A stretch of DNA of 64,000 bases from Paragordius varius. Its lineage: Eukaryota > Animalia > Nematomorpha. The notes below the pieces were generated by a model. It was not told where the DNA came from. It made no database searches and saw nothing but the letters and a program-made list of their open reading frames with translations. This document shows positions 1 to 64,000 of the stretch, in pieces (the stretch's first letter is position 1; every line of letters starts with the position of its first letter). The stretch is from contig OZ176056.1 of assembly GCA_964247055.1 (NCBI GenBank), positions 5,456,001 to 5,520,000 of the forward strand. Reading direction: 5' to 3'. The position numbers were made by a program, and so were the translations under genes.

Positions 1-318
1 TCTAAATTAGATAAATAATATTTACATAAAAATTTTGAAATAAATGCAAAAAACTCTAAAATATACATATAAATATATATGTATATTTCCTGAACAAAAT
101 GAAATAGTGAGATAAAATTAATGTTATAAATTTATAAATCAAACTATTTCCAAATTTAATCATAGATAAATTACAATAATAAAATTGGTGTTAATGCAAA
201 AATGGTGCTTGAAATTTAATTTTTTAGAAGATAAATATACATATTAAATAAACATTACTAGTTATTATTTACAAATACCGTTAAAAACAAAACATATATT
301 CTCTTGAAATGAACATAC

Positions 319-339
319 CATTAGCATCATCATCATTTT
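319..339 (-). CDS. 21-nt phase 1-1 micro-exon V1, (E)NDDDAN(G)
   Basis: ctttttag|AA AAT GAT GAT GAT GCT AAT G|gtatgt. Consensus acceptor and donor; paralog at 21826-21846. Confidence 0.5.
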
Positions 340-1167
340 CTAAAAAGACAAAAAATATTTATCAACAATCAATATAAGTAACTCATTCAAAAAATCAACA
401 ATTGATGTCAATACTTAGGAAAATTATCCTGAACAAAATAAAATAGCGCTCTTTTAAATGAACTCCAAATTAATTACAATAATAAAATTGGTGTTAATGC
501 AAAAATATGTTTGAAATTTAATAAGATATTAGTTATTAAATGACAGATAGCATATACAAATCTATACAAATGACGTTTAAATATGAGCAATATTTAATAC
601 TTGAGAAATATTAATTTCCAAAAAATTGGTTTTGTTCAAAAAATGCAATTTTACTAATTTTCGTATCGTTGGATATATATATAAATTATCTTTCAGAAAA
701 AAAATTTGTGGATGAAAATAAACATATAAAAGTGATTTTAAGCATTCATATAATTTTTAGTTTCCAGTTTAAGTTTCATCAAGGTAGCGCTTACTTTATT
801 CAAATTATTTTAATAGCCCAGACTATAATTGATATTTCAAAAGAACTACTGAATGAAATTGCCCTAATTTAAATTTATGCTTCAATATGAATTATAAAAA
901 TAGGCCGAATTTTTTAAAATTTTGTTTTGAAAAAATCTATATTAAACTATTTTGACACCATTTTTATTTTACCAAATTGCAAAATATCGTATTTATTTAA
1001 TTTTTAATCTAATTTAAGTAATTTTTTGATTTATAACACAAACATTGTCAGAAAAAATAGCTAATTACATTATTGTTATATTTAGCTAATAAACACATGT
1101 CATGTTTTATTTAGACCTACATGAGTGGACTTATCAAGTATATAATTTATGATAAATAAATTCTTAA

Positions 1168-1275
1168 AGTAATGGAATATCAACGACCAATCCGTACAAA
1201 TCCCTGTAACATGTTTCTACACAAATTAATATTTTTACTGGGATGTGTACGAATATTTGGTTGATTTTCCACTAT
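1168..1275. repeat. ~105-bp palindromic MITE-like element (also about 13580, 16523, 22496, 32796; half copies about 2335, 23668, 41862)
   Basis: About 40-bp arms TGGAATATCAACC..CGTACAAATCCC.GTAA around a spacer of about 25 nt. Confidence 0.6.
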
Positions 1276-1532
1276 CCTATATTGCATAAATTTTATACTT
1301 TGATCTCCCACTTATGTAAGATCTCAAAATAAAACAGAAATTTTTTATACGCTCGCTGAATATCCTTAATTTTTACTTTTTGCCCTATTTCTATTATTTC
1401 ATTTAGGTCGCAAACAAATAATAGTTTTTACGGCAAATGAATAAGCTGTCATAATCTATAACAAAAAAAAATTTTTTTGTTAACAATTACAAAGATATCT
1501 AAAATATAAAATGTCTATAATTGTCATTATAC

Positions 1533-1571
1533 CCATTCCATTTCCTGCTGGAGTTGTTACTTTGGATGGCA
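1533..1571 (-). CDS. 39-nt linker exon T-A, (V)PSKVTTPAGNGM(G)
   Basis: aaaacag|TG CCA...ATG G|gtataa. Four copies in the window; indels relative to T-B are whole codons. Read-through to the stop at 1480 is an alternative model. Confidence 0.6.
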
Positions 1572-1959
1572 CTGTTTTTATAAAAATGTATTTGTGAATT
1601 TATTATAAAATATATAAACTTCGCATAAATTTTTAAGAATTTGTTATTAATCATAACATACCATATTACAATTTTTAAATTCATAATATACTAGAACTAA
1701 AAATGGAGAATGTTGTGTGTATAGTTTTAAGTTTAGAAACAAGAGAAGTATTAAGACCATTTTACATAAAATAAAAATATTTATAAAATTTAGAATCTAT
1801 TATGCATTATAAAGCAACCTATCTTGATATATTAAAATATAAATAAATTATCAGTAAAATCAATTATAGTGTTGAAAATTGTGTTTATCATTTTTATATT
1901 TGTTTTTTATCATTTTATGAGTATTTTTCCTTTTAATTTAATTTAAATAAAAAAATCAC

Positions 1960-2196
1960 CTGTGATTTCAACTTCACCGCGATACAGAATTTCAGATTGT
2001 GAAGAGACAATTATGGTTTTATTGGTGAGTGAATTCATATCGGTATTTATAGTAACACTAGTCGCATTCAGATTGGTATACAAATATTTTCCTTCGCTGC
2101 TTACATTATACGATGATATCCCATCTTTCGATTCCCAATCCAATTTGATAGATGAGTCATCAATTCTGGTCCAGTTTATTTGGATAATTTCAAATT
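1960..2196 (-). CDS. FN3-like domain exon, variant A (237 nt, phase 1-1)
   Basis: gtctag|AA TTT GAA...ATC ACA G|gtgatt gives FEIIQINWTRIDDSSIKLDWESKDGISSYNVSSEGKYLYTNLNATSVTINTDMNSLTNKTIIVSSQSEILYRGEVEIT. Has S-x-x-L-x-W, Y-x-V and TSVTI motifs and 4 N-x-S/T sequons. FN3 call is by eye. Confidence 0.65.
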
Positions 2197-5100
2197 CTAG
2201 ACAGATTCATACTATGCTTATATATCAAAATTTTCAATTTTTTTGTCATCTGGTTTATGAGTGTTATACTGTTTTATTTTGAAATCTTACATGAAAGGAA
2301 TTATGTAGTATATAATTTTTGCAAAATAGCATTTAAAAGTAGTGCAATATTAACCATCAATCCGTGCAAATCCCAACAAAAATATTAATTTGTTTTAAAA
2401 AAGACATTCCATTTTCCATAGAGACTCAAATATTTTTTATATTAAAGCCCTATTCTGGTCAAATCTATATAATTATAACACGAACACGATATGAATAAAT
2501 ACATTTTTTTAAATCATATATCATTCGAGAGCTAAAACCTTCTGGATAATAAATACAAATAAATATTCGTTTTAGGAAATAAAAAAACTCAAAAGCTAGG
2601 ATTATCACGTAAAAGCTATCTGTAGGAATTATATTCATATAAACTTTATAGGGAAAAATATTTATTATATGGCGTTTAAAATTGAAACAAGCCTAAAATA
2701 TTATCAATATTTGGACAAAATCGGATGTAGCGTATAATTATATTATTATTTCTGTATAACTCAAAAAAACACGACCATATTAATTTAATTTATCCAAAAT
2801 TAAAAATTTTCGTGCGATTTCAGCTTTTGAACAGGGCTTTTAGGTATAAATTCTCTCTAAATAAATAATTGAATTAAAATTTCTGCTTGAATCGTATAGA
2901 AATCGTTTGCATGATAATTATATCAAAGCTTTGGTACAAAATATATGATAAATCCCTTTCGGAGCAAAAATTTTTTTATTTTATATGGGCATTAATCTTT
3001 TAAACACAATATATTGGATGTTTTATCCATATAGTATATATAAAAATTAAAATAAACAATTCAAATATGACGCTAAGTGCGTTTTGGTTTTTATAATAAG
3101 ACTTATAAACATATCTGAGAGGTTTGGATTTTTAATGATGAATAAAATTAAGTTGACGCGTTTTCACTAATATTTTTGATTTTATTTAAAATAACTTTTT
3201 CAGTATTTGAATCGTATCTTTATTCCCTAAAGCTTTTAGCTATCAAATAATATATAGTTGACAAACATATATTTAGAGCCCATTACTACCGCAGAGTGTT
3301 AACATTTTCGCTTTTTAATATTAGTCGATATCAATTCTCTTTGTTACATATGCCTCTCAAATTAACCAGAAATTTATACTCTCATGCTGTTATAAATTAT
3401 CGTATCATTAAAGCCTTTGTTTGCCTTATTGAACTTTTAAAAAGGATTCTGGTTTGGTTAGTTATTTAACACCAAATTTTGTACATTTTTTTAGCAAAGT
3501 TGTAAATTGAGTAAATGGAATTTTAAGCCGTTCATTAATTTAATGCGCATAAACCAATATATCTCTGAATTATTCATATAATATCAGAATCTCCTACCTG
3601 TGTTGCAAATAATAAATATCTGGTAAGTAAAAATAATTTAATTGTTCTATACGAGATATATTTATAGTCTTTGCTTTTTCCACTAAGTAAAAAGCATGAG
3701 TCTAATTTAATTGATTTCTTATCATAACACTATTGTTTTCCAGATTAACGGCAATCGATATATTGTTGTATGTTAAATTATATTTTAATTTATCTTGGTT
3801 CCATTTCAATGTTATGGATTCGTCATCATTAATAGTATAATTACATGTTGTGTCAATTAACCATTGTTAATAAAAAAATGATATTGTTAGAATTTTTTAA
3901 AAAATAACAAATAATATTGGTAGAAGAGCTTCATGTAATATCAAAAATTTAATTTCAATAATTTAATCTTCTATAAAGGGCACTTTATTTCAAGCAGCTG
4001 TTTTTGGGTGCATTTTAATATTATGGAAATTATTTAATAATATTCCATAATTTAAATTGGCTTGAATATCTTTGCATTTATAATTTGGGGTTAAAAGAAA
4101 ACAGATTTTTAAGATTTAATACATAATTATTTACTAGGGAAAAATTCGAGTCCCCATCATTAATAAATGATTTAAAATTTTCTTAGAATAATGTAATTTT
4201 GTTAGAAAGTATCAAATTAATTTTATTTCCTAAGTTGTTTAATACAATTAAATAGCTCTCTATTATAGCAATGGTTTTTAAATCTGTTATTAAATAAATA
4301 TTTATAGTTTATTTGTATTCTGTGTACATAAAAAAAGAAACTGTCTTTTTCTTATTGATTTCTAGTTCAAACTGATTCAAAAAATTAGCTATCATTTATA
4401 GAGTTGTTTAAATGTTATTTTTCTCAAATTATAAAACTACCATTAATTCGGTTAAATTAGATTATAATATAATAAAATAGACGCCAGACTTTCATAAAAT
4501 TGTAAAATTAAATTATGGCCACATTTATAGATATTAAATAATGAAAGTCAAATTTGAATTATATATAATTAATTATATAATTAAATAAATTACCCTCGAA
4601 AGCTAATAAAAACCTGGATTTGTTTTTAAACTTAAGCTGATTATTCTAACATTTAATTTATATTTTATATTTACTTAGCGTGTCATAAATTAGGGACCGT
4701 TAAAAGTTTGAGGAGTTTATTTAGAATTACCTAGACTCGCGTTTAAATAAAATTACAAAAACGGTATTAAGCATAATTTCCAATATTTAGCTAAATATCT
4801 AATGGCCCCAAACTAACAATTTGGTAGCCATAAAGAAGTTATTAATTACACACATCAAAAGCTTAGAATGATAGTTTATCTCAGACCGCAGAAATACTAT
4901 GGATTGGACATAAACTATGTCTGGATGTCGTATGATGGATAAATTGGCTGGTACTATTTTTGTAAAGTTTATTTACTTTTTTAACAAAACACCGAATTCT
5001 GCATGTTAAAATTTAATAAGAAAATAATTAAAAACATAAAAAATTTTAAAAAACTAATTTGTATAAAATCCTTTTACGATAAAATTATGCGCCATCAAAA

Positions 5101-5330
5101 TCAAATAATATGTTTATATGGCGAACTATTTAAAAAAACTCTAATATTAGCTAACTATGTGTTTTTTAATTCAATATATACTAACAATGTGTGCCTCAAC
5201 ATATATCAAATCATAAATAATAAAAATTCTATAATCTCTGCACTTTAATTATTGATGATTTTAGTTCGAATATTTTTTTCAAAGAATATTTACAAGATCT
5301 TGGCAAATAAATCAATTAAAAAATAAATAC

Positions 5331-5393
5331 CAGCCATAGTATTTGATTTTTCATTTTCTTTAGCTTCCATCCCAGATCCATTATTTGCCACTT
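5331..5393 (-). CDS. mini-exon R1, (E)VANNGSGMEAKENEKSNTMA(G)
   Basis: tatccag|...GCT G|gtattt; 63 nt, open frame. Confidence 0.55.
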
Positions 5394-6136
5394 CTGGATA
5401 TTTTAAAATACATACTATATAATTGATATATCTAAGTTATATATTGCTAAATTGATCATAAATTAGTTTTTATAATTTAGAGACAACCCACTATATCTCT
5501 CAATCGGAAAAATATAATCTCAAAATTATGATTTTTAGCAATCGGCTATTTTTAAATAATTTGATATAATTTTTTACAAAAAATAAGTAAAGTGGTGAAC
5601 ATCAGAAGGTTAAATAATTCACATTTTTAAATTTAATAATTTGGCTACTTTTGTTAAAAAAGCTTTCATATAATATATAAAATAAAGTGTAATAATCCAT
5701 CAGATTGAAATAATTAAATTAAATTTAATTTTTTGAATATAATCGGACTTTCATCAAAATTTAATTATTTAAAGAATTTAAAAATCATTACTTGGCCTCA
5801 TCGGAGTTTAATAATATGTTTGCAAAATTATTTCTACATAAAAAGATAGTCACCTAACAAGCAAACTTTACAATTGGGGGTTTATAATTATCAATCCATT
5901 TAAAGAGAATCTTATGTTATTTGTTTTTTAAGCGGTGACTTTTAAGTTCATGCCATCTATGTTTACTATAAAATAATTTTTGAATTTGGGCACCACTGCC
6001 CTTATTTTGGTGTTATGTTACATTTGAGAATAAGACCATAAATATGATAATATAAATTTATTAGATAATGTTACTCAAAATATTTAATCATTGATATAAG
6101 AAAAATAACTTTTATTTATTAGAAAAAAAAATATAC

Positions 6137-6175
6137 CAATTGTATTTGTATTATTAGCAGGATTGTCCATGTTTT
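6137..6175 (-). pseudogene. mini-exon Q1 with damaged acceptor, NMDNPANNTNTI(G)
   Basis: Donor G|gtatat is intact. The acceptor segment is deleted relative to the duplicate at 27462-27509, and the frame is still open. Confidence 0.4.
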
Positions 6176-6326
6176 CTTTGTTAAATATTATTTAGAGTAA
6201 AATATTTAATATTTTACATTGTTATATTAATACTAAAACATCATTAGTAAAATGCAAGGTGTAATATTTATCTGAATATATTGCAAAAAGGGTTGTGCAG
6301 TTAAAATATGCCCTTATAGCCTCACA

Positions 6327-6910
6327 CAGTGGCGGAACTATAATTGTGAGCCGCCCCGCAAGCTTTAAATACTGGCAACCTTTCCCCCCAAAAAATCGTA
6401 TGAAGTTATCTTTTGATCTGGCGCCTCACTTAGATTCCTAAACATATATTTAAACCTATCCTACTATGAAGATAAAATTCCTAATTCAAAAGACAGCTTG
6501 TTAAGTGAAGCTTTCTCTATTTTTGGCATCACATATTCGTTGATATAAACACATTGTCAACATATGCGTAGAATACGGGCCCATCTAGGAATAGCAGCGG
6601 GGAAACTGCTTAAATATAAATTAATTGCTAAAAGTTATTTTTACGGAATTCGGATAAATAAATTTTGACATTTGTTTAGTCAGAATAAATTATTTTAATA
6701 TGGTTTTTTGATATTATAATAACGGGGCATCGAACCGGTCCTAAAAAAGTAGAATTAGAACCGGGCTTTAATTTCAAAATGAATCGCTTCCTAAAACAGC
6801 AACAGGTTCCAATACGACTCATAAATATGAAATAATGTATTGATTAAATGGAACATTAATGTGCGGACCGCCAAGTTTTTAAATTTTGAGAATGGCCCTC
6901 TTAAATTGCC
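6327..6910. mobile_element. possible hAT-like non-autonomous remnant (duplicate at about 27657-28250)
   Basis: Starts CAGTGGCGGAACT and replaces the repeat-unit sequence seen in sibling units. Contains GAACCG-type motifs like those at 58510-58760. No second TIR or TSD found. Confidence 0.3.
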
Positions 6911-7117
6911 GAGCATTGTTTTGTTACTCCTTATCAAAATTACGAAATCGGTAATATTGTTTTAAAGAAGCAATATTATTTGATTGCGTTAAAGCTATAG
7001 AAATGGTTAGGGAACCTTATGGTGATGGGCCGCGTAGCCCCTTAAAGCACTACCTCTTTAAATCAAAAAATATCTTTTTAAATAATTACTTTTGCCATTA
7101 TGTAATATAAAATCTAC

Positions 7118-7174
7118 CAATTGAAGTGTTACGGTCAGGCTGTCGACTCGATTCACTCTTTTTTTCTTTTGCCA
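7118..7174 (-). CDS. mini-exon U2, (V)AKEKKSESSRQPDRNTSI(G)
   Basis: actttag|TG GCA...ATT G|gtagat; 57 nt. Confidence 0.55.
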
Positions 7175-7912
7175 CTAAAGTTATTATGAAAAATAAAGTC
7201 TTAAATTTATATAATTATATTATTAATTATATCATTATAAGATTTCAATTTTTCTGTAGGATATCTGATAAAAAAATTGAAATTTTTGCATTATGTAAAT
7301 TATCTCAGTAAGCCTAGTGATATGTTCAGGCTACCACTGGATTCACTGTATTTTCTTTTGACACGAAAGATATTATTTTAAATGAATAAATTTATATAAT
7401 TATAATTATAAAATATATCAATATGAGGTTTCAATTTTCCTGTAGGATAACCCTAGCCTCTAAGTATGCAATTAAGCTATTACGCATGATTCAGATAAAT
7501 AGGCTGTTAAATATTCTTGAATTTTTTGAACAAAACACCGAATTCGGATGTTAAAATTGAAGAAGAAAATAATTATAGACATATCATAATAAGTAGTTAC
7601 AACAAAACCAATTTGTTTAATAATCTTTTTATGTTAAAATTAATATAAAATAGCCTACTAAAATTATTTCGATATAGTGCCATACCGCTAATGATAACAT
7701 TATTGCAATCAATAATTATTACTAAACTTAGAATGTGCTTTTAAATATACTAACAAAATGTAGTGCCTCACCATATATCAAATCATAAATAGTTAAAATT
7801 CTATGAGCTTTAAGACACTATAACTATTGATGATTTTAGTTACAATCCTTTTTTTTTCAAAGAAAATTTGTATCAAAGATCTTGGCAAAAAATTAATTGA
7901 AAAAATAAAAAC

Positions 7913-7972
7913 CAGAGATATTGCTAGGTTTTACACTCTCTCTAGATTTCATATCAGATCCAGCATTTGTTT
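7913..7972 (-). CDS. mini-exon R2, (E)TNAGSDMKSRESVKPSNIS(G), weak splice sites
   Basis: ttaag|...TCT G|gttttt; 60 nt, open frame. Confidence 0.4.
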
Positions 7973-9186
7973 CTTAAGATTTTAAAATACATAATATTAA
8001 TTATTATTCAATCAAATTAAATGCTAAATCGGTCATAAATGTATCATAATTTTCATTCAACTCACTAATTCTAAAATTTATCATAAACAGGTTAGTTACA
8101 CATTTAAACTAACAATCAAACTTTACAGTTGGGATTTATTATAAAACGTTAAATATTCAATCAAAGATATCAATATATAGAGCCTTATATTTTATTTGTT
8201 TTATAAGCGACTTTCACGGTCATGTCATCTAAGTTATTGTAAAATTAATTTTTTGGATTTGGGTATTGCCCTTGCTGATATTACATCATATTTTTCTAAA
8301 ATTGCTTATATATTAATTATTCTAAAAGAAAAATACGATTTTTTGATCGTTATTATCTGATAATATCATAATAATTTAATATCTCAAGTTTTATCATTTT
8401 ATTTTTAATTATGGTTATTTTTCATTTTTTGCCTAATTTTGATTTTCTATCAATATTTGAAAAACTAAGTCGTTTATATAAAAATTTTCTGGCAAAAAAT
8501 TCGCTGGTTAGAACTTCATGAAAAAAAATAGATATAAAAATTGACCTTCTTTTTTACACACAGTGAAATAGTTGTTAACTAATTTATATCTATAAATATA
8601 TTTAAAGATTATTTAATAATATGCCGTAAATTGGCTTTTCGATTAGCAATCACAAATTGGAAATAACTTTCTTTAATCTTGGGGCCCCCTATAACAATTT
8701 TCTTACATATTTTTACGAGATTGTATATCATAATTTTGTGTTTAAAATTTAAAAATTCGCATATAAAAGATTAAATTTGAGCCATGTCAAAAATTAAATT
8801 ATTTAGGCATGGGAATCATGTATTAAATATTACATTAAAATTATTTTTATTCACAAAAAAACGATTAATATATCTATAATCCAAACTTCTCAAAACTTAA
8901 TATAAAACAAATAGCCTACTAAAACTTTTTACGCTAATGATACCTATGAATTTTTTCATAAATATTATGCCATCAAAACTCAAATGTGTATTTTGGCGAA
9001 AAATATAGTAGAATGTGTTGAATTCAATATATATATTAAATAATTTTAATGGCTTAACATATCTCAAATTATAAATTTTAAAAATTGTATGACCTCTAAA
9101 CTGTAATTATGTTGATTTTAGTTGCAATCCTTTTTTAAGATAATTTGTGAGAAACAATCAAGAAAAATAATTAGATAACTATATAC

Positions 9187-9240
9187 CAGTGATATTCTTT
9201 GGTTTTACGTTTTCTTCCATTCTAGATCCATTTGTTACTT
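9187..9240 (-). CDS. mini-exon R3, (E)VTNGSRMEENVKPKNIT(G)
   Basis: aatccag|...ACT G|gtatat; 54 nt. Confidence 0.55.
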
Positions 9241-9897
9241 CTGGATTTTATAATACATAATATATAACTAATATATCTAAGTTAAATATTGCGAAATCGG
9301 TCATAAATGTAGTTTTTATAATTTTCATACCACCATATCTCAATCGGAAAATATAGAATAACTCAAAATGATTTTTAGTAGTCGGCTATTTTTGACGAGT
9401 AAGTTAAGTGTGTGAACCATCAGATTTTTCAATATAATTCAATTTTTTAAAAATTTAATAATTTGGATACTTTTGTTGTAAAACCTTTTACATATATAAT
9501 AAATAAAGTGCAATAATTCAGATTGAAATAATTAAAAATATTATAAAAAACAATATTTTAAATCTAATTAGAATGTCATAAAATTATTTTTCAATTTGCT
9601 ATGCATCGGACTCTAAAAATATATTTGCAAATATATTACATAACAGGTTAGTTACTCATTTTATCTAATAACCAAAATTTACATTTGGGGGTTAAAAATA
9701 ATCAATTCTTCTAAATTATTTGTTTTATAAACGGTTTTTACGTTATTGTTGTCTAAGTTAACTATAAAATTAATTTTTTCAGAATAATATCAGCATAAAT
9801 ATGATAATATATAAATAAAAAAATAATCATATTCAAAATTATATTAAAACATTGATATACGAAATATAACTTTTAGCTATTATATGAAAAAATATAC

Positions 9898-9948
9898 CAA
9901 TTGGATTATTATTTTTAGCGGGCACAATGTCCATATTTCCTTTGGAAT
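9898..9948 (-). CDS. mini-exon Q3, (D)SKGNMDIVPAKNNNPI(G)
   Basis: attttag|AT TCC...ATT G|gtatat; 51 nt. Confidence 0.55.
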
Positions 9949-10808
9949 CTAAAATATTATTTAGAGTGAGGTATTTAATAATATAGTATAGATTGTTATA
10001 TTAATATAAAAACATCAGTAATAAAATGCGAGATCTAATATTTATAAGAATACATTGCAAAAAGGGTTCTGCGATCAAAAAATATACTCTTATAGGCTTA
10101 TAATCATTAAACGCTACTTGTTTTATAAATCTAAAAAAGCGTTTTTATTGATTGATAAAATATTTGTCTTTGGGAAAAATGCTATGTTTCGACTGTTCGG
10201 GAAAAACGTTTTATTGACTGGGAAAACGTTTCGATTGAATATAATTGTTAAACATACATCAATAACAGTATGATTACACATCTATTTCAAGACAACAACT
10301 CAATTTTATAATTATATTTGGGAGTTGACTAATCAACACTTTGTTTCAGATATTAATACAGGAGATTCGGTGTAAATTATTTTTATAGCAGATGTATTTA
10401 TCACAATTGACTTCGCGATCCGCATTTTAGGATCAAAAATCCGAAGGGTCACATTATCGAAATTGAGCACAAACATTTTATTTAATTTTTAACATGACTG
10501 TAAAAACTAATATTTATTTACATAATGTTGTTAATTTTTGCCAAAATTATCGAAATAGGAAAATTTGTTTTGGAAACAAAATTTTTTGATCCCAAATCTA
10601 TATAAATGGTTAGAGACCGGAGGATGATAGGCTGTTTAACACCCTGTGTAGTGTACTACCTTAATTGTGATACCATGTATTAAAATAATATCCACATAAA
10701 CGTGAAAATAAATTTAAGAAATAACTTTTATATAAAATATTTTTACTATAAAATATATTAATGAACCACTAATAAAAGAACTTTTGCCATTTGTAATATA
10801 TAATCTAC

Positions 10809-10868
10809 CAGTTGTAGTGTTATGGGCTTCAAACTCACCATTGGTTTCATTCTTATTTTGTTTTGACC
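10809..10868 (-). CDS. mini-exon U4, (G)SKQNKNETNGEFEAHNTTT(G)
   Basis: actatag|GG TCA...ACT G|gtagat; 60 nt. Confidence 0.55.
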
Positions 10869-11341
10869 CTATAGTTATTATTTTAATTAAAGTTTTAAAA
10901 TATAATTATATTCATAAAAGGTTCATTTTTTCTGCAGAATACCCTCTGCCTCCAAGTATGCAATTACAATTACTCATGATCGAGATAAATTGGCCGTTAA
11001 TATTTTTGTAAAGTTTATATACTTTTTTAACAAAACACCGAATTCAGCATGATAAAATTTTATAAGAAAATAATTAAAAACATAAAATTTTTTAAAAAAC
11101 TATTTTGTATAAATAACCTTTTTACGATAAAATTATGCGCCATCAATAATCAAATAATATGTATTAAGGAGAAAAACTCTTTAAAAAAACTCTCAAGTAT
11201 TAGTTAACTTAGAATGTGTTTTTAAGTTCAATATATACTAACAAAATATATCTGCACTATACTTATTGATTTTAGTTAGAATACTTTTTTTCAATACAAA
11301 ATTTGTTGAGAATCTTGGAAATCAATTAAAAATATAAATAT

Positions 11342-11401
11342 GAGATATATTATTTGGTTTTCCACTTTCTTTAGATTCCATATCAGCTCCATCGATTGTT
11401 T
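11342..11401 (-). pseudogene. mini-exon R4 with lost donor, TIDGADMESKESGKPNNIS
   Basis: Homologous to R2 and R6. G|GT is replaced by C|AT, the acceptor is AAG, and the frame is still open. Confidence 0.4.
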
Positions 11402-11946
11402 CTTTTAAAGATTTTAAAATACATAATATATAATTAATATTAAACTATATTGCTAAATCGGTCATCAATGTAGTTTTTAAATATTTCATACAATTCACTG
11501 GATCTCTCAATTAGAAATTATTGAAAAACTCAAAATGGTTTTCTGCTATTTTTGAAGGATAATTTCGTTTAAGCTTTTACAGCATCTAACTTAAATGAAT
11601 TAGTTTGTATAAATATCCATTTACGATAAAATTAATATAAAATAGACTACTAAATTTTTTCAATATAGTACCACACCGCTAATGATTCATAAGAAGTTTG
11701 ACATTGCCATAAATAATCAAATATGTATTCTGGCGAATAACTCCTTAAAAAACTTTAAAATATTAGTAAACTTAGGATCTGTTGAATTCAATGTATATTA
11801 AATAAATTTAGTGCCTCAACATATCTCAAATCATAATAGTGAGCTCTAGATCACTGTAATTACGAATAATTTTAGTTGCTATCCGTTTTTTGAAGAAATT
11901 TTGTTAAAAGATCTTGTCAAAAAAATTAAATAAAAAAACTATATAC

Positions 11947-12009
11947 CAGAAGACATGGTACTTGATTTTCCACTTTCATTAGATTTCATCTCAGCTCCAT
12001 TAGTTACTT
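11947..12009 (-). CDS. mini-exon R5, (E)VTNGAEMKSNESGKSSTMSS(G)
   Basis: tctccag|...TCT G|gtatat; 63 nt. Confidence 0.55.
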
Positions 12010-12800
12010 CTGGAGATTCTAAAATAAATAATATATGATTAATATTCATAAATTAAATTATATTGCTAAATCGGTTATAAAGTAGTTTTTATTATATTCA
12101 TACAATTCACTAGATCTCTCAATCGGAAAATATAGGATGACTAAAAATGATGATTTTATTAGTCGGCTCTGTTTGAAAAATAATTTTTTAGCTTTTACAG
12201 CAAGTAAAGTAAAGTGTGTGAACAATCAGATTTTTTTGAAATAATTCATATTTTCATAAATTTAATAATTTGGATACTAAAAAGCTTTCATATAATAAAA
12301 GTAAAATGTAATAATCCATCAGATAAAAATAATTAAAAATTATATATAAAATTTAATACTTCGAAAATAATTAGACTTTTATCAAAATATTTGAAGTAAA
12401 ATTTAAAAGTCATTTTCAAATTGGTTTGCTTTGAAGTCTAAATGTATATTTGCAAAATTTATTTTACATAACAGATTAGAAATTAGATACAAATTTGACC
12501 TAACAACCAAAATTTACAATTGGGGGTTTAAAATAATTAATCCTTATGAAAATGTACAAGATATCAATATAGAGAGCTTAAGCGCTGACTTTTACGTTCA
12601 TGTCATATAAGTTTACTGTTTAATTATTTTTTTGGATTTGAGCACTGTCCTTATTACGGTATAATGTTGCGATATAGAATAATATTACCATAATTATGAT
12701 AATAAATAAATAAAAAATAATTAGCAATTGTAACTCTAAATTATAATTTCCCATTGATATTAGCATTATAACATTTTGCTATTATAGTAAAAAAATATAC

Positions 12801-12872
12801 CCATTGAATTAGTGTTAGTGTTGACAGGCGCAACGTTAGATGGACTTGCATTGTCCATGTTTCCGTTGAAAT
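12801..12872 (-). CDS. mini-exon Q5, (D)FNGNMDNASPSNVAPVNTNTNSM(G)
   Basis: atttaag|AT TTC...ATG G|gtatat; 72 nt. Confidence 0.55.
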
Positions 12873-13336
12873 CTTAAATATTGGTTACAGCGATAAATAA
12901 TTTACATTGTTATATTAATGATGAAATATTAATAAAATGCTAGGTTTATTTTTATGAAAAATTATTCAACTTTTCAACATTATTTATAAACAGATTATAT
13001 TATTAAAATAAATCAAAATAGCCTACGTAAACATTAATATAGCGCCATCCCGCTAATGATTGCTATGAATTTTTACACAAATATTGCGTAATCAATAATC
13101 AAATGTGTATTTTGGCGATAACTTCCTTAAAAAACTCTAAAGTATTCGTCAACTAATAATGTGTTTTTGATTTCCATATATACTAAAAAATATAGTGCCT
13201 CAACATTAAATCATAAATAATAAAAATGACCTCTATGACACTGTATTACTAATGATCTTAGTTACAATGAATTCTTTAAGCAAAATTTGGAGAGAATCAA
13301 TGATCTTAGGCAAAAAAATTATTTATAAAAACATAC

Positions 13337-13396
13337 CAGAGATATTATTTGGTTCACTCTCTATAGATTTTATATCAGATCCAGCATTTGTTTCTT
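13337..13396 (-). CDS. mini-exon R6, (E)ETNAGSDIKSIESEPNNIS(G)
   Basis: tctttag|AA GAA...TCT G|gtatgt; 60 nt, consensus sites. Confidence 0.6.
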
Positions 13397-14881
13397 CTAA
13401 AGATTTTATAATACATAATAATAATTATTATTCATAAATCAAATTAAATGCTAAATAAATATAAAATCATATAATAGGGGTTTTTATAAAACTCGTTTTT
13501 CTCAACCACACTTAATAGTTAAAATATTTTTATGAAACTATTTTAAAATAATTTTTATTTATTAATACTAGCATCTTAAAGTAATGGAACATCACCCAAT
13601 ATCCGTATAAATCCCTGTAATGGGTTTGTTTTAACACAAATCAATATTTTTGCTGGGATTTGTACGAATTTTTGGTTTTTCAAGTACTTTTTATTTTCCA
13701 TAGTATAATTTATATATCCCACTCATGGATTCCTTTAAATAAAACAATATATATTTTATACACACTATTAAACGAGATAAAAAATAAGAAAATATTTTTT
13801 TTGGGTTTTTATGTTGATATAAAAGTTTTTTTACTGAATAAAATATGAAAGTTAAGACTTTAATAGTGAGTTTAGATAGTAAATAATAAAAAAATATTTT
13901 CAGTTTCAGTAAATATTTTTTCAATCAGAGTAATTCGCCATATTAACTGACATTTTATATGATTGCTATATATATATATATAGAAAATATCTCCTGAAAT
14001 GATAATCAATCATAATATCTCAACTTTTATTAATATTTTGTAAATTATCCTTAAATTTCACCTTTTGCCCAATTTCGATTTTTTCTCAATATTTCAAAAA
14101 CTAGGCAAACAAATTAGTTTTTAAATTATGGATAGAAAATTTAAATTGGTTAAAAAAATAAAAATTGCGTATAATTAAGGATAATTAAAAAATATATTGA
14201 TTTGGATTAAGCTGTTTTATTATTATTCAGAAATTTACAATTTTTCCATAACTTAAAATCATAGTTAGGTTTATTAATACACAAATAAATATCGGGGTTT
14301 TTTTATAACATATTTGATACACAAATTTTTTTATGGAACCATATTAATATTTTTAAAATATAGCTAACGGTATTAAAATATTATTAACACTTCGATTCAA
14401 ATTGGAGTATCTAAATACACCAGACTATATATAAATTGAATTTTTTAAAAAACTACTGAAAGAAATGGTCCCAATTTAAATTTATGCTTCTCTCCTAATA
14501 AAAATTATATAAATGGCCGAAATATTTAAATAAAATTTGGTTTTGAAAAAAAAGTTTCATATCAAACTACTTCGACGCCATTTTATTTCTCTAACATTTT
14601 TGCAAAATATCGTGTTTATAAAGCTAAAGTGAAAGTTAATTTTTCATGTAAATCACAACTAACATTGATAGAAACAGAAAAAGTGGTTTATTTTGTATAT
14701 ATTTAAATTTAGCTAATGCACACATGTCATGTTGACTAAATTTTTACCTTTTAGGTTTTACCTAAAAATAAGTAAAAGCAAGTATTTTAAAATGATATTT
14801 TTTATATATTTCGGTCCATATTTCAATTTATTCCATATTTTTTGTATTATTTATTTTAAACAGGCCTGGGGTATCCAACTA

Positions 14882-15279
14882 AACCAACATTTATACTGGC
14901 AAAACACACTCTACAACATTCCTTATCCCTATTGACCCCTACCTCCGTGCAATGGCTGGATCTGGCCTGCACGCCTTACAAAAAACACCCATAAAAAACA
15001 AAAATACAATATAGAAGAATAATAATAGATAAAAATAAAAACTAAAATATATAGGAACTAATATGTAAATGCAAGCAAAAAGAATCAAAAAATTTGAACC
15101 AAAAAATAAAAAAAATACATAAATAAATTATATCAATAAATAAAAATGAAATTAAATACGCATCTTTACAACTGAGGAATTAGAATTATGATTTGGAATA
15201 TGTAATAATAAAACAATAAATAGAAAAATTATAAGAAAAATATTATAAAGGTAATTACGCGCCATTTTTGAATGAATGT
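14882..15279 (-). mobile_element. 5'-only remnant of the RTE LINE found at 28545-31552
   Basis: Near identical to 31160-31552; stops inside the first endonuclease motif (FASINVG). Confidence 0.75.
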
Positions 15280-15593
15280 CTCAGTAATATATAAAATTAT
15301 CCATCAGATCGATATAATTAAAAATATTATATATAATTTAGTATTTTAAAGATAATTAGACTTTAATCAAAATTTAATTATTTGGAGTGAAAAAAGTCAT
15401 TTATCAAATTTCTATGCATTGGAGTCTAAATATATATTTGCAAAATTTATTAACATGTTAGATAAACATTTGGCCTGACAACCAACTTTACAATTGGCGG
15501 TAATTAAAATTAATTAGTCATTGTTACTCTAAATTATAATAAACCATTGATATAAAAATTATAACTTTATGCTATTATATAAAAAAAATATAC

Positions 15594-15659
15594 CAATTGG
15601 ATTAGTGTCATTGTTAGCAGGCGCAACCTTAGATGGACTCGCAATGTTTCCTTTGGAAT
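15594..15659 (-). CDS. mini-exon Q7, (D)SKGNIASPSKVAPANNDTNPI(G)
   Basis: ctaactaatatttaag|...ATT G|gtatat; 66 nt. Confidence 0.55.
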
Positions 15660-17367
15660 CTTAAATATTAGTTAGAGTGAAATAATTAATAATTTACATC
15701 GTTATATTAATAGAACATTATTAATAAAATGCGAGGTCTATTGAAGAATATATTGCAAAAAAGGGTTTTGCAGTCAAAAATTATACCCTTATAGCCTCAT
15801 AATCAAACGCTATTTTCTTGTTTTATAATTCACAAAAGCGTTTTTATAATTGAGAAAATATTCTTGATTGGGTAAATTATAAATTAATCGGAATATCAAT
15901 CAAACTTTTTCAAATGTTCGGGAAAACGTTTTGATTGACTGGGAAAACGTTTAGTTCGGTTAGAAAATTTCGATTCATATGATTATTAAACAAAATATAT
16001 GAATAACAGTATGATTACACATTTATTTTATGAACTAGATTTTATCACTATATTTGGGAGTCGACTAATCTAAACTTTGTTTTAGATATCAAAACAGGAG
16101 ATTAATTACTTTACGGTGTAATTTATTTTGGGTTTAGAGCATTTTTAACATTATGCACCTACTAAATTAATATACAATGGTGTTAGTTCTTGCCAAAATT
16201 CCGAAATATCAAATTGTTTTAGAGAAGCAATATTATTTTAATGTTAAAGCTAAAAAATGGTAAGGAAACCGATGGATAATGGGCCGTGTTTTTAACACCC
16301 TCTGTAATGTACTACCTTAATTGTGAAATTTCGAAATAGGAAAATTGTTTTAGGGCAGCAATATTATTTAATGTCAAAGCTATAGAAATGGTTAGGAAAC
16401 CGATGGATAATATGCCGTGTTTTTAACACTCTGTGTAATGTACTACCTTATTTGTTTTATTTGGCATTCTCACATGATTAGGAATTATAAAGTATATAAT
16501 TTATGCAAAATAGGAGATAAAAGTAGAGGAATATCAACCAAAAATCCTTACAATTTCCTGTAACAAGTCTGTTTTATGACAAATTAATATATTTGTATTG
16601 GAATTCGTACGGATTGTTGGTTGATATTCCACTATACAATCCTATTTTGCATGAATCCCTCATTTAAGAATCCGAATAAACACTCAAATACACTCATGAA
16701 CCAGATGACAAAAAAAGCAAAAATAAAAAACAATATTTTTGGTTTTATTTTGATATAGAAGTTTATTTTTTTGAATAAAACATGAATGTTAAGATTTTAA
16801 TATTGAGTTAAAAAATATTAAAAAAATTATTTTAATATAGTTTCATTAAATTTTTAGTATTTTAGGTGGTATAAAAGAAAAACGCCATCTTTTTACCTGA
16901 AATTTTATAGAAATCTTAACTATATGATTTTAGGCTATTTATAAATTGAAATTATCTCTTAAAATGATAATAAACGATATTATTTCAGATCATTATTTTT
17001 TGAAACCGATTTCGATTTTCTCTCAATCTAGTTGGACAACAAATAAAAAATTTTGCGGCAAATAAATACGATGGTCAAAGCTATCTTATGAAAAAAGTAT
17101 ATATATATATACATATATATATATTCCTCTTTAATTGCAATTTATTGATTTCTTAATCAGAAACCAACAAATAAAGTGGTAATGAGCGATAAACTAAAAA
17201 ATTATAACTTCTATGATAAATTTTTTAATAAAAAGTTAGTAGATATTTGGACTGCAAATACTAGGTAAATGTTATTATCAAATGATATTAAATTAATGCG
17301 AAATCATTAAAAAATTTATAAATGCAAAGATATGTAAAATATAAAATGTCTATGAATGTCTTTATAC

Positions 17368-17406
17368 CCATTCCACTTCCTAATGCTGGAGTTGTTACTT
17401 CAGGCA
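17368..17406 (-). CDS. linker exon T-B, (V)PEVTTPALGSGM(G)
   Basis: aaaacag|...ATG G|gtataa; 39 nt. Read-through stop is at 17288. Confidence 0.6.
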
Positions 17407-17625
17407 CTGTTTTTATAAAAATATTTTGGAAATTAATTATAAAATCTACAAATTTGAATTTTGATTAAATTTAACATAAATTAATAAAAATTTGTCATTT
17501 TAAACAATAAAATATCATATTACAATTCTTAGATTAATAATATACAGAACTAATGGAACAATATTAGGTATATATTAGCCATTTAATTTAGAAACGAGAT
17601 GTTTTAAGGTATTTTATTACATAAA

Positions 17626-17657
<32 letters not shown>

Positions 17658-17844
17658 AAAATCTTTATATATGCATTTTTAAGCGACCTATCTTGATTTA
17701 TTAAAATATCAGGAATAATATCAATTATGTAAGATTGTGGTTATACAACCTTTTTTTTTGCGAATGGTGTTATAAAAATGTATATGACGTTAAACCATTT
17801 AAATTTGTTTATATTATATTTTTATAAATATTTTTCTTTAATTT

Positions 17845-17850
17845 AATATG

Positions 17851-17913
<63 letters not shown>

Positions 17914-17925
17914 CATACATACATA
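17845..17925. repeat. (TA)n/(TACA)n microsatellite
   Basis: Direct reading. Other (TA)n runs at about 17630, 20950, 33410, 33940, 44510, 45385 and 55775. Confidence 0.9.
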
Positions 17926-18059
17926 CAAATATTGGTTTAATCATTTGTATATTTTCACTTTTGTCTCAATAATTTCAATATGATCACTACAACATTTTGA
18001 TAATGTTTTTCACATTTTTTATACCTTATGTTTAACGTGGAGAGGGGCCGAAAAATGTC

Positions 18060-18330
18060 GCAAAATGTTGATCGTTAAGAAATAAGATATATAGATCAAC
18101 TATGACGCTAAAAATATAAATTTTTTAGGCATTCAATAGACGAATTACCATGGAAATGGTACCAAAACCTTATAGGGTAGATTTCCAATCAGTTTTTAGG
18201 ATGTATTTACATTAGCGTGATGATATAGGAGGTAGGGCGACTGACTCATACACTGTGTGCCAGAGTTATCACCCCTAAACTACGCATTTCCATCATCACT
18301 GTCAGCCCTTTGTAAACGAGTGTTAATACA
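18060..18330 (+). mobile_element. degenerate RTE fragment (duplicate at about 34335-34600)
   Basis: 18060-18175 aligns to the endonuclease N-terminus of the RTE at about 31070-31170 (NFLGIQ..YHGNGTKTL). Confidence 0.55.
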
Positions 18331-19269
18331 ATTTAAATCCTTACCCTTTATAAAAAGGGAAAAAAGAGATTCTAAACAGTATATTTTTTTATATTTTATA
18401 TATATTATGTGATTCCCAAATTTTTCGGTTTAAGTGCTGCTGTTACACATTGCATGTTTCTCAAATAAGTTTCAATTGATACTACATTAAATTATATCAC
18501 GGTACGCAACAAAAAATAAATGTTAATGATGTATTCGATATCTAAAAGCCTCAGGATAATAATATTATATATGGGGTAAAATACTAAAATAAAGTCAAAT
18601 TTTTTCTCTTTTTAGCCATAATTAAAAAATGGCATTTTTATTGCCTTAACGTCTAGTATAATTTAATACAATAGATGAAAACACCAAAAATTAATTCTAA
18701 TATAAAATTTTAAACGAAAATTATCATAAAGATTTTACATTTTTTTCGGAGTGCCTCAGAAAATCTTATAAGAATATGAGCTAAAAATCGCGATTTGGCG
18801 TCATACTGGCATTAAACTTGTTAATATGCGGTAAAAGATTTTGATATTTATTAAAACAATCTTATAGTTATATATAAAGTTTAACCAAATATAGCCTTTA
18901 AAAAAGTTTAAACCTTATATAAAAAAGATATTTTTTGAACGTGTCAATGTGCAATTTTTTAGCTATTTATAAATCTTTAAGGTCCTCCGATAAAATTAGA
19001 AATTTTATTGATAATATTTTGCGTTTAAAAATATCCTTATATATTAAAAATATATAATTTAGTTGATGGGCTTTCATCTATAAAATTTAATTTTATTTGA
19101 CAGGTTCATAAAGCCTAATACTTATTAAATAACGTTTTTAAGTATTTATTTACATTCAGTAATTTATTTATTACACCGAAACTTTTAGCTATCGAATGGT
19201 ATATGATTCATTATCCTTTATTTTTGGACCCTTTTTTGCCGCATACTATATTTAAATAAATTAAATCAC

Positions 19270-19503
19270 CTGTAATATTAGCTTCACCGTAATACACAGT
19301 ATTACCAAATTCTGAAGAGACAATTATGGTTACATTGATGAGTCCAATCATATCGGTAATTATAGTAACACTAGTCGCATTCAGATTGGTATACAAAATT
19401 TTTCCTTCCCTGCTTACATTATACAATGATATCCCATCATTCGATTCCCAATCCATTTTGATAGAGGAGTCATTATTTATGGTCCAGTTTATTGGGAAAT
19501 TTA
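19270..19503 (-). CDS. FN3-like domain exon, variant B (234 nt, phase 1-1)
   Basis: atatttcag|TA AAT TTC...ATT ACA G|gtgatt. Inside ORF 19211-19663; 6 N-x-S/T sequons. Confidence 0.7.
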
Positions 19504-21825
19504 CTGAAATATATAAATTATAAAATTTAGTAATACTAGACATATTTATACATTGTTTGTTGTGTTTATAAATTTCGCTGCAAAAGTTTATTTTGTTATT
19601 TAGTATACATAAAATATAAGTTTTAAAAAGATTGTTTATTACAATATTCGATTCTATATACAATCATAAGAGCAATTATTCGCTCTCTCAGTTATTTAAT
19701 GGGTGAGTGTGTAAGATATAGGTTTGTTGGTATGCTTATTTTGAGTTAAATATTTTGCAATTGGGGTTAGAGAAAAAGTTACTGTTTTCAACGAAGTATC
19801 ATGTTAGTATATTATACAAACATGATAAAACCTAATACGATCATGTAAATGAAAACCCCCTCTAATTCAAATAACTGAAATGACCATTAATAGTTCTCTC
19901 TACTGCATATTAAAATCCTCATAAAAACTATTTTACTTTTAACCAATTTTAGAGTAATTTAATCTGATATCGTTAATAGTAAAGCCCAAAAATACTTTTA
20001 AGTTTAGAATAAAAATACTCACTATAAAATGTAACATTTCTCGTTCTTACCATTTGGATAGACTTATTTGGAAAAAATTGTCTAAGAATTAGTATTACTA
20101 TTATAAGCATGTTTTTGCGAAATCAATTTTTAACAGACCGCGTTATGCCCACCCCTGGTTTTATAATACTTAATTAGAAAATTTTCTAGAAAAAGGTCAT
20201 TTTCATAAATCAGAAGTAAAAGTATGGCATATTTTAACGAAATAAACAAAATATGACCTATCTAAAAGAACCTATATTGTTGCACAGTATGCATTTGTAT
20301 ATTGTAATAAAAATATATTCATATTCTGTGTTCGTCATTTAAAATATTTATACATAATGTATCGATTTTAAGGTTAGAAGTATAGATTAAATAATTCTTG
20401 TAAATAGAGAAAGCACTAGCTTTCGAACATAATATAATATACAATGTCAGTGTGTGTGTTTGTTTTATTTCAAACGCTTTAAAATGTCGAAAAATGGTAC
20501 ATACTCTTATAAGATTTTGTGAAATACCATTATATTATGTCAGCTAATTAGCCATTTTAATTTAATTAAATATATATTACAGTCATGTATATGTAGAATT
20601 GACAGAAATTCGTTTTTAAATGATTATAATTTGCTTTTAATTGTTTTAATGTTTGATATGTCAACTTTCAACATCGCATTTTTAAGCATTAGAATAATAA
20701 TAGCTTATTTATTGTAAACAATTAAAAACAAAGCAAAATCAATTAAAAACGTATATATGACAATTCTAAACATAGACTGTAACTAAAATTATTTAATAAT
20801 GATATCCGCACAAAATTAATATTGTATATTATTATTCATTGATGCAAAGTGACCCCAGAATTTTAAATCGTAATCTGAAATCTGTGATTTTACCATTAAA
20901 AATTGAAAACAAAAATTAAATATTTAACTTATATTTGATTTTTACGATAAATATATATATATATATATATATATAAATATAATTTAATTTAGCTTACTAA
21001 TATTTTCTAGAAAAGGTATAAAAATATTAATATAGTTTAATAAATACAATTATAAAATTAATATGCTTTGTAAGTTAATAAAAAATATAATTTAAATGTA
21101 GATAACACAATAGCTAAAATTGTGCATGTTGATTAATATTATTTTTTGAGAAATTTGAAAATAATAACATTACTTTCACTAAGTTCTAAATTAGATAAAT
21201 AATATTTGCATAAAAATTTTTAAATAAATGCAAAAAACTCTAAAATATACATATAAATATATATGTACATTTCCTGAACAAAATGAAATAGTGAGATAAA
21301 ATTAATGTTATAAATTTATAAATCAAACTCCAAATTTAATCATAGATAAATTACAATAATAAAATTGGTGTTAATGCAAAAATGGTGTTTGAAATTTAAT
21401 TTTATAGAAGATAATTTTACATATTAAATAAACATTACTAGTTATTATTTATAAATACCGTTAAAAACTATATATATTCTCTTGAAATGAACATATTATC
21501 AGCATCATCATCATTTTCTTTAAAGATAAAAAAATTATATCAACAATAATATGAGTAACTCATTCAAAAAATCAGCAATTTATGTCAATACTTAGGAAAA
21601 ATATTTCCTGAACAAAATAAAATAGTGCTCTTTTAAATGTTATGTTATAAATATAAATCAATCTCCAAATTAATTACAATAATAAAATTGGTATTAATGC
21701 AAAAATGTATATATGTTTGAAATTTAATAATATTAGTTATTAATTGACAGATAGCATATACATACTGCTATCTGGCAATTATTAATGAAAAATACTGTTA
21801 AAAAAAATTATTGAAATGAACATAC

Positions 21826-21846
21826 CATTAGCATAATAATGTTTAT
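21826..21846 (-). CDS. micro-exon V2, (D)KHYYAN(G)
   Basis: ctttttag|AT AAA CAT TAT TAT GCT AAT G|gtatgt. Confidence 0.45.
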
Positions 21847-22863
21847 CTAAAAAGACAATAAAATATATTATAATAACAATCTATACAAATGACGTTTAAA
21901 TATGAGCAATTTATGTTAATAGTTGAGAAATATTAATTTCCAAAAAATTGGTTTTGTTCCATAAATGCAATTTTACTAATTTTTGTATCATTGAAAAAAA
22001 ATTTATCTATCAGATTTGTATGAATTCGTGAGTGAAAATAAACACAAAAAACTGATTTTAAGCATTCATATATTTTTTAGCTTCCAGTTTAAGTTTCATC
22101 AAAGTAGCGCTTACTTTGATTCAAATTATTTTAATAGCCCAGACTATATTTAAATTGATATTTCAAAACAACTACTGAATGAAATTGCCCTAATTTAAAT
22201 TTATGCTTCAATATGAATTATAAAAATAGGCCGAAATTTTTAAAATTTTTTTGAAAAAATCTATATTAAACTATTTTGACACCATTTTTATTTTACCAAA
22301 TTGCAAAATATCGTATTTATTTGATTTTTAAGCTAATTTAAGTAAATTTGATTTATAACACACAAACATTGTCAGAAAAAATAGCTTAATTTACATTATT
22401 GTTATATTTAGCTAATAAACAAATGTAATGTTTTATTTAGAAATCCTGCATGAGTGGACTTATCAAGTATATAATTTATGATAAATAAATTCTTAAAGTA
22501 ATGGAATATCAACGACCAATCCGTACAAATCCCTGTAACATGTTTCTACACAAATTAATATTTTTACTGGGATGTGTACGAATATTTGGTTGATTTTCCA
22601 CTACTTTCCTATATTGCATAAATTTTATACTTTGATCTCCCACTCATGTAAGATACCAAAATAAAACAGAAATTTTTTATACGCTCGCTGAATATCCTTA
22701 ATTTTTACTTTTTGCCCTATTTCTATTATTTCATTTAGGTCGCAAACAAATAATAGTTTTTACGGCAAATGAATAAGCTGTCATAATCTATAACAAAAAA
22801 AATTTTTTTGTTAACAATTACAAAGATATCTAAAATATAAAATGTCTATAATTGTCATTATAC

Positions 22864-22902
22864 CCATTCCATTTCCTGCTGGAGTTGTTACTTTGGATGG
22901 CA
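22864..22902 (-). CDS. linker exon T-A' (same peptide as T-A)
   Basis: Same splice sites as 1533-1571. Confidence 0.6.
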
Positions 22903-23296
22903 CTGTTTTTATAAAAATGTATTTGTCAATTTATTATAAAATACATAAACTTCGCATAAATTTTTTAAGAATTTGTTATTAATCATAAAATACCATATTA
23001 CAATTTTTAAATTCATAATATACTAGAGCTGAAAATGGAGAATGTTGTGTGTATAGTTTTAAGTTTAGAAACAAGAGAAGTATTAAGACCATTTAACATA
23101 AAATAAAAATATATATAAAATTTAGAATCTATATCTATGCATTATAAAGCAACCTATCTTGATTTATTAAAATATAAATAAATTATCAGTAATAAAATCA
23201 ATTATAGTGTTGAAAATTGTGTTTATCATTTTTATATTTGTTTTTTATCATTTTATGAGTATTTTTCTTTTAATTTAATTTAAATAAAAAAATCAC

Positions 23297-23533
23297 CTGT
23301 AATTACAACTTCACCGCGATACAGAATTTCAGATTGTGAAGAGACAATTATGGTTTTATTGGTGAGTGAATTCATATCGGTATTTATAGTAACACTAGTC
23401 GCATTCAGATTGGTATACAAATATTTTCCTTCGCTGCTTACATTATACGATGATATCCCATCTTTCGATTCCCAATCCAATTTGATAGATGAGTCATCAA
23501 TTCTGGTCCAGTTTATTTGGATAATTTCAAATT
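23297..23533 (-). CDS. FN3-like domain exon A'
   Basis: Duplicate of 1960-2196; one E>V change near the 3' end. Confidence 0.65.
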
Positions 23534-26500
23534 CTAGACAGATTCATACTATGCTTATATATCAAATTTTCAATTTTTTTGTCATCTGGTTTATGAGTGT
23601 TATACTGTTTTATTTTGAAATCTTACATGAAAGGAATTATGTAGTATATAATTTTTGCAAAATAGCATTTAAAAGTAGTGCAATATTAACCATCAATCCG
23701 TGCAAATCCCAACAAAAATATTAATTTGTTTTAAAACAGACATTCCATTTTCCATAGAGACTCAAATATTTTTTATATTAAAGCCCTATTCTGGTCAAAT
23801 CTATATAATTATAACACGATATGAATAAATACATTTTTTTAAATCATATATCATTCGAGAGCTAAAACCTTCTGGATAATAAATACAAATAAATATTCGT
23901 TTTAGGAAATAAAAAAACTCAAAAGCTAGGATTATCATGTAAAAGCTATCTGTAGGAATTATATTCATATAAACTTTATAGGGAAAAATATTTATTATAT
24001 GGCGTTTAAAATTGAAACAAGCCTAAAATATTATCAATATTTGGACAAAATCGGATGTAGCGTATAATTATATTATTATTTCTGTATAACTCAAAAAAAC
24101 ACGACCATATTAATTTAATTTATCCAAAATTAAAAATTTTCGTGCGATTTCAGCTTTTGAACAGGGCTTTTAGGTATAAATTCTCTCTAAATAAATAATT
24201 GAATTAAAATTTCTGCTTGAATCGTATAGAAATCGTTTGCATGATAATTATATCAAAGCTTTGGTACAAAATATATGATAAATCCCTTTCGGAGCAAAAA
24301 TTTTTTTATTTTATATGGGCATTAATCTTTTAAACACAATATATTGGATGTTTTATCCATATAGTATATATAAAAATTAAAATAAACAATTCAAATATGA
24401 CGCTAAGTTTGGTTTTTATAATAAGACTTATAAACATATCTGAGAGGTTTGGATTTTTAATGATGAATAAAATTAAGTTGACGCGTTTTCACTAATATTT
24501 TTAATTTTATTTAAAATAACTTTTTCAGTATTTGAATCGTATCTTTATTCCCTAAAGCTTTTAGCTATCAAATAATATATAACAAACATATATTTAGAGG
24601 CCATTACTACCGCAGAGTGTTAACATTTTCGCCTTTTAATATTAGTCGATATCAATTCTCTTTGTTACATATGCCTCTCAAATTAACCAGAAATTTATAC
24701 TCTCATGCTGTTATAAATTATCGTATCATTAAAGCCTTTGTTTGCCTTATTGAACTTTTAAAAAGGATTCTGGTTTGGTTAGTTATTTAACACCAAATTT
24801 TGTACATTTTTTTAGCAAAATTGTAAATTGAGTAAATGGAATTTTAAGCCGTTCATTAATTTAATGCGCATAAACCAATATATCTCTGAATTATTCATAT
24901 AATATCAGAATCTCCTACCTGTGTTGCAAATAATAAATATCTGGTAAGTAATAATTTAATTGTTCTATACGAGATATATTTATAGTCTTTGCTTTTTCCA
25001 CTAATAAAGCATGAGTCTAATTTAATTGATTTCTTATCATAACACTATTGTTTTCCAGATTAACGGCAATCGATATATTGTTGTATGTTAAATTATATTT
25101 TAATTTATCTTGGTTCCATTTCAATGTTATGGATTCGTCATCATTAATAGTATAATTACATGTTGTGTCAATTAACCATTGTTAATAAAAAAATGATATT
25201 GTTAGAATTTTTTAAAAAATAACAAATAATATTGGTAGAAGAGCTTCATGTAATATCAAAAATTTAATTTCAATAATTTAATCTTCTATAAAGGGCACTT
25301 TATTACAAGCAGCTGTTTTTGGGTGCATTTTAATATTATGGAAATTATTTAATAATATTCCATAATTTAAATTGGTTGCATTGATAATTTGGGGTTAAAA
25401 GAAAACAGATTTTTAAGATTTAATACATAATTATTTACTAGGGAAAAATTCGAGTCCCCATCATTAATAAATGATTTAAAATTTTCTTAGAATAATGTAA
25501 TTTTGTTAGAAAGTATCAAATTAATTTTATTTCCTAAGTTGTTTCATACAATTAAATAGCTCTCTATTATAACAATGGTTTTTAAATCTGTTATTAAATA
25601 AATAATTATAGTTTATTTGTATTCTGTGTACATAAAAAAAGAAAGTACTGTCTTTTTCTTATTGATTTGTAGTTCAAACTGATTCAAAAAATTAGCTATC
25701 ATATATAGAGTTGTTTAAATGTTATTTTTCTCAAATTATAAAACTACCATTAATTCGGTTAAATTAGATTATAATATAATAAAATAGACGCCAGACTTTC
25801 ATAAAATTGTAAAATTAAATTATGGCCACATTTATAGATATTAAATAATGAAAGTCAAATTAGAATTATATATAATCAATTATATAATTAAATAAATTAC
25901 CCTCGAAAGCTAATAAAAACCTGGATTTGTTAATTTTAAACTTAAGCTGATTATTCTAACATTTAATTTATATTTTATATTTACTTAGCGTGTCATAAAT
26001 TAGGGACCGTTAAAAGTTTGAGGAGTTTATTTAGAATTACCTAGACTCGTGTTTAAATAAAATTACAAAAACGGTATTAAGCATAATTTCCAATATTTAG
26101 CTAAACAAATATCTAATGGCTCCAAACTAACAATTTGGTAGCCATAAAGAAGTTATTAATTACACACATCAAAAGCTTATTTAAGAATGATAGTTTATCT
26201 CAGACCGCAGAAATACTATGGATTGGACATAAACTATGTCTGGATGTCGTATGATGGATAAATTGGCTGGTAGTATTTTTTTAAAGTTTATATACTTTTT
26301 TAACAAAACACCGAATTCTGCATGTTAAAATTTAATAAGAAAATAATTAAAAACATAAAAAATTTTAAAAAACTAATTTGTATAAAATCCTTTTACGATA
26401 AAATTATGCGCCATCAAAATCAAATAATATGTTTATATGGCGAACTATTTAAAAAAACTCTAATATTAGTTAACTATTTGTTTTTTAATTCAATATATAC

Positions 26501-26649
26501 TAACAATGTGTGCCTCAACATATATCAAATCATAAATAATAAAAATTCTATAATCTCTGCACTTTAATTATTGATGATTTTAGTTCGAATATTTTTTTCA
26601 AAGAATATTTACAAGATCTTGGCAAATAAATCAATTAAAAAATAAATAC

Positions 26650-26712
26650 CAGCCATAGTATTTGATTTTTCATTTTCTTTACCTTCCATCCCAGATCCAT
26701 TATTTGCTACTT
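26650..26712 (-). CDS. mini-exon R1', (E)VANNGSGMEGKENEKSNTMA(G)
   Basis: tatccag|...G|gtattt; 63 nt. Confidence 0.55.
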
Positions 26713-27461
26713 CTGGATATGTTAAAATACATACTAAATTGATATATCTAAGTTATATATTGCTAAATTGATCATAAATTAGTTTTTATAATTTAGAGAC
26801 AACCCACTATATCTCTCAATCGGAAAAATAATATAATCTCAAAATTATGATTTTTAGCAATCGGCTATTTTTAAATAATTTGATATAATTTTTTACAAAA
26901 AATAAGTAAAGTGGTGAACATCAGATGGTTAAATAATTCACATTTTTAAATTTAATAATTTGGCTACTTTTGTTGAAAAAGCTTTCATATAATATATAAA
27001 ATAAAGTGTAATAATCCATCAGATTGAAATAATTAAATTAAATTTAATTTTTTGAATATAATCGGACTTTCATCAAAATTTAATTATTTAAAGATTTTAA
27101 AAATCATTTTTCAAACTTGGCCTCATCGGAGTTTAATAATATGTTTGCAAAATTATTTCTACATAAAAAGATAGTCACCTAACAAGCAAACTTTAAGTTG
27201 GGGGTTTATAATTATCAATCCATTTAAAGAGAATCTTATGTTATTTGTTTTATAAGCGGTGACCTTTAAGTTCATGCCATCTATGTTTCTGTAAAATAAT
27301 TTTTGAATTTGGGCACCACTGCCCTTATTTTGGTGTTATGTTACATTTGAGAATAAGACCATAAATATGATAATATAAATTTATTAGATAATGTTACTCA
27401 AAATTATATTTAACCATTGATATAAGAAATATAACTTTTATCTATTAGAAAAAAAATATAC

Positions 27462-27509
27462 CAATTGTATTTGTATTATTAGCAGGAACATTGCCCATGT
27501 TTTCGGAAT
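27462..27509 (-). CDS. mini-exon Q1', (D)SENMGNVPANNTNTI(G)
   Basis: tttcaag|...ATT G|gtatat; 48 nt. Confidence 0.5.
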
Positions 27510-28544
27510 CTTGAAATATTATTTAGAGTAAAGTATTTAATATTTTACATTATTATATTAATACTAAAACATCATTAATAAAATGCAAGGTCTTATATTT
27601 ATAATAATATATTGAAAAAGGGTTGTGCAGCTAAAATATGCCTAATAGCCTCACACAGTGGCGGAACTATAAGTTGTGAGCCACCCCGCAAGCTTTAAAT
27701 ACTGGCCAACCTTTGCCCCCAAAAAAATCGTATGAAGTTATCTTTTGATCTGGCGCCTCACTTAGATTCCTAAACATATATTTAAACCTATCCTACTATG
27801 AAGATTAAATTCCTAATTCAAAAGACAGCTTGTTAAGTGAAGCTTTCTCTATTTTTGGCATGCTCACATATTCGTTGATATAAACACATTGTCAACATAT
27901 GCGTATAATACGGGGGCCTATCTAGGAATAGCAGCGGGGAAACTGCTTAAATATAAATTAATTGCTAAATATTATTTTTTAGAATTCGGATAAATAAATT
28001 TTGACATTTGTTTAGTCAGAATAAATTATTTTTTATGATAATATGGTTTTTTGATATTATAAAAACTGGGCTTCGAACCGGTCTAAAAAAGTGGAATTAG
28101 AACCGTGCTTTAATTTCAAAATGAATCGCTTCCTAAAACAGCAACAGGTTCCAATACAACTTGATAAATATGAAATAAGATTGATTAAATGGAACATTAA
28201 TGTGCGGACCGCCAAGTTTTTAAATTTTAAGAATGGCCCATTAAAATTGCTGATCACTGTTTAAGTGTGTGATGAAAGTTTATCGAAAATTTGTTAACTA
28301 AAGATAAATTTCAAAATAACATGAATCAAAGGTTAAAAACATTAGAAAAATAATGCACATTTGTATACCAGAAAACATATGTTAGCCAATTGACTTAATA
28401 ATAAAATATGTGAAATAACAATCATTCTGTTAAAATTTAATGAATGTCCTTCAGGATTGCAATACAAAACATTTTTTACAATAAAGCTATTTCTCATACA
28501 ACGTTGTAAAATGAATTGACCCACATTAATGTGGTTGGCCTGCA

Positions 28545-31500
28545 TAACTTGCATATTCCATCCAACGTGCTTTAGGGCGCCCTTTCCCCTCTTGCCTTTC
28601 ACAATATAATCATCAATCTGTTTACCAATGTAAATATTAGCTCTTCTTTTAACATGTCCGAACCATCTAAAACGATTTACCATAAACTTTTGCGTTATTC
28701 GTTTGATTTCCGTACTTCCTCTTATGTAGACATTCTTCACCTTGTCATTCCTCGTTACACCGCACATCAATCTAAGCATTATCATTTCAGTAACCTCCAA
28801 GTTCTCTTCTGATTTCTTTATTGCCCATGTCTGTGAGTTGTACATCATTTTTGGCTGTACAACAGCACTGTAAATTTGACCCTTTACTTTTAGGTCAATA
28901 TTTTTGTCACACAAAACATATGAGATCTTTTTATAATTTGCCCAACTATTTCGAATTCTTAAATTAATATCAAGTGTTAAAGAACCATCTGCTGCTAAAA
29001 TCGCTCCTAAATATTTGCATTCCTCCTGTTTAATACCCATCCTTCTTCTAATTCTATTTCTCGTTTTTTCCCGCCAAAATTTATCAGTTCTGTTTTCTTT
29101 TTATTAACTTTTAATCCGCATCGTCGTAACACATCAATCCATTTACCCACCAATTCTTTCAATTCATGCAACTCGTCGGACAGCCTTATTAGGTCGTCTG
29201 CATAAAGAAAATAGAGCCACCATGTTGCCCCACTTCTTTTGAAATTTGGTCTAAGCATATTATAAATAGTAACGGGCTGATTGCAGACACCTGATAGACC
29301 CCTTCGTTTATTTTAATAGAACCTGACCCTGGTGTGTTTTAATTTTGGTTTGGGAATCGTACATGCATTTTAAAATCTTTTTGTACCTTTCAGGGACGTT
29401 TTTCCGTCTTAAGCTCCACCATATTGTGCGCCGTGGTATTCTGTCAAAAGCCTTTTCAATATCAATACAAATACCATGCAACTCCTTTTTCATTTCTATA
29501 TGCTTCTCGATTAGCCTTCTTACTGCGATCGGATCAATGGTGGACTTTCCTGAAAAAAAACCAAATTGATTACCCTCTATTATAACCATTTTTCTCATTC
29601 TTTTCTCTAATACTTTCTCAAATAACTTCATTGTATGCGACATCTCTAATTATTACAATCATTAATATCTCCTTTACCCTTGAAAATGGGAACAGTGAAA
29701 CTCTTCTTCCATTCGGTTGGTATCATGCCTGTAGTTACTACATTATTAAAAATATCCGTCAAAAATTCAATACCTTTCTCTGACATTATTTTCCAACAGT
29801 TTATGTTATTATCGTCCGGACCTGCAGCCTTATTTATTGACATCTCTTTCAAACCAGTCTGGACTTCTTCTTTTGTTATACTTTCAATATGCGCAGATAT
29901 ATAATCTGGTGTTTCAGGAATTTGTTTCATTGGCGCCCAATTCAAGCTCCTGGAAGTATTCTTTCCACCTTTTCAATATTTTCGATTCCTCAACGAGTAA
30001 TTTGCCGTTTTTATCTTTAATAGCTGTCCCGTAAGGGGGCAAGTCTAGCTTTCTTCTGTGTCTTTGTCGAGCAATTTTAAAAACTTTGTTTAGATCTTGC
30101 TTACTGTTTACCTCTTTATATAATGATGAAGTCTTTTCTTTTTTGACCAATTTTACAAGCCTTTTAAGTTCCTTATTAATCCTTTTACATTTTTCCTTGT
30201 CTCCTGCTTGGTGGGTAAACCTCCACATTTCAAAAGCTTTATTTCAGCCATGCCTCTCTATAAACCTGATTTCTGCCACCTTTCATTCCGCACACCTTAA
30301 CTCCCGCCTTCTTATTTTTTTTGGCGATTGAGACCAAACATTTTCTGGATCACTGTTCCTGTCTAGTATGCCTACCGTTTCTATAAATCTCTCTTTACTG
30401 TTTCTTAGGAATTCCCATTTAATTACCTTCGGCGCTATAAGCTTAGGCTTTTCGGCATTTATTGGTATATCTGTCATATATTTACACATAATTAAATTAT
30501 GTTGTGTGCTAATCTGCAGGTAGGTATGACTTTGCAGTCCAAAACAAACTTTAAAGACTTTCGTGGCAATAGAATATAATCCATTTGTAACTTCTTATTT
30601 CCACTTTCGTAGGTAATTAAGTGGCTATCCCTTTTAGTGTATTTGCTATAGCAATGTTATAGGATTGGGCAAATTTTAATAAACTAGCCCCTTCTTCATT
30701 TATGACCCCGTAACCTTTTCCGCCGTGCCAAGGCTCAAACCTCTCCTATTTTGTCCCACGTGCCCATTGAAATCACCACAAAATATGATTTCTTTGTCTT
30801 TCGTTAATGAAGTCATTTCTGCGTCTAACAAATCATAAAATTTATCTTTCTCTGGTTTAGCTAACCCTATCTGGGGGGCCTAAACGCTAAAGATAGTAAA
30901 AACCCTCTTATTTAACAATAGGTCGACACTTATAATTCTACTGTCAGCACGTCTAACCTCAATTACTTGATTGGCAAATCATGAACACACTATTATGGCG
31001 ACCCTACTGTAACCATCCGTAGAACCTGAATAAAACATTTTATAATTATCCTCTAATGTCTTAGTACCATTTCCACGGTATCTGGTCTCCTGAATGCCCA
31101 AAAAATTTACTTTTTTTACCCTCATAATTTAACTAAATCATATTACTTACTTTTTAACGAACCAACATTTATACTGGCAAAACACACTCTACAACATTCC
31201 TTATCCCTATTGACCCCTACCTCCGTGCAATGGCTGGATCTGGCCTGCACGCCTTACAAAAAACACCCATAAAAAACAAAAATACAATATAGAAGAATAA
31301 TAATAGATAAAACTAAAATATATAGGAACTAATATGTAAATGCAACCAAAAAAGAATCAAAAAATTTGAACCAAAAAATAAAAAAAAATACATAAATAAA
31401 TTATATCAATAAATAAAAATGAAATTAAATACGCATCTTTACAACTGAGGAATTAGAATTATGATTTGGAATATGTAATAATAAAACAATAAATAGAAAA

Positions 31501-31552
31501 ATTATAAGAAAAATATTATAAAGGTAATTACGCGCCATTTTTGAATGAATGT
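28545..31552 (-). mobile_element. RTE-clade non-LTR retrotransposon, near full length, frameshifted
   Basis: APE endonuclease start (INVGSL..FLGIQETRYRG). RT motifs IDIEKAFDRIPR and LYADDL. RTE C-terminal YNSQTW..EMIMLR..WFGHVKRR..GKRGKG. ORF pieces between 28342 and 30489. Confidence 0.9.
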
Positions 31553-31866
31553 CTCAGTAATATATAAAATTATCCATCAGATCGATATAATTAAAAATAT
31601 TATATATAATTTAGTATTTTAAAGATAATTAGACTTTAATCAAAATTTAATTATTTGGAGTGAAAAAAGTCATTTATCAAATTGCTATGCATTGGAGTCT
31701 AAATATATATTTGCAAAATTTATTAACAGGTTAGATAAACATTTGGCCTGACAACCAACTTTACAATTGGCGGTAATTAAAATTAATTAGTCATTGTTAC
31801 TCTAAATTATAATAAACCATTGATATAAAAATTATAACTTTATGCTATTATATAAAAAAAATATAC

Positions 31867-31932
31867 CAATTGGATTAGTGTCATTGTTAGCAGGCGCAAC
31901 CTTAGATGGACTCGCAATGTTTCCTTTGGAAT
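31867..31932 (-). CDS. mini-exon Q7'
   Basis: Duplicate of 15594-15659; splice sites retained. Confidence 0.55.
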
Positions 31933-33680
31933 CTTAAAATTAGTTAGAGTGAAATAATTAATAATTTACATCGTTATATTAATAGAACATTATTAATAAA
32001 ATGCGAGGTCTATTGAAGAATATATTGCAAAAAAGGGTTTTGCAGTCAAAAATTTATACCCTTATAGCCTCATAATCAAACGCTATTTTCTTGTTTTATA
32101 ATTCACAAAAGCGTTTTTATAATTGAGAAAATATTCTTGATTGGGTAAATTATAAATTAATCGGAATATCAATCAAACTTTTTCAAATGTTCGGGAAAAC
32201 GTTTTGATTGACTGGGAAAACGTTTAGTTCGATTAGAAAATTTCGATTCATATGATTATTAAACAAAATATATGAATAACAGTATGATTACACATTTATT
32301 TTATGAACTAGATTTTATCACTATATTTGGGAGTCGACTAATCTAAACTTTGTTTTAGATATCAAAACAGGAGATTAATTACTTTACGGTGTAATTTATT
32401 TTGGGTTTAGAGCATTTTTAACATTATGCACCTACTAAATTAATATACAATGGTGTTAGTTCTTGCCAAAATTCCGAAATATCAAATTGTTTTAGAGAAG
32501 CAATAATATTTTAATGTTAAAGCTAAAAAATGGTAAGGAAACCGATGGATAATGGGCCGTGTTTTTAACACCCTCTGTAATGTACTACCTTAATTGTGAA
32601 ATTTCGAAATAGGAAAATTGTTTTAGGGCAGCAATATTATTTAATGTCAAAGCTATAGAAATGGTTAGGAAACCGATGGATGATATGCCGTGTTTTTAAC
32701 ACTCTGTGTAATGGACTACCTTATTTGTTTTATTTGGCATTCTCACATGATTAGGAATTATAAAGTATAAATTTTATGCAAAATAGGAGATAAAATTAGA
32801 GGAGTATCAACCAAAAATCCTTACAATTTCCTGTAACAAGTCTGTTTTATGACAAATTAATATATTTGTATTGGAATTCGTACGGATTGTTGGATGATAT
32901 TCCAGTAATTTACAATCCTATTTTGCATGAATCCCTCATTTAAGAATCCGAATAAACACTCAAAATTTTTATACACTCATGAACCAGATGACAAAAAAAG
33001 CAAAAATAAAAAACAATATTTTTGGTATTATTTTGATATAGAAGTTTATTTTTTTGAATAAAACATGAATGTTAAGATTTAAATATTGAGTTAAAAATAT
33101 TAAAAAAATTATTTTAATATAGTTTCATTAAATTTTTAGTATTTTAGGTGGGAAAAAAGAAAAACGCCATCTTTTTACCTGAAATTTTATAGAAACCTTA
33201 ACTATATGATTTTAGGCTTTTTATATATTGAAATTATCTCTTAAAATGATAATAAACGATATTATTTCAGATCATTATTTTTTGAAACCGATTTCGATTT
33301 TCTCTCAATCTAGTTTGACAACAAATAAAAATTTTTGCGGCAAATAAATACGATGGTCAAAGCTATCTTATGAAAAAAAATTTTTTCGTTAAAAATTTTT
33401 TTGCACACAGTATATATATATATATATATGTATATTTTCGTCTTTAATTGCAATTTATTGATTTCTTAATCAGAAACCAACAAACAAAGTGGTAATGAGC
33501 GATAAACTAAAAAATTATAACTTCTATGATAAATTTTTTAATAAAAAGTTAGTAGATATTTGGACTGCAAATACTAGGTAAATGTTATTATCAAATGATA
33601 TTAAATTAATGCGAAATCATTAAAAAATTTATAAATGCAAAGATATGTAAAATATAAAATGTCTATGAATGTCTTTATAC

Positions 33681-33719
33681 CCATTCCACTTCCTAATGCT
33701 GGAGCTGTTACTTCAAGCA
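33681..33719 (-). CDS. linker exon T-B', (V)LEVTAPALGSGM(G)
   Basis: Duplicate of 17368-17406 with P>L and T>A. Confidence 0.6.
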
Positions 33720-35542
33720 CTGTTTTTATAAAAATATTTTGGAAATTAATTATAAAATCTATAAATTTGAATTTTGATTAAATTTAACATAAATTAATAA
33801 AAATTTGTCATTTTAAACAATAAAATATCATATTACAATTCTTAGATTAATAATATACAGAACTAATGGAACAATATTAGGTATATATTAGCCATTTAAT
33901 TTAGAAACGAGATGTTTTAAGGTATTTTATTACATAAAATATATATATATATATATATATATAATTTTAAAATCTTTATATATGCATTTTTAAGCGACCT
34001 ATCTTGATTTATTAAAATATCAGGAATAATATCAATTATGTAAGATTGTGGTTATACAACCTTTTTTTTGCGAATGGTGTTATAAAAATGTATATGACGT
34101 TAAACCATTTAAATTTGTTTATATTATATTTTTATAAATATTTTTCTTTAATTTAATATGAATTATATATATATATATATATATACATACATACAAATAT
34201 TGGTTTAATCAAATTTTGTATATTTTCACTTTTGTCTCAATAATTTCAATATAATCACTACAACATTTTGATAATGTTTTTCACATTTTTTATACCTTAT
34301 GTTTAACGTGGAGGCAGGGGCCGAAAAATGTCGCAATGTAAATGTTGATCGTTAAGAAATAAGATATATAGATCAACTATGACGCTAAAAATATAAATTT
34401 TTTAGGCATTCAATAGACGAATTACCATGGAAATGGTACCAAAACCTTATAGGGTAGATTTCCAATCAGTTTTTAGGATGTATTTACATTAGCGTGATGA
34501 TATAGGAGGTAGGGCGACTGACTCATACACTGTGTGCCAGAGTTATCACCCCTAAACTACGCATTTCCATCATCACTGTCAGCCCTTTGTAAACGAGTGT
34601 TAATACAATTTAAATCCTTACCCTTTATAAAAAGGGAAAAAAAAGATTCTAAACAGTATATTTTTTTATATTTTATATATATTATGTGATTCCCAAATTT
34701 TTCGGTTTTAATGCTGCTGTTACACATTACATGCTTCTCAAATAAGTTTCAATTGATACTACATTTAATTATATCACGGTACGCAACAAAAATAAATGTT
34801 AATGATGTATTCGATATCTAAAAGCCTCAGGATAATAATATTATATATGGGGTAAAATACTAAAATAAAGTCAAATTTTTTCTCTTTTTAGCCATAATTA
34901 AAAAATGGCATTTTTAGTGCCTTAACGTCTAGTATAATTTAATACAATAGATGAAAACACCAAAAATTAATTCTAATATAAAATTTTAAACGAAAATTAT
35001 CATAAAGATTTTACATTTTTTTCGGAGTGCCTCAGATCTTATAAGAATATGAGCTAAAAATCGCGATTTGGCGTCATACTGGCATTAAACTTGTTAATAT
35101 GCGGTAAAAGATTTTGATATTTATTAAAACATTCATATTATATATAAAGTTTAACCAAATATAGCCTTTAAAAAAGTTTTAACCTTATATAAAAAAGAAA
35201 TTTTTTGAACGTGTCAATGTGCAATTTTTTAGCTAATTATAAATCTTTAAGGTCCTCCGATAAAATTAGAAATTTTATTGATAATATTTTGCGTTTGAAA
35301 ATATCCTTATATAGTAAAAATATAAAATTTAGTTGATGGGCTTTCATCTATAAAATTTAATTTTATTTGACAGGTTCATAAAGCCTAATACTTATTAAAT
35401 AACGTTTTTAAGTATTTATTCGCATTCAGTAATTTAATATTTATTACACCTAAACTTTTAGCTATCGAATGGTATATGATTCATTATCCTTTATTTTTGG
35501 ACCCTTTTTTGCCGCATACTATATTTAAATAAATTAAATCAC

Positions 35543-35776
35543 CTGTAATATTAGCTTCACCGTAATACACAGTATTACCAAATTCTGAAGAGACAATTAT
35601 GGTTACATTGATGAGTCCAATCATATCGGTAATTATAGTAACACTAGTCGCATTCAGATTGGTATACAAAATTTTTCCTTCCCTGCTTACATTATACAAT
35701 GATATCCCATCATTCGATTCCCAATCCAATTTGATAGAGGAGTCATTATTTATGGTCCAGTTTATTGGGAAAGTTA
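35543..35776 (-). CDS. FN3-like domain exon B'
   Basis: Duplicate of 19270-19503 with N>T and M>L. Confidence 0.7.
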
Positions 35777-36521
35777 CTGAAATATATAAATTATAAAATT
35801 TAGTAATACTAGACATATTTATACAATGTTTGTTGTGTTTATAAATTTCGCTGCAAAAGTTTATTTTGTTATTTAGTATACATAAAATATAAGTTTTAAA
35901 AAGATTGTTTATTACAATATTCGATTCTATATACAATCATAAGAGCAATTATTCACTCTCTCAGTTATTTAATGGGTGAGTGTGTAACATATAGGTTTGT
36001 TGGTATGCTTATTTTGAGTTAAATATTTTGCAATTGGGGTTAGAGAAAAAGTTACTGTTTTCAAAACATGATAAAACCTAATACGATCATGTAAATGAAA
36101 ACCCCCTCTAATTCAAATAATTGAAATGACCATTAATAGTTCTCTCTAATGCATATTAAAATCCTCATAAAAACTATTTTAATTTTAACCAATTTTAGAG
36201 TAATTTAATCTGATATCGTTAATAGTAAAGCCCAAAAATACTTTTAAGTTTAGAAATAAGAGAAGTATTAAGACCATTTTACATAAAATAATAATATATA
36301 TATAATTTAGAATCTATATCTATGCATTTTAAAGCAACCTATCTTGATTTATTAAAATATAAAATAAATATATCAGTAATAAAATCAATTATAGTGTTGA
36401 AAATTGTGCTTGCACAGCCTCTTTATTTGCAAATGCTGTTGTAAAAAAATATATGAGGCTACACCATTATTATATTTGTTAATATTATTAAGTATTTTTC
36501 TTTTAATTTAATTTGAATCAC

Positions 36522-36749
36522 CTATGATAACTTCACCGAGATAGGTAAATTTATCATATTGTGAAGAGACAATTATAGTTGTATTTTTGGCACACATATC
36601 GGTACTTATAGTAGCACTAGTCGCATTCAGATTGGTATACAAATTTTTTCCTTCGCAGCTTACATTATACAATGATATCCCATCAATCGAATTCCAATCC
36701 AATCTGAAAGATAAAGAGTCTTGTCTGGTCAAGTTTACTGTAAGAGGTT
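36522..36749 (-). CDS. FN3-like domain exon, variant C (228 nt, phase 1-1)
   Basis: atgtgttcag|AA CCT CTT...ATC ATA G|gtgatt gives PLTVNLTRQDSLSFRLDWNSIDGISLYNVSCEGKNLYTNLNATSATISTDMCAKNTTIIVSSQYDKFTYLGEVII. Confidence 0.7.
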
Positions 36750-36807
36750 CTGAACACATAAAAATTATAAATTTAATAATACTAGACAGATTCATACTAT
36801 GCTTATA

Positions 36808-39800
36808 CAGTATGCATTTTAATGTATTTTAAGCAATTTTATTGCCAGTCAAATAATATAAATGGTTTAATGCGTAAAATACTGATCCACAAAATTATTT
36901 CATAGTAGGCATATTAAAGAGGATTGACGTGAGAATTAACATAGGCTTTAATTTGATGGATATTTAGTAATGTTAAATTTTGAGAATAATAGCAATTTAT
37001 GTTAACATTTGAAATACTGTTGTTACGTATTTAGATGCGGAATTTTGTGGTTTTTTTTATAAATAATTTAAAGAATAGTAAAATGGGTATATTAAGACTA
37101 TTATGTTAATTCATAATTAAATACAATAATTAATATTTTTCGTATTAATCGAAATTGGTAAAATTTATTATAGTTGTTATTACTAATTTTTAATAAATAT
37201 TAAAATGGGTATTTTAAGACTATTATGTTAATTCATAATTAAATTTAATAATTAATATTTTTCAACATGATAAATACTTGTATTAACCTAAATTGGTAAA
37301 ATTATTTTATATAGTTGTTATTACTAATTATAAAACACTGGTAAATATATATATGTGAATATTTAAGTATATTTTAGATTGTTTTTGTTTTTATGTTTTT
37401 CATTGTCAATTTTAAATATTCAAAAATTTTAATCAGGTAAAAATTGCGGTTTTATTTAAAAAATATCGTCAAATTTGTTTTTTTGTTTTTTTATTTAACA
37501 TTGTTAGTTTAATTAATTATTACATATTTTAAACATTTTAATAAATTTAGTAAAATTTAATTTTTTAATTAATTACTACATATTTTGGACATTTTAATAT
37601 AAACAAGGTAAAATTTGCGGTTTTTAATAATATTATTAAAATTTTATTTTGTTTTTTAGGATTTGTTAATTGAATTAATTACTACATATTTTGACATTTA
37701 AATAATTACAGGTAAAAATTGAGGTTTTTAACAAATTTCAATTTAAATTTTTTTGTATTTTGTGTCATTGTTATTTGTTATTAATCACTAAATATTTTGG
37801 AGAAAATTGAGGTTTTTAATAAATTAAAATTTTTAATTTTTTGTTCAACCTTGCTAATTTATTAATTACTATATATTTTTGATCCATTGATATATACAGT
37901 TAAATTCTGGCATTGATAACTAATATATCAAATATAGTTAACATATCTGTTTTATGTTTGACATTTTATTTATCAAAATCCAACTATGTATATTTTCACA
38001 AACACCTTATGTCACCAAACATTGAAAATAAGATTAAGATGCATAAAACATTTTTTAAAGTATCTGAATATCGCCAAATATAAAAAAATTTATTTAAATT
38101 ATAAATGTACAATTATACAAACTATTATATTATTGTGTAATTAGCATTCCTCTTATTGATATTAATACAGCTAAGTTGTATCTAATATTGGTATACGATG
38201 CGGGTGCGTTCATGATGATCATATCTTAGATCAGTGATACTCAAACCGCGGCCCGCGGGCCGCATGCGGCCCTAAGAGTTCTTTAAAATTGCACGACCAT
38301 ATTGATACTTATATTATTTTTTAACAGATAAACGAATTATCGATCATTTTAATAATATTTTATTTTCTTTTCATTTAATTTTGGTAGTTTTTATTTTTTA
38401 CCCAATTCGAAATGTAGAAATTCCCTACATTAAAAAAAAATTCAAAATTTTGGATCACGTTGTTTCTGTTTCTGTTTTCTTTTCTATTTTGAAATTTTTA
38501 TTGCATTCCTTTTTTCTATTTAGGCAAGCCTTTCACCCAAACTTTATACATAACTTTTCTATCCTGCCTCATTTTTTATAACTCATTCCATCATTAAATT
38601 TCAACTTGTTTTTTTATAGCGTAATTCAATACATTTCTATTTGTTGAAAAAATTTACATAATATTTAAACATGAATTCAAAGGATGACATCTAATGCTAA
38701 AAAACGTAAATTATCCGATAAAAATAGCCCTTTAAAAAGAATGGTAAAAAAATTCTTTGTCGTTTAAAATAAAAATGTTGTTACCTGCCTTATATGTAAG
38801 GACAACATAATTATAAAAAAAATACAATATTAAAAGAAATTTTACAATCCATTTTTCTCATCAATTACCAGAAAATCATGAGGAAAAATGAAAAAATAAA
38901 AAGATTAAGGAATTATACTAGAAAGACCGCCGTAAATTCAAAAACCTTCTGAAAGATATCCACAGTGAGTTTGATTATATTCTTTTGTACACCGCTGTGA
39001 AATGGCTAAGCCTTAGCAAAGTATTAAATAGATTTTTTGTTTAAGACATGAAATTCTATTATTTATAAAACTGAAAGTTTGACGAGGAAATTAATAATGA
39101 CATATGGTGGGTTTTATTTGCCTACCTTTGCGACATTACTTATAAACTTTTTTAATACGTCGTCAAGGAAGTTAAAAAAACCCAATTTGCTAATGAAATA
39201 TCATTAAAAATTAATAATATGAACTAGATTATATAAATTAAACACTCCTATATCCAACATTTATAACGATTCATGAAGAAAATATGGAATTTACCGCGGA
39301 GATTAATTTAATAATAGATCATCTAACATTTTTATCTAGTGATTCAGATTTCAAAAATTAAGATACATTACTTAAAACTCGTTGAAAATCCATGATGGAT
39401 ATTCAATATTAAACAACTTGAGCATTACGGTATTGATTCGTTTGTTTCAAAAATTCCAATTTGTTAAAGAGAATCGTAGAGAAGAAAGATATGTAGAGTT
39501 TTGGCAAGATGTGCCAAATAAATATGAAAATATAAAAAAAATGTGCTCAAGTTATCCTAACTCTTTTGCCCTCAACTTATACGTGTGAGTCGTCATATTC
39601 AAAAATAAGATATGTCAAGAATACATACAGAAATCGCTTAACCGATGATCATATGGACGACGTATTAAGATTGGCCTGTCATGTGGTGAAACCAAATTTG
39701 TCAAAAAATATTGGTTAATATCGAAATAAAAATTGTTATCAAAATATTTTAATTTAAACTAAATGGAAAACCTTAGCTGGATTTACATGCGATCCGCAAA

Positions 39801-41813
39801 AAATTCATTGGCTGATTTAGAGTATAAATATTTGCATATGTGTTAATAGCTATGGAATATTTGCCATTATAAGGTTCATGGCCCTCGAAAAAAAAAATAT
39901 ATTTTATTTGGCCCGTCAAATTAACTGTCTTAGATTGAAGAATATCATGAGATGCCAAAAAATAATTAAATACAGATAATCCTGAAAATTTCAATCACCA
40001 TCATTTTCTGGGTAGATTCTATCAACTAAAATATAAAATTTAAATGTATTTATTAATATATTAGACAATTGATACCTGGACCTAGAAGCATTTTTAACAT
40101 AATTTAAAATATAGGAGGCCATTCAAAGTTTGAAAGGGAACATAAGGTTGACATGGCTTTCTAACAACTAAATTTGCAAAAAAATATTTTCTTCATGATA
40201 AAAAATTCAAAAATACTTTATGTTTTTGCATGTTCGTTCTACCATCCTAAACTGTAAATATAAAAATCTATTCTTCACCAAACAATGTTATTGTTGTGCT
40301 GAGTTTTGGAGTGCTGTTGCATTCAAAGCTTTTAAAAAAATATTTGTTTCTATTTTCTATTTGACGTCAGTGGTGAAATCATATAAGCCTTTTCATATTT
40401 ATAGTTTAGGATGGTAGAGCGAAAACGCAAAAGCATAAAGTATCATTTTTGAATTTTTTATCATGAAGAAAATATTTTTTTGCAAATTTAGTTGTTAAAA
40501 AGTCAGGTCAACCTTATTTAGTTCCCTTTCAAAATTTGAATGGCCCCCAATATTTAAAATTATGTAGAAAATACTTCTAGAATCCATGTATCAATTTTCT
40601 AATATATTAATATAGCTTTCTATCTTATATTTTAGTTGATAGAATCTCAACAGAAAATGATGGTGATTGAAATTTTTAGTATTATCTGTATTTAATTATT
40701 TTTTGGCATCTCATGATATTCTTAAATCTAAGATATGATCATGATGAACGCACACCGCATCGTATATCAATATTAGAAACAAATTATCTGTATTAATATC
40801 AATAAGCAGAATGCTAATTACACAATATTATAATATTTTGTAAAACATTTACAATTTAAATAATTTTTTTTTATATTTGGCGATATTCAGATACTTTAAA
40901 AGATGTTTTACATATCTTAATCTTATTTTCAATCTTGGGTGACATAAGGTGTTTGTGATATACATAGTTGGATTTTGATAAATAAAATGTCAAACATAAA
41001 ACCGCAACATGCATTTTTACCTGCAAGCTCAGATATGTTAACTATATTTAATATATTAGTTATCAATGTAAAAAATAAAAAATAATTTTCTTAAAAATTT
41101 AAAAAACCGCAAATCATAGTAATTTACCTGTATTTATTAATGGATCAAAAATATATAGTAATTATAAATTAGCAAAGTTGAACAAAAAATAAAAAATACT
41201 AATTTATTAAAAACCGCAATTTTCACCTGTTTAAATGTTTAAAATATATAGTAATTAATAACAAATAACAATGATACAAAATAGAAAAAAATACCACAAT
41301 TTTCATCTGTGATTATTAAAATGTCTGAATACTTAAAAATTGACAATTAAAAACATAAAAACAAAAAGAATCTAATAATCTACTTGAATTTTTAATTACC
41401 TGTGTTTTCTTAAATTGTAATAACTATATAAAATAATAATTACCAATTTCGATTAATACAGGTGTTTATCCTGTTGAAAAATATTAATTATTAAATTTAA
41501 TTATGAATTAAGATTAATAATCTTAAAATACCCATTTTACTATTTATTAAATTATTAAAGATAAAAACCCACAAAATTCCGCATCTAAATACGTAACAAC
41601 AGTATTTCAAATGTTAACATAAATTGCTATAATATTCTCAAAATTTAACATTACTAAATATCCATCAAATTAAAGCCTATGTAAATTCTCACGTCAATCC
41701 TCTTTAATATGCCTACTATGAAATAATTTTGTGGATCAGTATTTTACGCATTAAACCATTTATATTATTTGACTGGCAATAAAATTGCTTAAAATACATT
41801 AAAATGCATACTA
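36808..41813. mobile_element. Foldback-like giant inverted-repeat element
   Basis: Arms 36808-40265 (excluding the nested hAT) and 40389-41813 are reverse complements around a spacer of about 120 bp. Arms contain tandem subrepeats. Ends are TA-CAGTATGC...GCATACTA-TA; the empty site is visible in the paralog at about 2215. Confidence 0.8.
38232..39927 (+). mobile_element. hAT (Buster/SPIN-like) deletion derivative
   Basis: 8-bp TSD TCTTAGAT (38224-31 and 39928-35); CAGT...ACTG ends; GGCCCGCGGGCCGCATGCGGCCC subterminal motif. Transposase relics AKKRK..TCLICK and STYTCESSYSKIRYVKNTYRNRLTDDHMDDVLRL. Confidence 0.85.
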
Positions 41814-41814
41814 T

Positions 41815-44490
41815 ATAAAATTAAACAATAAATTTTCTAATTTTCCATTTTTTGACATTTAAAAGTAGTGCAATATAAACCAACAATCCGTACAAATCCC
41901 AACAAAAATATTAATTTGTTTTAAAACAGACATCCTACTTTTCATAGAGACTCAAATATTTTTTATATTAAAGCCTAATTCTGGTCAAATCTATATAATT
42001 ATAACACGATATGCATAAAACTTTTTTTAAATCAAATATCATTCGAAAGCCTAAACCTTCTGGATAATTAACAATAGATATTCGTTTTTCTAGGAATTAA
42101 AAAAGACTCAAAAGCTAGGATTAGTGCGTGAAAGCTTTCCATAGAAATTATATTCATAAATTCTTTATAGGTAAAATTATTCATTATATGGCGTTTAAAA
42201 TTCAAACAAGCCTAAAAAATCAATATTTGGACAAAATCGGATGTAGCGTATATTTATATTTATTTCTGTATAACTTGAAAAAGAGAACACGACCATCTTA
42301 ATTTAATTTGTCCAAAATTAAATATTTTGGTGCCATTTTAGCTTTTGAACAGGGCTTCTAGGTATAAATTATCTCTAAATAAAAAATTGAAACAATTTTT
42401 GCTTGAATCGTATAGAAATCGTTTGCATGATAATTACAAAGGTTTGGTAAAAAACATATGATAAATTCCTTTCGGAGAAAATTTTTTTTTATTTTATATG
42501 GGTATTAATCATATTTTAAACACAATATATTAAATGTTATCCATATAGTATATATAAAAAATTAAAATAAACAATTCAAATATGACGCTAAGTGCGTTTT
42601 GGTTTTTATTGTAAGACTCATAAATTCTTCTGAAAGGTTTGGATTTTTAATGATAAATAAAACGTTGACGCGTTTTCCACTAATAATTTTGATTTTCTTC
42701 TTTAAGCATTTTAATTTTATTTAAAATAACTTATTCAGTTTTTGAATCGTATCTTCATTCCCTCAAGCTTTTAGCTATCAAATGATATATAGTTAACAAA
42801 CATATATTTAAAGCCCCTTACTACCGCAGAGTGTTATGTAAGTATCCAACTTTTTCGCTTTTTAATATTAGTCGATATTAATTCTTCTTTGTTACATATG
42901 CCTCTCATATCCAGAAATTTATACTCTCATGCTGTTATAAATTATCGTATCATTAAAGCCTTTGTTTGCCTTATTGAAGTTTTAAAAAGGATTCTGGTTT
43001 AGTTAGTTATTTACCACCAAATTTTGTATATTTTTTAATTGTAAATTGAGTTAGAATTTTAAGCAACTCATTAATTTAATGCGCATGAACCAATATATCT
43101 CTGAAATAATTTATAAATCAGAATCTCCTACCGGTGTTCAAATAATATCTGGAAAGTAATAATAATTTTATTGTCAATGCACATATCCTACAAGATATAT
43201 TTATAGCCTGCGCTTTTTCCACTAAGTAAAAAGCATGATTCTAATTTAATTGATTTCTATCAATAGTAAGACTATTGTTTTCCAGATTAACGGCAATCGA
43301 TAAATTGTTGTATGTCAAAATGTTATGGATTCGTCATCGTTAATAGTATAATTCCATGTTGTGTCAAATTAACCATTATTTATAAAAAAAAGATATTGTT
43401 AGAATTATAAAAATTAATATACAAAAAATATACTTGGTAGAATAGCTTCATGTAATATGATAAATATAATATCAATAATTTGGTTTTAAAGGGCACTTTT
43501 CAAGGTTCAGCTGTTTTTGGGTGCATTTGATTATTTTGGCAATTATTTAATATTACATAATTTAAATTGGCCTGAATATCTTTGGATTTATAATTTGGGG
43601 TTAAAGGAAAATAAATTATTTACTAGGGAAAAATTCGAGTCCCCATTAATAAATGATTTGAATTTTTCTTAGAATAATGGAATTTTATTGGAAAGTATCA
43701 AATTAATTTTTTTTCCTAAGTTGTTTAATACAAATATTAATTATTTGAATTAATAAGTATTTAAATTTTAGATTAAGTAGCTCTCTATTATAACAATGGT
43801 TTTTAAACCTGTTATTAAATAAATACTTATAGTTTATTTGTATTCTGTGTACTTAAAAAATGAAAGTACTGTCTTTTTCTTATTGATTCTCTAGTTCAAA
43901 CTGATTTAAAAAAATTAGCTATCATTTATAGAGTTGTTTAAATGTTGTTTTTCTCAAATTATAAAATTACTATTAATTCGGTTAAATTTGATTAAATATA
44001 TTAAAATCGACGCCAGACTTTCATAAAAATTGTAAAATTAGAATATGGCAAACATTTATAAATATTAAATAATGGAATTCGAATTTGAAATATATATAAA
44101 TTAATTATATAATTAAATAAATGGCCCTCAGCAACTAATATTATAAAAGGTATAAAATTATATAATATTAGTATAAAAATCTGGATTTAATTTTAAACAT
44201 ATCTAATTATTAAATTAACTTTTATTTATATTTTAAATCCACTTAGCGAGTCATGATTCAGGGTGGTTTGTAAGTTTTAAGTGATTGTCAAAGTTTAGAC
44301 TCGCGTTTATAAAATAAAATTAAAAAAACGGTGTTAAACATAAATTCCAAACGAAAAATCCAATTTTTAGCTAAATAAATATCCAATGGCTCCGAACTAA
44401 CAATTTAATGAAGATGTTATTAATTACACACATCAAAAGCATAATCAGATACTTTATCTGATAGCGCAGAAATACTATGAATTGCACACA
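41815..44490 (+). repeat. older third paralog of 2215-4905 / 23550-26220
   Basis: Collinear but more diverged; continues the FN3-C upstream flank beyond the palindrome. Confidence 0.85.
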
Positions 44491-45381
44491 TGGATATCAT
44501 ACGTAATTATATATATATATATATATATATAAATCGAATACAACCTTTACGTAACTAGTGAACTTTGAACCTGAGAAAATCTTAACAAGAGATGGTATAA
44601 CAAAAGACCAAAATTAACTGTTAAGTTTATTTAACAACAGATATAAAAATACAATTTTATAATTATATATGTTTCTGAGACATAAAGCATAAACAAAGAC
44701 GAGGAAGATGCGTTTTTTATAATAAAAAACAAATTTGCGCATTTTATTAACAAAAAAGCCGATTTAGGCCACAAAATAAAACTGATACTTAAATATTTTA
44801 TAAAAAACGGTTAGAAAAATTAAGTACTAAAAGATTGATATTTAAGCAAAATAATTGTTATTTGGGTGCATAACCGATTTTATTAAAATTGGCACATTTT
44901 TATAGAAAATTAATTAAGCAATATTTGGAATATAAGATAACAAAAAAGTTTTAGACACCTTGGCAAAATCTTATTTATTTTTAAATTTAGATACGAGGAT
45001 ATAGTATATCAATATTTGCCATTTTAAATGGCTCAAATATAACAAATATAATTACTTTCGCCGAGGTCTATACAAAAAATTATACATTAAAACATTTATC
45101 ATAACAATGTATCACAAAAAATAAACAAAATTGATTATCAATGTCGATTAAATTTTTACATAAAAATTATATGGACTAAATAATATTGGCTATATCAATC
45201 TCAATTGGTGCGAAGTTTGTGATTTTATACCTAAGGAGAGGACTAATATTTTTATATCATAGATGTTTAACGGTAAACCAAACTTAATTAGTGCTAAAAA
45301 TTAAAAAGTTTTACCTTGATTTAATTTTCAAAATTATATTATATACGTTTATACTACAATTTTAAGTCTTGCTTACAGAAA

Positions 45382-45426
<45 letters not shown>

Positions 45427-45949
45427 AGAACCCTATGGGCCAAATGTTAAAGCCTTCACACCTGATATAATTTAAGTCTAAACTGATATATATATATATA
45501 TATATATGAATGCGCTTACTTATTATTTATACAATTTGAATCTAGTTTTTTTGGAGGATATTTATTAGCCCATAAATATGAAGATTCAGTCTTTTTATTG
45601 TAGCCTGCACCCTCTTTCAACGCTTAGCCTTAAAATAATTGACGTCACTTTATATAAACTTTTAATATGTTTATTTAACTGTAACCAATTGATTGATTGA
45701 ATTACTCTGGAAAAAACTATATATGAAAAATAATGCATGTATAGATCCATCCAGATTAAAATTTTCTATTTTAGTAATAAAATATGTGCTTTTTGTTGCT
45801 TAGCAGTTATTGAGAATTTTGTGATAATTATTAAACTCGGAAAATTGCCAATATAGCCCCTATGTCTAATCATTATTTTGACAGATATTGCGTTCGTATT
45901 TATAATTATTTATAGGACCTTTAGTACTGCATATTATATCAATTAAATT

Positions 45950-48900
45950 TGGGTATTTCGGAATAACATTATATTAAGGATGTGTATTTATTAAAATTGT
46001 TAGGATAATTATACTTTTTTACAACACATACCTACATTTTATTATTTATATTTAAACACGAATGTGCATCACAATTCTAATATGCCTATTATTTTACGAA
46101 TATTTATATAACACGAATAGTGACGCACGAACGAACATAAACACCAAACGCGATTAATATAATAATAATATGATGTAAGATAAAAAGACAATCATGCAAT
46201 GTTGTGTTATATCAACTATATATTATTTTCTTCTCCTCTAAAAACTCCTAGGAGGTTTGGGGACTCGATCTGGGTAACGCCTGGGGGCCTCACTCTGCTC
46301 ACCATCAAGCCTCAGTTGATCCGCATGTTTCCTCCTCTTCCCTTCTTCATCATGCTTCACAATGGACCGGTTCTTACTTCCACCGTTCCCGGTCGCCATC
46401 CTTTCGTTATCTCATTCTCTATGAAAATTGGTTGTGAGGGTGTGAACTCTTTAAACGGTATTAGTCGTGTACTTTCTTTCGGCGCTTCTTTATCTTACCA
46501 ATTCAACGGTGTTTTGATGTTTCTCTTCAAAAACAACGATGCGGAAGTCGTCTTTATTTCATTAAGCCATGAGTTTCTATTTAAAGCCTCTTGACTCTTA
46601 ATGCCAGTCATCATCGTAGAACGAAATCTTGATTTCAACGTGTAAATCACTCTTTTCACCAAACCATTTGTGGGTGATGGGGAGCAGACGCCACATGAAT
46701 AATGTTCCAGTTTGTCATTTTTTCTCGATAATTGAACAATTTAAAATAAGTAACATTATCAGATAATAACATTGTTGGAAAACCATAAGAGGCAAACCAT
46801 TACTCGAATTGTTTCAAAATCACATCCGATGTAATACTACTAAGTATCTCCAGCTCCACCCATTTCGATAACAATTAAAACCAACCAATATTTACCACAA
46901 ATGGGATCCGCGATGTCCACATGGAATCTCTACATATTTCTACACTGAAGTTTCATTTATATACCGAATTTACAGGAATGTTCACCCTGTTCCTCTGACA
47001 ACACTGAGAGTCGTGTACTAACTTTTCCATGTCCTTATCCGTTCCGGGCCAAAACGCCAATGACCTTGCTGTGTTTTTACTAGCAACAATCCCCGCATGT
47101 CCAACATGAAACCAAGCCGAAATTCGTTTTCGCGCAGCTGTTGGGATTAGTAACCGATCACTAACATATAAGAAACCATCGGCTTGTTTGAAATCGTTTC
47201 TCACGGGATGAATGCAGATAATTCCAGTGTTGACCAATCATTATTTTTAAGTGCCATAAGTAATCGTTTAAACAGTTTATACTCCAAATACACTTTTTTA
47301 TTTGGGTTTTAATTAAATATAAATCCACGAATGCGATTTGTCAGATTTGTTTGGTATATTCATCATCATTGGCTAAAGGTGTCTGACTCTTTTCGGGAAG
47401 TCTTGAAAACACATCGGCCATGTTTGTCGATCCAGCGATTTATTTCATAATAAAATCATACGCGGCGGCCTTGTAGATCCATCTTTACAATTTACAGTTT
47501 TTACTCTCACTTAACTTCAGATTCTTTCCGAATAAATAAACTAACGGCTTATGAGCTGACCAGACCTCACCTTCCATATATAATAATGGAATTTTTATAA
47601 CCCAAATAGCTAAGCCCAATCACAAAATAATTTTTTTTTGCATTCTGGCATTTTCCTGATTACAGAATTACAGCTCCAAAGCCTTTTGTAGACGCTTCCA
47701 TTTGTATTATTGTTCTATTATTTATGTTATAAGTGGCAAGTAAAGATTCTATTGATATTAAGTTTTTCGCGAGCTTAAATTCATTTTGATGTGATTGTGA
47801 CCATCTCCCTTCCTTTTTGGATTATGTTAGTGCATATTGCTAACTTTGACATGTAAGCCAGGAATAGTGCGTTCATAGAAATTGAGCAATCCCTAAAACG
47901 ATCCTAACTCAGTTTTATTGATAGGTGTCGCACATTTCGTAATAGCGTCAATGTTATTTTGTACAGGACGAATTCCTTGTTTTGATAGCCTATAACCCTA
48001 GAATTTAATATTGTTCTGATAAGGTTTCAGTTTATTTTTCCTTAACGTAAAACCGAATTTTCGCAACCTTGCTAGGGTATCGTTAAGGTTTTTGTCATGA
48101 TAACCGTTTGTATTACCATCATTACATAGTCGAGGTAGACCATTGTTCTCCTAAAAATTTTTTAGTGCCTCATCCATTTTTCTTTGGAGCAAGGGAAACC
48201 TTCAATCCAAATGGTAGACGATTAAATCGAAAATATCCCATCGGGGTAGGAATTATCAATTATTTTTTGCTCTCCTCATCCATCGGAATTTGAATATAAG
48301 CGTCCTTCAAATCAATGGACGAGAACGATGTGGATCCCGCACATTTAGAGATCGTGTCAAATGTCGAGATAATCTAGGAGATGTCCATCCAAGAATTGAT
48401 TGTTTTCCGGAAATCAGCCACACCCTAAATTCCCCATTTCACGACGTTAACCGTAGGAGTGGCCCACCAGACATGGTGTTGTGTAGGATCAACGGGACTC
48501 TCCCCAGGTCCATCAGTCTCTGCACTTTTCTTCTCTACTTTACTGTAGTGCCAAAAAAAATTGCCCTGCAGCGCACTTTTGATATCGGATTTAATCGAAC
48601 ATAAAATTTAACAAGAACACCGTTTTAACAACCCAATTCCCCTTTAAAGAGTAAAAACCGCTTGAATACATCATTATAAATCATCATTATTATTAGATGC
48701 TATTTGATTAGCTTTTACGGTATCCGGTGAGGTCATACCACAACCAATGATCCAAGGCAGCCCAAATATGGGAGATAGCTCTTCTTCCGTCACAAAACAT
48801 CCTATTTTTAGTAATATTTCCGATTGTTACATTGGCAACTGTTTTTCCCAATAGTTTGATTGGGTTGTTTCTAGGAATTAAATCTGGGAGCACATTTTAG

Positions 48901-50061
48901 TAACGATGCACCCACCGTCTTACAGGCATTTTTATTAATTAGAAAAGCAGCAACTCCATCAAAAACCATACTGACAGCTTGGTCATAAATCGTAGCGCAA
49001 ATGTTCGCTTGTGTGCCCCATTTATTATAATAGCGTTTATATTATCACTATAACGTTTATTATGGCGACACATTGCCTAAAAATGATTTTTTTACAATTG
49101 TGGCATATTTTTCCAAATGCGGGACATTGTTTTGGTATATGCGATTTACCAAATTTGCCACATCTCCGCTTCCATTTATTATTATTGCCATTACCTTTTT
49201 TATATTCCATATTATTATTATTATTATAATTTTGAGGAGGATACTGCTTGACGACATATGGAAGGCAATCCCTTGCAAGTTCATGAGAAAGCCATGTCGA
49301 CAATGGTGTTTTATGACAACGCCTTCCCATCACACTTCGCATCAGGGAATCGTGAATAAAGATCCATTTCCAATGATTGCAAATTTAGTCCGGCCACAAA
49401 ACTGTCTCGAATTCTCTCCTCCACCTTTGTTTGAAATTCAGAATTTTCCGCCACACTCTTGACTCTTTGCGAAAATTCCGTGAAAGTTTGTCCATTATTT
49501 CTGCGCAAACGAGAATACTTAAACCTTGCAGCGAAGACAGATGCGGGTGTGAAAGGTTTAAGACCAATGTGAATTATGGATCAAGGAGCGTCATCAATAG
49601 ATTCTGGAAACATCATTGTTTCGATCTTATTAATTGTTTAAGACCAGCTCCAGCCAAAACAGTACCTTGATATTATCATCATTATTATCAACATTTTTTA
49701 AAACCTTTTGCCATATCTGATGTAGGTGGCAAATCATAAGTGCCATCGTATCATTCAATTGAAAATTTCTCCTTCATCGTCACCAAATAAATAGTATACC
49801 AGAATAACGTAACATTAAGATAAAGTGTATTTATTAAAATTGTTGTAATATTCATACTTTTTTACAAACACATATATACATTTTATTAGTTACAATTAAC
49901 ACGAATGTGCGTCACAATTGTAAGAATAAGTCTTTTATTTTACAAGTTTTATATATCCACGAATAATGACGCACAAACATAAACGACAAATGTAATACAA
50001 TAATAATAATATGATGTAAGATGAAAAGATAATCATGCAATGTTATTTCATATCAACTACA
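45950..50061 (-). mobile_element. decayed Gypsy/Ty3 LTR retrotransposon (Mag-like)
   Basis: Diverged LTRs at about 45950-46219 and 49793-50061; PBS TGGTGACGA; polypurine tract at about 46228-46243. Gag knuckle CGKFGKSHIPKQCPAFGKICHNCKK, RT (LPFG, YLDY), RNase H ASTKGFGAVI and integrase HVGHAG..FWPG relics. Confidence 0.85.
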
Positions 50062-50069
50062 CATTACCC

Positions 50070-53000
50070 TAATAGTAGGGATATATAATTTAAATTTAGG
50101 CTACACCTTGGCAAAATTTTAATTATTTTTAAATTCAAATGCGAGGATAAATTATATCAATTGCCACTTAAATTGCTCAAATTAATAATAAATATAATTA
50201 CCGTAGTCGCCTATTTGCCAAAAATTATATATTCAAACATTTGTTATCTCAATGTATTATAAAAAATAAACAAAATTAATTACCGGTGTCTTCTAACATA
50301 ATAATTATATGATATAAATTATATTGGTTATATCAATCTTGATTGGTGGGAGGTTTATGATTTTATAACCTAAGAAGACTAATATTTTATCAATCATAGA
50401 TGATTAACGGCAAACTATATTAAGGCTAAAATATAATAAATTCCTTGATTTAATTTAAAGTTTAATTTTATATAATGCGCATCGTTATTACTACAATTTT
50501 AAGTCTTGCTTACAGTAAAGATATATGTAATATTATGGGCCGCAAGTTATTAAAGCCTTGATATCTGATATAATTTAAGTCTAAACTTATATATATATGA
50601 ATGCGCTTATTTATTATTTATGTAGTTTGAATCTCGTTTTTCATTCAGTCTTTTTATTATATCCTGCACCGTTCAACGCTTATTAAAATAATTGACGTTA
50701 ATATTTATAAACTCTTTTAATATGTTGATTTTAAATTGTAACCACAGTTGATTAATTGAATTACTCTTTAGAAATGTGGAAAAAACTATATATATTTTGA
50801 ATAATGTTTTTAAAGAAGCATCCTGATAAAAATATTTTATTTTAGTGGAAATAAAATATGCGCTTTATAATGCTTACGAGTTATTGATGGTTTTGTGATA
50901 ATTACACTGCTCAACAAGGTTTTGCACCACCCCATTATTTTTGCATTTTCTGATACCTAATGGCATGGAAAGGCCAAAACAAAAAAGAAAATTGAGGCCA
51001 CCAATAGGATTTTTCCGAAATTTAATTTTTAAATTTGTATTTAATTTGAAAATAACAATCATTCCTCGTGTACATATGTTTAAATATTCAAACGAACAAG
51101 TCGATACAAGTAATATTCCATGCATGAATAACAAAATTCTAGGCATTAAATAAGATACTAAACAAGCTAAGAGCCAAAGTATTAAAAATCTAAAAGGGGC
51201 TTATGTATAGTGTGATAGATCCGGGCGGCTGCACAAGCTCTGCATATCCCCCAAGCGCCAATTATGCCAGATATGGCAAAAATAACAATAAGTAATCGTA
51301 AAGATCGATAAGAGAGACTTGCAAAAAATCCAGGTAAATTGACATGTCAAATTAACCAATTCACAGAATAAAGTTAGATAAATTCTACAATTAAATTGAA
51401 TATAAATTAGGTAAATACAAATGGTCCAATCCCATAATAGTAAATTCTACTAAAAGTGGCTACACAACATCCATCTGAAATTAAAAATACAAAACAACCA
51501 ATAATTTTAAAAAATAAAGTATATCCACTAGGTATAAATAAAGGATTTTTTGTAAGAACCAACTCAAGAAAAAAAGCCTAATAAGTACTCGAAAGGACGA
51601 AAACTAACAAAAAAATATAGCCTATCTAAAAGCCGAATGTTTAAACCATAGAATGCCTTTTTTAGTATTTTTTTTAAAAATTTTTATACGTATTAAAAAT
51701 TCATTTGAAAGAAAAAGACTAAATTTTGATGTTTAAGTCCGTACTATTTTTTTCTCTCTGATATTTAAATGACATATTTATATTCAAAAGATAGAGTTTA
51801 AAACGCTTTATTAAATGATATTAAGTTTATAATATAATAACATTTTGTTATAAAATTATATTTAATTTTCTCTCGATTTTCTCTTGTTTTTGAAAAATTG
51901 AAAAACCTATAATATTTCAAAATTCTGATTGGCGGGATCAAAAATTTTTTCACATTCGGTTTTAAAACACTGAAACTAGTCATAATTTAAAAGATTGAGT
52001 GGTGGTGCTCAAAAATGTCCAAATTTGTCGACTAGTGTTATTTAATACGGGAATCTATCCCACACAAATTGGCTTCATATTTATAATTAATTAGAGAAGC
52101 TTTACTCCACACTATGTAAAATATTAAATTTGGGTTTATTGATGTTATACTGGATAAGGATATAGGAAGAATCATTGGATTGAAATCAATTATAATAAAT
52201 AAAAAGACGTATTTTTAAATATTCATTAGTAACTTAGTAAAATAAAATTTTAACGTATGTTAGTAATTTTTGTCGCAAAATTTTGACTTTTGTCCGTTAT
52301 TAAAAATGTATTGTTCGTTTTTACTGAATCTTAAAAATGCAAAATTAAATTAAAATTTTGATGCAACATTTTTTGAAAAAATATTTTTACCTTGGGGCAT
52401 TTTGCTTGTATCGAGAATTTATTACCCAAAGCATGAGATATTCTCATACATTTTAAATCAAATAATATGACACCAAAAAACAAATTTACTACTAAATTTC
52501 ATTTGAGCTAGACGTCGAATTTGGAACCCCAGCCCGACAGACGAGTGGTTAAAAAGTCTTCAAGTTCCGATACAATTTTAGTTCTCTACCCTTATATATA
52601 ACAGAAGGCCCTATCTATATTATTCATTATTATGATTAATTCAAAATTTTTTAGCCTCATGATTTATATGCGCGTGTGTATATTGAATACATCAGCCAAG
52701 AACAGCAATTCACACCTTAAATGCACCTCCAAGCATTTTATATTCACCCTCAAACAACTCATTACCTTCAAATAATTTAAATCACCCTTGAACTATTCAA
52801 CCTTAAAAATAAATTATGTGGTTTCAAAATATAAATCATCATTAAAATGGCGAGTTTAATTTTTTTTGGCAAAATTTTAATTATTTTTAAATTCAAATGC
52901 GAGGATATATATCAATAGTTGCCACTTTAATTGCTCAAATTAATAATAAATATAATTACGGTAGTCGTCTATTTGCCAAAAATTATATATTCAAACATTT

Positions 53001-55770
53001 GTTATTACAATATATTAAAAAAAATAAATAAAATTAATTACCGGTGTCGCCTAACATAATAATTATATGATATAAATAAATATTGGCTATATCAATTTGA
53101 TTGGTGCGAGGTTTATGATATTATAACCCAAGAAGACTAATATTTTAGCAATCATAGATGATTAACGGCAAACTATATTAATGCCAAAATATAAGTTACC
53201 TTGATTTAATTTTTAAAGTTTAATTTTATGCGCTTATTCGTCAATACTACAATTTTGAGTCTTGCTTACAGTAAAGATATATGTAATATTATGGGCCGCT
53301 AGTTGTTAAAGCCTCGACACCTGATATAATTTAAGAGTAAACTTATATATATATATATATATCAGTTATTAAATAAAATGTGTAATCATTGGATCGAAAT
53401 CAATTATAATAGATAAAAAGTATGTTTAAATATTCATTAGTAACTTAGAAAATACAATATTTTAACGTATGTTAGTAATTTTGTCGCAAAATTTTGACTT
53501 TCGTCCGTTTAAAAAAATGGATTGTTCGTTTTTACTGAATGTTAAAAATGCAAAATTAAATTTAAATTTTGATGCAACATTTTTTGGAAAAAAAATTATT
53601 TATACCTTGGGGCATTTGGCTTGTATTGACAATTTAGTCGAATACGAAACCCAAAAGATATTCTCACACATTTTAAATCAAATAATTTGACACCAAAAAA
53701 CAATTTTACCACTATATTTCATTTTGCTAGCCGTGAAAGTTAGAACCCCAGCCCGACAGGCGAGTTGTTAAAAAAGTTTAAAGTTCTGATACAATTTTAG
53801 TCCTTTACCCTTATATTTAACAGAGACCCTATCTATATTATTCATTATTAAGATTACTTCTAAATTTTTTAGCTTTATTATTTATATGCCCGTGTGTATA
53901 TTGCATATATCAGCCAAGAACCGCAATTTACACCTTAAATGCACCTCCAAGCATTTTATATTCACCCTCAAACAACTCATTACCTTCAAATAATTTAAAT
54001 CACCCTTGAACTATTCAACCTTAAAAATAAATTATGTGGTTTCAAAATATAAATTATCATTAAAATGGCGAGTTTAATTTTTTTTGGCAAAATTTTAATT
54101 ATTTTTAAATTCAAATGCGAGGATATATATTAATTGCCACTTTAATTGCTCAAATTAATAATAAATATAATTACGGTAGTCGTCTATTTGCCAAAAATTA
54201 TATATTCAAACATTTGTTATTACAATATATTATAAAAAATAAATAAAATTAATTACCGGTGTCGCCTAACATAATAATTATATGATATAAATAAATATTG
54301 GCTATATCAATTTGATTGGTGCGAGGTTTATGATTTTATAACCCAAGAAGACTAATATTTTAGCAATCATAGATGATTAACGGCAAACTATATTAATGCC
54401 AAAATATAAGTTACCTTGATTTAATTTTTAAAGTTTAATTTTATGCGCTTATTCGTCAATACTACAATTTTGAGTCTTGCTTACAGTAAAGATATATGTA
54501 ATATTATGGGCCGCTAGTTGTTAAAGCCTCGACACCTGATATAATTTAAGAGTAAACTTATATATATATATATATATCAGTTATTAAATAAAATGTGTAA
54601 TCATTGGATCGAAATCAATTATAATAGATAAAAAGTATGTTTAAATATTCATTAGTAACTTAGAAAATACAATATTTTAACGTATGTTAGTAATTTTGTC
54701 GCAAAATTTTGACTTTCGTCCGTTTAAAAAAATGGATTGTTCGTTTTTACTGAATGTTAAAAATGCAAAATTAAATTTAAATTTTGATGCAACATTTTTT
54801 GGAAAAAAAATTATTTATACCTTGGGGCATTTGGCTTGTATTGACAATTTAGTCGAATACGAAACCCAAAAGATATTCTCACACATTTTAAATCAAATAA
54901 TTTGACACCAAAAAACAATTTTACCACTATATTTCATTTTGCTAGCCGTGAAAGTTAGAACCCCAGCCCGACAGGCGAGTTGTTAAAAAAGTTTAAAGTT
55001 CTGATACAATTTTAGTCCTTTACCCTTATATTTAACAGAGACCCTATCTATATTATTCATTATTAAGATTACTTCTAAATTTTTTAGCTTTATTATTTAT
55101 ATGCCCGTGTGTATATTGCATACATCAGCCAAGAACCGCAATTTACACCTTAAATGCACCTCCAAGCATTTTATATTCACCCTCAAACAACTCATTACCT
55201 TCAAATAATTTAAATCACCCTTGAACTATTCAACCTTAAAAATAAATTATGTGGTTTCAAAATATAAATTATCATTAAAATGGCGAGTTTAATTTTTTTT
55301 GGCAAAATTTTAATTATTTTTAAATTCAAATGCGAGGATATATATTAATTGCCACTTTAATTGCTCAAATTAATAATAAATATAATTACGGTAGTCGCCT
55401 ATTTGCCAAAAATTATATATTCAAACATTTGTTATCACAATATATTATAAAAAATTAACAAATTAATTACCTATGTCGCCTAACATATAAATATATGATA
55501 TAAATAAATATTGGCTATATCAATCTTGATTGGTGCGAGGTTTATGATTTTATAACCCAAGAAGACTAATATTTTATCAATCATAGATGATTAACGGCAA
55601 ACTATATTAAGGCTAAAATATTAGAAATTTTACCTTGATTTAATTTTTAAAGTTTAATTTTATGCGCTTATTCGTAAATACTACAATTTGTCTTCTTACA
55701 GTAACGATATATGTAATATTATGGGCCGCTAGTTATTAAAGCTTGACACCTGATATAATTTAAATCTAAA

Positions 55771-55828
<58 letters not shown>

Positions 55829-56940
55829 TTGGAAGGATATATAGGCCCATAAAAGATAAATATTCAGTCTTTTTATTATATCCTGCACCGTTCAATGCTT
55901 ATTAAAATAATTGACGTTAATATTTATAAACTCTTTTAATATGTTGATTTTAAATTGTAACCACAGTTGATTAATTGAATTACTCTTTAGAAATGTGGAA
56001 AAAAACTATATATATTTTGAATAATGTTTTTAAAGAAGCATCCTGATAAAAATATTTTATTTTATTGGAAATAAAATATGCGCTTTATGATGCTTACGAG
56101 TTATTGATGGTTTTGTGATAATTATTTAATACGGGAATCTATCCCACACAAATTGGCTTATTTATAATTAATTAGAGAGCTTTACTCCACATTATGTAAA
56201 ATATTAAATTTGGGTTTATTGATGTTATATTGGATAAGGATATAGGAAGATTAATCATTGGATTGAAATCAATTATAATAAATAAAAAGACGTATTTTTA
56301 AATATTCATTAGTAACTTAGTAAAATACAATTTTACCGTATGTTAGTAATTTTTGTCGCAAAATTTTGACTTTTGTCCGTTATTAAAAATGGATTGTTCG
56401 TTTTTACTGAATCTTAAAAATGCAAAATTAAATTTAAATTTTGATGCAACATTTTTTGAAAAAATATTTTTACCTTGGGGCATTTTGCTTGTATCGAATA
56501 TTTATCACATACAAAACCCAAAGCATGAGATATTCTCATACATTTTAAATCAAATAATATGACACCAAAAAACAAATTTATTACTAAATTTTATTTGAGC
56601 TAGACGTCGCAGTTAGAACCCCAGCCCGACAGACGAGTTGTTAAAAAGTATTCAAGTTCCGATACAATTTTAGTTCTCTACCCTTATATATAACAGAAGG
56701 CCCTATCTATATTATTCATTATTATGATTAATTCAAAATTTTTTAGCCTCATGATTTATATGCGCGTGTGTATATTGAATACATCAGCCAAGAACCGCAA
56801 TTCACACCTTAAATGCACCTCCGAGCATTTTATATTCACTCTCAAACAATTCATTGCCCTCAACAATTTAAATTCACTCTTGAACTATTCAAAAAAATTA
56901 TGTGGTTTCAAAATATAAATCATCATTAAAATGGCGAGTT
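50070..56940. repeat. tandem array with a 1215-bp core period
   Basis: 52845-54060 and 54061-55277 are near identical (same ORF at 53469 and 54684). Longer copies at 50070-52845 and 55278-56940; older partial copy at 44950-45830. Confidence 0.9.
50905..52037. mobile_element. Tc1/mariner-like non-autonomous insertion
   Basis: Inserted at a TA of an empty site seen at about 56120. Degenerate TIRs CACTGCTCAACAA..GCACCACC / CACTAGTCGACAA..GCACCACC. Confidence 0.55.
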
Positions 56941-59900
56941 TATCATTTTTAGCATAAAGTTAATATAAAAGCAATTTCATTTTTTAAAAATATATAGGTA
57001 GTTTTTAACATTTGAAAACATAATATTATTTTAGAGGGAATTTAATGTTCGAAGATGAAATTAAATTGTGTAATCAACTATTGCAGATAAATGATAGCAA
57101 TCAATATAAAATTATAATGATAATATCAATTTTCAAATTTATGCAAAAATGACATAACATCACATAATTTTATTCAAAGTTATGAGATATATATAAATAT
57201 TAACCTTGTGTTTGGCAAGCATGTATTGTCCAATACAATATTAAACATATCCGAAGAAAATTCATTATGATAAAAACAATATTATATGAAGTTTGTTGTA
57301 AATAAAATAATATTAAATATTATGGAGTGATCAAATATTTATATTTGTTCTTTTTCAGTTAATTGTACTAGAACATATTAGTAGAAACTCAAATTAGTGC
57401 GTTAATTGATAAAATTTCTTAAAAACTCAGTAAATAACACCAGGCTTATAGCATATAAATAACCAGGTAAGATATTTTTAATTACCTTGAAAGGTAAAAC
57501 ATTTATAATGTTAAATACAATCGAACATATAATTTTCCCTTTTTTACAATGTTTATCGTTTTTTCCTAAAAATTAAGGTATTGAGTGATCCGAAGTACGT
57601 TAACCCAAACGATTTTTGAGCTAATTATAAAATAAAACAAACCTAGCGTCTAGACTATATGGGTAAAAATATTTATAATCTACATCGCAACATAAGAAAT
57701 TATATTAGATGCATATTATGTTTCATTATTTTAACAAATTATATAATATTCTAAATATTACGGTGTTGAAAATTTTGAATGTAGTTATTTAATAAATTAT
57801 TAGGATACTTTGTCACTTATATTTGTTTATTCCGAAAGGAATGTCCCGCATTTATGAAAACTTAAGGCAGGGTTAAAATAAATTAACATTTACTCTGTTT
57901 AATATTATAAATTTTTTTACCCAAATGATGTATAAATGAATAATTTTAAAAATTGTTTTTAAAAATTGTTTTTATAAACCATATTCGTATAACCAATGAT
58001 TATGTCTTACTACTAAAAGAAACTGTTAAAATTTAATTTTATGTTTCTAACCTAAAAAAAATTATATAAAAAGGTCAAAATATCTAAATAATATTTATAG
58101 TTTTGGAATGAATATTTCCGTATCAAACTACTTAGACGCCATTTTTATTTTACTACATTTTCGCATAATATCGTGTTTATTTGATATTATACCTAAAATT
58201 AATACCTAAATAGTCATATGTTTGCATTATATTTAAATTTAGCCTATACACACATGTCATGTTGGTACATTTGGATTTTATTTCTGAATAAGTAATATCT
58301 GTATTTTTGAATGAATTTGTTATAATATTTCGGTTTAGGGTTATAAAAGGCAAACTTTTGCCATGGTTGGAATTTTTTCCATATTTTTTGAAATAATTAA
58401 TTTTAAAGCCTGAGGTATTTAACTATGCTAATTATCGAAGGACTGAAATGAGTATAATGTTGATATTGTTCAATTTATATTATTGTTCAATGGCCAAACA
58501 AGAAATTAGTGTATGAGTTAAAAACAAGGCTTAAACCAGTTCAAAAAAAGTGGATGGAACCGGGTCGGTTGGACAAGTCGAACACAAATCGCGTTGCTTC
58601 GTAAAAATTTGAAAATAGAACCGGGGGTTCCTGATTTGTAACTGGAACTGGGGTGGTTCCTAAGCAAATAGCGGAACCGCGTTAGTTTCCTAAAAATTTA
58701 GCAGTTCCTGAACCGGTTTTTACAACTAGCAACAGTTTCATTTTCGGTTCCTGACTTTTGATTATTTGATTTTCGTACAAAACATTTATCATAAAAATTA
58801 TACAACCAAAATATCAACAATTATAAACCAAACAAGTTATAATAAATATCCAAATGTATTGTGAAAGTAATAGAATGTAGCATAATAGAAACAGATATAA
58901 TAGGAAATCCGAAAACGCCAATTTTTGAGCACATTTTTCCTTAAAGAATTTTTTCATGAAAAAGGGTTCATTCCAAAAAATCTCACTAATATATTTTTTT
59001 GCGTCTGTTTTATATTATTTTACATAAAGGGATTTTGGAAAGCTGACCACCTTATAAAATTGGAAAATTATTGGATTTTCTATTATAATTTATTTCGAAT
59101 ATTACTTAATTTTTGATTGGAATTTCAAGTGCCATATAGAAAATTTACAGACAAATAGATTATTTATGCCTAAGATTTGCTCAATTATTGTAAAAGATTG
59201 GAAAAATTTTATGTAAAGGCGCGATTGACCACGGTAATTTAAAGCATCAATTGACACAAAAGTTTTTTTAAAAGATATATTAATTTTAATCAAAATTTTG
59301 TGATTGGTTAGAAAATATATATCATCCGAAATTGGGTTTAGAATAAATATAATTTTTTAAAAAGGCTGCCAAGTATTGGCCGGATTTAAAGTAAAAAAGG
59401 AAAATAATTATTTAGTATTTTTATTTTGATTTATTGGTATAGGGTTATATTAATTATAGTCGATTCGGTGTTAAAACAAAATATACTGTCCTAGGATTTA
59501 TTATGCAAAATTAATGGATTATTGCAAAATATTATGTAGTCTATTTAAAGTCGTTATATAAAGGTCAAAGATTCTAAAAGAAATATGTGGTCGGTATCGT
59601 TTAGTTGCGATTCAAATAGTGACTCTTGTAAGGTTCTTGAAAAGGATGCTAATCGTGTGAAGGCTTCAATAAATTTGATATCTAAAAAAAAATTAAAAAA
59701 ATTATATTTTATTTATGATATGTAAATATATCATTATCGATTCGTTTCATATTCAATAAAAACGTTTACCTAAATAAAATATTTTCCAATCAATATATTT
59801 ATAAATATTCACTCATGTAAACGCATGTTTTAGAGAAGGAAAGGTATGGTATCCTACACTATTCTTATCCACCTTTTTACCAAAAACCTTGATTTCATAC

Positions 59901-59989
59901 CTTCTCCGAACATATTTATAATCCTTAAAAATCCTTAACATATTTCTCTTTACATTCACTCATTCTAATCAAATACTGAAAATGTTGAC

Positions 59990-62450
59990 ATCGCGTAATC
60001 TCAGCATCCGTATCAGACCGTGAAAATTACGGGGTGTGCTCATAACAATAATAACTTAGATTTAGTAGTAAACGAAATGACCAGGCGTAATGACATACTA
60101 GATTTCAAAATGACACTACCGGAACTTTAGTATTTGACATCATATAATGTATATTTCTGGCAATATATAACTCGTTGAAATACAACGTCGGTATAATATT
60201 GAATAAAAAGCTAGCTAATTTATCTGATTTTTCAATCCAATCAATGAGTGTATAATTTCAATCCGCATACAACCCCACCCATCACAATCTTTCAAATTTA
60301 CGGCACTCCTATTACAGCGATATAGACTGTGAAAAATTTTAAAGCGATTTCGACTTGGCGATTCAAATTTTAAATAAGGATATCAATTTATCTTAGGAGA
60401 CTTCAATTCTATCAGAAAAGACAAAAGTTTTATTTGACGGGTGGCTTTGGCCATAAAAACGAGAGAGGTAAATGGATCGAACTCTGTGCTTACCTACGTT
60501 TCTTCGCTCAAACACCTTTTAAACAACCTAAACGACGTCTATACTTATGGCGTTCCGTGTGTCAAAGGTACCGTAATTAAATTGACTTCTTATTAGGTAT
60601 GGTTAAATATAAAAGTGTATTTCATGATAAATGCTTGCCGCCAGATTGCTACAGCGACCTCAATTAATTCATCCCCAAACTCTGCATTAAATTACAACTA
60701 CCCAAAATATCCAAACACATTAAAACAAGATTGGATTCTTAATCGACAACAAATTTAGCACCGCTTTATCAAATCGTTTCGAGTGTCTTGATTATAATTC
60801 CGAAAACTGTCACAATATAAATTCTTTTGCAACGCTATACAGACAATTTGCAAAGATACAGCCGACGAATTTATACAGCCTTTCAAACATAAAAAAAGGC
60901 AAAAAGTATTGAGATCGCAGAAAAACGTAAATCAAATGCAAATAGAATTAATACAAACAACTAAACAGTCAATGTAAAAAGAGTTAAAGGACAAAAATAA
61001 ATACGACCAACTGTGCGAAAAGTTAGAAACACGCCAAAAATAACCGAAACCTTTTTGCCGATAATTCAACATAAAAATCTTTCTACAATGGATTTATGAG
61101 AAACGACAACAACTCAATCATCACTGAAAAAGACAAAATCCGCAAACTTTGGCTTAAACATATTAGTAAACTTTACGACGTAAATAACTTTCAGATTATG
61201 AATGAACCTACTCAATAAAGACACCCACCTATAATAAAAGGAGAAGTTGAATACGCTATAAAACACTCTAGTATCGGCAAATCACAAAGGTAAGACATCC
61301 CTAATTAAATAATAAAATATATTCCGATCGATAATTGAATTATTCCAAAATATATTTGATATAAAAACAATTCCTGATGATTGGTATAAATCAATTATGA
61401 TTAATATTTTAAAAAAGGTTATCCAGAACTGTGAAATATCCCACCATAGCGCTAATCAACCAAGGGTCCGAAGTTTCCCTAAAAATAATACAGGTTCGAC
61501 TTAAAACCATTATTACCCCGAAATATTTACATTCAGGCTGCTTTTCGAAAAGTTAGAGAATGCCGAAATATGATATGCAATATGAGGTGGAAACCAGAAA
61601 AACATATCCAACAAAGAACTGCACATTCGTTTTGTTGATTTTTCCAAAGCATTTGTTTTTTCTGACACAATAAATTACGAACATCCCTAAAACAACTTGG
61701 AAACCCATCTAATCAACGTCATATTCATTTACTTAAATTCCACAGCTGAAGTATATACTAATGCAAATCGGTTTATGCCAAGGATGCGTTCTATCTAATT
61801 CTTTAAGACATATATTGAATGCATACTAAGAAACAGGACAGAAACTTATGGCATCAACGTAGAAGAAAACTACTCACATCCGTTCATTATGTGGATGACA
61901 ATTTTATTCGCGTGCAGTGTAGACATATCGCAAGCTTTGCATATGAATGCGATAAATACGTATTCCCGGTTCAAACAACTAAGTCTAATCCTCAAACGGT
62001 AAGGGAAACGGTAAACAGTTACACGTATTTGGGCAGCATTGTAAACAATGACAAAAACTCTACTCCAGAAATAAAACGACGAATTGTTATCGCAAAAGAG
62101 TCACATTCAAATATAACAAGACTTGGACATCACATAACATTAAACTAAAAACCACCCACATTCTAATATGGGCGCGAAAGGTAGGCGCTGAAGAATTTGA
62201 CGGACGACTAATATTTTTTTTAAAAAATGGGTTTAGATGAGCTTCTGCAAATAAAATGAGAACAAATTTCTAATGCCACCATTTTAAATAAAACAAATCC
62301 GGAAATGTCACTACTAGGCAGTCTAATATATGACAAATACTAACTTTTTTGGCCACCTTATGTGATCTACCTCAAAATACTGATGCTGGAAAAGTGAGTG
62401 GTGCTCGTAAAAGATGAAGACGAAGAACTGGTTGGATGGATAAATACTCC
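59990..62450 (+). mobile_element. heavily degraded RTE LINE
   Basis: Relics DLVVNEMTRRNDIL, SYTYLGSIVNNDKNSTPEIKRRIVIAK and a terminal R..KNWLDG motif; many frameshifts. Confidence 0.75.
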
Positions 62451-63724
62451 TAACCAGCCAATCATAAACCAAACGCCAGATTCAATATATAGAAAGTTAT
62501 ATTTTCAGCAGTTATTTGGAATCGACCTTAGTAACAACAAAAATATATTGACTAACGTTAATCATTTTTTTAAGTAAGTAAATTAAATTATCAATATTTT
62601 CGGAAAATATAATTACCCCAAATAGAAATATATATGACCTATTTTTAATAAATAATTTTGGAAATTGTAAAATGTAAATTCCTTATTTCAAACTTAACCC
62701 ATCAGATTTTATATTTAAATAAATATGATTTAACAGCATTTAAATTAACTTATCATCTTTAAATTATTATGAAAATTATTTAGTTTAATTGTTAACCAAA
62801 CCTTATATTATTATTATGATTAAATTATCTATACATAAGAACAAAATGTTCACTTTTATAATATTCTAACTATGTAATAATATCGTCCAAACACCAATAT
62901 ATATTATTATTTATATTAATTATTATTTATTCTATTTATCATGCTTTTGGAAAACTATTTACAGATATGACGTTTCTAGAATAATTAATTTGGCTTTATT
63001 GCTAATTTATGACCTTCAATCACGAATTCTTAATTCGTATGAAATAATGTGCACTTGTCTAATTCTCTGTATGATTTTATGTTTAACTTAATATCTTTAC
63101 AGGAAATTTTGGATGTCTATATTATATTTTTTCGAGTTTTAAATAAAAACTTAAGTCATGCATATTAATTACACAGTGTCTACACTGTAACAACTATTCC
63201 AGCGTTTTTTTTTTAAATTTTAATTCATGCAATTCATTTTTCATTGTTATAAAATATTTTATGTGAATTTAAGTGACTCTTTACCCTTTGTTTGCGGATT
63301 TTTTGTCAACATTTTTTGATTTTTTTGAATAAACATCAATGTGCTAGCTTAATAAAAAAATTTGACTATTATCGGCAAATGATTTATTGCAGTTCTTACT
63401 CATATTTATCAGAAACCAAAATTTCACGACAAATCATAAGTATTTCATATACGATAAAAATTACGCATTTAATTATTTTACGTTACTCTATCCGAATTAC
63501 ACAATGTCCACAAAAAATTACCTATCGTTATATACATTCTGATAGCAAAATGGGTTTTGGCCCTTACGATTAATATAAAAGGGTGATTTACCTCCATATC
63601 TATGGCAAAATTTCCGCACATTTTTTGAATAATTTTTTTAATGAAGGATAAATGCTGCATTTATAAAGGTTACTCTTTAATTTTATTTATTATTCTAGAT
63701 ATTTATTTTTTTTGTAAAGAGGGT

Positions 63725-64000
63725 AAGTGGATTACTCTACGTTTCGTTCTCCCGGTCACCTCATATGGATGTGAGAGTTGGACTCTCAGAAAAAGGGACA
63801 AAGAAAGGCTCATGGCTTTTGAAAGGAGCTGCTGGCATAGGATGCTAGGATACACCTGGAAGGATAAAATTAAGAATGGAAATCTAACTTCAGAAATAAA
63901 ACCTAAAACAAACATCCTGGAGATAATTCTAAAAAAAGTTAACATATTTTGGTCACGTCATGCGATGTTTGGGAAGGTAGAAGGGCAAAGGAAACGAGGC
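63725..64000 (+). mobile_element. 5'-truncated RTE LINE fragment running off the window
   Basis: + strand reads SYGCESWTLRKRDKERLMAFERSCWHRMLGYTWKDK..TYFGHVMR. Confidence 0.8.

Follow-up and report, generated by a model that had tools for sequence, protein, structure and literature searches.

Proteins built from many tiny frame-neutral exons are known from flukes, tapeworms and aphids. In these micro-exon genes (MEGs), symmetric micro-exons of up to about 81 nt, set among long introns, make up most of the coding sequence, along with a longer first exon for a signal peptide and a conventional last exon. Their products are small disordered proteins that lack folded domains, and the signal-peptide first exon together with exon skipping defines MEG biology. 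Symmetric exons also encode folded modules such as the FN3 domain, an Ig-like, seven-strand beta-sandwich of about 80-100 residues: the FN3 repeats of tenascin-C and the extra domains of fibronectin come from FN3 exons that are symmetric, in phase 1, and alternatively spliced, while CD45/PTPRC has glycosylated cassette exons ahead of its FN3 domains. Dscam clusters contain many versions of one half-domain, near-equal in length, one of which is chosen per transcript by docking-selector RNA pairing. Flatworm MEGs have exons of 3-81 bp, introns of up to 5 kb and secreted products (PMC10526429), and those of schistosomes show raised dN/dS and transposon enrichment (PMC4350168). Symmetric exons have been linked generally to disorder and modular evolution (PMC3632108).

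The window, that is, the whole 64,000-nt stretch of DNA that was analysed, contains 25 intact AG...G|GT units on the minus strand between positions 319 and 36749. They comprise five FN3-like exons (228-237 nt) and 20 micro-exons (21-72 nt), the latter of four related kinds (T, Q, R and U) plus V. The length of each unit is divisible by 3, each unit is open in phase 1, and the introns between units measure 0.45-2.3 kb or more. Two further members, one R and one V', are dead, the donor being lost in both. A preliminary description of this DNA had listed minus-strand units flanked by AG and G|GT, with lengths divisible by 3 and an open frame, and every unit that it listed was found. Its figure of about 25 agrees with our count of intact units, although eight of these belong to a doubtful young copy and the count may be inflated. 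It had also given GC as a unit start, with junction codon A, but no unit begins with GC; the starts observed are AA, TA, TG, AT and GG, which yield junction codons E, V, D and G. The units are as follows.

36522-36749, minus strand: FN3C exon, 228 nt, phase 1-1, ttcag|AA...G|gtgatt, open
35543-35776, minus strand: FN3B' exon, 234 nt
33681-33719, minus strand: T' micro-exon, 39 nt, LEVTAPALGSGM
31867-31932, minus strand: Q' micro-exon, 66 nt
27462-27509, minus strand: Q3' micro-exon, 48 nt
26650-26712, minus strand: R5' micro-exon, 63 nt
23297-23533, minus strand: FN3A' exon, 237 nt
22864-22902, minus strand: T1' micro-exon, 39 nt
21826-21846, minus strand: V'' micro-exon, 21 nt, DKHYYAN, intact
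21497-21517, minus strand: V' dead copy, donor G|GT changed to A|AT
19270-19503, minus strand: FN3B exon, 234 nt, a row of alignment A1
17368-17406, minus strand: T2 micro-exon, 39 nt
15594-15659, minus strand: Q0 micro-exon, 66 nt
13337-13396, minus strand: R1 micro-exon, 60 nt
12801-12872, minus strand: Q1 micro-exon, 72 nt
11947-12018, minus strand: R2 micro-exon, 72 nt
11342-11404, minus strand: R dead copy, donor destroyed (TCT|catat)
10809-10868, minus strand: U1 micro-exon, 60 nt
9898-9948, minus strand: Q2 micro-exon, 51 nt
9187-9240, minus strand: R3 micro-exon, 54 nt
7913-7972, minus strand: R4 micro-exon, 60 nt
7118-7174, minus strand: U2 micro-exon, 57 nt
6137-6175, minus strand: Q3 micro-exon, 39 nt, weak acceptor (acaaag)
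5331-5393, minus strand: R5 micro-exon, 63 nt
1960-2196, minus strand: FN3A exon, 237 nt, acceptor shifted upstream after a 27-nt deletion, first row of A1
1533-1571, minus strand: T1 micro-exon, 39 nt
319-339, minus strand: V micro-exon, 21 nt, ENDDDAN

Because all exons are phase 1-1 and end in G, duplication, loss or skipping of a unit keeps the frame, and the joints are limited to E, D, V and G. The window probably holds the internal portion of a long unannotated gene, or of a few tandem genes, for a heavily glycosylated secreted or surface protein confined to its lineage. According to this reading, each folded FN3-type domain would be supplied by a single exon of 228-237 nt, and the micro-exons of 21-72 nt would supply short polar spacers with glycosylation sites between the domains. 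The locus would have grown by tandem duplication, both of Q-R(-R-U) units of 1-4 kb and of a superunit of about 21 kb, with exchange among paralogous exons, and selection would maintain the open frame, splice sites and glycosylation sites even as residues are replaced at a neutral or faster rate. One gene and tandem genes both fit, since no first or last exon was identified inside the window; the gene must continue beyond the window start, past the V micro-exon. From the sequence we infer transcription, secretion, continuity as a single gene and any biological role.

Structure prediction and profile searches support the view that each large exon would encode one whole domain of the FN3 type, in line with the FN3-like character first ascribed to these exons. 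AF2 modelling of the 78-residue product, done on alignment A1 with the first row, FN3A, as the predicted sequence, gave seven strands, a pLDDT of 89.5 and a pTM of 0.77. Foldseek searches of PDB, Swiss-Prot and AFDB clusters returned FN3 domains for most of the best matches, including all top ranks (TM 0.6-0.7 by query), and a feature search of the ESM Atlas led to FN3/Ig-like clusters. A profile of the five FN3 copies gave 46 protein matches (best 8.5e-15), to proteins with many FN3 domains. The profile matches coincide with Pfam fn3 residues, for example residues 242-300 of P0002 inside fn3 at 232-306, and FN3B shares 36% identity across 58 residues with the profile's best-matched stretch of P0001, which carries nine Pfam fn3 domains. 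The ORFs containing FN3B and FN3C drew no Pfam fn3 (PF00041) match within E<=1; no close relative of the large exons was found among 1.8 billion representative proteins, and no similar protein was found in the public collections searched. The FN3C protein is 59-62% identical to FN3A and FN3B, and in all five FN3 exons the start lies 1-5 residues ahead of the first strand and the end beyond the last one, both boundaries being phase 1.

The locus resembles tenascin-C, fibronectin and CD45 in that one exon corresponds to one FN3 domain in symmetric phase 1, modules can be gained, lost or skipped in frame, and glycosylated spacers are joined to the FN3 domains. It differs from them in having no detectable orthology, in having spacers split into many tandem-repeated micro-exons of 21-72 nt, and in that no signal peptide, membrane span or catalytic part is seen in the window; splicing here is predicted. 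The conceptual product of 725 residues contains 44 N-x-S/T sequons, where shuffling gives 22 +/- 3.9, and four sequons occur unchanged in FN3A, B and C. This excess and conservation speak indirectly for a product that would enter the secretory pathway. The linkers, polar and acidic, have a high content of N, S and T. The preliminary description had spoken of a mucin-like glycoprotein, and the sequons, at twice the shuffled expectation, agree with the glycoprotein part of that label; the linkers are not P/S/T-rich, however, and 'mucin-like' is a loose term for them.

The units act as coding exons selected for an open frame, as had been proposed, and both indels and stops support this. Specifically, gap runs are a multiple of 3 in 16/20 cases inside units versus 37/108 in the flanks (Fisher p=1.7e-4), so that a check suggested beforehand, the comparison of triplet indels inside and outside the units, finds them enriched inside. 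Stops number 0 in the frame used and 33 and 62 in the other two frames (17 non-redundant units). A blind filter applied to positions 1-37000 retained 19 loci (2121 nt) on the minus strand versus 4 loci (231 nt) on the plus strand, and about 5 unrelated loci on either strand at 37-64 kb. Conservation among FN3A, B and C is limited to the exon plus about 45 nt upstream, with an FN3A-FN3B identity of 86% for the exon versus 55% for the flank. For the micro-exons, 100 nt of adjoining intron is conserved as well as the exons are, so conservation by itself is no mark of coding.

It is extremely improbable that the units are chance or transposon-carried sequence, that is, open frames of repeat elements that merely resemble exons. 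The micro-exons do lie within repeated units of 1-4 kb in which the introns align too, as such an origin would have it, but the strand and frame statistics, the in-frame indels and the confident FN3 fold argue against it. In DNA run X1, the FN3 core is covered at only about 5 times the depth of the adjoining sequence, which fits the few paralogs and not a high-copy element. Furthermore, no hallmarks of a transposon, such as a transposase or terminal repeats, were seen around the units.

Self-BLAST shows that the superunit FN3B-T-Q-R...-FN3A-T-V recurs with a period of about 21 kb. The second copy (20012-36259) is 96-98% identical and contains eight of the 25 units; it has a retrotransposon where the first copy has positions 6921-14882. 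Three larger features accompany the units.

41856-44488, minus strand: third, older copy of the intron preceding FN3A, 75-90% identical
36803-41818, no strand assigned: insertion of 5 kb, its arms (about 1.1 kb) in inverted orientation, located 54 nt upstream of the FN3C acceptor
28262-31160, minus strand: decayed non-LTR retrotransposon, intronic, Pfam RVT_1 E 1.2e-11, limits from self-BLAST

From the third intron copy, FN3C can be assigned to a third superunit, a truncated one, in which it is the FN3A-type exon. The arms of the insertion (36803-37906 and 41121-41818) are inverted copies, 76-95% identical, and the ORFs of the retrotransposon are broken over several frames. A decayed FN3-like relic lies within an intron. 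In an independent DNA run, a single allele is present at each site that distinguishes the two young 16-21 kb copies, so the eight units of the second copy may be a copy-number variant or an assembly duplication.

We regard it as possible, if somewhat unlikely, that the locus is a tandem family of small genes in which each superunit has its own signal-peptide exon and last exon. The repetition of the superunit would suit such a family, as would hydrophobic ATG ORFs that end in phase 1 upstream of FN3B' (36190-36277) and FN3B (19944-20037). However, the duplication junction runs through both of these candidate first exons, so that their N-termini differ; their donor, G|GTTAAA, is unlike the other donors; and about 20 such ORFs arise by chance on the minus strand, the scan for signal-peptide exons being unspecific in such AT-rich DNA. 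No signal peptide, membrane span, first exon or stop-bearing last exon was identified within the window. In particular, the interval from V'/V'' to FN3B yielded no exon with a stop, and V and FN3B are both phase 1, so that read-through is in frame.

The exons could also be combinatorial cassettes, with transcripts skipping varying symmetric exons to give numerous surface isoforms with varied stalk lengths and numbers of domains, in the manner of fluke micro-exon genes or CD45, a proposal that we consider unlikely. Any subset of exons is in frame, every exon being phase 1-1, but growth by duplication explains this symmetry equally well without alternative splicing. The intron next to the Q and R exons is conserved like the exons, and the Q donor lies inside a hairpin; yet folding of the Q family, the only family folded, revealed one invariant 9-bp local hairpin over the donor that is weak (-4.95 kcal/mol) and without covariation, and neither a shared docking site nor selector pairing. 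Fast evolution, like that of schistosome micro-exon genes (PMC4350168), would also be in keeping with cassettes. No transcript was found: RNA runs searched for the FN3C/FN3B' stretch gave no match, and none of three transcriptome assemblies bearing the same species label has a contig on 31860-36760.

The layout differs, moreover, from that of mutually exclusive exon clusters, and the Dscam-like cassette analogy drawn in the preliminary description fails on anatomy. As in Dscam, duplicated exons for an Ig-superfamily-like surface protein stand in tandem arrays, and diversity is the proposed purpose. Unlike in Dscam, the units are of five unlike kinds, 21-237 nt long, in an interleaved Q-R-(R)-U order, and not variants of a single segment; every FN3 exon spans a complete domain.

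In the reading preferred here, the locus shares with MEGs its chains of symmetric micro-exons, long transposon-rich introns, fast protein evolution and expansion within a lineage. Unlike in MEGs, about half of the coding length consists of FN3 exons, with five confidently folded domains (1170 of 2178 coding nt in a concatenation of 24 units that leaves out V'', the micro-exons being the minority), and a signal-peptide first exon is not seen in the window. A bolder and rather doubtful idea is that a non-flatworm animal, possibly a parasite, independently evolved an MEG-like system that includes folded FN3 domains, in which exon skipping and structural alleles in exon number would yield a varying set of surface proteins, heavily glycosylated and subject to diversifying selection. 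The second copy, with nine micro-exons fewer yet in frame, may be such a structural allele. If real and expressed, the array belongs to a gene family overlooked by standard gene prediction and homology searches, and annotation of such loci needs a micro-exon-capable exon finder guided by long-read cDNA. If our reading is true, tiny frame-neutral exons can combine with classical domain exons in another animal lineage, and the locus would offer a natural case of symmetric exons serving evolution (duplication and loss), regulation (skipping), or both.

Rapid evolution, which had been suspected from the start, is evident: the frame is kept while residues change fast. FN3A and FN3B differ by 2 synonymous and 31 non-synonymous changes (dN/dS 4.6), against a synonymous share of 24% predicted from the local mutation spectrum (P about 0.005), and no stop separates them, though 5-7% of neutral changes would create one. 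In the linkers, pN/pS is 0.86 (dN/dS about 0.9). Judged by sequence comparison, the pattern matches that of proteins facing an external partner, and in-frame indels combined with replacement above the neutral rate make the locus a candidate for an interface with another organism or the environment.

A dN/dS at or above 1 would also be seen in a recently dead gene, and the array might be a once-coding, now decaying pseudogene whose intact look reflects youth and not present selection; we judge this quite unlikely. The two dead members, the FN3-like relic and the three transcriptome assemblies without matching RNA would fit decay. So would the retrotransposon and the 5-kb insertion inside the locus, but these insertions are located in introns. 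Paralogs that are 14-27% diverged contain no stop or frameshift in the frame used, where about 2-4 stops per comparison are expected, and the synonymous deficit between FN3A and FN3B argues for selection for change, not drift. The young duplicates have the same substitution rate in exons as in introns, consistent with a dead array; FN3B' and FN3B differ by 2 substitutions, both non-synonymous, and FN3A' and FN3A by 2. The indels within units, by contrast, are in frame, and 738 nt of exon in the young copies contain 1 indel, in-frame, where about 4.8 are predicted from the intron rate.

Scripted enumeration of AG...GT stretches with an open phase-1 frame recovered all units of the preliminary description, which had proposed an array of minus-strand phase 1-1 exons at 319-36749. 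The 25 intact units comprise five FN3-like exons of 228-237 nt (FN3A at 1960-2196, FN3B at 19270-19503, FN3C at 36522-36749, and FN3A′ and FN3B′ in the second copy of a young duplication) and 20 micro-exons of 21-72 nt (T ×4, Q ×6, R ×6, U ×2 and V ×2). The acceptors are good polypyrimidine-AG sites and the donors are G/GTAT, G/GTGA or G/GTAG, while two further members, R at 11342-11404 and V′ at 21497-21517, have lost their donor. A tblastn search with the unit peptides found no plus-strand copy and, beyond 37 kb, none except a decayed FN3-like relic.

The used frame of the 17 non-redundant units (1452 nt) contains no stop, compared with 33 and 62 stops in the other frames. Furthermore, a blind filter requiring phase 1-1, a final G, a GT[AG] donor, GC ≥ 0.30 and pyrimidine-rich sequence upstream retained 19 minus-strand loci versus four plus-strand loci in 1-37 kb, 16 of the 19 being units of the array, and ~5 unrelated loci on either strand in 37-64 kb. 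Consistent with the proposal that indels within the units would be enriched for triplets, gap runs that are a multiple of 3 account for 16/20 in units versus 37/108 in flanks (Fisher p=1.7e-4; counts from family alignments, dead member included), and the four non-triplet runs in units are confined to shifted acceptors or the dead copy. The window has a GC content of ~23%, with repeats throughout (in the published Gordionus genome, GC is 26.9% and repeats make up 64%; 10.1101/2023.06.26.546503); beside the counts of stops, loci and gap runs, an origin of the units by chance or as transposon cargo is very unlikely.

An alignment of the five large-exon copies spans 78 residues, 42 of its columns being invariant. 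AlphaFold2, run on the five-copy alignment, predicts a seven-strand sandwich (pLDDT 89.5), and Foldseek searches of PDB, Swiss-Prot and AFDB clusters return FN3 domains at the top and in most of each list, with matches including integrin beta-4, chitinase A1, receptor tyrosine phosphatases and Robo. In addition, the five-copy profile matches 46 multi-FN3 proteins among 1.84 billion representative proteins, at their Pfam-called fn3 residues; these proteins are generic, with many FN3 domains, and mostly bacterial. No match in that profile search scored below 1e-30, the Pfam fn3 model gave no score on the large-exon ORFs, and neither a word-index search with a 110-residue ORF nor exact look-ups of two ORFs returned a match. 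Since profile and Foldseek indicate FN3, yet the searches return no close match, the large exons encode a divergent FN3 domain that has no annotated product and no recorded close relative.

In all three copies, the intron preceding FN3A contains a decayed open stretch resembling FN3, NYTINDDESITLKWNQDKLKYNLTYNNISIAVNLENNSVMIRN (3705-3866, 25020-25181 and 43244-43368). This stretch shares 35-40% identity with the FN3 units over their first half, lacks usable splice sites, carries a 30-nt deletion in the oldest copy, and is probably a dead domain exon. Antisense open frames of 81-124 codons run across FN3A, FN3A′ and FN3C (1962-2282, 23350-23724 and 36587-36832, all plus strand); FN3B has no such frame, so codon make-up probably produces them as a by-product.

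A concatenation of 24 of the 25 intact units (725 residues, with the 21-nt V′′ at 21826-21846 omitted) contains 44 N-x-S/T sequons, versus 22 ± 3.9 when shuffled. Four sequons are invariant in FN3A, FN3B and FN3C, where a third of the other residues vary. Linker sequence is polar and acidic with abundant N, S and T, and N-I-S, N-I-T or N-T-S is the C-terminal tripeptide of most R and U units. Neither a signal peptide nor a membrane span nor a last exon was found in the window, by a scan that is unspecific at such AT-rich composition; specifically, chance hydrophobic ORFs are abundant in AT-rich DNA, and the many that were returned make the signal-peptide exon scan unusable.

Similarity among FN3A, FN3B and FN3C is limited to the exon and ~45 nt upstream, FN3A and FN3B being 86% identical in the exon and 55% identical, the noise level, downstream. 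This pair differs by 31 non-synonymous and 2 synonymous changes (dN/dS 4.6), with dN/dS of 1.2-1.4 for FN3A-FN3C and FN3B-FN3C. Against the neutral expectation from the local-intron substitution spectrum (24% synonymous, 5-7% stop-creating), the synonymous deficit of FN3A-FN3B has P ~0.005, and no stops are seen. The FN3A exon is a mosaic at informative sites: its 5′ two-thirds resemble FN3B, while its 3′ third and both flanks resemble FN3C. The exon tree ((A,B),C) conflicts with the flank tree ((A,C),B), and FN3A-FN3B synonymous divergence, at 0.04, is far below the intron divergence of the pair. The mosaic points to sequence exchange between paralogous FN3 exons.

For the micro-exons, pN/pS is 0.86, and 100 nt of intron on each side are conserved to the same degree as the exon, with identities in the far flanks at the forced-alignment noise level. 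Their coding case is based on frame, open reading and splice sites, and not on residue conservation. The young duplicates diverge by 1-2%, equally in exons and introns, so a selection test on them is powerless; they carry a single indel, of 3 nt, in 738 nt of exon, versus ~4.8 predicted from the intron rate.

Taken together, the array is probably an internal segment of one long gene, or of a few tandem genes, for a lineage-specific glycosylated extracellular protein, built of single-exon FN3 domains and micro-exon linkers, with frame-neutral duplication and loss. The array would grow and shrink by duplication and loss of units with the frame unbroken, and selection would hold the frame but favour or tolerate changes of residue.

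The arrangement of the locus is as follows.

Features of the locus (window coordinates)
1-6921 and 21185-28262: young block pair 1, 96% identity by self-comparison
14882-20012 and 31160-36259: young block pair 2 (blocks B and B′), 96-98% identity by self-comparison
28262-31160: decayed non-LTR retrotransposon with a Pfam RVT_1 match, in copy 2 at the place of copy 1's 6921-14882
36803-41818: 5-kb insertion with inverted arms of ~1.1 kb, between FN3C and the intron copy at 41856-44488
41856-44488: older copy of the intron preceding FN3A, 75-90% identity
46953-47237, minus strand: integrase zinc-binding domain (Pfam PF17921, E 1.3e-8)
49037-49342: ORF resembling a gag zinc knuckle, within LTR retrotransposon remains

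Read on the minus strand, the superunit FN3B-T-Q-R...-FN3A-T-V forms a tandem array: a full copy, a young copy that carries a deletion, and an older truncated copy whose FN3A-type exon is FN3C. The arms of the 5-kb insertion (36803-37906 and 41121-41818) are inverted and 76-95% identical, and its edge lies just 54 nt from the FN3C acceptor, on the upstream side; the insertion resembles a foldback or long-TIR element. A GC-rich segment is present in both copies (14882-14975 and 31160-31253), adjoining the retrotransposon's 5′ end in copy 2 and forming the exact block B limit in copy 1, so the edge of the element is where the 8-kb difference between copy 1 and copy 2 starts.

We compared the young copies (31860-36259 against 15580-20012) with X1, an independent run that best matches the locus, whose contigs continue from exon into intron and which is therefore genomic DNA. 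With high-copy repeats excluded, X1 has a single allele at 31/31 sites distinguishing block B from B′, matching copy 1 at 17 of them and copy 2 at 14. Within single X1 contigs the bases of the two copies are finely interspersed, and the block has the same contig depth as the unique FN3C region. Two alleles per site are expected of diverged paralogs and X1 shows one, so the block looks single-copy in the X1 individual. The second copy (20012-36259, eight units) may thus reflect copy-number variation, or the placing of two haplotypes in tandem by the assembly; the earlier count of ~25 units holds for the intact units of the assembly, eight of which are possibly not separate. Were copy 2 an allele, it would be a structural variant with nine micro-exons missing and the frame still intact, and would itself illustrate what the symmetric exon design permits. 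In X1, word depth at intronic 32188-33499 (and 15915-17220) is 100-400× that of its neighbours, indicating a very high-copy repeat, within which lies a 131-bp tandem duplication (16196-16455 and 32469-32728).

Near-identical locus DNA also occurs in X2 and X6-X10, runs filed under six other organism labels, which could be mislabelled or closely related samples, or could contain DNA of this animal within samples of other organisms, the pattern that a parasite in hosts would give. X6-X9, under four of these labels, have low depth (2-10×) in introns and exons alike; the DNA in these runs is that of the same species and offers no comparative signal. Apparent FN3B variants in the other-label runs proved to be FN3A states mapped to the wrong paralog.

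An RNA run search with the FN3C-FN3B′ stretch gave no match, and three transcriptome assemblies ('RNA?') with the same species label have 0 contigs on 31860-36760, both weak negative evidence. A recently dead array, considered beside these RNA results and the lost donors on the one hand and the open frame and exonic indel count on the other, is quite unlikely. Combinatorial splicing of the units is permitted by the locus anatomy; it is unsupported and we regard it as unlikely, and the proposed likeness to a Dscam-like cassette system fails on unit layout.

For the proposed inner gene segment of FN3 domains and micro-exon linkers, the closest designs, by analogy, are vertebrate modular FN3 proteins and flatworm micro-exon genes. 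Tenascin-C, fibronectin and CD45 encode each FN3 domain in a single phase 1-1 exon and have cassette exons, whereas the linkers here are divided into tandemly repeated micro-exons. Flatworm micro-exon genes have exons of 3-81 bp, long introns and secreted products (PMC10526429), with raised dN/dS and transposon enrichment (PMC4350168); unlike them, the present array contains folded domains. No description of FN3 combined with micro-exon genes came up in a search of the literature.

In the Q units, the donor ATTG/GTATA can pair with TATATCAAT ~40 nt downstream in an invariant 9-bp hairpin. Folding of the Q family for a splicing-control structure (15594-15659, 12801-12872, 9898-9948 and 6137-6175, each with 60 nt downstream) gave this single invariant hairpin and no covariation, so a role in splice-site masking is neither supported nor refuted. 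Outside the array, 52038-56964 is a ~1.2-kb tandem repeat of 3-4 copies (88-96% identical), each with a plus-strand ORF of 69-73 codons (e.g. 53469-53690) that has no Pfam match, and ~46000-50000 is of higher GC (36%) and contains LTR retrotransposon remains on the minus strand.
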